From positions 1 to 64,000 of the forward strand of contig NW_027451295.1 of assembly GCF_964194025.1 (NCBI RefSeq): a DNA stretch of 64,000 nt, in the 5' to 3' direction. Below are positions 1 to 64,000 of the stretch, one piece after another (within the stretch, counting starts at the first letter, position 1; the number at the start of each line of letters is the position of its first letter). The notes under the pieces were generated by a model. That model was not told where the DNA came from and did not search any database. It worked only from the letters and a program-made list of their open reading frames with translations. This DNA comes from Convolutriloba macropyga. Its lineage: Eukaryota. The position numbers and the translations under genes were made by a program.

Positions 1-810
1 TGAGGGCTCGCAGTGAGGATGCAGACCGGGGCTGTCTCCACACGAGCTCATGAAAATTCGAAAGACCGCTAGGGTACTCGTAGCACGTAGCGATATATAC
101 CCTCTAGTGATTGGTTCCCCATGTACCCTAGCCTAGGTGGACACAGGCCGGCCGCCATGCCACAAGAGCCGTGTACGTGTGCAGCAGCACCGATATTTTT
201 TCGTATGTATTATATCGTATATTCGTATTTTAGAATGTATCACGAAAACGAACGAAATAGTACTGTCACCTTGCTGCATCTGCCGGCGCGACGAAAAAAT
301 TATACCGACGTGGCGCCACACTGCTCGACATCAGCACAAAAAGCGCCTCTGACGGCATCTCCGTCACGCACCACCTGGGCCACATAGGCCTCACCTATCC
401 TCACGGCACACGCATGTCCTTGTCAGCATCTGTTCAGTCGACGCTGGACAGTGGGCGACGGGTTCGATCTTGCACGGCTCGCACGTCCAGCTTCGGCGGA
501 GGTTAGCCCAAAAACAGGACAGGTCCTTCCAGGTCAGATCTGAGGAGCAGTCGTTCAGGCAGGTAAATATGGAGTGATAACAACCCCTCACTTTCTCTGG
601 TTACATGGTTTGGCACTGGAGAACGGGCCATTTTCCCGATGCATGCCTTTGTTCCTCCGGCCAGCAGTGTCAAGGCCAGTGCAATGCCCCTTCCTTCCTC
701 TCTCCGTCTACTGCACGCTCTCCCCTCCGGCTCACCAACACGCTCTCCCCTCCGGCTCACCAACCGCCTGCATGGCAGGTCTGTAGGAAGGTGCCAATCG
801 CCAACACAGT

Positions 811-2053
811 ATGGAGATCTACGGCAACAAGCAGACCTTCAACTTTGAGGCGGTGCTGCACAAGAACATTGTGAACTCGGTACGTTCTCAGGACCTGTGT
901 CCAGGCTGTGGCCACAACACCGCCTTCACACGCGCCAGCCTGTGCCCGCATCCTGCAGCCGTACTTGCCGCATCATGTCCACACCACATTCCAGGCAGCC
1001 AATAGGACTTCCTGGCGCAAATTACTGCACTCTGCTTGTCACCTGTCGCCTCTACTCTTCTTACTGCTATACGCTCAGGCATCTGAGGCAAAAGGGAAAC
1101 GCATCACCTCACGGGGGTCACACAGGAGTGTTTGCCTGTCAGTTCAAGCTTAAAGCCATTCCTGGGCCCGTGCAGGACTACTACCGCTCTATCTCAACCT
1201 ACGAAACGTGGTCTGAGGTGATAGACGAGATCTATGAGTCTGTGGAGTCAGTGGAGCCATGGCTCACGGGCAATGCCCGCGGGCCGTCCACTGCGTTCTG
1301 CTGCCTGTACAAGCTCTGCAGCATGCAGTTGACCAGGAAGAACATCAGCGACACGCTCAGCCACCCAGACTCCCCTTTCATTCGAGCGGTACGGCCGATG
1401 TCACTCCTCCCTGTTCTCCTTCATCCAGAACGTCATGCATCACACTTTTGTCTTCGCGCTCGCACATACGACCTGCAGGCATTTCCATGGGTTTCACAGC
1501 ACGCTTTCATGCTCAGCTCAGCTCTCCCACGCTTCAGTGCTGGCCCTGCCCACCTGCAATGGTAGATCTCTTCCTTCCCGTCTTCCTGAATCTATCTGGC
1601 AGCATTATCACAACTCTCCCCGCCACTCCACTGTGCTGTCAGCGCATTTCTGGCTTCTGCTGTCGGTGTTCCTGCGAGCGCCAAAGCAGCTATACTGCCC
1701 CCCCCCCCCCCCCCCCTCTTTCACCTGCCTGCCTACCCACTTGTACGCCTGCAGCAGCCCCGCGCTGAGCCAGGCAAGGTGGCAGCAGAGAAGCGATTGC
1801 CACTGCCTTGGAAGTGAAAACAGCGAGAAAGAAAAGGCAGGTGTGGGGTGTTCACAGTGCACCGCGGCCTAGGCACAGCACATCTCTGTCAAGCTTTTCA
1901 CGCGCTTGCTGCTCAGCAGCCATGTCTTATCCACCTCTACGTATTTGCCCTGTGTTCAGGTGGGCTTCCTGTACCTGCGGTATGTCTGCGACCCCAAGCA
2001 GATCTGGAGCTGGGTGCAGCAGTACATTGACGATTCCGAGGTACCCCCGGCTC

Positions 2054-2084
<31 letters not shown>

Positions 2085-4255
2085 ATCTTAGCCCAGCCAG
2101 TCCCCCTTTCCAGCAAGCACAACCAGGACAGGCTGCGGTGCAAGGCAGACAGATGGGCGCATACAGTTTCAAGGCATCCGGGCTGGGTTGCTAACCAGAG
2201 GCGGGGCGATACAGGAAAACGCCTGTAAGATGGATAGTATCGTGATAGTCCGCCGACCACATGCCGCCACCCCAGCAGATACCTGGCGATGAAATCTTTT
2301 GATAGATAGCCGGTGGTGTGTGGCATGCTCATGCCGGAGTATCTGCAGAGTCTGGAGTTGTGGCATGTCGTACTTCACAGTGCGTTGCATGACACTCGCC
2401 GGCGTTCCCAGCTCGTCGGTACTCTCCTTGCGGTTAGACCGAGCCGACAAGTGGTGGCCGCATGAAGACCCACCCTTCCACCGAAGCCGCCAGAAAGTTC
2501 TCCGTCCAACGATTTGCCTTTGTCATGTCTGGTGTGAAAACCGGTTCTAGGGTTGCGATCTCGCAACAACCGGCAAAGACACAGCACACCAGAATACGCG
2601 AGCATTGAACACCTAGTAAGAGTTCCATGTGCTGGAGACGTGTGTTATCTCTTGCTTCTGGATGGCAAGGGGAGCAGATGGGCTCTGTAGGTCTAGCAAC
2701 TCGTGAAGTTCTGAACCTGCTCATGCACCAGCTTAGTGTCTCTGCACATTTTGCCCCTCAGGAGTTTAAGCCCACCCCATACGGAGACACAGTGACCATC
2801 GGAGCGTACGTGCGGGATCTTATGCTGAGTCAGGTGTGACACACTGCACACTCCCAGGGTTTCGGCCCGGGGAAGAGTGTATGCGTTGTGGGCAGCGGGC
2901 AGAGGGAGGGGGGCTTACTGTGGGAGGACGTCTCTGGTGGATATCCAGCTGCATCTTGCCGCTTGGAGGAGCTGTGCTACACACCGGGAGAACAAGGAAC
3001 ACGAACAGCACACACCCCCACTCCATAGAGCTGGTGCCTCGAGCTTGGTGCCCTGCCGGGAGGAACTAGAGTTTGGCTGGCACAGAGTCTCCCCTCACTC
3101 CCTCCCTCCGTCCGTCCGTCTCTCTCTTGTCATTTTTATGATGTTTGCCTGTTCGGGACTGCAGTATTACTTCGAGACCATCTTCCCGCGCATTCCTGTC
3201 GTCGTGGAGAGGGCCGTCAAGGAGGAACCTTCAGAAGAGAGGGCTCCCTGCAAAGGCTGTGGGTAACGGCGGGACAGGTAAGCTTGAGGAGAAGAGGGCC
3301 ACTGTGTGAGTGTGTGCTGGTTGAGACTGCGGCAGGCAGCTCATTCATCGTCCGAGCCTCAGCCTGCATTCACTGTGGCGGCAGGGCTGGTCTCGGCAGC
3401 AGATGACACATTCATCAGTTGATGCAATATTTATGACTTGCGCGCAGGGGGCCTGATCGCCGAGGCACAGACGAGTCAAACAAACGCCCACCCTCAGTCA
3501 AAGCAGCTCTCAGGTGCCCCCCCCCCCCCCCCAACAGGGCACACACACATACCGCGATTGACACGCATGCGCCTGGCCGCCTCTTACCCCTGCACTTGCC
3601 GCCGCACAACACAGAGCTGTTGCCGTGTCTCCTCTAGTGATGTCGGTCCCAACCCCATCCACCTGCCTCTGCACCTGTTCACCTTCATTGCTGTGGCTTT
3701 GCAGTGTGGCCTTCGGCCAGACAGCCCCGAACCGCCGTGGTACTCGGGAGAAGTACCGCACTGGTGATGAGGGAAAGCCCTCGGGTGCTGCCAAGAGGGA
3801 CAGCCAGGATAGGGGCCGCTCATCTAGCGTAGACCATGCCGGCCGTGGAAGGGACTCTCGGAACGACGACCGACGGGACTATGAAAGGGACCGCGACAGG
3901 CGGGACTACGACCGTCGTGACCGTCGGGACTACGACCGCCGCGACAGGGATAGGGATAGGCGGCGGAGCCGTAGCCGAAGCAGGAGCCGTGACAGAGGTC
4001 GGGACTACGGTGGAGAGCGGCGGCACTACCGTGACAGGGACCACCGAGACAGCCACCGCAGTGGGCGGGACTACCGCGATCGGGACAGAGACAGGGAGGA
4101 CAGAGACCGGCGCGGCAGGGACAGGGACGGTGGGGGACAGGGACGGTGGACGCGACTCGCGTGATGTCTTCCGCGAGTCTCGCGACGTCTTTCGCGATGG
4201 AGCTTCGGGCAAGGGCGGCGCTGACATTGACGATCTGAAAAAGAGGTATTTGTGA
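811..4255 (+). CDS. PRP38B: Pre-mRNA splicing factor PRP38 family (PRP38B/plant SRL1-like), multi-exon, with RD/RS-rich C-terminus
   Basis: GT-AG exons read by eye: 811-879 (MEIYGNKQTFNFEAVLHKNIVNS), 1176-1388 (DYY..EVIDEIY..VEPWLTGNARGPSTAFCCLYKL..HPDSPFIRA), 1960-2040 (VGFLYLRYVCDPK..), 2762-2833 (EFKPTPYG..YVRDLML), 3165-3277 (YYFETIFPRIP), 3448-3513 (RPPSVKAALS), 3705-~4250 (VAFGQTAPNR plus RD/RS repeats). The motifs match my recollection of PRP38B/SRL1. Three 1-bp frame disruptions occur (~3226, ~3448, ~4132); the 3' end is uncertain. Confidence 0.9.
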
Positions 4256-5818
4256 CCTCACGGCGTTGGAGGTTGGCCTTTCCAGCTCCCTGACTCCGTC
4301 TGCCTCCCTGGCAGCAAGCAGCCCTGTACCTGCATCATGGCAAGCTTGCAGAGAGACAGGACATCTTTGGCGTCACAGACATCACCTATAACCCAGGACT
4401 CGCCTGGCAGAGTGTTCAACGCATGCTTCAACCAACCGGCAGGATATCTGCTGCACTCAGCTTTGATCTTTGGCTGGGGCCCAGGCCCTCGTAGAAGACT
4501 GCCAGGGCTGCAGCCAGGGAAGAGTCACCTCTGGGATCCCCAGATGAATGTAGGGTATTTTGTGTTCCATGTTAGGAAGCTGCAGCACTACCCCCTGCTT
4601 ACAGGGGCCGCAAGGCCGCCCCCTTTGCGATCATGGTATTGCACGTGGCTGGGAGGAAACAAAAATGCTGGCCAGCCACGTGTTGACATGTAATGTTCTG
4701 CGCGCACCACAGCCTTGGGCATCTGTGATGCATCCTCCTCGCCCTGCCGGAGTGAGACATGCCAGTTTCAAGGCTCGCTGCGGTCCTGCATGTGTTGCTG
4801 GTGGCTGTGTGCTTCCATGTGTGCCACAGAGATAGAGCACTGACACATGCAGCGTGTGGATTCCCGTTCCGTCTGCCCCTGCATGGCAAGCGGCTGTTCT
4901 TTCGCCCTCCAATGGCTCATGCTGTCCAACGAGAGTGACTGCCCGCATCCAAAGAGCTCCACCAGTGCGCATAATTGACGCTGCACATTCTGCGGGGCAT
5001 CAGGGCTCGACGGAGTTCTGGCCATCCGTGCGGAAGAGGGCGGAGCTTCAGATGTCCAGCCTATGTTTCTACTGGCCCCCACCATGTGGGAACCAGCCCC
5101 TGGCATGAGCGGTGCCCATGGCCAGGTGCCGCTGCTGGGAATCCATGGTGTCCCTTCACACTGCACCTATCTGAAGGGAGTCGCAGAATGGGGCATGTTT
5201 ATGTGCGCATGTGTATGTGTGCGGGCCGGGGGGGGGGGAGAGGGGAGAGGGGGGGGAGGGGGGGTGACAATTACATGGGCATTACCTGGCGGCTAACATT
5301 TCGTGTGCAGTAGAGGGCCTGAAGCTCAGATCAGAGCCGCTGGCAACTTGGCCTTATTGCTTGGTACCGGCCACGAGACACCTTCTAGTTCCATGGTGCA
5401 ACAAACAGGAATACACATGGAGGCCAATGACAAGTGCACAGCTCATTGTCTAGATACACTATTGTCGTCCCCTCCCCCGACCCCCTCAAACACATACCTG
5501 CGTGTGACTCCAGGATTGCTGCAGTCCGCCATTTCCTGAGCCTACGTCAATTCCCCAAAATCCTGCAAAGAGTATCGCTACCTACGACCAAGTTTCCTGT
5601 AGAAAGCGGTCGATCAAGCTGCTGGTAGGAAGCGGTCCTATGGCGTGTACAACTTCCGCCTTGTACAGTAGTACAGACCGGGCATGTATGGAATAATTAA
5701 AACGCAGAAATCTTAAACGATCAAGAAACTGTTTGTCGTACAGACTACAGTGCTTGTAGCGATGCAGGAACCACGTTGGGAACCGGTAGGGTACTAGTAG
5801 TAGTGTCCATGCTTTCAC

Positions 5819-6220
5819 CTACACGTTGTGCCGCGGATAAGGGCGACGGACAAACGGACACATGCCACAGGCCGCGGTCCAAGGCCGTAACAGCCGGCCG
5901 GGAGCGTCCGTGACGGGTGACGATCCATCACGGTCAAAGCACGCTGCGTGGGTTGCGGTGCAAGCACTTGCGTTCCCTCGCAGCTCCTTCGCCCTGCGCG
6001 CTAGGGGCTGCATTCCAAACTCGTACAGGGCTGTGCGTTCTCGCTTCAAGTCAACAATTGTGTTCGATCGATCCCAGAACCATCGAAGAAGCGATCGCAA
6101 AGGTGCGGCCGCTAGGCACGTAGCTAGCTCGCCAAGTTCTGAACAACGCCTTGGCCTCAGGCCCTCGGTCTGCCCGGCGTTTGTCCCTTGTGCCCGTCCC
6201 TGTCCGCGGAAGGACATGTA
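5819..6220. mobile_element. Possible MITE within the copy-1-specific insertion
   Basis: Imperfect inverted ends CTACACGTTGTGCCGCGGA / TCCGCGGAAGGACATGTAG; the segment is absent from the paralogous copy. Confidence 0.35.
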
Positions 6221-6662
6221 GTGTATACCGCGTATGCAAACGTGCCGGTTCCTACGTCAGTACCGGAGGGGTTCCTACTTTTGAAAAAGGGTGATGGTGC
6301 AGAAATTACTCACGCTGATCTGCACGGCCAACTCAGCCAGAGCAGTCCCTCCTCAGCCGAACGCGATGCAGCCTCAACGCAGTGCATGTGCACATATATA
6401 CTTCAATTCATCGATTGGCCACTTCAAGATCGCACACTCAACGATCCCAAGGGCGCTTCAGCGCGGACGCCGGGGGCACAACCAACTTTGTTCCCTTACA
6501 GCTGCTCCGCCCAGGCTGAGCTCAGGAAAAATGGGACCTGGATCCTGAACCTATTCAAGCAATGAAGCCTATCATTCAAACCGCCAAGGAGGCAGCGACA
6601 CCACACAAGGCCAGCAAAGTATAGTGGCTGAAAGAGCCTGCATCAGGCCGAATTCGCGATCT

Positions 6663-6986
6663 CTAGCGGCCCGCCGCCACGCACTTCAACTCCACCTGCA
6701 CGTAGCCTGGCTCACAGTCGCAGTGGTCGTCGTGGGCAACGCCGTGTTCGCCGCAGTCAAATTCAGCGTGTTCGTCATCGTGGCCGTGGTCGTGCTCATG
6801 GTCGTGCTCCACGCACATCAGCGGGTCATCCGGGTCCTCGGCGTGCTCGAAGTGGTCGTCACAGATGCAGGCGGTCCCGTCGGTGTTCAGCGTCCCGTGG
6901 CCGCCGCAAACTCCGGCCTGCGCCGCAGGAAGGGCCACCCCCAAAAGGAGCAGGGCAACGATCAAGCATTTAGTCGATACAGCCAT
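6663..6986 (-). CDS. Secreted His-rich protein with two EGF-like Cys modules, truncated paralog (possible pseudogene)
   Basis: Signal peptide MAVSTKCLIVALLLLGVALPAAQA, then CGGHG..CICDDHF..C, a His/Asp/Glu linker and CGEHG..CDCEPGY..C. The remnant hydrophobic tail (TLLALCGVAASLAV*MIGFIA*) follows a premature TAG. Confidence 0.75.
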   Translation of the reverse strand: MAVSTKCLIVALLLLGVALPAAQAGVCGGHGTLNTDGTACICDDHFEHAEDPDDPLMCVEHDHEHDHGHDDEHAEFDCGEHGVAHDDHCDCEPGYVQVELKCVAAGR

Positions 6987-9276
6987 GATGCCTGAAGTAA
7001 GACCTCTCGATTCGTTGGAAGTGGAACGCGGAATCGCTGGCCTCCGATAGCGACGTATATGATTGTCTGTCCAGGCTCCAGCCGGTTCGATGGCTGAACG
7101 GTCGAATACAGTTTATAAAGTTCCGTGAATCTGCAGATCTACGAGTAGCAGGTAAATTGCAAGTTCCTGATTGTTATGCGTTGGGATCTGGCGCTTGTAA
7201 TCGAGTAGTACTAGTACTCGTACAACGAAGATAACGACAATTTGCAGTACACCCAGGTACACCGATTGAGTAGGTAGGTACGTACCAACAGTGGGTATCC
7301 ACTAATCACTATATCCAGAGTTTCCAGACTATCCTTTTAAAATAGACCTTACCTCTCGAGGGTACCCCACCTGCCTATCGACAGGAGCCACCCGCCGGAC
7401 GCGGCTGGGGTGACCAAAGCGCAAGTTGTACCTCTTGCACAAGAAACAACGTAATGGTAGTTTCATTTGTAATAGCTGGACCTAGCACATGAAAATATGG
7501 GAGAGATTCCGCCCCACAGTGCTGGGATATTCCTGGGAATTATCATGTATAATGTGCTTGTTAGTGGGTCCCTAAAATACGCAGTAGAAGCAAATTCTAG
7601 GAATGATGAATATTTTTACACCCCCCGCCGGGCAGGATATTCAAAAATTGAACGCATGCACTATGTAGGCACTAGCCAGGGCCTAGGCCGTAGCCCGTAG
7701 GGTATCCTCATTCCTCAATAGGTCAATCCTGTACCTCCGCGTACCATGTACCACGGACAGTACTGCACGATACGCCGTACCGTGTGCACCAGTTAGTAGT
7801 GATAGGTTGATTAGTGATTACAAGCCCGGGAGCAGCCTCACAGCTAGTCACTATCTAGAAATATGAAGTATCTATATCCGACAGACGTCTAGATCCGACA
7901 GCATCTATATCCGACATACGTCTCCTGTAGGCTGTACGGTACCCTGCCGTACCCCCTCCAAAAAACGTGCAGGCCGGGCAAGTGGCAACATGACTATTGT
8001 ACTGTACAGGCCGGCCGGGACACGGGCGACAGCCGCCGATGCATGGGCGACAGCTTGTACGAGTACGGGTACCTACCGAGCTACGGCCGCGATCACTTCT
8101 GACCTGTACGTCTCTTGGTTAGGTAGGTAGGCCGTAGGATAGGCCTACCCTACCTACATGTCTTACAAACCCTACAAATTTTACAAACCCTAGTAGGGCA
8201 CCGATAGTACTACCCACACTGTTGTACTGGTACAACCACTACATGGGTATACTACCACTAAGTAGGGTATACTACCTACCCTACTGGACCGTGGAGAGCA
8301 GACACATGCATTACGTGATACCAGGATTCCTACTGACTGGCTACTCGTAGAGGGTACTGGCTACTGTACTCGTACGAGTAGTGATACGGACCACGGTCCC
8401 ACGGTGCCCAACTCCTTCCGGGGGTTTAGAAAACGCGGGACGTGATAGCGTGCTCCATGTGATCCTCGCGGGGCCAGCCGCCAGCCAGCTTGCTATTTTC
8501 AATTTGGACTGGATCTATCTCCTAGGGTAGGGTACGGTAGGTACGGACTACGGTACCCTACCCACCTACCAGACAGGGCCTGTTGCGGGCTGCGGCCCTA
8601 AAAGTGTGCGGCTGCCCGGTCTGTGGCCCGGCCGGTCTTTTTCTAGCCCTGCCCCCGCCGCCTTTTCGCCCTGTTTTGCTTCTGTGTATGGAATTCTACC
8701 TATTGTACCCTACCTACCTACCTACCTACCTACCAGATTTCACTGTTGGCCTAATCTCAAAACTGTGTGATTGGTAGCGATATCTGACAGCCGGAATCGA
8801 ACCCCCACCCCCCACTCCACCCACCAATCCACTCCCTTGCTCCCGGCGTCCTGCACTGCCACCTCACCCAGAGTTCCCTGTGTTTCCATGATGTCTGGTC
8901 AGGTGCAGATGTGACCAGACATCAGGGACTTCTACCACAGCCTTGTGGGCGGGCTGCTGGCCGTAGGCATGGAGCCAGTGAACACCATGTGTTGCACACC
9001 TCGGGCCTAGCCTCAGGTATGAACCACCCGCGCACCCCCCCCCCCCCCCCCCCCCGCCCGCCCCCTCTGCCTCAGCTGATACCCCCCTCCCTCTCCTCCC
9101 CATGTCCCGAGCCCACCTTCAATGTCGCACTGACTACCAGTTGGCACAGGTGCCATTTCTTTTGTGCTCGTAGAGGCCTACGCCCCGCATGCCCCGCGAT
9201 TCCCTCCCCGCCAGATGTCCTGCCAAGCGTACCTCCACTCAACATCTGAACCACAGGTGGCCCCCCCTGTCTTCTG

Positions 9277-9828
9277 GGGCATCTGTGATGCATCCTCCTC
9301 GCCCTCCCTGAGAGAGACATGTCAGTATCATGGCTCGCTGCGGTCCTGCATCTGGTGCTGGGGGCTGTGTGCTGCCATGAGAGCCACAGAGATAGAGCAC
9401 AGACACAGGCAGCGTGTGGATTCCATTGCGACCCCATCACCTCTGCTCCTGCATGGCAAGCGGTTGCTCTTTCACCCTCCCGTGACAAATGGCTAACTGT
9501 CCAATTGGAGTGCCTGCCCGCATCCAAGAGCTCCACCAGATCGCGCAATTGAATTCGCACGTGCCTCTGCGGGGCATCAGGGCTCGACCGAACTCTGGCA
9601 ATCTTTACAGAAGAGGCCGGTGCTTCAGATGTCCATGAAAGCTACATGGCTGTTTTACAACCTTGCCAGGACACTGCTTCTACTGGCCACCGCCATGTGG
9701 GCACCAGCCCCTAGCATGACCGGTGCCCATGGCGAGGTGCTGCTGCTGGGAAGCCATGGTGTACCTGCACACTGCACTTATTTGAATGGAGTCGCAGGGT
9801 GGGGCATGTTTCTGTGGGCATGTATGTG

Positions 9829-9860
<32 letters not shown>

Positions 9861-11193
9861 AGGGGGTGACAATTATGTGGGCCATGGCGGCTAGCATTTC
9901 GCATGCAGTTGGCGGGCCTGAAGCTCAGATCTGAAGCGCCTTATTGCTCGGTGCCGGTCACGAGACCGGCACCGCTCTAGTTCCATGGTGCAACAACAGA
10001 ATTGGTGGCCACAGGAATACGCATGGAGGACAATGGCAAGTGCTCGGCTCAACGCCTAGATACATCTGCCCCTCCCCCTCCCCCCCCCTCTCTCTACACA
10101 CACACATTCGTGCGACTCCAGTAGTGCTGCAGTCCGCCATTTGGGTCCTACCCCACAATATTGCAAAGAGTACGACCAAGGGGCCGGCAGGGTGCGACGC
10201 CATGACAGCAGTCCTGTGGTTTGTACAGTCCGCCAAGTAGTACAGACCGTGCAGAAAGCGGTCTCCCGTGTCCGCACGGCCAACTCTACCAGACCAGTCC
10301 CCTTCCGTACGGAATGCGATGCAGTCTCAACGCAGTGAGTCTGTACATCGTTCAACGTAGACGGCAAGAGCCGACTCAACTCCCAGGGGTGCGCGAACGG
10401 CGGGCACGATTAACTTCGTTCCTTTACAGCTGACCCGCCCGTGCACGGGCCTGCGACAATCAGGAGGAAAAAAGTTCTTTCTAGATCCTAAACCCTAATC
10501 AAGCAAACATGGCGATCATGCAAACCACCAAAGAAGCAGCGACACCGTGCAGGGCCAGCAAAGTGGCTGAAGAGTCGGTAGGTTGGTTCGACTCCTCCGC
10601 CTTAGCCACGCAAGTCAAGTCCACCTCCTCGTAGCCAGGCTCACAGTCGCAGTGGCCGTCGTGGGCAGTGCCGTGCTCGCCGCAATCAACGCTGCCATCG
10701 TCAGCGTGGCCGTGCTCGCCGTCAGCATGCTCGTCAGCATGCTCGTCAGCATGCTCGTCAGCGTGCTCGTCTTCGTGGCCGGTCGCGTGGTCGTGCTCTA
10801 CGCACATCAGCGGGTCAGCGGGGTCCTCGGCGTGCTCAAAGTGGTCGTCGCAGATGCAGGCGGTCCCGTCGGCGTTCAGCGTCCCGTGGCCGCCGCAAAC
10901 AGCTCCGTCGGCATGGGAATCGGCCTGCGCCACGGGAAGGGCCACCGCCAGCAGGAGTAGGGCGGCGAACACGAATCTAGTGGAGACAGCCATTATGCCT
11001 GAAGTATGACCTCCCGCTATGCTGAAACCGGCACGAGCCTTACGACCTGTCACAGGCACCGAAGAAGGATCGACGCTTGTCTGCCCAGACAGTTCGGCGG
11101 CTGACGGTCAAGTAAGTTTCACGAGCGAAGTTGCAAGTTCCTGACGGAAGCGGGTTTGTGGCAGCACGTGTTGTACAGCGAAGATAGCGACAA
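9277..11193. repeat. Diverged segmental duplication, copy 2
   Basis: Collinear with 4717-7241. Confidence 0.8.
10499..10993 (-). CDS. Secreted/surface His-Asp-Glu-rich protein (164 aa) with two EGF-like modules and a C-terminal hydrophobic (GPI-signal-like) tail; candidate metal-binding protein
   Basis: ATG at 10993 aligns with the paralog start. Signal peptide, CGGHG..CICDDHF, (DEHA)x3 repeats, CGEHG..CDCEPGY, then spacer SNQPTDSSA and a hydrophobic tail. Confidence 0.85.
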   Translation of the reverse strand: MAVSTRFVFAALLLLAVALPVAQADSHADGAVCGGHGTLNADGTACICDDHFEHAEDPADPLMCVEHDHATGHEDEHADEHADEHADEHADGEHGHADDGSVDCGEHGTAHDGHCDCEPGYEEVDLTCVAKAEESNQPTDSSATLLALHGVAASLVVCMIAMFA

Positions 11194-11964
11194 CGTGCCG
11201 CGCCGGCCGCTCGCCACTCGCCAGTCGCCACTGACTGACGGACTGACTGATCACGTGATGAAGTGTCAGACGACACACAGATATATATAATATGGAACTT
11301 GGGCAGTTGCACTGCGCGAAGCTGTTCGGTTTTGGGTACAGTACCTCTCTACCCTAGTGTAGTAGACTACTCCTACTAGTACTGTAGGTACTACCTACTC
11401 CTACAGTACAGTAGTCTCCTACTCCTACTAGTACCTCTAGTGTAATTACTACTCCTACTAGTACTCCTACCTACTCCTACTCGTTCCATATACGAGTATA
11501 TCCTTCCATATTGATTGGTACACGGTAGGTACCTGTAGGTACCCGGAGTAGGTACTCGTAGGTACCAGTAGTTAGGGCAGGAGCAGTAATGAGTAGGTAC
11601 CTACCAGTACCTACTCATAGTACCTACTCGCTGAAATTACTCTAGTACTTTTACTACTATTAGTAGTACCTACTCCTAGTACCTACTAGCGTCCTGGATC
11701 TAACGGCTCTCGCACATCGTGCAATTGATCGGACGGCTCCTGAATTTTGCACCAATCTTGTTTGAAAATCTTGCGGCCTGTGTAGTTCTGGACTCGAATC
11801 TGACGGCATACATTAATTAGATTTTTAATCGTGCGGCCAGAACAGTACGCAGTACGATCGGACGGCTCCTGAATTTTGGGCCATTACTATATCGCTAATC
11901 TCACGAGTACTCGTACGGAAACAGTTAAAAACGGAAAAGTGAACGTATATAGCATGTACTCGTA

Positions 11965-14900
11965 ATACTCGTTGACCCGTTGACCCACTGCCGAACCTAG
12001 CCCCCGACAACAGCCCAGTCCCGGCCCCGCCGGCCCGCGCCTGCCTGCCTGCTCACGGGCGCTTCACGCTGCTTTCCTAGCAGCGTGGGGTGGGAGGCAT
12101 GGTTGCCCTGCGCGATCACTCTGCGAGCGCTTCGGCGTCTCCCGGTGGTCTCCGCAGCCATGCTCAACTCCACGCGGCAAGACGTCTGGACAACGTCGGT
12201 CGCGTCCCGTCCCTGGCCGCGCGTGCTGTACGAGTATGCAGTACGGCCGGCCGGGGCTCAGTAGATCCAGCAGTACGTACGACTACAAATCTGAGACAGG
12301 ACGAGATCGAACGATTACGAGCATCTCGTACTCGCACTCCCCCCTCCCATACGATTTACAGTCAGAACTGTCGTGGTCTGAAAACTGATGAATCACTCAC
12401 GGAAATCATCGCTGCTTTGCGTTCGCGATCTGGTTTTTCGATGGGCCTACAAGAGACATGGAGAATAGGAGTAGAGGAGATCTCAGAGGACGGGTACACC
12501 TTCCTCGGCTCAGCACCTACCACCCAGGACTCTCGGCGAGGAGTTTGTGGCGTTGGGTTGCTGCTCAGTCCTCCGGCGACTGCAGCATGGAAAGCTGCTG
12601 GCCCGGACAACATCCATACGGACCTTGGACCCCGAGTGATTGCTGCGCGGATGGTAGTGCAGGACGCCAATGGACGCCAACTTGCTCTATTTCAAGTTGC
12701 GGCTTATGCCCCGACGTCTGGAGCCCCGGCTGAGGAGCATGACATATTTGAAGCTACACTGGCGGAGGCCATTGCCCGGCGGACCTCAGGTGATATCCTC
12801 ATTATCTGTGCTGATACCAATGCGAGCATTGGCCTTGGATGCCTCAGCGGGCCGGATGCCACGTACAGCGCGGTGGGACCCTACGGGATAAACCATATCA
12901 ACGCCGCCGGCCGCCGTTTGCGATCATTCCTCGAGCTGCATGACCTCGCCTCACTCAGTAGTTTTTTTCGCAAACCGTATTACGGCACGTGGCAACATCC
13001 TCGCAGCAGGTTGCAACATCAGCTCGATCACATCATCATTAGCCGGAGCGACTTGAAAAGATTCACCGATGCCGGAGGTTGTGGTGGACAGCTTATCGAC
13101 AGTGATCATCGTGCCGTTAAGTGCAAGCTCCGTTTTGCTGTGCGCCTACGACGGAAATGCGATCCCCGAGCCCGCGTCACCAAGCTCGACTACTCCCCGT
13201 TACTTGATAATGATATCAAGGCTTCCTTCGCCGATAAAGTGGTTGCCACACTGCCTCCCGCGGCTGCGACGTCCTATTCTACCCTAGCGACTGCATTGCG
13301 AGACACCGCGATTGCAACGTTGCCGAAGAGAGGACGGCCTACTCCGCGGTGGTTCGCAGCCAGAGAAACTCGGCTTCTGGACGTGATCGGTAGCCGCAAT
13401 TGTGCATTTCATGCACATCAGAGGGAACCGACTAGTGCTACGAGGATGGAATACAACAAGGCACGAGCTGCGGCCCAGCGTGAGGTCAGACTCGCTAAGT
13501 CAGCATGGATAGTGGAGCAGTGCACGATCGTCAATGACGGTTTCAACGGAGCAACCGGCGGCAAGGCAGCATGGGACACGGTCAAGGTTCTGAAAGCGGG
13601 TCTTGCACCGCCTCGTCGAGCGCCGCAAGCCAAGATGAAGAGGCCAGATGGATCTGTTGCCTCCTCGGCCGAGGAGATTGCTGAAGTCTTTGCGGAGCAC
13701 TTCACTGACCTTTATGGCCGCACCCCGCAGTTCGATGAAAGTGTGCTTGACACGGTACCTGAGGCCCTTGTTGTCTCAAATGAGGAGCCACCTTCGGATA
13801 TGGAGATTCGGAAGGCAGTTGGCAAATTACGCCCCACGGCACCCGGTGCGTCTGGCATTCATGCCAGGCTATGGAAGGCACTTGCCTCTACAGATGATGG
13901 CTTCAGCTACATACAGAGGTGTGTTCTTGCTTTCTGGGAGTCTGAGCAAGTGCCGGCTGAATGGGAGACAGGGCTTTTGAGTATCCTGCCAAAGAAAGGA
14001 GATCTCAGTAAGCCAGGGAACTACCGTGGCATCATGATGCTTGAAGTGTTCTACAAAATTGTGGGGAACATCATCCTGAGCCGCCTCCAACCGATCAAGG
14101 AGGATCATTTGGACCACGAGAACCAGAATGGTTTCCGTCCTCGGCGTGGTTGCTTCGACTCTATCTTCACGGTCAAGCAGGTCATGAAGAAACGCCGGGA
14201 GCACAGCTGTGAGACGTGGATACTTCTCATTGATCTAGTGAAGGCCTTTGACAGAGTGCCCCGTGAGCTGTTGTGGCTGACCATGGGGAAGCAAGGAGTG
14301 CCCCCCAAGCTTATCCAGTTGTTGCGGATGCTTCACGAGAATGTGAAAGTGCAGTTTGAAGTCGATGGAGCTACAAAAGTGATCGATTCGATCATTGGAG
14401 TCAAGCAGGGAGACCTACTAGGCCCTGAGCTCTTCACTTTCTTCATGGAAGCTGTGATGAAGACATGGCGGTCTGAACACCGAGAGGAATATGAACCCTG
14501 CTTGTTCCGGACCAAACCCGACCTAAAACTTACTTCCCGGAAGTATACTACCCGTGGAGAAGAGTTTGCCGTCCTTGACTCCGAATACGCAGATGACACT
14601 GCTGTCATTTTCTCTTCTCGGGAGGACACTGAGAGGATGACTCCTAAACTCATCAACCACTTTGCGAGATGGGGGATGGAGGTGCACGTCGGCTCAACAG
14701 CTAATGCCACATCCAAGTCTGAGATACTCTTCTGCGCGGCTACCCCGGCGGCCTACAAGGAGCGAGCTACCTATGATGGAGCAGACCTGTCAGACATTCA
14801 TATGTCTGGACAGCGCTTCATGCCAGTGGTCAACACCTTCAAATACCTAGGTAGCTATCTCTCCCGCGATTGCAGTGACAGTCATGATGTGAACAGCAGG

Positions 14901-15705
14901 ATAGAGTCAGCAGGAAAGGCATTTGGTGCTCTGCGCAAATGCCTTTTTGCAGCAGACAGTGTCTCCCTTGCAGCAAAACGAGCTGTTTACACAGGGGTGA
15001 TTCTAGCCATCCTTCTTTATGGCTGTGAGTGTTGGTCTCTCACAGAGACCCTATACACTCGCCTTCGGCTATTCCACGCTCAATCCGTGCGAGTCATGGC
15101 TCGAGTTACGCGCAAGGATGTGTGGAGGCGTCGAATTTCCACGACCAAGCTACTGACAGAGCTCGACCTGCTACCTATCGACTACTACATCGCCAGACGC
15201 CAACTGGGGTGGCTGGGGCACGTCGCTCGCATGGATATGCAGCGCTTACCTCGTCGCATGCTCTCCTCTTGGACGCCCCACCGTCGACCTGTGGGTAGCC
15301 CTACGATGACCTACGGTCGTGCGATGAAGAAGGCCCTGCAATGTTTCGGCTTGGAGGACAGCTGGGAGACAGTGGTGCAGCATCGCGAACTGTGGAGACA
15401 GGCTCTGTCTACGGAGAATTTCCGGGCGCGGATGCAAAGGTCCCGACAGAGACCGGCCACTGGCCACTTCTGACATTTCATGCATGTATTCCTGTACGGC
15501 CCACGTACCCCATCTCATACCCGTACCACTACCAAGCATCCCCTGACCTGTACCAGATTTTTACGCGAACTTTATTTATAAAAGAACGCTGTACGTACTG
15601 TCTACTACACTAGCCCCCGAGACTCCATGGTACGGGTGACCTTACCTGGCCCATCGTCCGGGATTATTTCCCTGATAGGACGTGTGTAATGACTGACTGA
15701 CTGAC
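11965..15705 (+). mobile_element. Full-length non-LTR retrotransposon (RTE-like LINE), 3,741 bp
   Basis: Perfect 17-bp TSD TATAGCATGTACTCGTA at 11948-11964 and 15706-15722; 3' tail (TGAC)4 at 15690-15705 preceded by TGTAA; single EN-RT ORF. The paralogous Y copy (~16528) shows the empty site. Confidence 0.92.
12099..15473 (+). CDS. LINE ORF: AP endonuclease plus reverse transcriptase
   Basis: APE motifs (SQNCRGL, GLQETW, YAPT, DTNA, QLDHIII, SDH) and RT motifs (PKKGD..NYRGI, QNGFR, DLVKAFD, GVKQG, YADD, FKYLGS). The C-terminal WLGHVARM..RLPR..RRPVGSP is typical of RTE. First ATG at 12099; the ORF is open from GTG 12090. Confidence 0.93.
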   Translation: MVALRDHSASASASPGGLRSHAQLHAARRLDNVGRVPSLAARAVRVCSTAGRGSVDPAVRTTTNLRQDEIERLRASRTRTPPSHTIYSQNCRGLKTDESLTEIIAALRSRSGFSMGLQETWRIGVEEISEDGYTFLGSAPTTQDSRRGVCGVGLLLSPPATAAWKAAGPDNIHTDLGPRVIAARMVVQDANGRQLALFQVAAYAPTSGAPAEEHDIFEATLAEAIARRTSGDILIICADTNASIGLGCLSGPDATYSAVGPYGINHINAAGRRLRSFLELHDLASLSSFFRKPYYGTWQHPRSRLQHQLDHIIISRSDLKRFTDAGGCGGQLIDSDHRAVKCKLRFAVRLRRKCDPRARVTKLDYSPLLDNDIKASFADKVVATLPPAAATSYSTLATALRDTAIATLPKRGRPTPRWFAARETRLLDVIGSRNCAFHAHQREPTSATRMEYNKARAAAQREVRLAKSAWIVEQCTIVNDGFNGATGGKAAWDTVKVLKAGLAPPRRAPQAKMKRPDGSVASSAEEIAEVFAEHFTDLYGRTPQFDESVLDTVPEALVVSNEEPPSDMEIRKAVGKLRPTAPGASGIHARLWKALASTDDGFSYIQRCVLAFWESEQVPAEWETGLLSILPKKGDLSKPGNYRGIMMLEVFYKIVGNIILSRLQPIKEDHLDHENQNGFRPRRGCFDSIFTVKQVMKKRREHSCETWILLIDLVKAFDRVPRELLWLTMGKQGVPPKLIQLLRMLHENVKVQFEVDGATKVIDSIIGVKQGDLLGPELFTFFMEAVMKTWRSEHREEYEPCLFRTKPDLKLTSRKYTTRGEEFAVLDSEYADDTAVIFSSREDTERMTPKLINHFARWGMEVHVGSTANATSKSEILFCAATPAAYKERATYDGADLSDIHMSGQRFMPVVNTFKYLGSYLSRDCSDSHDVNSRIESAGKAFGALRKCLFAADSVSLAAKRAVYTGVILAILLYGCECWSLTETLYTRLRLFHAQSVRVMARVTRKDVWRRRISTTKLLTELDLLPIDYYIARRQLGWLGHVARMDMQRLPRRMLSSWTPHRRPVGSPTMTYGRAMKKALQCFGLEDSWETVVQHRELWRQALSTENFRARMQRSRQRPATGHF

Positions 15706-15992
15706 TATAGCATGTACTCGTACGGGATACCACTAATCGCTCGCGCTGCGCTTTGAGCAGTACTCATACTTCGTACTCCCCAAAACCCAACGCTTCGCTG
15801 AGATAATTTATAAAAGGATACACCGTACGTGTAGGGTAGGTACTGTTGTACTGTAGAAGGATATTTTTTTTAACACCCTCGGGGCTCGGGCCCACCTTCT
15901 CCAGCCTGCCAGGGGGTGACAAAAAAACACCCTCGGCCCTCGGGCCAGCTTGGGCCGGTGAAAAAGGAGCTACAATATACGAGTATGTAGTT

Positions 15993-16623
15993 AATATGGA
16001 ACTTGGGCAGTTGCACTGCGCGAAGCCATGTTGGGTTTTGGGTACCTAGCACCTACCTAGCGTAGTAGACCTTACTACTCCTATTGAGTATGCCTACTCC
16101 TACTCTTTCCATATCGTATCCTTCGATATTGATTGGTATACGGTAGGTACCTGGAGTAGGTACCCGGAGTAGGTGCTCGTAGGTACCAGTAGTTGGGGCA
16201 GGAGTACTAACGAGTAGGTACCTACCAGTACCTACTCATACTACCTACTCTAAGTACCCGTACCCAGCATTACCCCCTAGATCGTGCGGCTCCTAGCTAT
16301 CCTAATATTGATCGTGCGGCTGCCTAATTTTGCACCTTATTTTTGCACCACATCTTGCGGCTCATGTAGATCGGTTGTTAAATCTGACGGCATAACTTAT
16401 TTAGGATAAGTCGTGCGGTCATAATTGTCCCGCCGATCATCGGACGGCTCCCTATTTTTCGGACATCACTATATCGCTTATCTCACGAGTACTCATACGG
16501 AAACAGTTAAAAACGGAAAAGCGAACGTATATAGTATGTTCCCGTACGAGCGATACCACTAATCGCTACGCGCTGCGCTTTGAGCAGTAGTACCTACTCC
16601 CCAAACCCAACGCTTCGCTGAGA
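15993..16623. mobile_element. Non-autonomous repeat family Y, copy 2 (uninterrupted)
   Basis: Aligns end to end with the split copy 1. Confidence 0.7.
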
Positions 16624-18168
16624 TTATGGCTACGCCATCTAAACAAACTCTGTTTCTCTGGAAAGACGTATAGTACCTACCCTAGTTATTAATTTCGGGA
16701 ATTTTAATACGGCCCGGAATATATAGCGTTATTTATTGGCGACATGAAAACCGAGAGTGACGTGTAGCACACACGATTATTATGAAGCGCAAGGGCGCAC
16801 AAGGGCAACATATCACTGCAGATGCCAACAACATAAAGGTTACGGTATTCGGGTGCAATCTTCATATCGGGAGAACAATATGAAGAATTAGTTTTAACCG
16901 TGATTCTTTCCAACCTACATTTTCCTTTTAAATTCTGTGCCCTCTCATGCAGGTGGCTGCCAGGTACTAATTGTCGAGTATCCACCAATCAATGAATAAC
17001 ATAAGGGTAGGCACCTTGTGGACTACACAAGAGATAGCTTTGATGTCCCTCATGTATCTTTGGCGGTTGCCAGACATTTTACTACTACTACTAAGGGCAG
17101 GCATCTTTGCGTTCTTCGGTACGCTCTTTGGGCGGGGGCCCTTGCACAAGCACAACTGAAGGGTCTTCTGTGAGCATGGCCTCACACGATGCGCACCGTA
17201 TGCCAAGTTTCGCGATTTCATCGGAGTAATCGTATGTTTTCGTGATAATTTTTACCCGAAGCAACGCAGTTCGATCGGATTACAAAGTCTCGAGATTCGT
17301 CACGAGTCGGTGAAAGTTACCTACCTAGCTTGCTAGTTCGTCTAGGTTATAAGCCAGGGCCGGAATCGAGTACCGGTCCCATGTTTATTAGTACTCTAAT
17401 TTCGGGCCGAGATGATCGTGTCTCGTACGAATACTAGTACTAGTACTAGTACTACTAGTACTAGTACTAGTATTGGCCTAAGCTTGGGGGCCCCCTATCG
17501 ATATCGGCCGCCGGAATCCGGATCGATCCCCGACGATACTCGACGAGTAAGGATACCTACAGTACTAGCTAGTACCCGAGACGTCTGGTATACTGCAGTG
17601 TATCTATGCATCTCTAACAAACATAAGGATAGCAGACCAGGCGTGCTCATATGTGCATGGACGCACGGACACGCTGACATGCAAACCCACGGACGCACGG
17701 ACACGCAGACATAAAATGTATGCGAAACTGCGAAAGATAAACAAATCTGTATCGATATTACACTACTAGTAGTACTAGTACTAGTACTAGTATTGGCCTA
17801 AGCTTGGGGGGCCCCTATCGATATCGGCCGCCGGAATCCGGATCGATCCCCGACGATACTCGACGAGTAAGGATACCTACAGTACTAGCTAGTACCCGAG
17901 ACGTCTGGTATACTGCAGTGTATATATGCATCTCTAACAAACATAAGGATAGCAGACCAGGCGTGCTCATATGTGCATGGACGCACGGACACGCTGACAT
18001 GCAAACCCACGGACGCACGGACACGCAGACATAAAATGTATGCGAAAGATAAACAAATCTGTATCGATATTACACGAATAATATCGGAAATAAAGTCGAA
18101 ATACCGCGGAGACGCACGGACACGCACACCGACCAACTAAAACTTCTCAGAACAAACAGAGTTTGTGA
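16623..18168 (-). mobile_element. Helentron/HINE (DINE-1-like) non-autonomous element X1
   Basis: 13-bp subterminal inverted repeat ACAAACTCTGTTT/AAACAGAGTTTGT, terminal hairpin ATGGC-tac-GCCAT, and GACGCACGGACAC-type simple repeats near the opposite end. Both ends are shared, inverted, with X2. Confidence 0.6.
17440..18074. repeat. Near-identical ~320-bp tandem duplication inside X1, each copy starting at an (ACTAGT)n tract
   Basis: Duplicated ORF calls offset by 320 bp (17495 vs 17815); direct sequence match. Confidence 0.9.
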
Positions 18169-18221
18169 CTAGTACAATGAAAATATTATGTACATGTAAA
18201 TACTGAGGCGACACTGATTTG

Positions 18222-18628
18222 TTTTGTTGTTTTAGGTTACCCCCCCTCGGATTTCGCCCCCCCCCCCAACAACAAATTTATTCTTCAAGTACTATATAAA
18301 GTACTATACAAGAATACGCCCCGTTTGGGGGTGGGTGGACCAGGGGTCGTCCGCCCGGCTGATACCTAGGCGTGGGTCGCCCGATTGACCTGTTTTGTTC
18401 GCTCAAGCATAGGAACGTCTCTTTCGGGCATGTTCGGACGTTTTCTGGGCTCTCTCTGGAGATCTCAAGTCTCGAGCTGAAGAACCCCCAGTTCTACTTC
18501 AACACTCATCCTGACACTGCACAAAGTAGGTACTCTGACCCAAATAATTGGTTTAGAGCCAAATGATATATACGTCCCCCCCCCCCCCCCCCCAATTCTG
18601 AGCGGATTGATAACCTAAAACAACAAAA
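18222..18628. mobile_element. Possible MITE with 18-bp inverted repeats
   Basis: TTTTGTTGTTTTAGGTTA (18222-18239) vs TAACCTAAAACAACAAAA (18611-18628); abuts the assembly gap. Confidence 0.4.
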
Positions 18629-18632
18629 ACAT

Positions 18633-18784
18633 NNNNNNNNNNNNNNNNNNNNNNNNNNNNNNNNNNNNNNNNNNNNNNNNNNNNNNNNNNNNNNNNNNNN
18701 NNNNNNNNNNNNNNNNNNNNNNNNNNNNNNNNNNNNNNNNNNNNNNNNNNNNNNNNNNNNNNNNNNNNNNNNNNNNNNNNNNNN
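18633..18784. other. Assembly gap (152 N)
   Basis: Run of N. Confidence 1.
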
Positions 18785-20220
18785 AGGATGGTGCGCAGCA
18801 GCACCGGAGCGGAGCGTTCAGGCTATCAGGTACGTGAAGTAGTAAACATATAATGGGGGCCGGAAAATTTTTATGGACCGTACGATCAAAATCGGGCGGT
18901 GTCTGATGTGCCACGATAGGGTCTGTTTTTCTTATAGGTAGGTCAGAAACTTCTTAATGTCGGGAAATGAAAAAGTGCACGAAAAATAGGCGCCGTCCGA
19001 TGAATCTGTACTGGATTCATGCCGTCCGATTCTCTCTGCCCCCATACCTTAGGGTAGGGTACAATAGCCCCTGTAGGGTTTACCGCCAGCATTGCGACCG
19101 CGGCGTTAAAAAATTCAAAAAAATTGTTACGAGTACCGCCGAGAGTAGGACACTAGTACAGTACGTACTAACGTACTAGCTCTATGTACAGGTAATGTGG
19201 TGCCTAGCTACCATACTATTCCTTGAACGGGGGGTAGGGTAGGTAGGTACTAGGTACCTACTTGCCGATGCCGTGCACTTCTAAAGCACCATCCGCAGCC
19301 TAGCGCTCACACAACTGCAAGTTGCCCTAGTAATAATAATAACAATAATAACAATTTTTGAAAATTTTGGATATTATTAATTATTATTTGCCCGGCATGG
19401 ATTGATCTCAGCCCACGCAGACCCGCCCGGCCCGCGCCCCGCCCGGCGGTCCGGCCATTCCTTTGGCCAGCGCACCTGGCTATAGACTAGCTAGGACCCT
19501 ACCTACCTAGGTTTAGTACATACTATCCTGAAGCCCTGCAAGTATGAGTATCTCCAGTAGCGATAAAGTAGGGTACCCTACCCTAGGCTAGGTGCATTCG
19601 CATGAAGGATGAGATCCAAAATGTAGTCTGTAGGTACCCTACCTACCTAGTACAGTACCCTACGTATCCATTATGCGCAGTCATGCTGCCGAGCGGCAGC
19701 CGTGTAAAACGCTAGCAGGGGGCTTAACACTGCAGGAGAAAGTAGGAATCTCCTCTATTGCACACACAATATTGTCAGAGGCAGGGACAGCCTGGCTGCA
19801 CACATCAAAAGGTCTTTACAGGTCTGCACTAGGGCACTAGGGTATCACTAGGGTATGAGCCGAGGTGAGACCTGGTGTAAGGATGTGCCCAGAAACCCTA
19901 GGAGGACCTGATAGGATACCCTACGATACCCTGGGAACATACACCCGCACTGGTACTCGTACAACTACGTAATCTCGTACGAGTGTAAGATTAACCATAT
20001 TTAATCATATGAATAACAATGAAGGAATATACCAAGGGTACCAAGGGTACGTAACCCTGCGGAAACCCCTATTCCAACCAACATGACATGCTATGTCATG
20101 CTCCACATCATGCCCAACCAAGGGAGCACACATTCTCAACTAACCATAGGTCATGCCATGGGAAGTTGATTGTGATCTTCACATGCAACTTCACATACAA
20201 GCCTGCATGGCCGACCACCA

Positions 20221-22493
20221 TAAGGCTGGGTATCAACTTGGATTTGTCGGTATCGATGGTAGTGATGGTTGGGCCGGCGGGTATCGATAGTTGTGATGGT
20301 TGGGCCAGTCGGTATCGATAGTAGTGATGGTTGGGCTAGCCGGTATCGATAGTCACCGGAAGGTATCGCTATCGGTATCGATAGTCGCGGCATGGTATCG
20401 CTATCTGCATCGATGGTTGAGTGCCATTTCCCTATTGGTATCGATAGTAGCATGACAAATAACTATTGGTATCGATAGTACAAGGCCAATAGACTATTGC
20501 CATCGATAGTTGCGTTCCGTATCGGCATCGGTATCGATGGTCAGGTTTAGTTGAACCATCGGTATCGATGGTCAGGGACAGTTGAACCATCGGTATCGAT
20601 GGTCAGGGACAGTTGAACCATCGGTATCGATGGTCGAGGTCAGTAGAACTATCGGTATCGATAGTCAGGTCAAGGTATCGGCATCGGTATCGATAGTTTC
20701 GACTGGTATCGGTATCGATACCGATACCGATGTATCGCTATCAAGCACTGATAGTTGGGTTTGTTTCATACGAATATTTACAGGTAAGAATACGAATACG
20801 GAAAATTAAAGGTGAACAAAACTCCCCTCTTTCACAAGCTAGGTTGTGTGGCGCAAGAATCGTACTTGGACGATCTCACTTGGCGGGGGAGAGGGTCGAG
20901 CATGCGTGGGTGGGAGCCTCATCCCGCCTACAAATGTTTCACCAATGGGAATTGAACCCGCGACAATGTTGTAACATATGGAAAGCCCCGGCCTTGAGCT
21001 TTCCCCAACATGTCGTGTTGTTCCTCCCCCGGATTTTTCGGTATTTATTGCATACAGTACCCGACATTACTGAATACCTTTATAATAATATGCGCAATTT
21101 GAAAGCGAAATAATCCTAGTACTAGTAGGTACCCTATTATACATATTGGATACGAATATAATAGTAGCTTAGTAGTACTCATTTGTAATTATCACACATA
21201 TTGGCCATGTAGGTAGATGTTTCAATATGGTACAGGCTGGCTGCATGATGGGCCTAGTTGGACAGATCAGCAAAGTCTCTCGTCAATTTTTGTCCAAATT
21301 GCATGATTTTTTCACCAACCTGCATGATTTTTCAAGCTTTAAATCTTTCATGGAATCCCTTCTCGAGATAGGGTCTATTTTCAAAACCCTAAAAACCCTA
21401 ACCCGGCCCTAATAATACCCTAGGGACTTTTCTTGAGAAGGGATTCCATGAAAAATGGCAAGGACCTTCATGGCTATCTTCCCAGCTAGGTTAGACCTCA
21501 AATGGTTCAAAACCCACGAGAGAAAATTCAAACCCTTGATAACCCTATTTTTCCCACTGTTAACAGCTGAAAACCTAGCGGGCCCCCCTGTTCGGATCAA
21601 TCATTAATCCGATGACGGTACCGTACGAGTACTCGTAGTAGTCTTAGTATGATCTTTATTGATTTTGTGATCATTATTGAACAAAATTTGTTAAATACTC
21701 GATTAAAAGATGACAGTTTTGCATGTATATCACGAAAACACAACTTTTTGCTCAGACCCCAGAATGAAAAGCTGACAAGCTCACGATTTAAAGCTCGGGA
21801 AGTTTTTCCGGGGCCTCTTTTCAGCTCCTCATTCCGATGAAAACTCGAAATACAGTGTGGGAAAAACCTCAACTAGAGCGATCAAGCAGCCAGCCTGTAG
21901 GCAAGTAGGTAGGTACTAGTAGGTGGGTAGGTAGGTACTAGGTAGGTGACTTTGTGGTGCAATCAAATATCTGATATTGTCGATACTATCGATGATCCAA
22001 CGGGCGGCCGATATCCGATACCATCGATAGTACAAATCGCAATAACGATTGGTATCGATGGTTGCTGCGAGTAGTGCGGTAGGTATCGATGGTTGGGCAA
22101 TCGTAACTTGATGGTATTGATATCGGACCGTACCAGTATCGATGGTATCGATGTTCCGTGGGTGCTAGGGTAAAGGTATCGATGCTTCGCTGCTAGAATG
22201 GTGATGGTATCGATGGTTTGGGGCAGTTAGGTGATAGTATCGATGGTCAGGCGCGTCTTGCATGATAGTATCGATGGTCAGCCGCTTGGTAAACGATACT
22301 ATCGATGGTCAAGCCCTCTGAATATGATAGTATCGATAGTGAGGGGCGTTCTAAACGATACTATTGATGGGACGGCTTGTTCTTCCCGATGCCATCGATA
22401 CCAGAGGGCTCGATACTTGATGCCATTTCGATGGCAATAGTATCAAAACCTTGATACCTACCACGATGTATCGATGGTTGATACCCAGCCTTA
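20221..22493. mobile_element. Non-autonomous hAT-type DNA transposon
   Basis: 17-bp perfect TIR TAAGGCTGGGTATCAAC / GTTGATACCCAGCCTTA; 8-bp TSD GACCACCA (20213-20220, 22494-22501); subterminal arrays of GTATCGAT motifs at ~20250-20740 and ~21980-22475. Confidence 0.85.
21233..21897. mobile_element. Tc1/mariner-type MITE nested in the hAT element
   Basis: TIR CAGGCTGGCTGC(A/T)TGAT, flanked by TA at 21231-32 and 21898-99; non-coding. Confidence 0.75.
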
Positions 22494-23951
22494 GACCACC
22501 ATTGGCTGAGCCAATTGATCCAAATCCCTTCAAAGGAATATTCCCTTCCAAACCTAGCTCCCATGGCTCCCAAGTGGGGCCATGGTCGCTCCCAAGCCTC
22601 CCAAGAGGCTCCAACCACACTTGTATATAGTGGGGCAATTTCCCCATGTGTAATCAATTGGTAACTCAACCACAACGCTTCCTCTCTCTGCATACACGCT
22701 TGTTACTCACACCTTACTCACACCATACTCTAAGCTCAGCGATCCCATACTCATTCCCTACCTGGGATACTCACTTACTTTCACCTGGTGAGGCCTGTAC
22801 AGGTTGTACAGTCCCCCCCCCCCCCCCCTAAGGGAAGGCTCAGACCTGGGGAGACCAGAGACCAGCTAGAGAGACTCAGAGCAGGTTGATGCCTACTGGG
22901 AGGTATCTAAGAAGCCTGCTAGCGCTGCTAGGGAGTAGAAACACTGCCGCTAGAGCAAAAGTGCATAAGAAACCGCCGGGCAGAGGCCGCAGGGTTGGGG
23001 GTTCCATCTATGTCAAGCGGTAGGAGACCATGCTCACCGTGGGGCACGGGAGGGTCCCGGGGTAAAATATAGAGAATTCTCCCGGATGAATTCTCTAGGT
23101 TGTTTCCCGGTGGAGGAACCAAACACGACCGGGTATCGAAAGGAAGACCAGAGAGGGGGTGAGAAGTGACCGGAAACGGTCGGAAACTGACGACATTGAT
23201 AAGAGCAGCGAAAAGACCAATGGGTGCAAACGCTGGGAGCTCAAAGACAGAGGGAGTGAACAGTCACAGGACTGTTAAACTGCCGAACAGTCAGCAAAAG
23301 CTGGCACAGGGGGCCAGCCAACCGCCGGTATGGTCTGATACCCTACTGCAAGGTTTGCTGGGTCCGCGCAGGCTGTAACAGGTACCGTCAAAAATTAGTA
23401 AGTGCACGAAGGGATGTACACAAAAACGCTCCGCGGCTTGCCGCGGGTCACCGCGGCATCCAATGCAGACGCGCCTAGAGGAAAAAATGCGGATTGAAAG
23501 TAGTAGTAGTAAAATGCCTGGCAACTGCCAGCAGTACACGAGGGACGCGGATTGAAAGCATCCGGATCGAATGGGTAGCATGAATGTGACCTTTTCACTG
23601 GTGTATTCGTCTTCCCATGGTGTCTAATACCATGCTAATACAGGGTCCAAAAGTGTACGCTTCGCAAACTAAATGCACAGCCATGTTCTAGTCAAGTACT
23701 GTTTCGCGATCATTTTACCGTCGTAATAAACGCAAAATTCTGTACTGACAGCATCATGTACGCTCGCGCACGCTGTAATCTAGTACTCGTACTCGTACTG
23801 GTACGCACATGTGCATTCGCAAATCGATCGCACCAGAAGATCGCACGTGCATGTGTGCATGTGTCATTGGCGGTAATTGTATTTGTACAGTACTTCATCC
23901 TGCTCGTACTAGTACTCATCACAAACTCTGTTTGTTCTGAGTGTGTGAAAT

Positions 23952-23957
<6 letters not shown>

Positions 23958-23987
<30 letters not shown>

Positions 23988-24018
23988 TGTGTGTGTGTGT
24001 GTGTGTGTGTCTGTGTGT
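23958..24018. repeat. (GT)n microsatellite
   Basis: Direct reading. Confidence 0.95.
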
Positions 24019-24341
24019 CCGCGAAGTACTCGTAATCGCGCACGCACCGCGGGGTAAATAGTAAATACTCGTACTACAGTACTGTAGTACGCCAGCCCCG
24101 GATGAGAGATCTCGTCTTGTAGGTAGGTTAGGTAGGTAGGGTAGGTAGTAGGTACCTACTCCACCTACCATGCACCGGTGCAAGGGTAGGCCCGGTACGG
24201 TAGGTCGGTACGAGTACAGTACCTGTACCTACCCTACCAGGATTCCTCCTGACCCCGGCCACCGGCCGGAGGGGATACATATATATACGTACTACTGTAC
24301 TACTCGTACTAGTAGTACTCGTCCCTGCTGTGCTGCATCGC

Positions 24342-24641
24342 GACCCCCGACCCCGACCCCCAACCCCGCGACCCCCAACCCCGATCCCGACCCCCAACCC
24401 CGCGACCCCCGACTCGCGACCCCCGACCCCGCGACCCCCGACCCCCGACCCCCGACCCGCGACCCGCGACCCCCGACCCCCGCCCCCGACCCCCGACCCC
24501 CGACCCCCGACCCCCGACCCCCGACCCCCGACCCCCGACCCCCGACCCCCGACCCCCGACCCCCGACCCCCGACCCCCGACCCCCTACCCCCGACCGCCG
24601 ACCCCCGACCCCCGACCCCCGACCCCCGACCCCCGACCCCC
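24342..24641. repeat. (GACCCCC)n heptamer minisatellite
   Basis: About 300 bp of mostly GACCCCC units, more degenerate at the left end. Confidence 0.95.
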
Positions 24642-26678
24642 GTGCTTATACGTCGTCGACCAGTTGTTCGATCTTCGAACCAGGCCGCAAAAAAAACAGA
24701 GTTTGTTCAGATGGCGTAGCCATAATTACATACACATAATACAATATATATATATGTACTATCAACCACAAAAGTCTTGACACGATTTTGTACGAAACAG
24801 GCATATATTTTCAGTACAGAGCAAGTTGTGGGCCAAATTGTGCAAATGGCGGACCATTGCAAAGCTTAGACCCCAAATGTTAAGAGAATCAGGGTTTAAA
24901 GCCCTAGTAACCCTATTTAGGGCCGGTATTGATAGTATGTTTCTCGATAATTACCGTACGCTCACTCACGGATGGCACCTATATGACACATATATCACCA
25001 TGGGTTTACCGTAGGCACCGCCAGGGCACCCGAGGAGCTGAAGGAGGCTGAGGATATGGTGTGGCAACCCTCCAATGAGGTTGGAGGAGGCTTGGGATTG
25101 AAGGACATGCCTATTGCGCGCGAGAACTGTGTGGACGGGGGCGTTGGCAAGCCAGGCCCCGTCGACCTGGGTTTTGGGGACTGTCACGGCCCTTATCTCC
25201 CACCGCTAAAAAAGATATAAATCGCCAAAGGGGGGGGCACAATGATGGGCGGGCCCCATAATTGTGGGGGTCTGATCATTTTAAAAATACTTCTGGCTCG
25301 CTCTGACAAGCCCTGCTATTTTTTTGGGTTTTTTCTGGGGGCATTTTTAGCCCTCTGATTCGCTTGACCGTGTAGTGTGTGCAGCTACATGCGCGAATAG
25401 ACCTCCCAATTTTGGAGGAGGTTGGGCCCTATGTGTAGTCCACATCCCCCGGGCCTCAAGCCAAAACACTCTCCCTAGAGCGAGGGAGAAATCTTGGCAT
25501 ATTCACTTATTTTCGCCCTGTATCTGGAAAAACGGCAAGTTCCCCAAATGTATGACCCATGTCCATGCTCTATGCCGCGTTTTCCCGTGCTAAAGCATGG
25601 CATTCTAGATTCCTACAGTCGTAGGCAGTATGCACATGCAAGTTTCGACTTGATTTGGCTTGATGGGTGTGTGCCATACCCATTACAGCAAGAAAAATGC
25701 CTTAAAAAACGTAGCAAATTGTCTATCCCTCTCAAGAATATGCATAAGATGCCACCATAATGGGCGACATTGTCCGAATGGACGACTTCATGACAAATCG
25801 CATGCTACATCCTTCCCCCTCTCAGATTTTGGGGGCCATTGATGCACGTTGTCAACTGCACATGCAATATACAACTACCCCAAAATCCAAGGTAGTACTC
25901 TGGATTTAGAAAATATCGCATAATAACACACCCCCTCATTGGTGGGGCCCTATGTGTTGCATGCTCGGATCTCCCTAGCGTATAACTGCAATGCACCAAG
26001 CGGTGACCATGTAAGAATTGTAATCAAGTGCCCATCTCGTCATGTTGTAGGCTCGAGAATTGTTCTGGGTGAACATGGACATTATAAGGATGAAGTTTTG
26101 ATCCGTGAAAGTGCTCATACAGATAGTATGAAAACGGGACGATTCATGCGGCGTTGTGGTCGATTTTGTGGGCAATTTTTCTGGAGAACGACCTGAACGG
26201 GGCAGCCTGGCAGGCGGTCATTTCAAGTCGCGGAAGTCGGCGAATTTCAGGATATACCTAGGATATCGTACGGATTGCGTATATTATGTCGTAGTTCTTT
26301 TGAAATCCGTAACGGTGCCGGACGATGTCTGGTTTCGGATTCGGCGTTCGGAGTTGAAAGTCGGCATGTGCCGATGGCGGTGGGGGGTGAGAAAGGTGAA
26401 TGCAGCGTTTGAAGGGGTGAAACCCAATGCGAGAGAAAAGGGGGCGTAGAAAGTGGGGCGGTGACGGCGGTCGCGCAGTGAACGGTTACGTATGGGCGGC
26501 GGCGGACGCGGTATAGCATGTGCAGTAGGTGGGTAAGGAAAGTTTGCACATACTTTACAAAAGTTAGTGCAATAGGGGGCAAAGCATCTCCAGAACGTGT
26601 GTACGTGTGTAGGCTACAGTAGAAGGCAGCCAAACCCGCACGGGTGTGACATGGGTATATACTATATCCAGTGATATA

Positions 26679-28038
26679 CACTACTCCAATAAAGTTCATG
26701 CAGTATGGATTTTGCAGGGTTAATGGCCACTAAGGGGCATGATGTTCAAAACATCCCCCCAAAGGCTCCTTATGTATGTCTTGCATGAGGCTATGGGGTA
26801 TAGGGGCTGTGCATTGGCTATTTGGCTGCAGTAGTGACTGTAAACCAGGGGGTCCTTGAATGTGTTGCATGGAGCTAGACCTCGTTTTTGCCCAAAACAA
26901 GGCCATTTTCGTGGCCATAGAGCACTTGGGAGGGATGGAGCATGGGAGGGATAACGGGATGGCAGTAATTGCTTGCTTTTGCGCTAGTTGTCCACCAAGG
27001 GACATGCCTAGAAACCATGTGGCCTAGCACCTATGGCAATTACATGTTGGTGTCAGAGGTTTCAGAACTGATGGGGATGAGGGCAGGCCAATGTGGTGCC
27101 TATGGTGGGACCCTATTTCGCGACCCATACCCTAATGAACCTGATTAGGGTGACAATAGGGCCCCACAGTCATCCGTATGAGGCCCTATGAGTATCACAG
27201 GGTGATTCCAAACCCTTAGGGTTAGGGAGAGATTTAGCCAAAACTGAGCAAAACATGCCAAATTGAGGTTCCCAGCAATTGACATGGGCCATAGAGGGTC
27301 AAGAGCTCAAAGATAGCCAAACCTTCGAATAGAGAAGTTGTGAAGCTATGAATTTTACCCCACATGAAGGGGTAGCTCGCCCACCATGGCCTTGGCATGA
27401 CTCTGCTATGGGGGCCTAGAGACAGTACAATTGAAAGTGCCAAAAACAGAAAATTGGCTGTACAGGCCCAGGGAGGCCTCAGATGGCGATTTTGACCGAT
27501 TTTTTGAGGCATGTGCGTAAACTAAGTTGAAAACTTATGTTTACTTGGGCTTCCCCGCACCCTATGCCACTTTCGGGGCCCCCGTCCGAGCTCTCGTGGC
27601 GAAGATAGCTCTCGGCCGCCCCCCTAAATCCCCTCAAATGCGCCCATCAAACTGGCTGCCCACAACATCCCACGTCCCTCTACCCCATGTCTTCCACACT
27701 CATTTTTGTGTTCTCTTGGCCATGGAACCTTCACATCTTGAGGTGTGTCGCCGATTTATGGAGTTACTACCATGCCAGAGTCGCCCAAGCCCTGGCACAG
27801 CCATGTACTACCTAGGTACTGTGAAAGCCAAGTACTGTAACCACCTCAGGTACCTAATACATCACATCATTTAACAACTCAAATCAAGGATTATGAACCT
27901 GAAATCATGTGAGCTGTAAGCCCTAGGGATAATGTCCACGTGACCTGGATAGGGTCTCAACCCTATCAATGTAAACCCTACAATACCACAATGACCAAAA
28001 TGCCCAAAAACACATGCATGAACTTTTTTGGATTAGTG
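26679..28038. mobile_element. Module A copy 1: 1,360-bp non-coding element with 24-bp TIRs
   Basis: Left TIR CACTACTCCAATAAAGTTCATGCA (26679-26702); right TIR TGCATGAACTTTTTTGGATTAGTG (28015-28038); 22/24 match. Left flank TA, right flank TG. Confidence 0.9.
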
Positions 28039-28224
28039 TGGGTGCGAGGGTTGGCCTAGGTTTTCAGACCCTTTCTAGGTTTTTACTCCAAGGGGACGCC
28101 TCATGTAGTCGGCGCCGCCATTCCACGCTGATGTGCACTCAAAATATCATTGTTATCCTTCCACCAGTGCCACTTTGTTTGCACGCACAGTTCTCCCGTA
28201 AGAATTTCAGTCTCTACGTACACA

Positions 28225-29277
28225 ATGGGGCGTGCTGCTGAGGATCTAGCATGGCGCTGGAAGCTTGTTCTTGAGTATGAGCGAGTGGGAAACTACTCTA
28301 AAGTCGCACAACGCCTACTATGCGATGCGAGAGTCGTGAAAAAGTGGGTGCTTCGCTATAAGGAGACTGGTGATGTGCAAGACAAGGACAGGTCTGGCAG
28401 ACCCAGTGCAGGGTTGTCAAGGCCTGAGGTGCAGGAACTGCTGAAAGCAGGCATAGAGGATGGGCTGAAGTGTCCACAACTATCCAACAAGCTGAAGAAG
28501 GATATGGGAATCTCTGTGAGCAAGGAAACTGTGAGGTTGCATCTACATGCCAACTTGGGGCGGCCGCTTCGTCCACGAAAAAAGCCCCAGCTGACAGACA
28601 GCCACAAGGCCAAGCGCTTGGCTTTCTGTTTGCAGTGGGTGAACAGGGATTGGTCAAATGTGGCTGTGTCAGACTCTAAGATCTTTTGGCTCAGTCGAAA
28701 GGGCATTGGCAACAAGGTATGGGTGTTGTATGGGGCTGAACCACCTGTGGAGGCTGCGTACAGAGACTGCACCAAAGTTCATGCTTATGCAGCTGTCACC
28801 AGGTGGGGCAAAACTCCACTGTTCTTCACTGCAGGCACCACAGGAATTAAATTCCCATCTAAGGGAGTAGGTGCTCAGTTATACCTTCAACTATTGGAGC
28901 AGCAGTTGGTTCCAGCCATAAGGGAGCTCATGAAGCAATGCAACGGCGTTCAAAGGGGGCGCCCCTGGATATTTCAGCAAGATGGGGCCCCAGCCCATAG
29001 GGCCAAGGTCACCAAGGCATGGCTAGCACAACAACCTGGCTTCACAGTGATGGAATGGCCCCCTAACAGCCCAGACTTGAGCTGGATTGAAAACCTATGG
29101 AGCGTGGTAGCTAAGCAACTTCACAAAAGGACAGATTTGACACCTCAAAATTTCGCTCAAGCAGTGATTGAAGAGTGGGATAGGATCCCTAGCAACACCT
29201 ACATGGCATTGTACAATTCCATTCAGCGAAGGCTGAGGTCTTGTATTGAGAACAATGGAGGGCATACAAAATACTAG
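28225..29277 (+). CDS. IS630-Tc1-mariner transposase, 350 aa, DD35E (module B copy 1)
   Basis: N-terminal HTH region, RSGRP linker, second HTH (VSKETVRLHL), KKPQLT..HKAKRLAFC; D150 (VAVSDSKIF), D253 (FQQDGAPAH), E289 (WPPNSPDLSWIENLW); C-terminal GGHTKY. ATG at 28225 (the ORF track starts at an upstream TTG). Confidence 0.95.
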   Translation: MGRAAEDLAWRWKLVLEYERVGNYSKVAQRLLCDARVVKKWVLRYKETGDVQDKDRSGRPSAGLSRPEVQELLKAGIEDGLKCPQLSNKLKKDMGISVSKETVRLHLHANLGRPLRPRKKPQLTDSHKAKRLAFCLQWVNRDWSNVAVSDSKIFWLSRKGIGNKVWVLYGAEPPVEAAYRDCTKVHAYAAVTRWGKTPLFFTAGTTGIKFPSKGVGAQLYLQLLEQQLVPAIRELMKQCNGVQRGRPWIFQQDGAPAHRAKVTKAWLAQQPGFTVMEWPPNSPDLSWIENLWSVVAKQLHKRTDLTPQNFAQAVIEEWDRIPSNTYMALYNSIQRRLRSCIENNGGHTKY

Positions 29278-29305
29278 GTTGGAAGCATAGCTACCATGAT
29301 TTTGA

Positions 29306-29310
29306 TGTAA
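29306..29310 (+). terminator. TGTAA chlorophyte-type polyadenylation signal of the transposase gene (present in every B copy)
   Basis: 28 nt after the stop codon and 33 nt before the end of B. TGTAA is the established near-upstream element in Chlamydomonas-type green algae; the host assignment is an inference. Confidence 0.5.
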
Positions 29311-29343
29311 ATCTATCAACCTCAGTCAAAAACATGAATCACA

Positions 29344-30703
29344 CACTACTCCAATAAAGTTCATGCAGTATGGATTTTGCAGGGTTAATGGCCACTAAGG
29401 GGCATGATGTTCAAAACATCCCCCCAAAGGCTCCTTATGTATGTCTTGCATGAGGCTATGGGGTATAGGGGCTGTGCATTGGCTATTTGGCTGCAGTAGT
29501 GACTGTAAACCAGGGGGTCCTTGAATGTGTTGCATGGAGCTAGACCTCGTTTTTGCCCAAAACAAGGCCATTTTCGTGGCCATAGAGCACTTGGGAGGGA
29601 TGGAGCATGGGAGGGATAACGGGATGGCAGTAATTGCTTGCTTTTGCGCTAGTTGTCCACCAAGGGACATGCCTAGAAACCATGTGGCCTAGCACCTATG
29701 GCAATTACATGTTGGTGTCAGAGGTTTCAGAACTGATGGGGATGAGGGCAGGCCAATGTGGTGCCTATGGTGGGACCCTATTTCGCGACCCATACCCTAA
29801 TGAACCTGATTAGGGTGACAATAGGGCCCCACAGTCATCCGTATGAGGCCCTATGAGTATCACAGGGTGATTCCAAACCCTTAGGGTTAGGGAGAGATTT
29901 AGCCAAAACTGAGCAAAACATGCCAAATTGAGGTTCCCAGCAATTGACATGGGCCATAGAGGGTCAAGAGCTCAAAGATAGCCAAACCTTCGAATAGAGA
30001 AGTTGTGAAGCTATGAATTTTACCCCACATGAAGGGGTAGCTCGCCCACCATGGCCTTGGCATGACTCTGCTATGGGGGCCTAGAGACAGTACAATTGAA
30101 AGTGCCAAAAACAGAAAATTGGCTGTACAGGCCCAGGGAGGCCTCAGATGGCGATTTTGACCGATTTTTTGAGGCATGTGCGTAAACTAAGTTGAAAACT
30201 TATGTTTACTTGGGCTTCCCCGCACCCTATGCCACTTTCGGGGCCCCCGTCCGAGCTCTCGTGGCGAAGATAGCTCTCGGCCGCCCCCCTAAATCCCCTC
30301 AAATGCGCCCATCAAACTGGCTGCCCACAACATCCCACGTCCCTCTACCCCATGTCTTCCACACTCATTTTTGTGTTCTCTTGGCCATGGAACCTTCACA
30401 TCTTGAGGTGTGTCGCCGATTTATGGAGTTACTACCATGCCAGAGTCGCCCAAGCCCTGGCACAGCCATGTACTACCTAGGTACTGTGAAAGCCAAGTAC
30501 TGTAACCACCTCAGGTACCTAATACATCACATCATTTAACAACTCAAATCAAGGATTATGAACCTGAAATCATGTGAGCTGTAAGCCCTAGGGATAATGT
30601 CCACGTGACCTGGATAGGGTCTCAACCCTATCAATGTAAACCCTACAATACCACAATGACCAAAATGCCCAAAAACACATGCATGAACTTTTTTGGATTA
30701 GTG
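29344..30703. mobile_element. Module A copy 2
   Basis: Same sequence as A1; flanked CA|...|TG with no TSD. Confidence 0.9.
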
Positions 30704-30889
30704 TGGGTGCGAGGGTTGGCCTAGGTTTTCAGACCCTTTCTAGGTTTTTACTCCAAGGGGACGCCTCATGTAGTCGGCGCCGCCATTCCACGCTGATGTG
30801 CACTCAAAATATCATTGTTATCCTTCCACCAGTGCCACTTTGTTTGCACGCACAGTTCTCCCGTAAGAATTTCAGTCTCTACGTACACA

Positions 30890-31942
30890 ATGGGGCGTGC
30901 TGCTGAGGATCTAGCATGGCGCTGGAAGCTTGTTCTTGAGTATGAGCGAGTGGGAAACTACTCTAAAGTCGCACAACGCCTACTATGCGATGCGAGAGTC
31001 GTGAAAAAGTGGGTGCTTCGCTATAAGGAGACTGGTGATGTGCAAGACAAGGACAGGTCTGGCAGACCCAGTGCAGGGTTGTCAAGGCCTGAGGTGCAGG
31101 AACTGCTGAAAGCAGGCATAGAGGATGGGCTGAAGTGTCCACAACTATCCAACAAGCTGAAGAAGGATATGGGAATCTCTGTGAGCAAGGAAACTGTGAG
31201 GTTGCATCTACATGCCAACTTGGGGCGGCCGCTTCGTCCACGAAAAAAGCCCCAGCTGACAGACAGCCACAAGGCCAAGCGCTTGGCTTTCTGTTTGCAG
31301 TGGGTGAACAGGGATTGGTCAAATGTGGCTGTGTCAGACTCTAAGATCTTTTGGCTCAGTCGAAAGGGCATTGGCAACAAGGTATGGGTGTTGTATGGGG
31401 CTGAACCACCTGTGGAGGCTGCGTACAGAGACTGCACCAAAGTTCATGCTTATGCAGCTGTCACCAGGTGGGGCAAAACTCCACTGTTCTTCACTGCAGG
31501 CACCACAGGAATTAAATTCCCATCTAAGGGAGTAGGTGCTCAGTTATACCTTCAACTATTGGAGCAGCAGTTGGTTCCAGCCATAAGGGAGCTCATGAAG
31601 CAATGCAACGGCGTTCAAAGGGGGCGCCCCTGGATATTTCAGCAAGATGGGGCCCCAGCCCATAGGGCCAAGGTCACCAAGGCATGGCTAGCACAACAAC
31701 CTGGCTTCACAGTGATGGAATGGCCCCCTAACAGCCCAGACTTGAGCTGGATTGAAAACCTATGGAGCGTGGTAGCTAAGCAACTTCACAAAAGGACAGA
31801 TTTGACACCTCAAAATTTCGCTCAAGCAGTGATTGAAGAGTGGGATAGGATCCCTAGCAACACCTACATGGCATTGTACAATTCCATTCAGCGAAGGCTG
31901 AGGTCTTGTATTGAGAACAATGGAGGGCATACAAAATACTAG
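30890..31942 (+). CDS. Tc1-like DD35E transposase, copy 2
   Basis: Translation identical to copy 1. Confidence 0.93.
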   Translation: MGRAAEDLAWRWKLVLEYERVGNYSKVAQRLLCDARVVKKWVLRYKETGDVQDKDRSGRPSAGLSRPEVQELLKAGIEDGLKCPQLSNKLKKDMGISVSKETVRLHLHANLGRPLRPRKKPQLTDSHKAKRLAFCLQWVNRDWSNVAVSDSKIFWLSRKGIGNKVWVLYGAEPPVEAAYRDCTKVHAYAAVTRWGKTPLFFTAGTTGIKFPSKGVGAQLYLQLLEQQLVPAIRELMKQCNGVQRGRPWIFQQDGAPAHRAKVTKAWLAQQPGFTVMEWPPNSPDLSWIENLWSVVAKQLHKRTDLTPQNFAQAVIEEWDRIPSNTYMALYNSIQRRLRSCIENNGGHTKY

Positions 31943-32197
31943 GTTGGAAGCATAGCTACCATGATTTTGATGTAAATCTATCAACCTCAGTCAAAAACAT
32001 GAATCACACTGTGGGTGCGAGGGTTGGCCTAGGTTTTCAGACCCTTTCTAGGTTTTTACTCCAAGGGGACGCCTCATGTAGTCGGCGCCGCCATTCCACG
32101 CTGATGTGCACTCAAAATATCATTGTTATCCTTCCACCAGTGCCACTTTGTTTGCACGCACAGTTCTCCCGTAAGAATTTCAGTCTCTACGTACACA

Positions 32198-33250
32198 ATG
32201 GGGCGTGCTGCTGAGGATCTAGCATGGCGCTGGAAGCTTGTTCTTGAGTATGAGCGAGTGGGAAACTACTCTAAAGTCGCACAACGCCTACTATGCGATG
32301 CGAGAGTCGTGAAAAAGTGGGTGCTTCGCTATAAGGAGACTGGTGATGTGCAAGACAAGGACAGGTCTGGCAGACCCAGTGCAGGGTTGTCAAGGCCTGA
32401 GGTGCAGGAACTGCTGAAAGCAGGCATAGAGGATGGGCTGAAGTGTCCACAACTATCCAACAAGCTGAAGAAGGATATGGGAATCTCTGTGAGCAAGGAA
32501 ACTGTGAGGTTGCATCTACATGCCAACTTGGGGCGGCCGCTTCGTCCACGAAAAAAGCCCCAGCTGACAGACAGCCACAAGGCCAAGCGCTTGGCTTTCT
32601 GTTTGCAGTGGGTGAACAGGGATTGGTCAAATGTGGCTGTGTCAGACTCTAAGATCTTTTGGCTCAGTCGAAAGGGCATTGGCAACAAGGTATGGGTGTT
32701 GTATGGGGCTGAACCACCTGTGGAGGCTGCGTACAGAGACTGCACCAAAGTTCATGCTTATGCAGCTGTCACCAGGTGGGGCAAAACTCCACTGTTCTTC
32801 ACTGCAGGCACCACAGGAATTAAATTCCCATCTAAGGGAGTAGGTGCTCAGTTATACCTTCAACTATTGGAGCAGCAGTTGGTTCCAGCCATAAGGGAGC
32901 TCATGAAGCAATGCAACGGCGTTCAAAGGGGGCGCCCCTGGATATTTCAGCAAGATGGGGCCCCAGCCCATAGGGCCAAGGTCACCAAGGCATGGCTAGC
33001 ACAACAACCTGGCTTCACAGTGATGGAATGGCCCCCTAACAGCCCAGACTTGAGCTGGATTGAAAACCTATGGAGCGTGGTAGCTAAGCAACTTCACAAA
33101 AGGACAGATTTGACACCTCAAAATTTCGCTCAAGCAGTGATTGAAGAGTGGGATAGGATCCCTAGCAACACCTACATGGCATTGTACAATTCCATTCAGC
33201 GAAGGCTGAGGTCTTGTATTGAGAACAATGGAGGGCATACAAAATACTAG
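32198..33250 (+). CDS. Tc1-like DD35E transposase, copy 3
   Basis: Translation identical to copy 1. Confidence 0.93.
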   Translation: MGRAAEDLAWRWKLVLEYERVGNYSKVAQRLLCDARVVKKWVLRYKETGDVQDKDRSGRPSAGLSRPEVQELLKAGIEDGLKCPQLSNKLKKDMGISVSKETVRLHLHANLGRPLRPRKKPQLTDSHKAKRLAFCLQWVNRDWSNVAVSDSKIFWLSRKGIGNKVWVLYGAEPPVEAAYRDCTKVHAYAAVTRWGKTPLFFTAGTTGIKFPSKGVGAQLYLQLLEQQLVPAIRELMKQCNGVQRGRPWIFQQDGAPAHRAKVTKAWLAQQPGFTVMEWPPNSPDLSWIENLWSVVAKQLHKRTDLTPQNFAQAVIEEWDRIPSNTYMALYNSIQRRLRSCIENNGGHTKY

Positions 33251-33505
33251 GTTGGAAGCATAGCTACCATGATTTTGATGTAAATCTATCAACCTCAGTC
33301 AAAAACATGAATCACACAGTGGGTGCGAGGGTTGGCCTAGGTTTTCAGACCCTTTCTAGGTTTTTACTCCAAGGGGACGCCTCATGTAGTCGGCGCCGCC
33401 ATTCCACGCTGATGTGCACTCAAAATATCATTGTTATCCTTCCACCAGTGCCACTTTGTTTGCACGCACAGTTCTCCCGTAAGAATTTCAGTCTCTACGT
33501 ACACA

Positions 33506-34558
33506 ATGGGGCGTGCTGCTGAGGATCTAGCATGGCGCTGGAAGCTTGTTCTTGAGTATGAGCGAGTGGGAAACTACTCTAAAGTCGCACAACGCCTACT
33601 ATGCGATGCGAGAGTCGTGAAAAAGTGGGTGCTTCGCTATAAGGAGACTGGTGATGTGCAAGACAAGGACAGGTCTGGCAGACCCAGTGCAGGGTTGTCA
33701 AGGCCTGAGGTGCAGGAACTGCTGAAAGCAGGCATAGAGGATGGGCTGAAGTGTCCACAACTATCCAACAAGCTGAAGAAGGATATGGGAATCTCTGTGA
33801 GCAAGGAAACTGTGAGGTTGCATCTACATGCCAACTTGGGGCGGCCGCTTCGTCCACGAAAAAAGCCCCAGCTGACAGACAGCCACAAGGCCAAGCGCTT
33901 GGCTTTCTGTTTGCAGTGGGTGAACAGGGATTGGTCAAATGTGGCTGTGTCAGACTCTAAGATCTTTTGGCTCAGTCGAAAGGGCATTGGCAACAAGGTA
34001 TGGGTGTTGTATGGGGCTGAACCACCTGTGGAGGCTGCGTACAGAGACTGCACCAAAGTTCATGCTTATGCAGCTGTCACCAGGTGGGGCAAAACTCCAC
34101 TGTTCTTCACTGCAGGCACCACAGGAATTAAATTCCCATCTAAGGGAGTAGGTGCTCAGTTATACCTTCAACTATTGGAGCAGCAGTTGGTTCCAGCCAT
34201 AAGGGAGCTCATGAAGCAATGCAACGGCGTTCAAAGGGGGCGCCCCTGGATATTTCAGCAAGATGGGGCCCCAGCCCATAGGGCCAAGGTCACCAAGGCA
34301 TGGCTAGCACAACAACCTGGCTTCACAGTGATGGAATGGCCCCCTAACAGCCCAGACTTGAGCTGGATTGAAAACCTATGGAGCGTGGTAGCTAAGCAAC
34401 TTCACAAAAGGACAGATTTGACACCTCAAAATTTCGCTCAAGCAGTGATTGAAGAGTGGGATAGGATCCCTAGCAACACCTACATGGCATTGTACAATTC
34501 CATTCAGCGAAGGCTGAGGTCTTGTATTGAGAACAATGGAGGGCATACAAAATACTAG
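33506..34558 (+). CDS. Tc1-like DD35E transposase, copy 4
   Basis: Translation identical to copy 1. Confidence 0.93.
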   Translation: MGRAAEDLAWRWKLVLEYERVGNYSKVAQRLLCDARVVKKWVLRYKETGDVQDKDRSGRPSAGLSRPEVQELLKAGIEDGLKCPQLSNKLKKDMGISVSKETVRLHLHANLGRPLRPRKKPQLTDSHKAKRLAFCLQWVNRDWSNVAVSDSKIFWLSRKGIGNKVWVLYGAEPPVEAAYRDCTKVHAYAAVTRWGKTPLFFTAGTTGIKFPSKGVGAQLYLQLLEQQLVPAIRELMKQCNGVQRGRPWIFQQDGAPAHRAKVTKAWLAQQPGFTVMEWPPNSPDLSWIENLWSVVAKQLHKRTDLTPQNFAQAVIEEWDRIPSNTYMALYNSIQRRLRSCIENNGGHTKY

Positions 34559-34813
34559 GTTGGAAGCATAGCTACCATGATTTTGATGTAAATCTATCAA
34601 CCTCAGTCAAAAACATGAATCACACTGTGGGTGCGAGGGTTGGCCTAGGTTTTCAGACCCTTTCTAGGTTTTTACTCCAAGGGGACGCCTCATGTAGTCG
34701 GCGCCGCCATTCCACGCTGATGTGCACTCAAAATATCATTGTTATCCTTCCACCAGTGCCACTTTGTTTGCACGCACAGTTCTCCCGTAAGAATTTCAGT
34801 CTCTACGTACACA

Positions 34814-35866
34814 ATGGGGCGTGCTGCTGAGGATCTAGCATGGCGCTGGAAGCTTGTTCTTGAGTATGAGCGAGTGGGAAACTACTCTAAAGTCGCACAA
34901 CGCCTACTATGCGATGCGAGAGTCGTGAAAAAGTGGGTGCTTCGCTATAAGGAGACTGGTGATGTGCAAGACAAGGACAGGTCTGGCAGACCCAGTGCAG
35001 GGTTGTCAAGGCCTGAGGTGCAGGAACTGCTGAAAGCAGGCATAGAGGATGGGCTGAAGTGTCCACAACTATCCAACAAGCTGAAGAAGGATATGGGAAT
35101 CTCTGTGAGCAAGGAAACTGTGAGGTTGCATCTACATGCCAACTTGGGGCGGCCGCTTCGTCCACGAAAAAAGCCCCAGCTGACAGACAGCCACAAGGCC
35201 AAGCGCTTGGCTTTCTGTTTGCAGTGGGTGAACAGGGATTGGTCAAATGTGGCTGTGTCAGACTCTAAGATCTTTTGGCTCAGTCGAAAGGGCATTGGCA
35301 ACAAGGTATGGGTGTTGTATGGGGCTGAACCACCTGTGGAGGCTGCGTACAGAGACTGCACCAAAGTTCATGCTTATGCAGCTGTCACCAGGTGGGGCAA
35401 AACTCCACTGTTCTTCACTGCAGGCACCACAGGAATTAAATTCCCATCTAAGGGAGTAGGTGCTCAGTTATACCTTCAACTATTGGAGCAGCAGTTGGTT
35501 CCAGCCATAAGGGAGCTCATGAAGCAATGCAACGGCGTTCAAAGGGGGCGCCCCTGGATATTTCAGCAAGATGGGGCCCCAGCCCATAGGGCCAAGGTCA
35601 CCAAGGCATGGCTAGCACAACAACCTGGCTTCACAGTGATGGAATGGCCCCCTAACAGCCCAGACTTGAGCTGGATTGAAAACCTATGGAGCGTGGTAGC
35701 TAAGCAACTTCACAAAAGGACAGATTTGACACCTCAAAATTTCGCTCAAGCAGTGATTGAAGAGTGGGATAGGATCCCTAGCAACACCTACATGGCATTG
35801 TACAATTCCATTCAGCGAAGGCTGAGGTCTTGTATTGAGAACAATGGAGGGCATACAAAATACTAG
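34814..35866 (+). CDS. Tc1-like DD35E transposase, copy 5
   Basis: Translation identical to copy 1. Confidence 0.93.
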   Translation: MGRAAEDLAWRWKLVLEYERVGNYSKVAQRLLCDARVVKKWVLRYKETGDVQDKDRSGRPSAGLSRPEVQELLKAGIEDGLKCPQLSNKLKKDMGISVSKETVRLHLHANLGRPLRPRKKPQLTDSHKAKRLAFCLQWVNRDWSNVAVSDSKIFWLSRKGIGNKVWVLYGAEPPVEAAYRDCTKVHAYAAVTRWGKTPLFFTAGTTGIKFPSKGVGAQLYLQLLEQQLVPAIRELMKQCNGVQRGRPWIFQQDGAPAHRAKVTKAWLAQQPGFTVMEWPPNSPDLSWIENLWSVVAKQLHKRTDLTPQNFAQAVIEEWDRIPSNTYMALYNSIQRRLRSCIENNGGHTKY

Positions 35867-36121
35867 GTTGGAAGCATAGCTACCATGATTTTGATGTAAA
35901 TCTATCAACCTCAGTCAAAAACATGAATCACACAGTGGGTGCGAGGGTTGGCCTAGGTTTTCAGACCCTTTCTAGGTTTTTACTCCAAGGGGACGCCTCA
36001 TGTAGTCGGCGCCGCCATTCCACGCTGATGTGCACTCAAAATATCATTGTTATCCTTCCACCAGTGCCACTTTGTTTGCACGCACAGTTCTCCCGTAAGA
36101 ATTTCAGTCTCTACGTACACA

Positions 36122-37174
36122 ATGGGGCGTGCTGCTGAGGATCTAGCATGGCGCTGGAAGCTTGTTCTTGAGTATGAGCGAGTGGGAAACTACTCTAAAG
36201 TCGCACAACGCCTACTATGCGATGCGAGAGTCGTGAAAAAGTGGGTGCTTCGCTATAAGGAGACTGGTGATGTGCAAGACAAGGACAGGTCTGGCAGACC
36301 CAGTGCAGGGTTGTCAAGGCCTGAGGTGCAGGAACTGCTGAAAGCAGGCATAGAGGATGGGCTGAAGTGTCCACAACTATCCAACAAGCTGAAGAAGGAT
36401 ATGGGAATCTCTGTGAGCAAGGAAACTGTGAGGTTGCATCTACATGCCAACTTGGGGCGGCCGCTTCGTCCACGAAAAAAGCCCCAGCTGACAGACAGCC
36501 ACAAGGCCAAGCGCTTGGCTTTCTGTTTGCAGTGGGTGAACAGGGATTGGTCAAATGTGGCTGTGTCAGACTCTAAGATCTTTTGGCTCAGTCGAAAGGG
36601 CATTGGCAACAAGGTATGGGTGTTGTATGGGGCTGAACCACCTGTGGAGGCTGCGTACAGAGACTGCACCAAAGTTCATGCTTATGCAGCTGTCACCAGG
36701 TGGGGCAAAACTCCACTGTTCTTCACTGCAGGCACCACAGGAATTAAATTCCCATCTAAGGGAGTAGGTGCTCAGTTATACCTTCAACTATTGGAGCAGC
36801 AGTTGGTTCCAGCCATAAGGGAGCTCATGAAGCAATGCAACGGCGTTCAAAGGGGGCGCCCCTGGATATTTCAGCAAGATGGGGCCCCAGCCCATAGGGC
36901 CAAGGTCACCAAGGCATGGCTAGCACAACAACCTGGCTTCACAGTGATGGAATGGCCCCCTAACAGCCCAGACTTGAGCTGGATTGAAAACCTATGGAGC
37001 GTGGTAGCTAAGCAACTTCACAAAAGGACAGATTTGACACCTCAAAATTTCGCTCAAGCAGTGATTGAAGAGTGGGATAGGATCCCTAGCAACACCTACA
37101 TGGCATTGTACAATTCCATTCAGCGAAGGCTGAGGTCTTGTATTGAGAACAATGGAGGGCATACAAAATACTAG
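36122..37174 (+). CDS. Tc1-like DD35E transposase, copy 6
   Basis: Translation identical to copy 1. Confidence 0.93.
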   Translation: MGRAAEDLAWRWKLVLEYERVGNYSKVAQRLLCDARVVKKWVLRYKETGDVQDKDRSGRPSAGLSRPEVQELLKAGIEDGLKCPQLSNKLKKDMGISVSKETVRLHLHANLGRPLRPRKKPQLTDSHKAKRLAFCLQWVNRDWSNVAVSDSKIFWLSRKGIGNKVWVLYGAEPPVEAAYRDCTKVHAYAAVTRWGKTPLFFTAGTTGIKFPSKGVGAQLYLQLLEQQLVPAIRELMKQCNGVQRGRPWIFQQDGAPAHRAKVTKAWLAQQPGFTVMEWPPNSPDLSWIENLWSVVAKQLHKRTDLTPQNFAQAVIEEWDRIPSNTYMALYNSIQRRLRSCIENNGGHTKY

Positions 37175-37429
37175 GTTGGAAGCATAGCTACCATGATTTT
37201 GATGTAAATCTATCAACCTCAGTCAAAAACATGAATCACACAGTGGGTGCGAGGGTTGGCCTAGGTTTTCAGACCCTTTCTAGGTTTTTACTCCAAGGGG
37301 ACGCCTCATGTAGTCGGCGCCGCCATTCCACGCTGATGTGCACTCAAAATATCATTGTTATCCTTCCACCAGTGCCACTTTGTTTGCACGCACAGTTCTC
37401 CCGTAAGAATTTCAGTCTCTACGTACACA

Positions 37430-38482
37430 ATGGGGCGTGCTGCTGAGGATCTAGCATGGCGCTGGAAGCTTGTTCTTGAGTATGAGCGAGTGGGAAACTA
37501 CTCTAAAGTCGCACAACGCCTACTATGCGATGCGAGAGTCGTGAAAAAGTGGGTGCTTCGCTATAAGGAGACTGGTGATGTGCAAGACAAGGACAGGTCT
37601 GGCAGACCCAGTGCAGGGTTGTCAAGGCCTGAGGTGCAGGAACTGCTGAAAGCAGGCATAGAGGATGGGCTGAAGTGTCCACAACTATCCAACAAGCTGA
37701 AGAAGGATATGGGAATCTCTGTGAGCAAGGAAACTGTGAGGTTGCATCTACATGCCAACTTGGGGCGGCCGCTTCGTCCACGAAAAAAGCCCCAGCTGAC
37801 AGACAGCCACAAGGCCAAGCGCTTGGCTTTCTGTTTGCAGTGGGTGAACAGGGATTGGTCAAATGTGGCTGTGTCAGACTCTAAGATCTTTTGGCTCAGT
37901 CGAAAGGGCATTGGCAACAAGGTATGGGTGTTGTATGGGGCTGAACCACCTGTGGAGGCTGCGTACAGAGACTGCACCAAAGTTCATGCTTATGCAGCTG
38001 TCACCAGGTGGGGCAAAACTCCACTGTTCTTCACTGCAGGCACCACAGGAATTAAATTCCCATCTAAGGGAGTAGGTGCTCAGTTATACCTTCAACTATT
38101 GGAGCAGCAGTTGGTTCCAGCCATAAGGGAGCTCATGAAGCAATGCAACGGCGTTCAAAGGGGGCGCCCCTGGATATTTCAGCAAGATGGGGCCCCAGCC
38201 CATAGGGCCAAGGTCACCAAGGCATGGCTAGCACAACAACCTGGCTTCACAGTGATGGAATGGCCCCCTAACAGCCCAGACTTGAGCTGGATTGAAAACC
38301 TATGGAGCGTGGTAGCTAAGCAACTTCACAAAAGGACAGATTTGACACCTCAAAATTTCGCTCAAGCAGTGATTGAAGAGTGGGATAGGATCCCTAGCAA
38401 CACCTACATGGCATTGTACAATTCCATTCAGCGAAGGCTGAGGTCTTGTATTGAGAACAATGGAGGGCATACAAAATACTAG
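37430..38482 (+). CDS. Tc1-like DD35E transposase, copy 7
   Basis: Translation identical to copy 1. Confidence 0.93.
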   Translation: MGRAAEDLAWRWKLVLEYERVGNYSKVAQRLLCDARVVKKWVLRYKETGDVQDKDRSGRPSAGLSRPEVQELLKAGIEDGLKCPQLSNKLKKDMGISVSKETVRLHLHANLGRPLRPRKKPQLTDSHKAKRLAFCLQWVNRDWSNVAVSDSKIFWLSRKGIGNKVWVLYGAEPPVEAAYRDCTKVHAYAAVTRWGKTPLFFTAGTTGIKFPSKGVGAQLYLQLLEQQLVPAIRELMKQCNGVQRGRPWIFQQDGAPAHRAKVTKAWLAQQPGFTVMEWPPNSPDLSWIENLWSVVAKQLHKRTDLTPQNFAQAVIEEWDRIPSNTYMALYNSIQRRLRSCIENNGGHTKY

Positions 38483-38737
38483 GTTGGAAGCATAGCTACC
38501 ATGATTTTGATGTAAATCTATCAACCTCAGTCAAAAACATGAATCACACTGTGGGTGCGAGGGTTGGCCTAGGTTTTCAGACCCTTTCTAGGTTTTTACT
38601 CCAAGGGGACGCCTCATGTAGTCGGCGCCGCCATTCCACGCTGATGTGCACTCAAAATATCATTGTTATCCTTCCACCAGTGCCACTTTGTTTGCACGCA
38701 CAGTTCTCCCGTAAGAATTTCAGTCTCTACGTACACA

Positions 38738-39790
38738 ATGGGGCGTGCTGCTGAGGATCTAGCATGGCGCTGGAAGCTTGTTCTTGAGTATGAGCGAGTG
38801 GGAAACTACTCTAAAGTCGCACAACGCCTACTATGCGATGCGAGAGTCGTGAAAAAGTGGGTGCTTCGCTATAAGGAGACTGGTGATGTGCAAGACAAGG
38901 ACAGGTCTGGCAGACCCAGTGCAGGGTTGTCAAGGCCTGAGGTGCAGGAACTGCTGAAAGCAGGCATAGAGGATGGGCTGAAGTGTCCACAACTATCCAA
39001 CAAGCTGAAGAAGGATATGGGAATCTCTGTGAGCAAGGAAACTGTGAGGTTGCATCTACATGCCAACTTGGGGCGGCCGCTTCGTCCACGAAAAAAGCCC
39101 CAGCTGACAGACAGCCACAAGGCCAAGCGCTTGGCTTTCTGTTTGCAGTGGGTGAACAGGGATTGGTCAAATGTGGCTGTGTCAGACTCTAAGATCTTTT
39201 GGCTCAGTCGAAAGGGCATTGGCAACAAGGTATGGGTGTTGTATGGGGCTGAACCACCTGTGGAGGCTGCGTACAGAGACTGCACCAAAGTTCATGCTTA
39301 TGCAGCTGTCACCAGGTGGGGCAAAACTCCACTGTTCTTCACTGCAGGCACCACAGGAATTAAATTCCCATCTAAGGGAGTAGGTGCTCAGTTATACCTT
39401 CAACTATTGGAGCAGCAGTTGGTTCCAGCCATAAGGGAGCTCATGAAGCAATGCAACGGCGTTCAAAGGGGGCGCCCCTGGATATTTCAGCAAGATGGGG
39501 CCCCAGCCCATAGGGCCAAGGTCACCAAGGCATGGCTAGCACAACAACCTGGCTTCACAGTGATGGAATGGCCCCCTAACAGCCCAGACTTGAGCTGGAT
39601 TGAAAACCTATGGAGCGTGGTAGCTAAGCAACTTCACAAAAGGACAGATTTGACACCTCAAAATTTCGCTCAAGCAGTGATTGAAGAGTGGGATAGGATC
39701 CCTAGCAACACCTACATGGCATTGTACAATTCCATTCAGCGAAGGCTGAGGTCTTGTATTGAGAACAATGGAGGGCATACAAAATACTAG
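38738..39790 (+). CDS. Tc1-like DD35E transposase, copy 8
   Basis: Translation identical to copy 1. Confidence 0.93.
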   Translation: MGRAAEDLAWRWKLVLEYERVGNYSKVAQRLLCDARVVKKWVLRYKETGDVQDKDRSGRPSAGLSRPEVQELLKAGIEDGLKCPQLSNKLKKDMGISVSKETVRLHLHANLGRPLRPRKKPQLTDSHKAKRLAFCLQWVNRDWSNVAVSDSKIFWLSRKGIGNKVWVLYGAEPPVEAAYRDCTKVHAYAAVTRWGKTPLFFTAGTTGIKFPSKGVGAQLYLQLLEQQLVPAIRELMKQCNGVQRGRPWIFQQDGAPAHRAKVTKAWLAQQPGFTVMEWPPNSPDLSWIENLWSVVAKQLHKRTDLTPQNFAQAVIEEWDRIPSNTYMALYNSIQRRLRSCIENNGGHTKY

Positions 39791-40045
39791 GTTGGAAGCA
39801 TAGCTACCATGATTTTGATGTAAATCTATCAACCTCAGTCAAAAACATGAATCACACTGTGGGTGCGAGGGTTGGCCTAGGTTTTCAGACCCTTTCTAGG
39901 TTTTTACTCCAAGGGGACGCCTCATGTAGTCGGCGCCGCCATTCCACGCTGATGTGCACTCAAAATATCATTGTTATCCTTCCACCAGTGCCACTTTGTT
40001 TGCACGCACAGTTCTCCCGTAAGAATTTCAGTCTCTACGTACACA

Positions 40046-41098
40046 ATGGGGCGTGCTGCTGAGGATCTAGCATGGCGCTGGAAGCTTGTTCTTGAGTATG
40101 AGCGAGTGGGAAACTACTCTAAAGTCGCACAACGCCTACTATGCGATGCGAGAGTCGTGAAAAAGTGGGTGCTTCGCTATAAGGAGACTGGTGATGTGCA
40201 AGACAAGGACAGGTCTGGCAGACCCAGTGCAGGGTTGTCAAGGCCTGAGGTGCAGGAACTGCTGAAAGCAGGCATAGAGGATGGGCTGAAGTGTCCACAA
40301 CTATCCAACAAGCTGAAGAAGGATATGGGAATCTCTGTGAGCAAGGAAACTGTGAGGTTGCATCTACATGCCAACTTGGGGCGGCCGCTTCGTCCACGAA
40401 AAAAGCCCCAGCTGACAGACAGCCACAAGGCCAAGCGCTTGGCTTTCTGTTTGCAGTGGGTGAACAGGGATTGGTCAAATGTGGCTGTGTCAGACTCTAA
40501 GATCTTTTGGCTCAGTCGAAAGGGCATTGGCAACAAGGTATGGGTGTTGTATGGGGCTGAACCACCTGTGGAGGCTGCGTACAGAGACTGCACCAAAGTT
40601 CATGCTTATGCAGCTGTCACCAGGTGGGGCAAAACTCCACTGTTCTTCACTGCAGGCACCACAGGAATTAAATTCCCATCTAAGGGAGTAGGTGCTCAGT
40701 TATACCTTCAACTATTGGAGCAGCAGTTGGTTCCAGCCATAAGGGAGCTCATGAAGCAATGCAACGGCGTTCAAAGGGGGCGCCCCTGGATATTTCAGCA
40801 AGATGGGGCCCCAGCCCATAGGGCCAAGGTCACCAAGGCATGGCTAGCACAACAACCTGGCTTCACAGTGATGGAATGGCCCCCTAACAGCCCAGACTTG
40901 AGCTGGATTGAAAACCTATGGAGCGTGGTAGCTAAGCAACTTCACAAAAGGACAGATTTGACACCTCAAAATTTCGCTCAAGCAGTGATTGAAGAGTGGG
41001 ATAGGATCCCTAGCAACACCTACATGGCATTGTACAATTCCATTCAGCGAAGGCTGAGGTCTTGTATTGAGAACAATGGAGGGCATACAAAATACTAG
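40046..41098 (+). CDS. Tc1-like DD35E transposase, copy 9
   Basis: Translation identical to copy 1. Confidence 0.93.
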   Translation: MGRAAEDLAWRWKLVLEYERVGNYSKVAQRLLCDARVVKKWVLRYKETGDVQDKDRSGRPSAGLSRPEVQELLKAGIEDGLKCPQLSNKLKKDMGISVSKETVRLHLHANLGRPLRPRKKPQLTDSHKAKRLAFCLQWVNRDWSNVAVSDSKIFWLSRKGIGNKVWVLYGAEPPVEAAYRDCTKVHAYAAVTRWGKTPLFFTAGTTGIKFPSKGVGAQLYLQLLEQQLVPAIRELMKQCNGVQRGRPWIFQQDGAPAHRAKVTKAWLAQQPGFTVMEWPPNSPDLSWIENLWSVVAKQLHKRTDLTPQNFAQAVIEEWDRIPSNTYMALYNSIQRRLRSCIENNGGHTKY

Positions 41099-41353
41099 GT
41101 TGGAAGCATAGCTACCATGATTTTGATGTAAATCTATCAACCTCAGTCAAAAACATGAATCACACAGTGGGTGCGAGGGTTGGCCTAGGTTTTCAGACCC
41201 TTTCTAGGTTTTTACTCCAAGGGGACGCCTCATGTAGTCGGCGCCGCCATTCCACGCTGATGTGCACTCAAAATATCATTGTTATCCTTCCACCAGTGCC
41301 ACTTTGTTTGCACGCACAGTTCTCCCGTAAGAATTTCAGTCTCTACGTACACA

Positions 41354-42406
41354 ATGGGGCGTGCTGCTGAGGATCTAGCATGGCGCTGGAAGCTTGTTCT
41401 TGAGTATGAGCGAGTGGGAAACTACTCTAAAGTCGCACAACGCCTACTATGCGATGCGAGAGTCGTGAAAAAGTGGGTGCTTCGCTATAAGGAGACTGGT
41501 GATGTGCAAGACAAGGACAGGTCTGGCAGACCCAGTGCAGGGTTGTCAAGGCCTGAGGTGCAGGAACTGCTGAAAGCAGGCATAGAGGATGGGCTGAAGT
41601 GTCCACAACTATCCAACAAGCTGAAGAAGGATATGGGAATCTCTGTGAGCAAGGAAACTGTGAGGTTGCATCTACATGCCAACTTGGGGCGGCCGCTTCG
41701 TCCACGAAAAAAGCCCCAGCTGACAGACAGCCACAAGGCCAAGCGCTTGGCTTTCTGTTTGCAGTGGGTGAACAGGGATTGGTCAAATGTGGCTGTGTCA
41801 GACTCTAAGATCTTTTGGCTCAGTCGAAAGGGCATTGGCAACAAGGTATGGGTGTTGTATGGGGCTGAACCACCTGTGGAGGCTGCGTACAGAGACTGCA
41901 CCAAAGTTCATGCTTATGCAGCTGTCACCAGGTGGGGCAAAACTCCACTGTTCTTCACTGCAGGCACCACAGGAATTAAATTCCCATCTAAGGGAGTAGG
42001 TGCTCAGTTATACCTTCAACTATTGGAGCAGCAGTTGGTTCCAGCCATAAGGGAGCTCATGAAGCAATGCAACGGCGTTCAAAGGGGGCGCCCCTGGATA
42101 TTTCAGCAAGATGGGGCCCCAGCCCATAGGGCCAAGGTCACCAAGGCATGGCTAGCACAACAACCTGGCTTCACAGTGATGGAATGGCCCCCTAACAGCC
42201 CAGACTTGAGCTGGATTGAAAACCTATGGAGCGTGGTAGCTAAGCAACTTCACAAAAGGACAGATTTGACACCTCAAAATTTCGCTCAAGCAGTGATTGA
42301 AGAGTGGGATAGGATCCCTAGCAACACCTACATGGCATTGTACAATTCCATTCAGCGAAGGCTGAGGTCTTGTATTGAGAACAATGGAGGGCATACAAAA
42401 TACTAG
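41354..42406 (+). CDS. Tc1-like DD35E transposase, copy 10
   Basis: Translation identical to copy 1. Confidence 0.93.
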   Translation: MGRAAEDLAWRWKLVLEYERVGNYSKVAQRLLCDARVVKKWVLRYKETGDVQDKDRSGRPSAGLSRPEVQELLKAGIEDGLKCPQLSNKLKKDMGISVSKETVRLHLHANLGRPLRPRKKPQLTDSHKAKRLAFCLQWVNRDWSNVAVSDSKIFWLSRKGIGNKVWVLYGAEPPVEAAYRDCTKVHAYAAVTRWGKTPLFFTAGTTGIKFPSKGVGAQLYLQLLEQQLVPAIRELMKQCNGVQRGRPWIFQQDGAPAHRAKVTKAWLAQQPGFTVMEWPPNSPDLSWIENLWSVVAKQLHKRTDLTPQNFAQAVIEEWDRIPSNTYMALYNSIQRRLRSCIENNGGHTKY

Positions 42407-42661
42407 GTTGGAAGCATAGCTACCATGATTTTGATGTAAATCTATCAACCTCAGTCAAAAACATGAATCACACAGTGGGTGCGAGGGTTGGCCTAGGTTT
42501 TCAGACCCTTTCTAGGTTTTTACTCCAAGGGGACGCCTCATGTAGTCGGCGCCGCCATTCCACGCTGATGTGCACTCAAAATATCATTGTTATCCTTCCA
42601 CCAGTGCCACTTTGTTTGCACGCACAGTTCTCCCGTAAGAATTTCAGTCTCTACGTACACA

Positions 42662-43714
42662 ATGGGGCGTGCTGCTGAGGATCTAGCATGGCGCTGGAAG
42701 CTTGTTCTTGAGTATGAGCGAGTGGGAAACTACTCTAAAGTCGCACAACGCCTACTATGCGATGCGAGAGTCGTGAAAAAGTGGGTGCTTCGCTATAAGG
42801 AGACTGGTGATGTGCAAGACAAGGACAGGTCTGGCAGACCCAGTGCAGGGTTGTCAAGGCCTGAGGTGCAGGAACTGCTGAAAGCAGGCATAGAGGATGG
42901 GCTGAAGTGTCCACAACTATCCAACAAGCTGAAGAAGGATATGGGAATCTCTGTGAGCAAGGAAACTGTGAGGTTGCATCTACATGCCAACTTGGGGCGG
43001 CCGCTTCGTCCACGAAAAAAGCCCCAGCTGACAGACAGCCACAAGGCCAAGCGCTTGGCTTTCTGTTTGCAGTGGGTGAACAGGGATTGGTCAAATGTGG
43101 CTGTGTCAGACTCTAAGATCTTTTGGCTCAGTCGAAAGGGCATTGGCAACAAGGTATGGGTGTTGTATGGGGCTGAACCACCTGTGGAGGCTGCGTACAG
43201 AGACTGCACCAAAGTTCATGCTTATGCAGCTGTCACCAGGTGGGGCAAAACTCCACTGTTCTTCACTGCAGGCACCACAGGAATTAAATTCCCATCTAAG
43301 GGAGTAGGTGCTCAGTTATACCTTCAACTATTGGAGCAGCAGTTGGTTCCAGCCATAAGGGAGCTCATGAAGCAATGCAACGGCGTTCAAAGGGGGCGCC
43401 CCTGGATATTTCAGCAAGATGGGGCCCCAGCCCATAGGGCCAAGGTCACCAAGGCATGGCTAGCACAACAACCTGGCTTCACAGTGATGGAATGGCCCCC
43501 TAACAGCCCAGACTTGAGCTGGATTGAAAACCTATGGAGCGTGGTAGCTAAGCAACTTCACAAAAGGACAGATTTGACACCTCAAAATTTCGCTCAAGCA
43601 GTGATTGAAGAGTGGGATAGGATCCCTAGCAACACCTACATGGCATTGTACAATTCCATTCAGCGAAGGCTGAGGTCTTGTATTGAGAACAATGGAGGGC
43701 ATACAAAATACTAG
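42662..43714 (+). CDS. Tc1-like DD35E transposase, copy 11
   Basis: Translation identical to copy 1. Confidence 0.93.
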   Translation: MGRAAEDLAWRWKLVLEYERVGNYSKVAQRLLCDARVVKKWVLRYKETGDVQDKDRSGRPSAGLSRPEVQELLKAGIEDGLKCPQLSNKLKKDMGISVSKETVRLHLHANLGRPLRPRKKPQLTDSHKAKRLAFCLQWVNRDWSNVAVSDSKIFWLSRKGIGNKVWVLYGAEPPVEAAYRDCTKVHAYAAVTRWGKTPLFFTAGTTGIKFPSKGVGAQLYLQLLEQQLVPAIRELMKQCNGVQRGRPWIFQQDGAPAHRAKVTKAWLAQQPGFTVMEWPPNSPDLSWIENLWSVVAKQLHKRTDLTPQNFAQAVIEEWDRIPSNTYMALYNSIQRRLRSCIENNGGHTKY

Positions 43715-43780
43715 GTTGGAAGCATAGCTACCATGATTTTGATGTAAATCTATCAACCTCAGTCAAAAACATGAATCACA

Positions 43781-45140
43781 CACTACTCCAATAAAGTTCA
43801 TGCAGTATGGATTTTGCAGGGTTAATGGCCACTAAGGGGCATGATGTTCAAAACATCCCCCCAAAGGCTCCTTATGTATGTCTTGCATGAGGCTATGGGG
43901 TATAGGGGCTGTGCATTGGCTATTTGGCTGCAGTAGTGACTGTAAACCAGGGGGTCCTTGAATGTGTTGCATGGAGCTAGACCTCGTTTTTGCCCAAAAC
44001 AAGGCCATTTTCGTGGCCATAGAGCACTTGGGAGGGATGGAGCATGGGAGGGATAACGGGATGGCAGTAATTGCTTGCTTTTGCGCTAGTTGTCCACCAA
44101 GGGACATGCCTAGAAACCATGTGGCCTAGCACCTATGGCAATTACATGTTGGTGTCAGAGGTTTCAGAACTGATGGGGATGAGGGCAGGCCAATGTGGTG
44201 CCTATGGTGGGACCCTATTTCGCGACCCATACCCTAATGAACCTGATTAGGGTGACAATAGGGCCCCACAGTCATCCGTATGAGGCCCTATGAGTATCAC
44301 AGGGTGATTCCAAACCCTTAGGGTTAGGGAGAGATTTAGCCAAAACTGAGCAAAACATGCCAAATTGAGGTTCCCAGCAATTGACATGGGCCATAGAGGG
44401 TCAAGAGCTCAAAGATAGCCAAACCTTCGAATAGAGAAGTTGTGAAGCTATGAATTTTACCCCACATGAAGGGGTAGCTCGCCCACCATGGCCTTGGCAT
44501 GACTCTGCTATGGGGGCCTAGAGACAGTACAATTGAAAGTGCCAAAAACAGAAAATTGGCTGTACAGGCCCAGGGAGGCCTCAGATGGCGATTTTGACCG
44601 ATTTTTTGAGGCATGTGCGTAAACTAAGTTGAAAACTTATGTTTACTTGGGCTTCCCCGCACCCTATGCCACTTTCGGGGCCCCCGTCCGAGCTCTCGTG
44701 GCGAAGATAGCTCTCGGCCGCCCCCCTAAATCCCCTCAAATGCGCCCATCAAACTGGCTGCCCACAACATCCCACGTCCCTCTACCCCATGTCTTCCACA
44801 CTCATTTTTGTGTTCTCTTGGCCATGGAACCTTCACATCTTGAGGTGTGTCGCCGATTTATGGAGTTACTACCATGCCAGAGTCGCCCAAGCCCTGGCAC
44901 AGCCATGTACTACCTAGGTACTGTGAAAGCCAAGTACTGTAACCACCTCAGGTACCTAATACATCACATCATTTAACAACTCAAATCAAGGATTATGAAC
45001 CTGAAATCATGTGAGCTGTAAGCCCTAGGGATAATGTCCACGTGACCTGGATAGGGTCTCAACCCTATCAATGTAAACCCTACAATACCACAATGACCAA
45101 AATGCCCAAAAACACATGCATGAACTTTTTTGGATTAGTG
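43781..45140. mobile_element. Module A copy 3
   Basis: Same as A1; flanked CA|...|TG. Confidence 0.9.
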
Positions 45141-45326
45141 TGGGTGCGAGGGTTGGCCTAGGTTTTCAGACCCTTTCTAGGTTTTTACTCCAAGGGGACG
45201 CCTCATGTAGTCGGCGCCGCCATTCCACGCTGATGTGCACTCAAAATATCATTGTTATCCTTCCACCAGTGCCACTTTGTTTGCACGCACAGTTCTCCCG
45301 TAAGAATTTCAGTCTCTACGTACACA

Positions 45327-46379
45327 ATGGGGCGTGCTGCTGAGGATCTAGCATGGCGCTGGAAGCTTGTTCTTGAGTATGAGCGAGTGGGAAACTACTC
45401 TAAAGTCGCACAACGCCTACTATGCGATGCGAGAGTCGTGAAAAAGTGGGTGCTTCGCTATAAGGAGACTGGTGATGTGCAAGACAAGGACAGGTCTGGC
45501 AGACCCAGTGCAGGGTTGTCAAGGCCTGAGGTGCAGGAACTGCTGAAAGCAGGCATAGAGGATGGGCTGAAGTGTCCACAACTATCCAACAAGCTGAAGA
45601 AGGATATGGGAATCTCTGTGAGCAAGGAAACTGTGAGGTTGCATCTACATGCCAACTTGGGGCGGCCGCTTCGTCCACGAAAAAAGCCCCAGCTGACAGA
45701 CAGCCACAAGGCCAAGCGCTTGGCTTTCTGTTTGCAGTGGGTGAACAGGGATTGGTCAAATGTGGCTGTGTCAGACTCTAAGATCTTTTGGCTCAGTCGA
45801 AAGGGCATTGGCAACAAGGTATGGGTGTTGTATGGGGCTGAACCACCTGTGGAGGCTGCGTACAGAGACTGCACCAAAGTTCATGCTTATGCAGCTGTCA
45901 CCAGGTGGGGCAAAACTCCACTGTTCTTCACTGCAGGCACCACAGGAATTAAATTCCCATCTAAGGGAGTAGGTGCTCAGTTATACCTTCAACTATTGGA
46001 GCAGCAGTTGGTTCCAGCCATAAGGGAGCTCATGAAGCAATGCAACGGCGTTCAAAGGGGGCGCCCCTGGATATTTCAGCAAGATGGGGCCCCAGCCCAT
46101 AGGGCCAAGGTCACCAAGGCATGGCTAGCACAACAACCTGGCTTCACAGTGATGGAATGGCCCCCTAACAGCCCAGACTTGAGCTGGATTGAAAACCTAT
46201 GGAGCGTGGTAGCTAAGCAACTTCACAAAAGGACAGATTTGACACCTCAAAATTTCGCTCAAGCAGTGATTGAAGAGTGGGATAGGATCCCTAGCAACAC
46301 CTACATGGCATTGTACAATTCCATTCAGCGAAGGCTGAGGTCTTGTATTGAGAACAATGGAGGGCATACAAAATACTAG
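45327..46379 (+). CDS. Tc1-like DD35E transposase, copy 12
   Basis: Translation identical to copy 1. Confidence 0.93.
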   Translation: MGRAAEDLAWRWKLVLEYERVGNYSKVAQRLLCDARVVKKWVLRYKETGDVQDKDRSGRPSAGLSRPEVQELLKAGIEDGLKCPQLSNKLKKDMGISVSKETVRLHLHANLGRPLRPRKKPQLTDSHKAKRLAFCLQWVNRDWSNVAVSDSKIFWLSRKGIGNKVWVLYGAEPPVEAAYRDCTKVHAYAAVTRWGKTPLFFTAGTTGIKFPSKGVGAQLYLQLLEQQLVPAIRELMKQCNGVQRGRPWIFQQDGAPAHRAKVTKAWLAQQPGFTVMEWPPNSPDLSWIENLWSVVAKQLHKRTDLTPQNFAQAVIEEWDRIPSNTYMALYNSIQRRLRSCIENNGGHTKY

Positions 46380-46634
46380 GTTGGAAGCATAGCTACCATG
46401 ATTTTGATGTAAATCTATCAACCTCAGTCAAAAACATGAATCACACTGTGGGTGCGAGGGTTGGCCTAGGTTTTCAGACCCTTTCTAGGTTTTTACTCCA
46501 AGGGGACGCCTCATGTAGTCGGCGCCGCCATTCCACGCTGATGTGCACTCAAAATATCATTGTTATCCTTCCACCAGTGCCACTTTGTTTGCACGCACAG
46601 TTCTCCCGTAAGAATTTCAGTCTCTACGTACACA

Positions 46635-47687
46635 ATGGGGCGTGCTGCTGAGGATCTAGCATGGCGCTGGAAGCTTGTTCTTGAGTATGAGCGAGTGGGA
46701 AACTACTCTAAAGTCGCACAACGCCTACTATGCGATGCGAGAGTCGTGAAAAAGTGGGTGCTTCGCTATAAGGAGACTGGTGATGTGCAAGACAAGGACA
46801 GGTCTGGCAGACCCAGTGCAGGGTTGTCAAGGCCTGAGGTGCAGGAACTGCTGAAAGCAGGCATAGAGGATGGGCTGAAGTGTCCACAACTATCCAACAA
46901 GCTGAAGAAGGATATGGGAATCTCTGTGAGCAAGGAAACTGTGAGGTTGCATCTACATGCCAACTTGGGGCGGCCGCTTCGTCCACGAAAAAAGCCCCAG
47001 CTGACAGACAGCCACAAGGCCAAGCGCTTGGCTTTCTGTTTGCAGTGGGTGAACAGGGATTGGTCAAATGTGGCTGTGTCAGACTCTAAGATCTTTTGGC
47101 TCAGTCGAAAGGGCATTGGCAACAAGGTATGGGTGTTGTATGGGGCTGAACCACCTGTGGAGGCTGCGTACAGAGACTGCACCAAAGTTCATGCTTATGC
47201 AGCTGTCACCAGGTGGGGCAAAACTCCACTGTTCTTCACTGCAGGCACCACAGGAATTAAATTCCCATCTAAGGGAGTAGGTGCTCAGTTATACCTTCAA
47301 CTATTGGAGCAGCAGTTGGTTCCAGCCATAAGGGAGCTCATGAAGCAATGCAACGGCGTTCAAAGGGGGCGCCCCTGGATATTTCAGCAAGATGGGGCCC
47401 CAGCCCATAGGGCCAAGGTCACCAAGGCATGGCTAGCACAACAACCTGGCTTCACAGTGATGGAATGGCCCCCTAACAGCCCAGACTTGAGCTGGATTGA
47501 AAACCTATGGAGCGTGGTAGCTAAGCAACTTCACAAAAGGACAGATTTGACACCTCAAAATTTCGCTCAAGCAGTGATTGAAGAGTGGGATAGGATCCCT
47601 AGCAACACCTACATGGCATTGTACAATTCCATTCAGCGAAGGCTGAGGTCTTGTATTGAGAACAATGGAGGGCATACAAAATACTAG
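46635..47687 (+). CDS. Tc1-like DD35E transposase, copy 13
   Basis: Translation identical to copy 1. Confidence 0.93.
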   Translation: MGRAAEDLAWRWKLVLEYERVGNYSKVAQRLLCDARVVKKWVLRYKETGDVQDKDRSGRPSAGLSRPEVQELLKAGIEDGLKCPQLSNKLKKDMGISVSKETVRLHLHANLGRPLRPRKKPQLTDSHKAKRLAFCLQWVNRDWSNVAVSDSKIFWLSRKGIGNKVWVLYGAEPPVEAAYRDCTKVHAYAAVTRWGKTPLFFTAGTTGIKFPSKGVGAQLYLQLLEQQLVPAIRELMKQCNGVQRGRPWIFQQDGAPAHRAKVTKAWLAQQPGFTVMEWPPNSPDLSWIENLWSVVAKQLHKRTDLTPQNFAQAVIEEWDRIPSNTYMALYNSIQRRLRSCIENNGGHTKY

Positions 47688-47942
47688 GTTGGAAGCATAG
47701 CTACCATGATTTTGATGTAAATCTATCAACCTCAGTCAAAAACATGAATCACACAGTGGGTGCGAGGGTTGGCCTAGGTTTTCAGACCCTTTCTAGGTTT
47801 TTACTCCAAGGGGACGCCTCATGTAGTCGGCGCCGCCATTCCACGCTGATGTGCACTCAAAATATCATTGTTATCCTTCCACCAGTGCCACTTTGTTTGC
47901 ACGCACAGTTCTCCCGTAAGAATTTCAGTCTCTACGTACACA

Positions 47943-48995
47943 ATGGGGCGTGCTGCTGAGGATCTAGCATGGCGCTGGAAGCTTGTTCTTGAGTATGAGC
48001 GAGTGGGAAACTACTCTAAAGTCGCACAACGCCTACTATGCGATGCGAGAGTCGTGAAAAAGTGGGTGCTTCGCTATAAGGAGACTGGTGATGTGCAAGA
48101 CAAGGACAGGTCTGGCAGACCCAGTGCAGGGTTGTCAAGGCCTGAGGTGCAGGAACTGCTGAAAGCAGGCATAGAGGATGGGCTGAAGTGTCCACAACTA
48201 TCCAACAAGCTGAAGAAGGATATGGGAATCTCTGTGAGCAAGGAAACTGTGAGGTTGCATCTACATGCCAACTTGGGGCGGCCGCTTCGTCCACGAAAAA
48301 AGCCCCAGCTGACAGACAGCCACAAGGCCAAGCGCTTGGCTTTCTGTTTGCAGTGGGTGAACAGGGATTGGTCAAATGTGGCTGTGTCAGACTCTAAGAT
48401 CTTTTGGCTCAGTCGAAAGGGCATTGGCAACAAGGTATGGGTGTTGTATGGGGCTGAACCACCTGTGGAGGCTGCGTACAGAGACTGCACCAAAGTTCAT
48501 GCTTATGCAGCTGTCACCAGGTGGGGCAAAACTCCACTGTTCTTCACTGCAGGCACCACAGGAATTAAATTCCCATCTAAGGGAGTAGGTGCTCAGTTAT
48601 ACCTTCAACTATTGGAGCAGCAGTTGGTTCCAGCCATAAGGGAGCTCATGAAGCAATGCAACGGCGTTCAAAGGGGGCGCCCCTGGATATTTCAGCAAGA
48701 TGGGGCCCCAGCCCATAGGGCCAAGGTCACCAAGGCATGGCTAGCACAACAACCTGGCTTCACAGTGATGGAATGGCCCCCTAACAGCCCAGACTTGAGC
48801 TGGATTGAAAACCTATGGAGCGTGGTAGCTAAGCAACTTCACAAAAGGACAGATTTGACACCTCAAAATTTCGCTCAAGCAGTGATTGAAGAGTGGGATA
48901 GGATCCCTAGCAACACCTACATGGCATTGTACAATTCCATTCAGCGAAGGCTGAGGTCTTGTATTGAGAACAATGGAGGGCATACAAAATACTAG
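47943..48995 (+). CDS. Tc1-like DD35E transposase, copy 14
   Basis: Translation identical to copy 1. Confidence 0.93.
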   Translation: MGRAAEDLAWRWKLVLEYERVGNYSKVAQRLLCDARVVKKWVLRYKETGDVQDKDRSGRPSAGLSRPEVQELLKAGIEDGLKCPQLSNKLKKDMGISVSKETVRLHLHANLGRPLRPRKKPQLTDSHKAKRLAFCLQWVNRDWSNVAVSDSKIFWLSRKGIGNKVWVLYGAEPPVEAAYRDCTKVHAYAAVTRWGKTPLFFTAGTTGIKFPSKGVGAQLYLQLLEQQLVPAIRELMKQCNGVQRGRPWIFQQDGAPAHRAKVTKAWLAQQPGFTVMEWPPNSPDLSWIENLWSVVAKQLHKRTDLTPQNFAQAVIEEWDRIPSNTYMALYNSIQRRLRSCIENNGGHTKY

Positions 48996-49250
48996 GTTGG
49001 AAGCATAGCTACCATGATTTTGATGTAAATCTATCAACCTCAGTCAAAAACATGAATCACACTGTGGGTGCGAGGGTTGGCCTAGGTTTTCAGACCCTTT
49101 CTAGGTTTTTACTCCAAGGGGACGCCTCATGTAGTCGGCGCCGCCATTCCACGCTGATGTGCACTCAAAATATCATTGTTATCCTTCCACCAGTGCCACT
49201 TTGTTTGCACGCACAGTTCTCCCGTAAGAATTTCAGTCTCTACGTACACA

Positions 49251-50303
49251 ATGGGGCGTGCTGCTGAGGATCTAGCATGGCGCTGGAAGCTTGTTCTTGA
49301 GTATGAGCGAGTGGGAAACTACTCTAAAGTCGCACAACGCCTACTATGCGATGCGAGAGTCGTGAAAAAGTGGGTGCTTCGCTATAAGGAGACTGGTGAT
49401 GTGCAAGACAAGGACAGGTCTGGCAGACCCAGTGCAGGGTTGTCAAGGCCTGAGGTGCAGGAACTGCTGAAAGCAGGCATAGAGGATGGGCTGAAGTGTC
49501 CACAACTATCCAACAAGCTGAAGAAGGATATGGGAATCTCTGTGAGCAAGGAAACTGTGAGGTTGCATCTACATGCCAACTTGGGGCGGCCGCTTCGTCC
49601 ACGAAAAAAGCCCCAGCTGACAGACAGCCACAAGGCCAAGCGCTTGGCTTTCTGTTTGCAGTGGGTGAACAGGGATTGGTCAAATGTGGCTGTGTCAGAC
49701 TCTAAGATCTTTTGGCTCAGTCGAAAGGGCATTGGCAACAAGGTATGGGTGTTGTATGGGGCTGAACCACCTGTGGAGGCTGCGTACAGAGACTGCACCA
49801 AAGTTCATGCTTATGCAGCTGTCACCAGGTGGGGCAAAACTCCACTGTTCTTCACTGCAGGCACCACAGGAATTAAATTCCCATCTAAGGGAGTAGGTGC
49901 TCAGTTATACCTTCAACTATTGGAGCAGCAGTTGGTTCCAGCCATAAGGGAGCTCATGAAGCAATGCAACGGCGTTCAAAGGGGGCGCCCCTGGATATTT
50001 CAGCAAGATGGGGCCCCAGCCCATAGGGCCAAGGTCACCAAGGCATGGCTAGCACAACAACCTGGCTTCACAGTGATGGAATGGCCCCCTAACAGCCCAG
50101 ACTTGAGCTGGATTGAAAACCTATGGAGCGTGGTAGCTAAGCAACTTCACAAAAGGACAGATTTGACACCTCAAAATTTCGCTCAAGCAGTGATTGAAGA
50201 GTGGGATAGGATCCCTAGCAACACCTACATGGCATTGTACAATTCCATTCAGCGAAGGCTGAGGTCTTGTATTGAGAACAATGGAGGGCATACAAAATAC
50301 TAG
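49251..50303 (+). CDS. Tc1-like DD35E transposase, copy 15
   Basis: Translation identical to copy 1. Confidence 0.93.
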   Translation: MGRAAEDLAWRWKLVLEYERVGNYSKVAQRLLCDARVVKKWVLRYKETGDVQDKDRSGRPSAGLSRPEVQELLKAGIEDGLKCPQLSNKLKKDMGISVSKETVRLHLHANLGRPLRPRKKPQLTDSHKAKRLAFCLQWVNRDWSNVAVSDSKIFWLSRKGIGNKVWVLYGAEPPVEAAYRDCTKVHAYAAVTRWGKTPLFFTAGTTGIKFPSKGVGAQLYLQLLEQQLVPAIRELMKQCNGVQRGRPWIFQQDGAPAHRAKVTKAWLAQQPGFTVMEWPPNSPDLSWIENLWSVVAKQLHKRTDLTPQNFAQAVIEEWDRIPSNTYMALYNSIQRRLRSCIENNGGHTKY

Positions 50304-50369
50304 GTTGGAAGCATAGCTACCATGATTTTGATGTAAATCTATCAACCTCAGTCAAAAACATGAATCACA

Positions 50370-51729
50370 CACTACTCCAATAAAGTTCATGCAGTATGGA
50401 TTTTGCAGGGTTAATGGCCACTAAGGGGCATGATGTTCAAAACATCCCCCCAAAGGCTCCTTATGTATGTCTTGCATGAGGCTATGGGGTATAGGGGCTG
50501 TGCATTGGCTATTTGGCTGCAGTAGTGACTGTAAACCAGGGGGTCCTTGAATGTGTTGCATGGAGCTAGACCTCGTTTTTGCCCAAAACAAGGCCATTTT
50601 CGTGGCCATAGAGCACTTGGGAGGGATGGAGCATGGGAGGGATAACGGGATGGCAGTAATTGCTTGCTTTTGCGCTAGTTGTCCACCAAGGGACATGCCT
50701 AGAAACCATGTGGCCTAGCACCTATGGCAATTACATGTTGGTGTCAGAGGTTTCAGAACTGATGGGGATGAGGGCAGGCCAATGTGGTGCCTATGGTGGG
50801 ACCCTATTTCGCGACCCATACCCTAATGAACCTGATTAGGGTGACAATAGGGCCCCACAGTCATCCGTATGAGGCCCTATGAGTATCACAGGGTGATTCC
50901 AAACCCTTAGGGTTAGGGAGAGATTTAGCCAAAACTGAGCAAAACATGCCAAATTGAGGTTCCCAGCAATTGACATGGGCCATAGAGGGTCAAGAGCTCA
51001 AAGATAGCCAAACCTTCGAATAGAGAAGTTGTGAAGCTATGAATTTTACCCCACATGAAGGGGTAGCTCGCCCACCATGGCCTTGGCATGACTCTGCTAT
51101 GGGGGCCTAGAGACAGTACAATTGAAAGTGCCAAAAACAGAAAATTGGCTGTACAGGCCCAGGGAGGCCTCAGATGGCGATTTTGACCGATTTTTTGAGG
51201 CATGTGCGTAAACTAAGTTGAAAACTTATGTTTACTTGGGCTTCCCCGCACCCTATGCCACTTTCGGGGCCCCCGTCCGAGCTCTCGTGGCGAAGATAGC
51301 TCTCGGCCGCCCCCCTAAATCCCCTCAAATGCGCCCATCAAACTGGCTGCCCACAACATCCCACGTCCCTCTACCCCATGTCTTCCACACTCATTTTTGT
51401 GTTCTCTTGGCCATGGAACCTTCACATCTTGAGGTGTGTCGCCGATTTATGGAGTTACTACCATGCCAGAGTCGCCCAAGCCCTGGCACAGCCATGTACT
51501 ACCTAGGTACTGTGAAAGCCAAGTACTGTAACCACCTCAGGTACCTAATACATCACATCATTTAACAACTCAAATCAAGGATTATGAACCTGAAATCATG
51601 TGAGCTGTAAGCCCTAGGGATAATGTCCACGTGACCTGGATAGGGTCTCAACCCTATCAATGTAAACCCTACAATACCACAATGACCAAAATGCCCAAAA
51701 ACACATGCATGAACTTTTTTGGATTAGTG
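50370..51729. mobile_element. Module A copy 4
   Basis: Same as A1; flanked CA|...|TG. Confidence 0.9.
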
Positions 51730-51915
51730 TGGGTGCGAGGGTTGGCCTAGGTTTTCAGACCCTTTCTAGGTTTTTACTCCAAGGGGACGCCTCATGTAGT
51801 CGGCGCCGCCATTCCACGCTGATGTGCACTCAAAATATCATTGTTATCCTTCCACCAGTGCCACTTTGTTTGCACGCACAGTTCTCCCGTAAGAATTTCA
51901 GTCTCTACGTACACA

Positions 51916-52968
51916 ATGGGGCGTGCTGCTGAGGATCTAGCATGGCGCTGGAAGCTTGTTCTTGAGTATGAGCGAGTGGGAAACTACTCTAAAGTCGCAC
52001 AACGCCTACTATGCGATGCGAGAGTCGTGAAAAAGTGGGTGCTTCGCTATAAGGAGACTGGTGATGTGCAAGACAAGGACAGGTCTGGCAGACCCAGTGC
52101 AGGGTTGTCAAGGCCTGAGGTGCAGGAACTGCTGAAAGCAGGCATAGAGGATGGGCTGAAGTGTCCACAACTATCCAACAAGCTGAAGAAGGATATGGGA
52201 ATCTCTGTGAGCAAGGAAACTGTGAGGTTGCATCTACATGCCAACTTGGGGCGGCCGCTTCGTCCACGAAAAAAGCCCCAGCTGACAGACAGCCACAAGG
52301 CCAAGCGCTTGGCTTTCTGTTTGCAGTGGGTGAACAGGGATTGGTCAAATGTGGCTGTGTCAGACTCTAAGATCTTTTGGCTCAGTCGAAAGGGCATTGG
52401 CAACAAGGTATGGGTGTTGTATGGGGCTGAACCACCTGTGGAGGCTGCGTACAGAGACTGCACCAAAGTTCATGCTTATGCAGCTGTCACCAGGTGGGGC
52501 AAAACTCCACTGTTCTTCACTGCAGGCACCACAGGAATTAAATTCCCATCTAAGGGAGTAGGTGCTCAGTTATACCTTCAACTATTGGAGCAGCAGTTGG
52601 TTCCAGCCATAAGGGAGCTCATGAAGCAATGCAACGGCGTTCAAAGGGGGCGCCCCTGGATATTTCAGCAAGATGGGGCCCCAGCCCATAGGGCCAAGGT
52701 CACCAAGGCATGGCTAGCACAACAACCTGGCTTCACAGTGATGGAATGGCCCCCTAACAGCCCAGACTTGAGCTGGATTGAAAACCTATGGAGCGTGGTA
52801 GCTAAGCAACTTCACAAAAGGACAGATTTGACACCTCAAAATTTCGCTCAAGCAGTGATTGAAGAGTGGGATAGGATCCCTAGCAACACCTACATGGCAT
52901 TGTACAATTCCATTCAGCGAAGGCTGAGGTCTTGTATTGAGAACAATGGAGGGCATACAAAATACTAG
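51916..52968 (+). CDS. Tc1-like DD35E transposase, copy 16
   Basis: Translation identical to copy 1. Confidence 0.93.
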   Translation: MGRAAEDLAWRWKLVLEYERVGNYSKVAQRLLCDARVVKKWVLRYKETGDVQDKDRSGRPSAGLSRPEVQELLKAGIEDGLKCPQLSNKLKKDMGISVSKETVRLHLHANLGRPLRPRKKPQLTDSHKAKRLAFCLQWVNRDWSNVAVSDSKIFWLSRKGIGNKVWVLYGAEPPVEAAYRDCTKVHAYAAVTRWGKTPLFFTAGTTGIKFPSKGVGAQLYLQLLEQQLVPAIRELMKQCNGVQRGRPWIFQQDGAPAHRAKVTKAWLAQQPGFTVMEWPPNSPDLSWIENLWSVVAKQLHKRTDLTPQNFAQAVIEEWDRIPSNTYMALYNSIQRRLRSCIENNGGHTKY

Positions 52969-53223
52969 GTTGGAAGCATAGCTACCATGATTTTGATGTA
53001 AATCTATCAACCTCAGTCAAAAACATGAATCACACTGTGGGTGCGAGGGTTGGCCTAGGTTTTCAGACCCTTTCTAGGTTTTTACTCCAAGGGGACGCCT
53101 CATGTAGTCGGCGCCGCCATTCCACGCTGATGTGCACTCAAAATATCATTGTTATCCTTCCACCAGTGCCACTTTGTTTGCACGCACAGTTCTCCCGTAA
53201 GAATTTCAGTCTCTACGTACACA

Positions 53224-54276
53224 ATGGGGCGTGCTGCTGAGGATCTAGCATGGCGCTGGAAGCTTGTTCTTGAGTATGAGCGAGTGGGAAACTACTCTAA
53301 AGTCGCACAACGCCTACTATGCGATGCGAGAGTCGTGAAAAAGTGGGTGCTTCGCTATAAGGAGACTGGTGATGTGCAAGACAAGGACAGGTCTGGCAGA
53401 CCCAGTGCAGGGTTGTCAAGGCCTGAGGTGCAGGAACTGCTGAAAGCAGGCATAGAGGATGGGCTGAAGTGTCCACAACTATCCAACAAGCTGAAGAAGG
53501 ATATGGGAATCTCTGTGAGCAAGGAAACTGTGAGGTTGCATCTACATGCCAACTTGGGGCGGCCGCTTCGTCCACGAAAAAAGCCCCAGCTGACAGACAG
53601 CCACAAGGCCAAGCGCTTGGCTTTCTGTTTGCAGTGGGTGAACAGGGATTGGTCAAATGTGGCTGTGTCAGACTCTAAGATCTTTTGGCTCAGTCGAAAG
53701 GGCATTGGCAACAAGGTATGGGTGTTGTATGGGGCTGAACCACCTGTGGAGGCTGCGTACAGAGACTGCACCAAAGTTCATGCTTATGCAGCTGTCACCA
53801 GGTGGGGCAAAACTCCACTGTTCTTCACTGCAGGCACCACAGGAATTAAATTCCCATCTAAGGGAGTAGGTGCTCAGTTATACCTTCAACTATTGGAGCA
53901 GCAGTTGGTTCCAGCCATAAGGGAGCTCATGAAGCAATGCAACGGCGTTCAAAGGGGGCGCCCCTGGATATTTCAGCAAGATGGGGCCCCAGCCCATAGG
54001 GCCAAGGTCACCAAGGCATGGCTAGCACAACAACCTGGCTTCACAGTGATGGAATGGCCCCCTAACAGCCCAGACTTGAGCTGGATTGAAAACCTATGGA
54101 GCGTGGTAGCTAAGCAACTTCACAAAAGGACAGATTTGACACCTCAAAATTTCGCTCAAGCAGTGATTGAAGAGTGGGATAGGATCCCTAGCAACACCTA
54201 CATGGCATTGTACAATTCCATTCAGCGAAGGCTGAGGTCTTGTATTGAGAACAATGGAGGGCATACAAAATACTAG
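53224..54276 (+). CDS. Tc1-like DD35E transposase, copy 17
   Basis: Translation identical to copy 1. Confidence 0.93.
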   Translation: MGRAAEDLAWRWKLVLEYERVGNYSKVAQRLLCDARVVKKWVLRYKETGDVQDKDRSGRPSAGLSRPEVQELLKAGIEDGLKCPQLSNKLKKDMGISVSKETVRLHLHANLGRPLRPRKKPQLTDSHKAKRLAFCLQWVNRDWSNVAVSDSKIFWLSRKGIGNKVWVLYGAEPPVEAAYRDCTKVHAYAAVTRWGKTPLFFTAGTTGIKFPSKGVGAQLYLQLLEQQLVPAIRELMKQCNGVQRGRPWIFQQDGAPAHRAKVTKAWLAQQPGFTVMEWPPNSPDLSWIENLWSVVAKQLHKRTDLTPQNFAQAVIEEWDRIPSNTYMALYNSIQRRLRSCIENNGGHTKY

Positions 54277-54531
54277 GTTGGAAGCATAGCTACCATGATT
54301 TTGATGTAAATCTATCAACCTCAGTCAAAAACATGAATCACACAGTGGGTGCGAGGGTTGGCCTAGGTTTTCAGACCCTTTCTAGGTTTTTACTCCAAGG
54401 GGACGCCTCATGTAGTCGGCGCCGCCATTCCACGCTGATGTGCACTCAAAATATCATTGTTATCCTTCCACCAGTGCCACTTTGTTTGCACGCACAGTTC
54501 TCCCGTAAGAATTTCAGTCTCTACGTACACA

Positions 54532-55584
54532 ATGGGGCGTGCTGCTGAGGATCTAGCATGGCGCTGGAAGCTTGTTCTTGAGTATGAGCGAGTGGGAAAC
54601 TACTCTAAAGTCGCACAACGCCTACTATGCGATGCGAGAGTCGTGAAAAAGTGGGTGCTTCGCTATAAGGAGACTGGTGATGTGCAAGACAAGGACAGGT
54701 CTGGCAGACCCAGTGCAGGGTTGTCAAGGCCTGAGGTGCAGGAACTGCTGAAAGCAGGCATAGAGGATGGGCTGAAGTGTCCACAACTATCCAACAAGCT
54801 GAAGAAGGATATGGGAATCTCTGTGAGCAAGGAAACTGTGAGGTTGCATCTACATGCCAACTTGGGGCGGCCGCTTCGTCCACGAAAAAAGCCCCAGCTG
54901 ACAGACAGCCACAAGGCCAAGCGCTTGGCTTTCTGTTTGCAGTGGGTGAACAGGGATTGGTCAAATGTGGCTGTGTCAGACTCTAAGATCTTTTGGCTCA
55001 GTCGAAAGGGCATTGGCAACAAGGTATGGGTGTTGTATGGGGCTGAACCACCTGTGGAGGCTGCGTACAGAGACTGCACCAAAGTTCATGCTTATGCAGC
55101 TGTCACCAGGTGGGGCAAAACTCCACTGTTCTTCACTGCAGGCACCACAGGAATTAAATTCCCATCTAAGGGAGTAGGTGCTCAGTTATACCTTCAACTA
55201 TTGGAGCAGCAGTTGGTTCCAGCCATAAGGGAGCTCATGAAGCAATGCAACGGCGTTCAAAGGGGGCGCCCCTGGATATTTCAGCAAGATGGGGCCCCAG
55301 CCCATAGGGCCAAGGTCACCAAGGCATGGCTAGCACAACAACCTGGCTTCACAGTGATGGAATGGCCCCCTAACAGCCCAGACTTGAGCTGGATTGAAAA
55401 CCTATGGAGCGTGGTAGCTAAGCAACTTCACAAAAGGACAGATTTGACACCTCAAAATTTCGCTCAAGCAGTGATTGAAGAGTGGGATAGGATCCCTAGC
55501 AACACCTACATGGCATTGTACAATTCCATTCAGCGAAGGCTGAGGTCTTGTATTGAGAACAATGGAGGGCATACAAAATACTAG
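54532..55584 (+). CDS. Tc1-like DD35E transposase, copy 18
   Basis: Translation identical to copy 1. Confidence 0.93.
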   Translation: MGRAAEDLAWRWKLVLEYERVGNYSKVAQRLLCDARVVKKWVLRYKETGDVQDKDRSGRPSAGLSRPEVQELLKAGIEDGLKCPQLSNKLKKDMGISVSKETVRLHLHANLGRPLRPRKKPQLTDSHKAKRLAFCLQWVNRDWSNVAVSDSKIFWLSRKGIGNKVWVLYGAEPPVEAAYRDCTKVHAYAAVTRWGKTPLFFTAGTTGIKFPSKGVGAQLYLQLLEQQLVPAIRELMKQCNGVQRGRPWIFQQDGAPAHRAKVTKAWLAQQPGFTVMEWPPNSPDLSWIENLWSVVAKQLHKRTDLTPQNFAQAVIEEWDRIPSNTYMALYNSIQRRLRSCIENNGGHTKY

Positions 55585-55839
55585 GTTGGAAGCATAGCTA
55601 CCATGATTTTGATGTAAATCTATCAACCTCAGTCAAAAACATGAATCACACTGTGGGTGCGAGGGTTGGCCTAGGTTTTCAGACCCTTTCTAGGTTTTTA
55701 CTCCAAGGGGACGCCTCATGTAGTCGGCGCCGCCATTCCACGCTGATGTGCACTCAAAATATCATTGTTATCCTTCCACCAGTGCCACTTTGTTTGCACG
55801 CACAGTTCTCCCGTAAGAATTTCAGTCTCTACGTACACA

Positions 55840-56892
55840 ATGGGGCGTGCTGCTGAGGATCTAGCATGGCGCTGGAAGCTTGTTCTTGAGTATGAGCGAG
55901 TGGGAAACTACTCTAAAGTCGCACAACGCCTACTATGCGATGCGAGAGTCGTGAAAAAGTGGGTGCTTCGCTATAAGGAGACTGGTGATGTGCAAGACAA
56001 GGACAGGTCTGGCAGACCCAGTGCAGGGTTGTCAAGGCCTGAGGTGCAGGAACTGCTGAAAGCAGGCATAGAGGATGGGCTGAAGTGTCCACAACTATCC
56101 AACAAGCTGAAGAAGGATATGGGAATCTCTGTGAGCAAGGAAACTGTGAGGTTGCATCTACATGCCAACTTGGGGCGGCCGCTTCGTCCACGAAAAAAGC
56201 CCCAGCTGACAGACAGCCACAAGGCCAAGCGCTTGGCTTTCTGTTTGCAGTGGGTGAACAGGGATTGGTCAAATGTGGCTGTGTCAGACTCTAAGATCTT
56301 TTGGCTCAGTCGAAAGGGCATTGGCAACAAGGTATGGGTGTTGTATGGGGCTGAACCACCTGTGGAGGCTGCGTACAGAGACTGCACCAAAGTTCATGCT
56401 TATGCAGCTGTCACCAGGTGGGGCAAAACTCCACTGTTCTTCACTGCAGGCACCACAGGAATTAAATTCCCATCTAAGGGAGTAGGTGCTCAGTTATACC
56501 TTCAACTATTGGAGCAGCAGTTGGTTCCAGCCATAAGGGAGCTCATGAAGCAATGCAACGGCGTTCAAAGGGGGCGCCCCTGGATATTTCAGCAAGATGG
56601 GGCCCCAGCCCATAGGGCCAAGGTCACCAAGGCATGGCTAGCACAACAACCTGGCTTCACAGTGATGGAATGGCCCCCTAACAGCCCAGACTTGAGCTGG
56701 ATTGAAAACCTATGGAGCGTGGTAGCTAAGCAACTTCACAAAAGGACAGATTTGACACCTCAAAATTTCGCTCAAGCAGTGATTGAAGAGTGGGATAGGA
56801 TCCCTAGCAACACCTACATGGCATTGTACAATTCCATTCAGCGAAGGCTGAGGTCTTGTATTGAGAACAATGGAGGGCATACAAAATACTAG
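55840..56892 (+). CDS. Tc1-like DD35E transposase, copy 19
   Basis: Translation identical to copy 1. Confidence 0.93.
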   Translation: MGRAAEDLAWRWKLVLEYERVGNYSKVAQRLLCDARVVKKWVLRYKETGDVQDKDRSGRPSAGLSRPEVQELLKAGIEDGLKCPQLSNKLKKDMGISVSKETVRLHLHANLGRPLRPRKKPQLTDSHKAKRLAFCLQWVNRDWSNVAVSDSKIFWLSRKGIGNKVWVLYGAEPPVEAAYRDCTKVHAYAAVTRWGKTPLFFTAGTTGIKFPSKGVGAQLYLQLLEQQLVPAIRELMKQCNGVQRGRPWIFQQDGAPAHRAKVTKAWLAQQPGFTVMEWPPNSPDLSWIENLWSVVAKQLHKRTDLTPQNFAQAVIEEWDRIPSNTYMALYNSIQRRLRSCIENNGGHTKY

Positions 56893-57147
56893 GTTGGAAG
56901 CATAGCTACCATGATTTTGATGTAAATCTATCAACCTCAGTCAAAAACATGAATCACACAGTGGGTGCGAGGGTTGGCCTAGGTTTTCAGACCCTTTCTA
57001 GGTTTTTACTCCAAGGGGACGCCTCATGTAGTCGGCGCCGCCATTCCACGCTGATGTGCACTCAAAATATCATTGTTATCCTTCCACCAGTGCCACTTTG
57101 TTTGCACGCACAGTTCTCCCGTAAGAATTTCAGTCTCTACGTACACA

Positions 57148-58200
57148 ATGGGGCGTGCTGCTGAGGATCTAGCATGGCGCTGGAAGCTTGTTCTTGAGTA
57201 TGAGCGAGTGGGAAACTACTCTAAAGTCGCACAACGCCTACTATGCGATGCGAGAGTCGTGAAAAAGTGGGTGCTTCGCTATAAGGAGACTGGTGATGTG
57301 CAAGACAAGGACAGGTCTGGCAGACCCAGTGCAGGGTTGTCAAGGCCTGAGGTGCAGGAACTGCTGAAAGCAGGCATAGAGGATGGGCTGAAGTGTCCAC
57401 AACTATCCAACAAGCTGAAGAAGGATATGGGAATCTCTGTGAGCAAGGAAACTGTGAGGTTGCATCTACATGCCAACTTGGGGCGGCCGCTTCGTCCACG
57501 AAAAAAGCCCCAGCTGACAGACAGCCACAAGGCCAAGCGCTTGGCTTTCTGTTTGCAGTGGGTGAACAGGGATTGGTCAAATGTGGCTGTGTCAGACTCT
57601 AAGATCTTTTGGCTCAGTCGAAAGGGCATTGGCAACAAGGTATGGGTGTTGTATGGGGCTGAACCACCTGTGGAGGCTGCGTACAGAGACTGCACCAAAG
57701 TTCATGCTTATGCAGCTGTCACCAGGTGGGGCAAAACTCCACTGTTCTTCACTGCAGGCACCACAGGAATTAAATTCCCATCTAAGGGAGTAGGTGCTCA
57801 GTTATACCTTCAACTATTGGAGCAGCAGTTGGTTCCAGCCATAAGGGAGCTCATGAAGCAATGCAACGGCGTTCAAAGGGGGCGCCCCTGGATATTTCAG
57901 CAAGATGGGGCCCCAGCCCATAGGGCCAAGGTCACCAAGGCATGGCTAGCACAACAACCTGGCTTCACAGTGATGGAATGGCCCCCTAACAGCCCAGACT
58001 TGAGCTGGATTGAAAACCTATGGAGCGTGGTAGCTAAGCAACTTCACAAAAGGACAGATTTGACACCTCAAAATTTCGCTCAAGCAGTGATTGAAGAGTG
58101 GGATAGGATCCCTAGCAACACCTACATGGCATTGTACAATTCCATTCAGCGAAGGCTGAGGTCTTGTATTGAGAACAATGGAGGGCATACAAAATACTAG
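57148..58200 (+). CDS. Tc1-like DD35E transposase, copy 20
   Basis: Translation identical to copy 1. Confidence 0.93.
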   Translation: MGRAAEDLAWRWKLVLEYERVGNYSKVAQRLLCDARVVKKWVLRYKETGDVQDKDRSGRPSAGLSRPEVQELLKAGIEDGLKCPQLSNKLKKDMGISVSKETVRLHLHANLGRPLRPRKKPQLTDSHKAKRLAFCLQWVNRDWSNVAVSDSKIFWLSRKGIGNKVWVLYGAEPPVEAAYRDCTKVHAYAAVTRWGKTPLFFTAGTTGIKFPSKGVGAQLYLQLLEQQLVPAIRELMKQCNGVQRGRPWIFQQDGAPAHRAKVTKAWLAQQPGFTVMEWPPNSPDLSWIENLWSVVAKQLHKRTDLTPQNFAQAVIEEWDRIPSNTYMALYNSIQRRLRSCIENNGGHTKY

Positions 58201-58455
58201 GTTGGAAGCATAGCTACCATGATTTTGATGTAAATCTATCAACCTCAGTCAAAAACATGAATCACACTGTGGGTGCGAGGGTTGGCCTAGGTTTTCAGAC
58301 CCTTTCTAGGTTTTTACTCCAAGGGGACGCCTCATGTAGTCGGCGCCGCCATTCCACGCTGATGTGCACTCAAAATATCATTGTTATCCTTCCACCAGTG
58401 CCACTTTGTTTGCACGCACAGTTCTCCCGTAAGAATTTCAGTCTCTACGTACACA

Positions 58456-59508
58456 ATGGGGCGTGCTGCTGAGGATCTAGCATGGCGCTGGAAGCTTGTT
58501 CTTGAGTATGAGCGAGTGGGAAACTACTCTAAAGTCGCACAACGCCTACTATGCGATGCGAGAGTCGTGAAAAAGTGGGTGCTTCGCTATAAGGAGACTG
58601 GTGATGTGCAAGACAAGGACAGGTCTGGCAGACCCAGTGCAGGGTTGTCAAGGCCTGAGGTGCAGGAACTGCTGAAAGCAGGCATAGAGGATGGGCTGAA
58701 GTGTCCACAACTATCCAACAAGCTGAAGAAGGATATGGGAATCTCTGTGAGCAAGGAAACTGTGAGGTTGCATCTACATGCCAACTTGGGGCGGCCGCTT
58801 CGTCCACGAAAAAAGCCCCAGCTGACAGACAGCCACAAGGCCAAGCGCTTGGCTTTCTGTTTGCAGTGGGTGAACAGGGATTGGTCAAATGTGGCTGTGT
58901 CAGACTCTAAGATCTTTTGGCTCAGTCGAAAGGGCATTGGCAACAAGGTATGGGTGTTGTATGGGGCTGAACCACCTGTGGAGGCTGCGTACAGAGACTG
59001 CACCAAAGTTCATGCTTATGCAGCTGTCACCAGGTGGGGCAAAACTCCACTGTTCTTCACTGCAGGCACCACAGGAATTAAATTCCCATCTAAGGGAGTA
59101 GGTGCTCAGTTATACCTTCAACTATTGGAGCAGCAGTTGGTTCCAGCCATAAGGGAGCTCATGAAGCAATGCAACGGCGTTCAAAGGGGGCGCCCCTGGA
59201 TATTTCAGCAAGATGGGGCCCCAGCCCATAGGGCCAAGGTCACCAAGGCATGGCTAGCACAACAACCTGGCTTCACAGTGATGGAATGGCCCCCTAACAG
59301 CCCAGACTTGAGCTGGATTGAAAACCTATGGAGCGTGGTAGCTAAGCAACTTCACAAAAGGACAGATTTGACACCTCAAAATTTCGCTCAAGCAGTGATT
59401 GAAGAGTGGGATAGGATCCCTAGCAACACCTACATGGCATTGTACAATTCCATTCAGCGAAGGCTGAGGTCTTGTATTGAGAACAATGGAGGGCATACAA
59501 AATACTAG
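58456..59508 (+). CDS. Tc1-like DD35E transposase, copy 21
   Basis: Translation identical to copy 1. Confidence 0.93.
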   Translation: MGRAAEDLAWRWKLVLEYERVGNYSKVAQRLLCDARVVKKWVLRYKETGDVQDKDRSGRPSAGLSRPEVQELLKAGIEDGLKCPQLSNKLKKDMGISVSKETVRLHLHANLGRPLRPRKKPQLTDSHKAKRLAFCLQWVNRDWSNVAVSDSKIFWLSRKGIGNKVWVLYGAEPPVEAAYRDCTKVHAYAAVTRWGKTPLFFTAGTTGIKFPSKGVGAQLYLQLLEQQLVPAIRELMKQCNGVQRGRPWIFQQDGAPAHRAKVTKAWLAQQPGFTVMEWPPNSPDLSWIENLWSVVAKQLHKRTDLTPQNFAQAVIEEWDRIPSNTYMALYNSIQRRLRSCIENNGGHTKY

Positions 59509-59763
59509 GTTGGAAGCATAGCTACCATGATTTTGATGTAAATCTATCAACCTCAGTCAAAAACATGAATCACACAGTGGGTGCGAGGGTTGGCCTAGGT
59601 TTTCAGACCCTTTCTAGGTTTTTACTCCAAGGGGACGCCTCATGTAGTCGGCGCCGCCATTCCACGCTGATGTGCACTCAAAATATCATTGTTATCCTTC
59701 CACCAGTGCCACTTTGTTTGCACGCACAGTTCTCCCGTAAGAATTTCAGTCTCTACGTACACA

Positions 59764-60816
59764 ATGGGGCGTGCTGCTGAGGATCTAGCATGGCGCTGGA
59801 AGCTTGTTCTTGAGTATGAGCGAGTGGGAAACTACTCTAAAGTCGCACAACGCCTACTATGCGATGCGAGAGTCGTGAAAAAGTGGGTGCTTCGCTATAA
59901 GGAGACTGGTGATGTGCAAGACAAGGACAGGTCTGGCAGACCCAGTGCAGGGTTGTCAAGGCCTGAGGTGCAGGAACTGCTGAAAGCAGGCATAGAGGAT
60001 GGGCTGAAGTGTCCACAACTATCCAACAAGCTGAAGAAGGATATGGGAATCTCTGTGAGCAAGGAAACTGTGAGGTTGCATCTACATGCCAACTTGGGGC
60101 GGCCGCTTCGTCCACGAAAAAAGCCCCAGCTGACAGACAGCCACAAGGCCAAGCGCTTGGCTTTCTGTTTGCAGTGGGTGAACAGGGATTGGTCAAATGT
60201 GGCTGTGTCAGACTCTAAGATCTTTTGGCTCAGTCGAAAGGGCATTGGCAACAAGGTATGGGTGTTGTATGGGGCTGAACCACCTGTGGAGGCTGCGTAC
60301 AGAGACTGCACCAAAGTTCATGCTTATGCAGCTGTCACCAGGTGGGGCAAAACTCCACTGTTCTTCACTGCAGGCACCACAGGAATTAAATTCCCATCTA
60401 AGGGAGTAGGTGCTCAGTTATACCTTCAACTATTGGAGCAGCAGTTGGTTCCAGCCATAAGGGAGCTCATGAAGCAATGCAACGGCGTTCAAAGGGGGCG
60501 CCCCTGGATATTTCAGCAAGATGGGGCCCCAGCCCATAGGGCCAAGGTCACCAAGGCATGGCTAGCACAACAACCTGGCTTCACAGTGATGGAATGGCCC
60601 CCTAACAGCCCAGACTTGAGCTGGATTGAAAACCTATGGAGCGTGGTAGCTAAGCAACTTCACAAAAGGACAGATTTGACACCTCAAAATTTCGCTCAAG
60701 CAGTGATTGAAGAGTGGGATAGGATCCCTAGCAACACCTACATGGCATTGTACAATTCCATTCAGCGAAGGCTGAGGTCTTGTATTGAGAACAATGGAGG
60801 GCATACAAAATACTAG
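59764..60816 (+). CDS. Tc1-like DD35E transposase, copy 22
   Basis: Translation identical to copy 1. Confidence 0.93.
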   Translation: MGRAAEDLAWRWKLVLEYERVGNYSKVAQRLLCDARVVKKWVLRYKETGDVQDKDRSGRPSAGLSRPEVQELLKAGIEDGLKCPQLSNKLKKDMGISVSKETVRLHLHANLGRPLRPRKKPQLTDSHKAKRLAFCLQWVNRDWSNVAVSDSKIFWLSRKGIGNKVWVLYGAEPPVEAAYRDCTKVHAYAAVTRWGKTPLFFTAGTTGIKFPSKGVGAQLYLQLLEQQLVPAIRELMKQCNGVQRGRPWIFQQDGAPAHRAKVTKAWLAQQPGFTVMEWPPNSPDLSWIENLWSVVAKQLHKRTDLTPQNFAQAVIEEWDRIPSNTYMALYNSIQRRLRSCIENNGGHTKY

Positions 60817-60882
60817 GTTGGAAGCATAGCTACCATGATTTTGATGTAAATCTATCAACCTCAGTCAAAAACATGAATCACA

Positions 60883-62242
60883 CACTACTCCAATAAAGTT
60901 CATGCAGTATGGATTTTGCAGGGTTAATGGCCACTAAGGGGCATGATGTTCAAAACATCCCCCCAAAGGCTCCTTATGTATGTCTTGCATGAGGCTATGG
61001 GGTATAGGGGCTGTGCATTGGCTATTTGGCTGCAGTAGTGACTGTAAACCAGGGGGTCCTTGAATGTGTTGCATGGAGCTAGACCTCGTTTTTGCCCAAA
61101 ACAAGGCCATTTTCGTGGCCATAGAGCACTTGGGAGGGATGGAGCATGGGAGGGATAACGGGATGGCAGTAATTGCTTGCTTTTGCGCTAGTTGTCCACC
61201 AAGGGACATGCCTAGAAACCATGTGGCCTAGCACCTATGGCAATTACATGTTGGTGTCAGAGGTTTCAGAACTGATGGGGATGAGGGCAGGCCAATGTGG
61301 TGCCTATGGTGGGACCCTATTTCGCGACCCATACCCTAATGAACCTGATTAGGGTGACAATAGGGCCCCACAGTCATCCGTATGAGGCCCTATGAGTATC
61401 ACAGGGTGATTCCAAACCCTTAGGGTTAGGGAGAGATTTAGCCAAAACTGAGCAAAACATGCCAAATTGAGGTTCCCAGCAATTGACATGGGCCATAGAG
61501 GGTCAAGAGCTCAAAGATAGCCAAACCTTCGAATAGAGAAGTTGTGAAGCTATGAATTTTACCCCACATGAAGGGGTAGCTCGCCCACCATGGCCTTGGC
61601 ATGACTCTGCTATGGGGGCCTAGAGACAGTACAATTGAAAGTGCCAAAAACAGAAAATTGGCTGTACAGGCCCAGGGAGGCCTCAGATGGCGATTTTGAC
61701 CGATTTTTTGAGGCATGTGCGTAAACTAAGTTGAAAACTTATGTTTACTTGGGCTTCCCCGCACCCTATGCCACTTTCGGGGCCCCCGTCCGAGCTCTCG
61801 TGGCGAAGATAGCTCTCGGCCGCCCCCCTAAATCCCCTCAAATGCGCCCATCAAACTGGCTGCCCACAACATCCCACGTCCCTCTACCCCATGTCTTCCA
61901 CACTCATTTTTGTGTTCTCTTGGCCATGGAACCTTCACATCTTGAGGTGTGTCGCCGATTTATGGAGTTACTACCATGCCAGAGTCGCCCAAGCCCTGGC
62001 ACAGCCATGTACTACCTAGGTACTGTGAAAGCCAAGTACTGTAACCACCTCAGGTACCTAATACATCACATCATTTAACAACTCAAATCAAGGATTATGA
62101 ACCTGAAATCATGTGAGCTGTAAGCCCTAGGGATAATGTCCACGTGACCTGGATAGGGTCTCAACCCTATCAATGTAAACCCTACAATACCACAATGACC
62201 AAAATGCCCAAAAACACATGCATGAACTTTTTTGGATTAGTG
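60883..62242. mobile_element. Module A copy 5
   Basis: Same as A1; flanked CA|...|TG. Confidence 0.9.
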
Positions 62243-62428
62243 TGGGTGCGAGGGTTGGCCTAGGTTTTCAGACCCTTTCTAGGTTTTTACTCCAAGGGGA
62301 CGCCTCATGTAGTCGGCGCCGCCATTCCACGCTGATGTGCACTCAAAATATCATTGTTATCCTTCCACCAGTGCCACTTTGTTTGCACGCACAGTTCTCC
62401 CGTAAGAATTTCAGTCTCTACGTACACA

Positions 62429-63481
62429 ATGGGGCGTGCTGCTGAGGATCTAGCATGGCGCTGGAAGCTTGTTCTTGAGTATGAGCGAGTGGGAAACTAC
62501 TCTAAAGTCGCACAACGCCTACTATGCGATGCGAGAGTCGTGAAAAAGTGGGTGCTTCGCTATAAGGAGACTGGTGATGTGCAAGACAAGGACAGGTCTG
62601 GCAGACCCAGTGCAGGGTTGTCAAGGCCTGAGGTGCAGGAACTGCTGAAAGCAGGCATAGAGGATGGGCTGAAGTGTCCACAACTATCCAACAAGCTGAA
62701 GAAGGATATGGGAATCTCTGTGAGCAAGGAAACTGTGAGGTTGCATCTACATGCCAACTTGGGGCGGCCGCTTCGTCCACGAAAAAAGCCCCAGCTGACA
62801 GACAGCCACAAGGCCAAGCGCTTGGCTTTCTGTTTGCAGTGGGTGAACAGGGATTGGTCAAATGTGGCTGTGTCAGACTCTAAGATCTTTTGGCTCAGTC
62901 GAAAGGGCATTGGCAACAAGGTATGGGTGTTGTATGGGGCTGAACCACCTGTGGAGGCTGCGTACAGAGACTGCACCAAAGTTCATGCTTATGCAGCTGT
63001 CACCAGGTGGGGCAAAACTCCACTGTTCTTCACTGCAGGCACCACAGGAATTAAATTCCCATCTAAGGGAGTAGGTGCTCAGTTATACCTTCAACTATTG
63101 GAGCAGCAGTTGGTTCCAGCCATAAGGGAGCTCATGAAGCAATGCAACGGCGTTCAAAGGGGGCGCCCCTGGATATTTCAGCAAGATGGGGCCCCAGCCC
63201 ATAGGGCCAAGGTCACCAAGGCATGGCTAGCACAACAACCTGGCTTCACAGTGATGGAATGGCCCCCTAACAGCCCAGACTTGAGCTGGATTGAAAACCT
63301 ATGGAGCGTGGTAGCTAAGCAACTTCACAAAAGGACAGATTTGACACCTCAAAATTTCGCTCAAGCAGTGATTGAAGAGTGGGATAGGATCCCTAGCAAC
63401 ACCTACATGGCATTGTACAATTCCATTCAGCGAAGGCTGAGGTCTTGTATTGAGAACAATGGAGGGCATACAAAATACTAG
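62429..63481 (+). CDS. Tc1-like DD35E transposase, copy 23
   Basis: Translation identical to copy 1. Confidence 0.93.
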   Translation: MGRAAEDLAWRWKLVLEYERVGNYSKVAQRLLCDARVVKKWVLRYKETGDVQDKDRSGRPSAGLSRPEVQELLKAGIEDGLKCPQLSNKLKKDMGISVSKETVRLHLHANLGRPLRPRKKPQLTDSHKAKRLAFCLQWVNRDWSNVAVSDSKIFWLSRKGIGNKVWVLYGAEPPVEAAYRDCTKVHAYAAVTRWGKTPLFFTAGTTGIKFPSKGVGAQLYLQLLEQQLVPAIRELMKQCNGVQRGRPWIFQQDGAPAHRAKVTKAWLAQQPGFTVMEWPPNSPDLSWIENLWSVVAKQLHKRTDLTPQNFAQAVIEEWDRIPSNTYMALYNSIQRRLRSCIENNGGHTKY

Positions 63482-63547
63482 GTTGGAAGCATAGCTACCA
63501 TGATTTTGATGTAAATCTATCAACCTCAGTCAAAAACATGAATCACA

Positions 63548-64000
63548 CACTACTCCAATAAAGTTCATGCAGTATGGATTTTGCAGGGTTAATGGCCACT
63601 AAGGGGCATGATGTTCAAAACATCCCCCCAAAGGCTCCTTATGTATGTCTTGCATGAGGCTATGGGGTATAGGGGCTGTGCATTGGCTATTTGGCTGCAG
63701 TAGTGACTGTAAACCAGGGGGTCCTTGAATGTGTTGCATGGAGCTAGACCTCGTTTTTGCCCAAAACAAGGCCATTTTCGTGGCCATAGAGCACTTGGGA
63801 GGGATGGAGCATGGGAGGGATAACGGGATGGCAGTAATTGCTTGCTTTTGCGCTAGTTGTCCACCAAGGGACATGCCTAGAAACCATGTGGCCTAGCACC
63901 TATGGCAATTACATGTTGGTGTCAGAGGTTTCAGAACTGATGGGGATGAGGGCAGGCCAATGTGGTGCCTATGGTGGGACCCTATTTCGCGACCCATACC
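63548..64000. mobile_element. Module A copy 6 (truncated by the window end)
   Basis: Starts with the left TIR after CA. Confidence 0.9.

Follow-up and report, generated by a model that had tools for sequence, protein, structure and literature searches.

Textbook cut-and-paste transposons hold the gene for their enzyme within one pair of ends. The locus described here raises the question of how a transposase gene moves, and how it comes to stand in a long tandem array, when the ends nearest to it belong to a second module and face the gene. The locus lies in the window, i.e., the stretch of 64,000 nucleotides of Convolutriloba macropyga that was analyzed (contig NW_027451295.1). The answer is probably a natural "sandwich" family of Tc1-like transposons, in which an end-less transposase unit (module B) lies between two direct, identical, non-coding modules (module A), each bounded by terminal inverted repeats (TIRs), and of which the array in the window is an expanded derivative.

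Two modules and their order in the array

Self-comparison of the window gave the order flank-TA-A-B-A-B10-A-B4-A-B7-A-B-A, as the original prediction had it, with 23 B copies in blocks of 1, 10, 4, 7 and 1. All 29 modules (23 B and 6 A) are direct. The five complete A copies are 100% identical to each other, and so are the 23 B copies. The array starts after the TA dinucleotide at 26677–26678 (no strand assigned), which is one copy of the target-site duplication, and its right end lies beyond the window, which cuts the sixth A.

Module A is a 1,360-bp non-coding module with 24-bp TIRs and no transposase, as predicted; its best phase, CACTAC...TTAGTG, starts one base to the right of the proposed start. 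The first copy is at 26679–28038 on the plus strand, and further copies are at 29344–30703, 43781–45140, 50370–51729, 60883–62242 and, cut by the window end, 63548–64000. In the first copy, the left TIR, CACTACTCCAATAAAGTTCATGCA, occupies 26679–26702 on the plus strand, and the right TIR, CACTAATCCAAAAAAGTTCATGCA, occupies 28015–28038 on the minus strand with its tip facing B. The 24-nt end motif has 11 matches in the window, exclusively at A ends (0 expected by chance), and these ends are of the Tc1 type, CA...AAAGT. That only the outermost A end adjoins TA holds for the left outer end (GATATA-CACTAC, the second hyphen marking the border of A); the inner A ends adjoin CA and TG, with no TA.

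Two other identities for A were considered and rejected. In a search of six-frame translations of nine A modules with the family transposase profile, the best match had E = 4, and a weak tblastn match (E = 2.1) was not significant, arguing against A as a decayed transposase copy. Likewise, A is not recognizable as a coding or RNA gene: no open reading frame (ORF) is conserved across families, three A-associated ORFs matched no Pfam family, and an Rfam search of A gave no match. A single patch of A (about 875–1106 in A coordinates; 27553–27784, plus strand, in the first copy) is conserved in relatives with 62–64% protein identity, where it has the same relative position and is conserved equally on both strands. 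This patch may be a regulatory region upstream of the transposase gene.

Module B (TGGGTGC...AATCACA; first copy at 28039–29343, plus strand) was correctly predicted as a 1,305-bp unit with an intact DD35E transposase gene and no TIRs. The ORF, at 28225–29277 (plus strand) in the first copy, encodes 350 amino acids followed by a stop codon and is intact in all 23 copies. A TTTCAG that lies 14 nt before its ATG may serve as a spliced-leader joint. The protein matches the Pfam families HTH_Tnp_Tc3_2 (4.5e-13) and DDE_3 (7.5e-12), and its best solved relative is the catalytic domain of the Sleeping Beauty transposase SB100X (5cr4; E = 1e-22). Counted on the SB100X alignment, the second D and the E are spaced by 35 residues, and the catalytic D, D and E are kept in eight of eight family representatives. 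Between the window and the copy at locus L007, the B ORF has four differences, all of them synonymous. We found no inverted repeats of B beyond 5 bases. A reading in which B has its own inverted repeats was rejected, as its ends share only CAGTG, of which three of the five bases belong to the linker between B copies. This linker had been missed: each B-B joint holds CTG or CAG, so that the B-B period is 1,308 bp while the B unit itself remains 1,305 bp.

An array of identical copies that continues past the end of the window might have been mis-assembled or over-expanded from a few repeated units. The 100% identity of the copies would fit such an artefact, and a metagenome contig that agrees with the window may share its reads. 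However, Logan contigs of public runs from two samples contain every joint type, i.e., A-B, B-A and B-B joints together with several joints between A and a TA flank; B-CTG-B was read directly in these contigs and the CAG form was deduced from a reverse-strand contig. B has 1.6–2x the word depth of A, and the flank contigs lie far below either module. Moreover, the HiFi metagenome contig ctg21194, in a second assembly, exactly repeats the non-periodic CTG/CAG order of the 10-B block (T-A-T-A-A-T-T-A-A, by the central base), and small composites at other loci are spanned in full within 12–31-kb HiFi contigs. We consider an artefact highly improbable. Because the Logan and HiFi metagenome data and the window may share a source sample, the joints are well supported, and the exact copy numbers are provisional.

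Composites at other loci and in diverged families

Two lines of evidence bear on the nature of the mobile unit. First, the HiFi metagenome assembly contains the modules at six other loci with unrelated flanks (L006, L007, L017, L021, L023 and L024), arranged as A-B-A and once as A-B-A-B-A. All six composites have TA-CACTAC...TTAGTG-TA at the outside and CA/TG inside, with no inner TA. These borders at the outer ends of each locus indicate that the composite moves as one unit, in agreement with the proposals that A-(B)n-A is what moves, the transposase gene being its cargo, and that the outer ends could move the whole. The composites were mobile in the recent past; look-ups of the flanking genes for empty alleles of two low-coverage composites gave only occupied contigs. 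The six TA-bounded A-(B-A)n units thus have the organization of composite transposons, in which a pair of end-bounded modules flanks a cargo and the target is duplicated at the outside only, except that the flanking modules encode no transposase and the enzyme gene is the cargo. As in Tc1-like elements, there is an HTH and DDE transposase and a TA target-site duplication; by contrast, no single TIR pair with outward-pointing tips encloses the gene. The A tips beside B point at B, and the only pair of ends that encloses the gene consists of the outermost A ends of a composite.

Second, the layout with ends facing the gene recurs in at least six diverged families with 37–64% protein identity, i.e., at L011 and L012 (62–64%), at L013 and L015 (45–46%, with TA outer flanks) and at L026 and L027 (37–44%), and JGI metagenome relatives with 29–34% identity have it as well. 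Homologous transposases in the same layout, for which the original prediction had proposed a search, thus exist both in and beyond these families. One family, that of L014, has a conventional appearance and looks like an A-B-A with the two inner ends deleted exactly from the B boundaries; its parts l, d and r sum to 1,360 bp. L051 and L057 are conventional relatives with similar inverted ends.

In the sandwich model, the transposase would recognize the A ends; that the B protein acts on these ends is what we infer from the arrangement. With the outermost left and right ends paired, the whole A-B-A (4,025 bp) would be excised and pasted at a TA, which would be duplicated. The outer ends would be preferred, perhaps because only they have a flanking TA.

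Plain cut-and-paste of the composite does not, however, account for one property of the A copies. Lineage-specific changes in A are common to all A copies of a locus, diverged lineages included: L017, L021 and L023 have two substitutions, and L007 has 13, nested on those two. In a circle-borne or replicative cycle, the heritable unit would be a single A+B, present as a 2.67-kb circle or as an array unit. A new insertion would be cointegrate-like with A copied from an A-B circle, or an A-B-A would be cut from a rolling-circle or array concatemer, and the flanking A copies would therefore be born identical and the inner A-B joints inherited unchanged. Such a cycle agrees with the identity of the two A copies in every composite and with inner joints that are invariant and lack TA. 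It also agrees with the many relatives that assemble as cyclic A+B contigs of 2.0–3.2 kb with terminal k-mer overlaps, and with a 35-kb B/A metagenome contig that the assembler flagged as circular and that has 19x coverage compared to 3–7x at the flanked loci. Yet cyclic contigs and "circular" flags are the usual assembler output from A-B-A or arrays, and in arrays the A copies could equally stay identical through concerted evolution by unequal exchange. Moreover, the biochemistry of Mos1, Hsmar1 and SB shows that Tc1/mariner enzymes cleave both strands, beginning with the non-transferred one, and a replicative pathway is therefore not expected of them. Altogether, we regard a heritable single A+B as unlikely, and distinctly unlikely that these elements form a widespread, undescribed Tc1-like class in which a single A+B circle or array is inherited and A is copied during cointegrate-like insertion.

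Joints between B copies and proposed growth of the array

The 18 B-B joints of the window each have three extra bases, nine times CTG and nine times CAG. The 10-B block (30704–43780, plus strand) has the linkers CTG CAG CTG CAG CAG CTG CTG CAG CAG, the first of them (CTG) at 32009–32011 and the second (CAG) at 33317–33319; the 4-B block (45141–50369, plus strand) has CTG CAG CTG, and the 7-B block (51730–60882, plus strand) has CTG CAG CTG CAG CTG CAG. The last complete B (62243–63547, plus strand) lies between the fifth and the sixth A. Each multi-B block begins, after its A-B, with a CTG linker followed by a CAG linker.

These linkers are made solely of terminal bases of A, namely C[A/T]G in the window family, in which A is CAC...GTG. 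Similarly, in L027, where A is CAG...CCG, the joint B-CG-B consists of the first and the last base of its own A. In both families, the joints look like what excision of an internal A copy would leave behind, excision being deduced from the form of the joints. Sleeping Beauty leaves TAC(A/T)GTA and also TACGTA (PMC6943129; 10.1101/659086), and the linkers match this shape. Four points count against this reading or modify it. First, no more than two independent excisions would be needed to account for all 18 linkers. Second, the simple Sleeping Beauty rule of pairing 3-nt overhangs, applied to CAC...GTG, predicts CAC or GTG rather than the CAG and CTG seen, so that the footprint would need end trimming or a 2-nt stagger. 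Third, absence of the flanking TA on both sides blocks excision of Sleeping Beauty (10.1101/659086), and internal A copies have no TA on either side. Fourth, if A excises, solo A insertions are expected, and none was found among six contigs bearing the 55-amino-acid ORF of A, a count to which the depth ratio leaves room for some additions. Accordingly, the proposal that each A could leave is favored by the joints as far as excision is concerned but not as far as reinsertion is concerned, and a "MITE launcher," which implies dispersed solo TIR copies with their own TA duplications, is unsupported by these contigs. To call the locus a "transposase depot" is speculation.

Two other readings of the joints were rejected. 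Insertion of A into a pre-existing B-B joint is at odds with the lack of TA in the joint, and its polarity would delete rather than duplicate three bases; hAT-like footprints, with hairpins or P nucleotides, would make the linker an inverted complement of its flanks, which it is not.

In a further alternative, akin to proposals for transposon circles and for the Bari1 cluster, B would be a Tc1 element in its own right with the ends CAG...CTG, and excised linear B and A would have been ligated through 3-nt overhangs. C[T/A]G is the exact joint expected from annealed CTG overhangs of the Sleeping Beauty type with a central T:T mismatch (PMC6943129), B with the linker counted starts with CAGTG, a typical Tc1 terminus, and the Bari1 cluster demonstrates head-to-tail arrays of a Tc1-like element with a few bases missing per joint (PMC8834629). 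However, B has no inverted repeat beyond 5 bases, and the loose ends listed among Logan contigs include no B beside unique DNA, an observation that also fails to bear out the suggestion that inner ends could release B. Random ligation of four like overhangs should mix orientations, which 29 of 29 direct modules do not show. Furthermore, A-B-A with fixed inner joints is present at six loci and in many families, and the L027 joint CG matches the A termini and not a B terminus. We therefore hold end-joining of two excised elements to be very unlikely.

We favor a route in which the array would grow from one inserted sandwich composite in three steps, the order of which we infer. Unequal exchange between A copies would first generate (A-B)n-A from a single insertion, and the single orientation of all modules fits unequal exchange rather than random ligation. 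An internal A would then be excised and the break rejoined with a 3-nt footprint, CA+G or C+TG, such that CAG and CTG would be two readings of a central A/T mismatch. Finally, further unequal exchange would extend the B-B blocks.

Relation to known systems and implications

We found no description of this inside-out layout in the open-access literature, in line with the original claim that it is undescribed. The elements share with the Tc1-like clade (Sleeping Beauty, Tc1 and Bari; DD34E–DD35E) the HTH and DDE_3 transposase, the TA duplication, the CA...AAAGT ends and, putatively, short footprints of terminal bases. They differ in that no single end pair encloses the gene, in that the nearest tips face the gene, and in that its movement requires a pair of direct 1.36-kb modules bearing the ends. 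Tandems of transposable elements can, as a published study reportedly found, arise from double insertion. Like the array described here, the heterochromatic Bari1 clusters of Drosophila melanogaster are head-to-tail Tc1-like arrays of near-identical copies with a few terminal bases altered per joint; however, the Bari1 repeats are whole TIR-bounded elements, each missing 2 bases (PMC8834629), whereas the repeated B has no TIRs and is interspersed with a second module, and the joints keep three bases of the lost module.

In bacterial composites made of direct IS copies, e.g., Tn9 and the IS630-based Tn630 (PMC11544213), a cargo likewise lies between a pair of end-bounded modules, movement of the unit relies on the outer ends, and the target is duplicated only there. 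Here, the roles are reversed, with non-coding modules at the flanks and the transposase gene carried between them; the elements reside in an animal, and the layout is kept across a clade rather than being a one-off. In the engineered Sleeping Beauty "sandwich" vector (Zayed et al. 2004), cargo is similarly placed between two complete end-bearing elements of which only the outer ends are meant for cutting. In that vector, as described in PMC4229213, the two elements have a head-to-head orientation, and mutation of the terminal CA disables the inner ends; by contrast, the modules described here are direct, their inner ends are intact without flanking TA, and the element occurs in nature and encodes its enzyme itself. 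In maize, alternative transposition and macrotransposons of Ac/Ds (PMC4270019) likewise involve joint use of the ends of two nearby elements, with composite insertions and duplications, but as sporadic rearrangements in the hAT superfamily and not as the standard heritable form of a family.

Altogether, a whole clade, present in one animal as several diverged families and in unrelated metagenomes as further relatives, has its enzyme gene outside the end pairs and flanked by two non-coding modules that bear them. Such elements parallel in nature the engineered sandwich vector and invert the plan of bacterial composite transposons; with four ends in competition, they allow tests of how ends are chosen, what a flanking TA contributes and which footprints excision leaves. 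That the two A copies are always identical hints that A is copied at some step or homogenized very rapidly; if A is indeed copied, a superfamily regarded as strictly cut-and-paste would include a replicative or circle-borne pathway. Finally, the array lays out stepwise how intact transposase genes would come to stand in a long tandem row, starting from a transposon; this route is relevant to the unexplained Bari1 clusters and to the origin of satellites from transposons.

Modules and joints of the array

From 26679 to the end of the window, self-comparison resolves two modules only. The first copy of the non-coding module A (26679-28038) has 1,360 bp when phased as CACTAC...TTAGTG, and the first copy of the transposase module B (28039-29343; 1,305 bp) runs from TGGGTGC to AATCACA. 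Next to a flanking TA, the modules are arranged A-B-A-B10-A-B4-A-B7-A-B-A, where numbers give runs of B units and the final A runs off the end of the window, exactly as in the original prediction. All complete copies are identical (A, 5/5; B, 23/23). The 24-nt end motif CACTA[C/A]TCCAA[T/A]AAAGTTCATGCA has 11 matches, all at A ends, with 0 expected, and B has no inverted repeats of its own. The leftmost outer A end adjoins TA, and inner A ends adjoin CA and TG. The A+B period is 2,665 and the B-B period 1,308; thus, each B-B joint has three extra bases. These linkers, absent from the original prediction, are CTG (n=9) or CAG (n=9) and do not alternate strictly.

Several lines of evidence bear on the assembly. 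First, Logan contigs from public runs of the same organism (two samples) contain the A-B, B-A and B-CTG-B joints, one reverse-strand contig fits the CAG form, and several different joints of an A end to a TA flank are present; word depth is ∼1.6-2 times as high for B as for A. Second, in the HiFi metagenome assembly ERZ25071359, several contigs encode the identical B protein, and one repeats the B10 linker order T-A-T-A-A-T-T-A-A before entering a block, not in the window, where CTG gives way to at least 14 CAG. Since the window and these data may come from one sample, we regard the joints between modules as proven and treat the copy numbers as likely; an assembly artefact is extremely improbable. 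The region 5' of the array contains a 320-bp unit repeated twice (17444-18075), a 152-N assembly gap (18633-18784), a 31-bp tandem repeat (20526-20697) and 43 copies of CGACCCC (24341-24642).

B has one ORF (28225-29277; 350 aa) with HTH_Tnp_Tc3_2 and DDE_3 domains, and among solved structures, the catalytic domain of Sleeping Beauty (SB) matches it best (E = 1e-22). The label DD35E is correct, since 35 residues separate the second D from the E on that alignment. Catalytic residues are kept in 8/8 family representatives. The only broken B seen in the window family, in metagenome contig ctg21194 (L001:2200-3503 = L009:2750-4053), has a 1-nt deletion that cuts the ORF to 214 aa. In most families, a pyrimidine-rich tract ending in CAG lies 14-65 nt 5' of the transposase ATG (window 28191-28224, TTTCAG, 14 nt upstream; equivalents in L012-L015, L026 and L027); B might be expressed by trans-splicing, even off read-through array transcripts. 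No coding, RNA-family or transposase-profile signal was found in A.

Composites at other loci

Looking up the transposase together with a small ORF within A in the HiFi metagenome assembly gave six more loci with both flanks, five of them A-B-A (L006, L017, L021, L023 and L024) and one A-B-A-B-A (L007). Their flanks are unrelated to one another and to the window. At 6/6 loci, the outer boundaries are TA/CACTAC...TTAGTG/TA and the inner joints are invariant (GTG/TGGGTGC and AATCACA/CAC). Judged by these boundaries, the Tc1/mariner insertion signature applies to the entire A-(B-A)n, and the composite moves as a unit, in line with the core of the original prediction, a mobile A-(B)n-A. Two further roles proposed there are not supported by these data: for A as a source of MITEs, none of the six contigs carrying its ORF has a solo A, and for release of B by the inner ends, no B adjoins unique DNA among the loose ends listed for the Logan contigs.

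Dispersed repeats in the L006 left flank (L006:2320-2903) recur at 87-93% identity upstream of the window array (19770-19877 and 23118-23385); the two insertions nevertheless sit in different sequence. At L007, the sequence beside the composite reads ...CTACTGTA on the left and TACTGTAG... on the right (L007:3440-3452, 10149-10160), and the L024 right flank begins TACTGT; TACTGTA is also the canonical SB footprint, and such flanks may reflect chance or target preference.

The A copies within each composite are identical to each other, though they differ between lineages: two changes are common to L017, L021, L023 and L007, of which L007 carries eleven more, and every change seen at a locus occurs in each of its A copies. 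Plain cut-and-paste of a composite does not predict this identity, which needs fast homogenisation or a single-A stage. Homogenisation could proceed with arrays as masters and unequal exchange. A circle-borne or replicative, cointegrate-like cycle would also account for the identical copies; however, it clashes with known Tc1/mariner chemistry, and we consider it unlikely.

The layout in diverged families

The original prediction proposed looking for the layout among homologous transposases, and it recurs in families from 62-64% down to 29-34% protein identity. L011 and L012 (62-64%, other metagenomes) assemble cyclically, each as one A+B unit (2,650 and 2,694 bp), with inverted-repeat arms on either side of the gene, tips toward it. 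In the HiFi assembly ERZ25071359, L013 (46%) is TA/A-B-A-B-A/TA, L015 (45%) is TA/A-B-A/TA with modules of different sequence but agreeing size (about 1,345-1,356 bp), L026 (37%) is an (A-B)n array, and L027 (44%) has tandem B-B and then an A. A JGI metagenome scan gave the tips-toward-gene layout and cyclic A+B contigs in 29-34% relatives (L031, L035, L036, L040 and L088), and also conventional elements with similar ends (e.g., L038, L051 and L057). Taken across these loci, the A/B layout is a family trait. The two tandem A+B units of L040:1-4809, from a 29% relative, differ by 23%, and this array is old rather than recently amplified. Near the L015 composite, a called gene (L015:1117-1635) weakly matches Pfam Replitron_C.

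A is 1,342-1,362 bp long in the seven A modules measured in families of at least 42% identity, about the length of B, although A is unalignable between families apart from a single patch (A 875-1106) common to the window family, L011 and L012. This constancy, seen for the window, L007, L011, L012, L013, L014, L015 and L027, suggests selection on length or end spacing. The A of families further removed measures 774-1,153 bp.

A 1.4-kb contig of Run X1, compared with window 28007-28043 and 29339-29367, has A-like inverted-repeat ends (2-4 mismatches) around an unrelated interior; further run contigs match just the last ∼30 nt of A. Thus, other element families in the genome use related ends.

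Proposed footprints and movement of the composite

Each three-base linker is made up of bases from the termini of A, as CA+G or as C+TG. Likewise in L027, where A ends are CAG...CCG, the B-B joint is CG, the first and last base of A. SB leaves TAC(A/T)GTA, the A/T choice arising from a central mismatch as overhangs meet (PMC6943129), and also shorter footprints, including TACGTA (10.1101/659086). By this analogy, B-B joints are read as donor-site footprints from excision of internal A in an (A-B)n array. The ends CAC...GTG do not pair as those of SB, so this reading needs trimming or a 2-nt stagger, and no TA flanks internal A copies. In 4/4 blocks, the linkers that follow A-B open with CTG and then CAG; thus, few independent events plus unequal exchange would suffice. 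Separate excision of A and B followed by end-joining would instead build the array from its parts; uniform orientation, a B without ends and the conservation of A-B-A contradict it and make it very unlikely.

SB excision calls for a TA on at least one side (10.1101/659086). If this rule holds here, pairing of the two outer ends (two TA) would be preferred to pairing of an outer with an inner end (one) or of two inner ends (none), a preference that would keep the composite together.

The element shares its enzyme, TA duplication and end type with Tc1/mariner but lacks the trait that defines that group, a gene enclosed by a single pair of ends. It works in the manner of the engineered SB sandwich vector (PMC4229213) and of bacterial composite transposons built on direct IS copies, with module and cargo roles swapped in A-B-A, whereas Bari1 clusters repeat whole elements, with two bases missing (PMC8834629). 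No description of the A/B layout was found in open-access text.

The conventional-looking relative L014 (43%) is TA/l(431)-d(698)-B(1,324)-d(698)-r(231)/TA, in which l+d+r is 1,360 bp. On the simplest reading, it would be an A-B-A whose first A lacks its last 231 bp and second A its first 431 bp, both deletions beginning at B boundaries and taking out the inner ends. Bacterial composites turn into unit transposons, a change paralleled by this loss of inner ends. Altogether, we favour as probable a naturally occurring sandwich transposon mobilised through its outer ends, of which arrays, footprints and inner-end loss would be derived states.

Follow-up and report, generated by a model that had tools for sequence, protein, structure and literature searches.

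Bacterial composite transposons of the Tn9 type consist of directly repeated IS copies that flank a cargo. In the Sleeping Beauty system, a dimorphic C(A/T)G is the canonical footprint left by excision (PMC6943129). Tandem clusters of Bari1 in Drosophila melanogaster have been debated for their origin, either by rolling circle or by a dimer followed by unequal exchange (PMC8834629, PMC5932611). Repeats intrinsic to an element, combined with unequal exchange, are a named route to arrays of transposable elements (TEs) (PMC5932611).

The locus described here lies in a stretch of 64,000 nucleotides of Convolutriloba macropyga (contig NW_027451295.1), hereafter the window. From position 26679 to its end, the window holds B, a transposase cassette of 1,305 bp, in 23 copies, and A, a non-coding element of 1,360 bp bearing terminal inverted repeats (TIRs), in six. 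Starts of successive B units are spaced by 1,308 bp, or by 2,665 bp if an A module lies between them. The array is flanked at its left by TA (flank letters ...GTGATA, then TA, then CACTACTCC), and it is organized as follows:

26677..26678, no strand: left outer border of the array, TA dinucleotide, one half of the composite's target-site duplication
26679..28038, + strand: A element copy 1, non-coding, 1,360 bp from CAC to GTG, with a 24-bp TIR (22/24 matching)
28039..29343, + strand: B core, 1,305 bp, TGGGTG...ATCACA, single transposase cassette with A on either side
29344..30703, + strand: A element copy 2, TIRs at 29344-29367 and 30680-30703, inner flanks CA and TG, not TA
30704..43780, + strand: run 1, 10 B cores and 9 C-W-G scars (T A T A A T T A A)
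30890..31942, + strand: transposase open reading frame (ORF), 350 amino acids plus stop, shown for one B unit; the same ORF lies in all B units
32010, 33318, 34626, 35934, 37242, 38550, 39858, 41166, 42474: central bases W of run 1 (T, A, T, A, A, T, T, A, A)
43781..45140, + strand: A element copy 3
45141..50369, + strand: run 2, 4 B cores and 3 scars (T A T)
46447, 47755, 49063: central bases W of run 2 (T, A, T)
50370..51729, + strand: A element copy 4
51730..60882, + strand: run 3, 7 B cores and 6 scars (T A T A T A)
53036, 54344, 55652, 56960, 58268, 59576: central bases W of run 3 (T, A, T, A, T, A)
60883..62242, + strand: A element copy 5
62243..63547, + strand: B core, single
63548..64000, + strand: A element copy 6, incomplete at the window end; the array runs on past the window

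The window also contains a run of N at 18633-18784. An Rfam scan of the whole window returned zero RNA families, and the candidate reading as an rRNA or spliced-leader array that had taken site-specific insertions was given up.

Judging by its domains and catalytic residues, B is predicted to encode an intact DDE transposase of the IS630/Tc1/mariner superfamily. Pfam domains HTH_Tnp_Tc3_2 (4.5e-13) and DDE_3 (7.5e-12) are recognized in the protein, residues D150, D253 and E289 are invariant across six relatives, and the closest solved structure is the catalytic domain of SB100X (5cr4, E 1e-22). The D-to-E spacing is 36 residues here and 35 residues in Sleeping Beauty. The simple layout of the superfamily, i.e., one TIR pair placed directly around the transposase gene, is not the one found at this locus: B sits outside each A, in the interval that separates the right end of an A from the left end of the following one, and this A-B layout recurs in families at 64%, 46%, and 38% identity, in several samples. 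In families only 38-64% identical, the ends of the B core (TG...CA) and the border ...GTG/TG... are conserved, which is unexplained if B is a passive “flank.”

The A element proper reads CAC...GTG and, in its second copy, spans 29344-30703, its ends being placed by loose ends in contigs assembled from reads (Logan contigs); judged from copies at other sites, the module borders drawn in the initial annotation were off by 1-2 bp. A carries no transposase remnant detectable by tblastn, and its interpretation as a decayed autonomous copy was rejected on this basis. B has no TIR, its two ends agreeing over only about 6 bases, and was likewise rejected as a TIR element. From its end letters, A was also considered as a Helitron (A^T insertion) or as a CACTA element (3-bp duplication); both readings were rejected because the target duplications are TA (2 bp, at unrelated sites) and A is partnered by a DDE transposase of the Tc1 type. 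All six A modules show zero sequence difference in the window, and the 23 B units differ solely at W, the last base of the 1,308-bp unit as first delimited.

Copies at other loci were sought in the long-read ENA assembly ERZ25071359, via a protein cluster (P0001) near-identical to the window transposase; one amino-acid difference blocked an exact match of the window's own protein in the look-up. Eleven loci of the window's family were retrieved (L001-L003, L008-L010, L012, and L015-L018). A solitary A-B-A directly flanked by TA on both sides occurs at nine other sites, and one site, L008, holds A-B-A-B-A flanked by TA; these ten loci lie at unrelated sites. TA adjoins the outer edges of units elsewhere at 10/11 left and 11/11 right borders, and the outer ends of the composite are always A ends, one left and one right. 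Variants of A and B co-vary among these loci, forming three haplotype groups, and the A copies of a locus are mutually identical in 10 of 11 multi-A loci, L017 being the exception. Solo A elements with TA flanks are also present in Logan contigs. A search of the ENA assembly with an ORF spanning the left border of the array gave no match. The basic mobile unit is A-B-A between two TA dinucleotides, 4,025 bp long, and it moves as one; the stretch in the window is probably an expanded copy of a composite transposon of the Tc1/mariner type.

The B units of a run are joined by ...ATCACA-CWG-TGGGTG..., and the window contains 18 such joints, of which the central base W (A or T) is the sole variable base of the array. 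A locus of special structure, L016 (flank-TA-CAG-B-CTG-B-A-TA), bears on the nature of these letters. There, CAG beside the TA takes the place of an outer A that had B on its right side only, which identifies C-W-G as an A-excision footprint. The earlier view of the joints as excision-type scars with a dimorphic centre, A or T in the middle, is upheld.

The same edge can be read differently. B together with the joint letters (CAG TGGGTG ... ATCACA CTG, 1,311 bp) might be a Tc1-like element with short CAGTG-type ends, an improbable proposal, as is its corollary that the B-B joints are excised B molecules united head-to-tail via 3-nt overhangs. The termini of Tc1 and Tc3 resemble CAGTG..., which is what the ends of B read once the joint letters are included. 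The left edge of L016 is also readable as TA followed by CAGTGGGTG, the end letters of B are conserved in distant families, and the joint has the sequence predicted for a Sleeping Beauty circle junction that carries a T:T mismatch (PMC6943129). However, an agreement over about 6 bases is no real TIR, the CAG/CTG letters are missing from B ends that adjoin A, and B with TA on both sides is absent from the 11 family loci of ERZ25071359 and from the Logan loose ends. It is A that bears the 24-bp TIR and the TA duplications, and A ends that always close the composite.

Re-reading of the window confirmed the order of W previously reported, TATAATTAA in run 1, TAT in run 2 and TATATA in run 3, each run beginning T-A-T after an A module. 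As a higher-order period, with W as the only marker, period 2 is seen in runs 2 and 3 and none in run 1. Comparison of the order between assemblies gave partial agreement: in an ENA long-read contig, runs 1 and 2 have the window's order, but the third run consists of T then eight A, unlike the T A T A T A of the window. That contig carries a circular flag at 19x. It could be chimeric, built from two arrays or two alleles, and could share source reads with the window. Both CAG and CTG joints are present in Logan contigs from three sequencing runs of this organism, evidence that speaks to the presence of the two forms and not to their CAG:CTG ratio, the depth of the T form being unreported. The T/A letters are unlikely to be assembly noise because runs 1 and 2 agree in the ENA contig and both forms occur in Logan contigs. 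That the array or its A/T letters were made by repeat collapse or polishing is thus very improbable: the unit identity is unusually perfect, the third run differs between the two assemblies and some sequencing runs have A, not G, at 29951 and 30007, but about 20 kb (runs 1 and 2) agree in two assemblies, and both joint forms and both A-B borders were recovered in contigs of three separate runs. In the array of a distant relative, L004, all joints (10/10) are CTG and single-nucleotide polymorphisms return every third unit.

The order tests reported here were picked post hoc, on data already seen. In the window, 12 of 15 neighbouring scars alternate (binomial p = 0.018 one-sided, 0.035 two-sided; permutation p = 0.031). 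The claim that alternation dominates holds for this overall count and for runs 2 and 3, where it is perfect (7/7), but not for run 1, which stands at chance level (5/8, p = 0.36) with three phase breaks, and support for the claim is modest. The 3-letter prefix common to all three runs has p = 0.010. As to the 1:1 ratio of CAG and CTG that had been put forward, 9 T and 9 A are indeed counted, but such a split is uninformative (p = 0.19). Alternation stands at 1/8 in the third run of the ENA contig (p = 0.035) and at 0/9 in L004, whose uniform CTG joints have p = 0.002 if independent. Its rate is heterogeneous between runs, as 7/7 against the 1/8 of the ENA third run gives a Fisher p of 0.0014. 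Scar order is non-random, but only weakly.

These figures weigh on a rival reading, in which a former (A-B)n array lost each A separately, the centre was A or T at random and the pattern is due to chance. The even split, the chance-level alternation of run 1, an overall alternation reaching only p 0.02-0.035 in a test chosen after the fact, and the separate origins of footprints at least in L016 and the L004 family are all compatible with it. It is nevertheless unlikely, given the shared TAT prefix, the strings of the ENA third run and of L004, the unequal alternation between runs, and the identity of 23 B and 6 A units, which indicates recent copying and not an old array losing its A elements singly. 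Local copying is favored because all modules are identical, a prefix is common to the three runs and alternation rates are unequal; the earlier statement that the scars are not 18 independent events stands for the same reasons.

A second possibility derives the order from circles. Cutting of the inner, reversed A ends would free B, which would circularize via its overhangs and leave a mismatch at the centre. Replication and recombination would turn this circle into a dimer whose two joints are CAG and CTG, and rolling-circle copying, or recombination into a chromosomal B, would yield alternating runs. The joint of such a circle would match the observed B-B joint exactly, runs 2 and 3 alternate perfectly, a rolling-circle origin has been proposed for Bari1 arrays (PMC8834629), and three array contigs were closed as circular by assemblers, though this is a frequent artefact of tandem repeats. 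We nonetheless hold both the circle and its dimeric continuation to be improbable. No observation calls for either, and the strict alternation that a dimer predicts fails: it is broken three times in run 1, the ENA third run reads T then eight A, and L004 has CTG throughout with a 3-unit period. A CAG adjoins the TA flank in L016, where a B-B circle joint is impossible; the A-B-A-B-A intermediate required by the excision route exists at L008; and a closed 1,308-bp Logan contig is the expected product of any tandem array. In a broader form, there is a slim chance of self-amplification, in which paired cuts by the transposase at the inner, reversed A ends free B as a fragment, which closes on itself into circles, or joins into concatemers, through a mismatched C-W-G joint and then recombines into chromosomal B. 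Were this true, the T/A strings would be a direct record of circle-derived, partly dimeric insertions, and a transposase gene lying outside its own TIRs would have a way to multiply.

Unequal crossover from two founder scars, mentioned at the outset only as the simpler alternative, is judged the better reading, and the T/A barcode most likely reflects growth of the array by block copying of units already scarred. The model as a whole, in which unequal exchange builds arrays, A is excised and scarred blocks are copied, is one that we favor with some reserve. Direct copies of A, and later of B, would first engage in unequal homologous exchange and yield (A-B)n-A arrays. Internal A elements would then be excised by the transposase, and the flank overhangs (CA... 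and ...TG) would be end-joined into a 3-bp C-W-G footprint centred on A or T. Finally, B units carrying scars would be multiplied in blocks through further unequal exchange: period-2 stretches would stem from the copying of blocks of two units that hold a CTG scar and a CAG scar, stretches of one letter from the copying of single units, and the TAT prefix of all runs from a copied block that starts with an A element. If scarred B units are copied in blocks, the T/A order is a record of ancestry. Block duplication of a few founder scars fits the order. The whole string of joints reduces to a root A-B-t-B-a-B-A in 7 tandem duplications, but shuffled strings require about the same number (P = 0.35), and the scar order cannot separate the models for this reason.

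The chemistry of the footprint must be assumed, either as 2-nt overhangs minus one base or as trimming. Pairing of complementary 3-nt overhangs (CAG with CTG), as in Sleeping Beauty, is inapplicable because the A ends are CAC and GTG, not CAG and CTG. Gene conversion or assembly polishing could be partial causes of module identity. The order of events is unreadable from the sequence, and a released B fragment that re-integrated could equally give the first B-B joints.

On its own, the scar order adds little: circle, dimer, and unequal exchange are not separated by it, and the simplest model fits. The underlying system is unusual in placing a transposase gene between two direct-repeat, TIR-bearing, non-coding elements. 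This Tc1/mariner relative is active-looking: it moves as A-B-A, expands to arrays and, in the germline, retains canonical footprints of excision. If confirmed, the locus would offer a natural archive of Tc1-type footprint formation, and a case for asking why inner ends have CA/TG flanks and whether the choice of ends is thereby steered. The T/A strings could mark unequal exchange in a TE array when compared across individuals.

How does this locus compare with the systems described so far? With Sleeping Beauty, it shares TA target duplication, a 3-bp C(A/T)G scar with a dimorphic centre and the fold family of the DDE transposase (5cr4, E 1e-22). It departs from it in that the excised A ends in CAC/GTG, so that the outer scar letters are unable to pair, in that CA and TG, not TA, border the scars, and in that the scars have become fixed and multiplied in a germline array. 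Like the Bari1 clusters, it is a tandem series of tens of Tc1-like transposase units that are near-identical and have lost a few terminal letters at each joint, and the debate of rolling circle versus dimer plus unequal exchange carries over to it. Bari1 units, however, are whole elements with TIRs and uniform joints (PMC8834629, PMC5932611), whereas the repeated unit here lacks TIRs, shares the array with interspersed copies of a partner that bears them, and has dimorphic joints; its design also exists as a mobile A-B-A unit. The bacterial composite Tn630 (PMC11544213) resembles it in having two copies of a mobile element around a cargo, with paired outer ends that produce a target duplication. 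In bacterial composites as here, direct repeats permit tandem amplification of the cargo by homologous exchange. Unlike them, this eukaryotic composite has non-coding flanking elements, carries its own transposase gene as the cargo and has inner ends that abut CA/TG, not TA. Finally, as in TE arrays built by unequal exchange (PMC5932611), direct repeats within one element would seed the arrays and variants may take on multi-unit periods, a clear 3 in L004 and 2 in runs 2 and 3 of the window; the markers here are excision footprints, not point mutations or insertions.

Repeat search and direct comparison of the copies delimit an array that starts at 26679 and fills the remainder of the window. 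In the units initially drawn, it comprises 23 B units of 1,308 bp and six A modules of 1,357 bp, the sixth being cut at 64000. Within the window, direct comparison showed that the six A copies are mutually identical and that the 23 B copies are identical except for their final base, which is A or T. The barcode formed by this base at the 18 B-B joints was confirmed exactly as first described, i.e., TATAATTAA / TAT / TATATA for the three runs of consecutive B cores (30704..43780, 45141..50369 and 51730..60882). Each joint reads ...ATCACA-C[A/T]G-TGGGTG..., the variable position of a B preceding an A module is A, and the final base of an A module preceding a B is T.

Module borders were set by comparing Logan contigs from three runs of the same organism with window positions 28700-31300 (2,601 letters). 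In other contexts the match to A begins at 29343 and finishes at 30704, so that A proper is CAC...GTG (29344-30703, 1,360 bp) with TA on either side; the B core is therefore TGGGTG...ATCACA (1,305 bp), and the scar consists of three bases, C-W-G (W being A or T), at the place of an A. Within the array, the bases adjoining the A elements are CA and TG instead of TA, and the left edge of the array reads TA|CAC... at 26677-26679. A is non-coding, contains no transposase remnant and has a terminal inverted repeat of 24 bp, the two arms of which agree at 22/24 positions. B encodes an intact transposase with HTH_Tnp_Tc3_2 and DDE_3 domains; among solved structures, it comes closest to the catalytic domain of Sleeping Beauty SB100X (5cr4, E 1e-22), and when it is aligned with five relatives (37-64% identity), D150, D253 and E289 do not vary. 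The features are as follows:

12090-15473, intact non-LTR retrotransposon ORF, 1,127 aa, with RVT_1 and an endonuclease domain, upstream of the array
17444-18075, 20248-20726, 22200-22370, 23952-24018 and 24341-24642, repeat tracts left of the array
18633-18784, N run of 152 N
30890-31942, intact transposase ORF, 350 aa, in the unit starting at 30703

The retrotransposon, together with a PRP38-like exon, an EGF-like ORF and several short tandem repeats also lying upstream, indicates that the array sits in ordinary TE-rich chromosomal DNA, where it starts at a TA site. (CGACCCC)43 and (TG)33 tracts lie just to its left; 31-bp repeats form two blocks with the common core ATCGGTATCGATAGT, and a 320-bp tandem duplication is also present.

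A transposase word search retrieved a near-identical protein cluster in the long-read ENA assembly ERZ25071359, the contigs of which were compared. Single A-B-A units occupy nine unrelated genomic sites, one locus (L008) reads A-B-A-B-A and another (L016) reads flank-TA-CAG-B-CTG-B-A-TA. At these loci TA adjoins the outer A ends on 10/11 left and 11/11 right edges, A and B variants co-vary in three haplotype groups, and A copies within a unit are mutually identical in 10/11 loci, the exception (L017) having slightly different copies (1,361 vs 1,362 bp aligned). Unrelated sites, TA flanks and co-variation together show that A-B-A transposes as a unit, with one A supplying its left end and the other A its right end. 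The sole composite with a non-TA left flank (L010:1656-1682) reads ...GGCACAGT|CACTACTCC and has TA on its right. At A positions 608 and 664 (window 29951 and 30007), all six window copies carry G; in Logan contigs of the three runs, 29951 is A and 30007 predominantly A (1100/1450 in X4), and GG, GA and AA types all occur in the ENA assembly. The window array haplotype is also present in two solitary copies (L009 and L012).

At L016, CAG stands directly after TA in place of the outer A, a position with no B on its left side, which identifies C-W-G as a remnant of A removal and not merely a B-B connector. In Sleeping Beauty, the canonical footprint is TACAGTA or TACTGTA, depending on which way a central mismatch is resolved (PMC6943129), and C-W-G shares this form and its A/T centre. 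Unlike Sleeping Beauty, however, A ends in CAC/GTG, which prevents pairing between the outer bases of 3-nt overhangs; the scar would be compatible with 2-nt overhangs (CA, TG) joined minus one base, or with trimmed 3-nt overhangs. A B fragment closed on itself would show the very joint left by A excision, hence the two are indistinguishable from sequence alone. Some contribution of released B fragments to the array is possible, if unlikely. The array-only contigs ctg21194_19x_c (L006/L007/L011), ctg14747c (L004) and ctg329324_2x_c (L019) are all flagged circular by the assembler, the sole hint of circles; these flags are probably a tandem-repeat artefact, the lengths not being whole multiples of the unit.

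Neighboring joints alternate in 12 of 15 pairs (binomial p 0.018 one-sided, 0.035 two-sided; permutation with fixed composition, 0.031). This signal resides in runs 2 and 3 (7/7), run 1, the longest, alternating in 5/8 pairs (p 0.36). All runs share a three-letter prefix (p 0.010), and a 9:9 A/T split is often expected by chance (p 0.19). As the tests were picked after the pattern was seen, the evidence for a non-random order is modest. Seven tandem duplications suffice to derive the full string of joints and A modules from the root A-B-t-B-a-B-A; shuffled strings take 5-12 (P(<=7) = 0.35) and are about as reducible, so that block duplication would account for nearly every string of this kind and has no value as a test.

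The ENA contig ctg21194 (35.5 kb; L006, L007, L011) represents the window haplotype and exactly repeats run 1 (TATAATTAA) and run 2 (TAT), although this assembly may share source reads with the window and hence not be fully independent. Beyond the A element that follows, the contig run reads T then eight A, vs TATATA in the window. The A element before this third run differs at one position (664A), and the contig is flagged circular at 19x depth, vs 3-9x in neighboring contigs, so that a different allele or array may be the source of the third run. With the contig taken at face value, alternation differs between window runs 2 and 3 (7/7) and this run (1/8; Fisher p 0.0014), and such unequal rates are the signature of local copying with differing block sizes. 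In another sample, a family 48% identical (L004) forms at least 10 units of 1,283 bp joined by ...GCACA-CTG-TGGAC...; CTG occupies all 10 joints (p 0.002 under independence) and point variants recur at every third unit. This array clearly expanded by block copying from one founder joint.

The barcode is thus best read as a record of copying ancestry. Direct repeats of A-B-A would first yield (A-B)n-A by unequal exchange, L008 representing such a stage; the transposase would then take out internal A elements, leaving C-W-G behind, and later unequal exchange would duplicate B units along with their scars. Amplification through a B circle or dimer, as the initial annotation had suggested, is contradicted in its strict dimer rolling-circle form by the breaks in run 1, the T-plus-eight-A run and L004, whereas the simpler alternative of that annotation, unequal crossover from two founder scars, is preferable given the L008 stage, block copying in L004 and the uneven alternation between runs. 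Independent excisions may explain part of run 1, but are hard to reconcile with prefixes common to the runs, with homogeneous runs and with 23 B and six A copies that are completely identical.

This A/B layout, in which a B core starting with TG comes directly after a TIR element with the end ...GTG, recurs in distant families with protein identities of 64% (L005), 46% (L020, ERZ25071359) and 38% (L019, from a different sample). L020:7000-13200 shows an A'-B'-A'-B'-A' layout with one TA and one TG inner flank. Many transposase relatives (protein clusters P0002-P0014) lie on contigs measuring 2.6-2.8 kb, which roughly equals the combined size of a single A and a single B and is the expected short-read assembly outcome for A-B-A or (A-B)n. 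A biofilter and a sediment metagenome each contain about one-tenth of the sampled A and B words, and a second organism one-fifth; environmental samples thus contain relatives of either the element or its host.

In the literature searched, no description was found of a eukaryotic Tc1/mariner element with its transposase gene between two direct non-coding TIR-bearing copies; composite transposons of this superfamily were reported only recently, in a bacterium (PMC11544213). The nearest described TE arrays of the superfamily are the Bari1 clusters of Drosophila, the origin of which is debated between rolling circle and dimer plus unequal exchange (PMC8834629, PMC5932611), i.e., in the same terms as that of the C. 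macropyga A/B array.

Follow-up and report, generated by a model that had tools for sequence, protein, structure and literature searches.

Bacterial composite transposons of the Tn10 type and the pseudo-compound transposons of IS26 are built from flanking insertion sequences that carry the transposase and a centre that serves as cargo, and the Tc1-type element Tc3 is cut with a 2-nt stagger. Tc1-type chemistry places the cuts 2-3 nt inside the 5' ends, a 2-nt stagger having been mapped for ISY100 (PMC2170065), and excision of Sleeping Beauty leaves the footprint TAC(A/T)GTA (PMC6943129; PMC7827188). KolobokP elements are composite-like DNA transposons of the layout LTDR-INT-LTDR, where LTDR is a long terminal direct repeat (Kojima and Bao 2022, PMC9587614), and their INT-INT joints have been explained by excision of an LTDR (PMC9587614). 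When we searched the literature for Tc1/mariner elements bearing long terminal direct repeats, this KolobokP paper was all that came up.

The 64,000-nt stretch of DNA analysed here, which we call the window, holds a long array of two modules, A and B. Overall, we believe that this array is probably a composite-like Tc1/mariner element of the DD35E type, and that the base triplets found wherever two B units meet are scars of A excision that were later amplified. As in bacterial composite and IS26 elements, two modules bounded by terminal inverted repeats (TIRs) enclose a central segment and travel with it as one unit, and a single module may also act alone; unlike in those elements, it is the centre that encodes the transposase, and the modules on either side have no coding function. 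With KolobokP the element shares the LTDR-INT-LTDR design, each long terminal direct repeat having short TIRs of its own, as well as multimers of the type (LTDR-INT)n-LTDR, forms of the type LTDR-(INT)n-LTDR, a constrained LTDR length and a transposase within INT; A-B-A, A-B-A-B-A, arrays and B-B forms are all found here. At the same time, KolobokP belongs to the Kolobok superfamily and makes target-site duplications (TSDs) of 3-5 bp, whereas the present element is Tc1/mariner and duplicates TA. KolobokP encodes, besides its Kolobok transposase, a His-Me finger nuclease that has been proposed to drive multimerisation, whereas here the transposase is Tc1-like and no second gene or conserved ORF was found. 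In KolobokP, 3-4 bp of INT are missing from the joints; in the window element both ends of B are complete and three element bases are added, and the arrays are much longer, with a higher share of B (23 B to 6 A). We conclude that the window element works like KolobokP without being a member of it.

Layout of the array and its B-B joints

The window contains 23 B units of 1305 bp and six A units of 1360 bp (the sixth cut at the window end), each set 100% identical and all 29 units in a single orientation (Table 1). Each of the 18 B-B joints has the sequence GAATCACA-C(A/T)G-TGGGTG, forming a 7-bp palindrome CAC-W-GTG, and the middle base of the triplet is the sole variable position across ~37 kb of array. 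An exact search with the pattern GAATCACACWGTGGGTG returned 18 matches, all on the plus strand, where shuffles lead one to expect none, and every one of the nine CTG and nine CAG triplets tallied in an earlier, sequence-only reading of this DNA was found in its place. At five places the same site is filled, as GAATCACA-CACTA...TAGTG-TGGGTG, with A occupying the very spot that the triplet holds in an empty joint. Comparison with these filled sites also bears out the composition that had been proposed for the triplets: CAG consists of the first two bases of A and its last one, CTG of the first base and the last two. The two are mirror-image deletions, and microhomology can be read at neither breakpoint.

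Table 1. Coordinates of the array features within the window
Feature	Position	Strand	Remarks
TA left of first A	26677..26678	+	left half of TA target-site duplication; right end beyond window
Module A, copy 1	26679..28038	+	1360 bp, non-coding
Single B between two A (A-B-A context)	28039..29343	+	
Further identical A copies	29344-30703, 43781-45140, 50370-51729, 60883-62242, 63548-64000		last one cut by window end
Block 1	30704..43780	+	10 identical B and 9 triplets, middle bases T A T A A T T A A
Block 1 triplets	32009, 33317, 34625, 35933, 37241, 38549, 39857, 41165, 42473	+	
CTG triplets	32009, 34625, 38549, 39857, 46446, 49062, 53035, 55651, 58267	+	exact pattern match
CAG triplets	33317, 35933, 37241, 41165, 42473, 47754, 54343, 56959, 59575	+	exact pattern match
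Transposase ORF of one B unit	32198..33250	+	350 aa and stop; identical in all 23 B units
Block 2	45141..50369	+	4 B; triplets CTG, CAG, CTG at 46446, 47754, 49062
Block 3	51730..60882	+	7 B; T A T A T A at 53035, 54343, 55651, 56959, 58267, 59575
Second single B in A-B-A context	62243-63547		

Triplets of the same kind recur at two further places. At a separate locus, the lineage L030 (~1% diverged) has the order TA-CAG-B-CTG-B-A-TA; both variants are present, and the order implies that one outer A is missing. F30 is a family of 43% identity, represented by short-read contigs from other samples, in which the A ends are CAG..CTG and the B-B joint is TTTCCCA-CTG-TGGGAAT. Within the window, the prefix A-B-CTG-B-CAG-B is common to all three blocks, and 12 of the 15 pairs of adjacent triplets switch between T and A (p ~0.02-0.03). 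Since the B copies are identical and the blocks share this prefix, the 18 joints appear to be amplified copies of a few events; the 9:9 count is therefore not a ratio test, and it fails as the evidence for 1:1 mismatch segregation that it had been taken to be. Likewise, with only a few independent events (the window array, L030 and F30), the uniformity of CWG is weaker evidence than "18 of 18" might imply.

The array exceeds the typical length of long reads and is otherwise featureless; its copy number and order are not to be trusted fully. A second assembly of near-identical DNA, possibly built on the same reads (ENA ERZ25071359, contig ctg21194), has its first 12 joints in the window's order (T A T A A T T A A / A / T A T, the A between slashes being the module), which speaks against random polishing error. 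It also has one block with a single T followed by eight A, and the third block is not alike in the two assemblies. We find it scarcely credible that the middle base is an artefact that assembly or polishing produced where a palindrome lies within a perfect repeat. The length and monotony of the array and the differing third block would allow for one, but two assemblers arrived at the identical 12-joint order, and these triplets are also present in L030 and in the short-read contigs of F30, where the context is single-copy.

A-B-A moves by its outermost A ends

Judged by its sequence, B is an intact coding sequence for a predicted Tc1-type DD35E transposase. The protein matches the Pfam families HTH_Tnp_Tc3_2 (E 4.5e-13) and DDE_3 (E 7.5e-12), among PDB sequences it matches the SB100X catalytic domain best (E 1e-22), and the triad D150/D253/E289, with the 35-residue spacing of DD35E, is invariant in 20 relatives; it thus has the DDE triad in an RNase H-like domain behind a paired-like HTH, as in Tc1/mariner. 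Module A carries 24-bp TIRs with two mismatches, CACTA(C/A)TCCAA(T/A)AAAGTTCATGCA. Across six families the A TIRs have CAC..A(A/T)AAGT(C/T) in common, a motif that the B ends lack. The TIRs, which start CAC or CAG, enclose the non-coding A rather than the gene, and the gene sits between outward-facing ends.

Outside the window we found 12 A-B-A loci; the outer form is TA-CACTA...TAGTG-TA, with TA on both sides, in all but one of them (L024 has no left TA), which gives about 11 independent TA-flanked loci of the second assembly. One A-B-A-B-A locus is flanked by TA as well, so that the TA duplication of Tc1/mariner is seen at 11 of 12 A-B-A loci, at this multimer and at the array's left end. 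The mobile unit is A-B-A, moved by its outermost A ends with duplication of TA. Solo B occurs at none of 14 loci, and at 13 of them the outer ends are A ends. The A-B-A layout is kept in diverged relatives (43-64% protein identity), and the dispersed form conserved across families is A-B-A rather than B-B. A scan of JGI metagenomes added no further B-B joints; its only hits were distant relatives (25-45% identity) in which ordinary inverted repeats enclose the gene, which indicates that the A-B-A clade is derived.

These results change the standing of A, which the sequence-only reading had treated as a separate element within a B array: A serves a composite-like A-B-A element as its long terminal direct repeat. 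We also consider it very unlikely that the B-B joint is original, that A was inserted site-specifically into the CAC-W-GTG palindrome, and that the "empty" sites never had A. The palindrome would make a plausible recognition site, and A always lies at exactly that position, but Tc1/mariner insertion duplicates TA, as it has done at the loci listed above, whereas the filled site has no duplication. Deriving it from CWG by insertion would require the triplet to be replaced, and the form that is dispersed and conserved among families is not B-B.

No Pfam-type ORF was found in A, and no second conserved gene or ORF emerged from ORF searches, family comparison and profile searches. An RNA gene was rejected, as Rfam gave no match at E <=0.1. 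A decayed B copy was rejected despite the similar lengths, the best E being ~2 when six-frame translations of six A modules were searched against a profile of the transposase alignment. Conserved coding was rejected because pairs of families have just two short patches in common, and a recurrent 55-aa ORF is unsupported as a gene. Solo A was absent from ~176 kb of flanking DNA, a sample that is small and, having been picked via the transposase gene, biased.

Origin of the triplets

What the joints display directly is the absence of A, and everything beyond that we infer from sequence. In the pathway that we favour, a 1305-bp transposase-coding B core, taken to be without binding sites of its own, lies between two direct, non-coding 1360-bp copies of A, each bearing both terminal inverted repeats. 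Once A-B-A had moved to a TA site, unequal exchange between A copies would generate the multimers (A-B)n-A that are seen. Because every A has a full pair of ends, the transposase would also be able to excise one A by itself or an A-B-A from within the array, cutting the 3' strands exactly at the A tips and the 5' strands 2 (or 3) nt further in, so that both B flanks would retain CA-3'. End joining that retained three of the four bases, as CA+G or C+TG, would then yield CAG or CTG with no microhomology, whether the overhangs mispaired A:A or one terminal base was lost. Finally, as the shared block prefixes suggest, a few scars would have been multiplied along with the B units beside them, through break repair or exchange out of register, to give runs of identical B with partly alternating T and A.

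Like Sleeping Beauty, the element pairs a Tc1-like DDE transposase with a TA target duplication and has a 3-nt C(A/T)G scar drawn from its own terminal bases in two mirror-image variants. The marks of a Tc1-type footprint (two to four terminal bases kept, mirror variants, no microhomology) are present in the array, at L030 and in F30. Unlike Sleeping Beauty, which is DD34E, the element is DD35E; its array scars lie between CA and TG flanks, TA adjoining a scar only at the left edge of L030; and where the 3-nt CAG overhangs of Sleeping Beauty pair around an A:A mismatch, A ends here in CAC..GTG. As the third base of A is C, overhangs of the Sleeping Beauty style (CAC) would be unable to pair, and a 2-nt stagger or trimming is needed. 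A 2-nt stagger with an A:A mismatch is plausible: the CA-3' overhangs proposed in the sequence-only reading do yield both scars, but loss of one terminal base is equivalent, and the A:A route is not unique. The broader claim that the triplets are donor scars fits the Tc1-like DD35E protein, the TA duplications, the TA-CAG-B of L030 and the CTG joint of F30, shorn of the 9:9 ratio and of A as a guest; the canonical Sleeping Beauty footprint invoked in its support, TAC(A/T)GTA, agrees with published work (PMC6943129).

Some observations sit less comfortably with excision. The bases adjoining the inner A ends in the window are CA/TG rather than TA, which counts against this reading, as does the missing solo A in the biased sample of flanking DNA. 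Efficient excision of Sleeping Beauty requires flanking TA. In F30, moreover, B and the triplet form a 17-bp inverted repeat of their own, CAGTGGGAA(A)TTATGT, which the excision model leaves unexplained. Such a repeat would suit a B that is a Tc1-like element in its own right, with ends CAG...CTG, and triplets that are joints of transposon ends rather than donor scars. The CTG-3' overhangs of an excised B would anneal head to tail (C:G, T:T, G:C) into a circle or concatemer, and arrays would follow from rolling-circle copying or reintegration. This chemistry predicts exactly the same two triplets, the left start of L030, TA-CAGTGGGTG, resembles a B left end inserted at TA, and the array contig was closed as a circle by the other assembler, at 19x against 3-9x for single-copy contigs. 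Nonetheless, we regard an autonomous B as unlikely. The B ends of the window family have only CAGTG in common and are devoid of the motif A(A/T)AAGT that is conserved in the TIRs of A; beside A they read GTG/TGGG and CACA/CAC, not CAG/CTG; and the 14 loci include no solo B and have A ends outermost in 13. All 29 units share one orientation, though identical overhangs would permit head-to-head joints too, and a tandem array is expected to assemble as a circular contig anyway. It is also quite unlikely, in our judgement, that the triplets are joints from annealed 3' overhangs of excised units and that the arrays are amplified, reintegrated circles or concatemers of B or A-B.

A single loss of A by transposase-independent deletion, with A/T as a later point change spread by unequal exchange, would accord with joints so clearly amplified from few events (shared prefixes, identical B). 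It is highly improbable, however: there are zero other substitutions in ~37 kb, yet the variable base lies exactly mid-joint; the deletion endpoints fall <=2 nt from both TIR tips without microhomology; and both variants appear again at L030, as does a CWG joint in F30. Several further routes were rejected. Hairpin-type (hAT/RAG-like) footprints predict palindromic additions that, with either choice of boundary, fail to yield C(A/T)G, and in view of the Tc1-like enzyme we take the likeness of CACAGTG to an RSS heptamer as coincidence. Microhomology-mediated deletion or slippage finds no base in common at either breakpoint pair. A 3-bp TSD (CWG...CWG) superficially fits F30, but the flanks in the window family are CAC...GTG.

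Meaning for the Tc1/mariner superfamily

The footprint chemistry is textbook, and the surprise lies in its context, not in the mechanism. If excision of A is indeed the source of the triplets, the array would document Tc1-type excision and its repair as they occur in nature, with one donor site cut and rejoined and both mirror-image outcomes preserved, and the non-coding A would be tied to a transposase encoded outside its own inverted repeats. Taken with the conserved A-B-A layout, this would place the composite-like LTDR design, hitherto described only for KolobokP, in the Tc1/mariner superfamily, and would do so without the helper nuclease by which the multimers of KolobokP were explained. 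If the reading based on circles were true instead, a eukaryotic Tc1/mariner element would have a life cycle that is replicative and runs through circles, with the non-coding A supplying the integration ends. The element offers a simple system for asking whether excision needs a flanking TA, what stagger this clade uses, and how recurrent breaks within an array drive its growth.

Array joints and the composite element

A search of the window for the pattern GAATCACACWGTGGGTG, for which no match is expected by chance, returns 18 matches, all on the + strand and spaced 1308 bp or 3973 bp apart, and these agree exactly with the joint coordinates and the count of nine CTG to nine CAG put forward in the sequence-only reading. 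Each is a joint between adjoining B units (1305 bp), its middle base being T in nine cases and A in the other nine, and at 5 further sites the filled form, GAATCACA-CACTA...TAGTG-TGGGTG, holds the 1360-bp module A as its insert. From 26679 the array runs TA-A-B-A-B10-A-B4-A-B7-A-B-A and continues beyond the window end; since its 23 copies of B are mutually identical to the base, as are its 6 copies of A, nothing varies over ~37 kb but the triplet's middle base. Measured against B-A-B, CAG retains the first two bases and the last base of A, and CTG the first base and the last two. Microhomology is wholly lacking at the breakpoints of both deletions, which argues against slippage or microhomology-mediated deletion.

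The best PDB sequence match of the B protein is the Sleeping Beauty (SB) SB100X catalytic domain (E 1e-22), and D150, D253 and E289, invariant in an alignment of 20 relatives, are positioned with DD35E spacing. In A we found no credible ORF, no Rfam match and no transposase relic; its terminal inverted repeats (TIRs) span 24 bp with 2 mismatches, CACTA(C/A)TCCAA(T/A)AAAGTTCATGCA, a motif absent from the B termini, which have few bases in common with each other.

The same transposase, together with near-identical variants, is present on contigs of a second assembly, ENA ERZ25071359, where exact A-B-A (4025 bp) occurs at 12 separate loci, alongside A-B-A-B-A at one locus, B-B-A at another and one array contig. 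TA stands on both sides of 11 of the 12 A-B-A copies and of the A-B-A-B-A copy, and the left edge of the window array likewise reads TA-CACTA. These forms and their TA flanks identify a Tc1/mariner-type transposon in which a non-coding module bounded by TIRs stands, in direct copies, on each side of the transposase gene, and whose working ends are the outermost A ends. The sole A-B-A copy without a left TA, at L024:1651-1670 (L-handles denote stretches of other assemblies holding the element or relatives), has a left flank ending ...cacagt and TA on its right side.

Features of the window and layouts of related elements
Feature	Location	Details
320-bp duplication	window 17444-18075	left of array
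N run, 152 bases	window 18633-18784	left of array
31-bp tandem repeats	window 20248-20726, 22200-22370	common GGTATCGATAG core; left of array
CGACCCC, 43 copies	window 24341-24642	left of array
B ORF, intact, one per unit	window 32198-33250	350 aa; HTH_Tnp_Tc3_2 and DDE_3 domains
A module compared	window 43781-45140	
A'B'A'B'A'	L005	TA flanks; A module compared, 6359-7708
A''B''A''	L007	A module compared, 6460-7806
A module compared	L010:1297-2633	
B between outward-facing TIRs	L004, L009	A module of L004 compared
TA-CACTC...GAGTG-TA	L006:848-4232	698-bp direct repeats around transposase gene, inner TIRs absent; A module compared
B-A-B and B-B contigs	F30	from other samples

Triplets as probable scars of module A excision

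We consider it probable that the triplets are footprints of A excision by Tc1-type chemistry. This interpretation, first proposed in the sequence-only reading, is the best supported of those weighed here once it is corrected for the element's actual architecture and for the joints not being independent. With Tc1/mariner transposases the 3' cuts fall exactly at the element tips and the 5' cuts 2-3 nt further in, so that 3' overhangs of element sequence stay on the donor (PMC2170065; PMC7827188), and the canonical SB scar is TAC(A/T)GTA (PMC6943129); the array triplets would share their chemistry with such Tc1/SB footprints. With A ends of CAC..GTG, a 2-nt stagger would place CA-3' on both flanks, and retention of three of the four overhang bases would yield CAG or CTG, either through an A:A mispair, as the sequence-only reading suggested, or, equally possibly, because one terminal base is lost ahead of fill-in. 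The two mirror deletions fit two symmetric overhangs. A 3-nt SB-like overhang (CAC) could not pair, which would imply 2-nt cutting or end trimming in the A-B-A clade.

Independent support comes from L030 and from F30, a relative family at 43% protein identity. In F30, the A ends are CAG..CTG and the B-B joint reads TTTCCCA-CTG-TGGGAAT in three contigs. At L030, a separate locus, the B units carry 11-12 differences from the array B and one from each other, and the sequence reads TA-CAG-B-CTG-B-A-TA: an outer A is absent, CAG stands beside the target TA, and an internal joint is CTG. Both variants thus recur at L030, and on this ground a point change followed by amplification was rejected, as was site-specific insertion of A into an existing B-B palindrome, since TA is duplicated elsewhere and not at the filled site. 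That the triplet variation is purely an artefact is unlikely, given its appearance with two assemblers and in single-copy contexts.

The same triplets would also arise if B had Tc1-type ends of its own (CAG...CTG) and excised B units annealed head to tail via CTG-3' overhangs. L030 does start TA-CAGTGGG, B plus triplet gives a 17-bp inverted repeat in F30, and the second assembler joined the ends of the array contig into a circle at 19x. Nonetheless, beside A the B ends are not CAG/CTG, those of the array family lack the conserved, putative binding motif of the A TIRs, no solo B was seen among the loci, A supplies the outer ends in 13 of the 14, and all units share a single orientation; we regard such an origin as improbable. 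The repeat formed in F30 by B ends and triplet (L012:2517-2556, L013:1328-1367) is CAGTGGGAA(A)TTATGT, making the F30 joint a palindrome of ~30 bp, and excision of A leaves this repeat unexplained.

TACTGTA is also seen beside insertions at L022:8433-8452 and 15149-15160, at L030:8490-8506 and in the right flank of L026 (4312-4320), the reconstructed target of L022 being TA-CTG-TA-CTG-TA and the sequence at L030 TA-CTG-TA-CAG-B. Among TA-NNN-TA heptamers in the 176 kb of flanking host DNA, TAC(A/T)GTA ranks second in frequency, 3.3x over order-3 Markov expectation, and these motifs could be old Tc1-type scars with repeated site use, or just a common simple motif.

History of the joints

Each block starts A-B-CTG-B-CAG-B, and 12 of 15 pairs of adjacent joints switch between T and A (p about 0.02-0.03). 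The order of 12 consecutive joints is the same in ERZ25071359, which may share reads with the window's assembly, and its recovery by a second assembler indicates that random polishing noise did not produce the base calls. Contig ctg21194_19x_c of ERZ25071359 (L020, L021, L025, L027, L028) holds a 35.5-kb array, A-B10-A-B4-A-B10, which the assembler closed at 19x where single-copy contigs have 3-9x. In the third block of this contig T is followed by at least 8 A, against T A T A T A in the window, which may reflect either several collapsed arrays or a genuine difference. A 1-bp deletion is present in one B of the contig.

Given identical B units, the simplest history would be a few excision events, the scars of which then multiplied along with B, by out-of-register exchange or break repair, at times as monomers and at times as dimers. 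More speculatively, a lone heteroduplex segregating to CAG and CTG sisters, which then recombined, could explain both types. The 18 joints therefore do not amount to 18 trials, and their equal count is no test of a ratio.

An inherited layout and its meaning

The same build is found in relatives at 43-64% protein identity, and the A-B-A layout is by these comparisons inherited rather than accidental. The L006 element looks like an A-B-A in which each A copy no longer has its inner tip, a change that would prevent single A modules from being lost. Across six families A stays within 1337-1364 bp, close to B in size (about 1300-1356 bp), and beyond the TIR motif CAC..A(A/T)AAGT(C/T) the A modules have little common sequence and do not align. 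Farther relatives in JGI metagenomes (25-45% identity) flank the gene with long inverted repeats of the usual kind, which makes the A-B-A clade a branch derived from ordinary Tc1-like elements. Upstream of A''B''A'', L007:3117-3635 is an ORF with a weak precomputed Pfam match to Replitron_C, and an intron-free gene for ribosomal protein eL15 (L003:9482-10096), which among solved ribosome structures is matched best by entries presumably from plants, adjoins one insertion.

KolobokP, a composite-like DNA transposon family, is built as LTDR-INT-LTDR (long terminal direct repeats around an internal region), with TIRs on each LTDR, and forms multimers, its LTDR-(INT)n-LTDR forms being ascribed by the authors to LTDR excision (Kojima and Bao 2022, PMC9587614). 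A-B-A matches this architecture, but the array element has a Tc1-like transposase, a TA duplication and no His-Me nuclease, and it is not a KolobokP member. In the open-access literature we found no description of long terminal direct repeats in any Tc1/mariner element. What is new, then, is the occurrence of probable Tc1-type footprints inside a KolobokP-like composite design of another superfamily, both ingredients being of known kinds; the interest lies mostly in the architecture and in the ease of experiment that the system offers.
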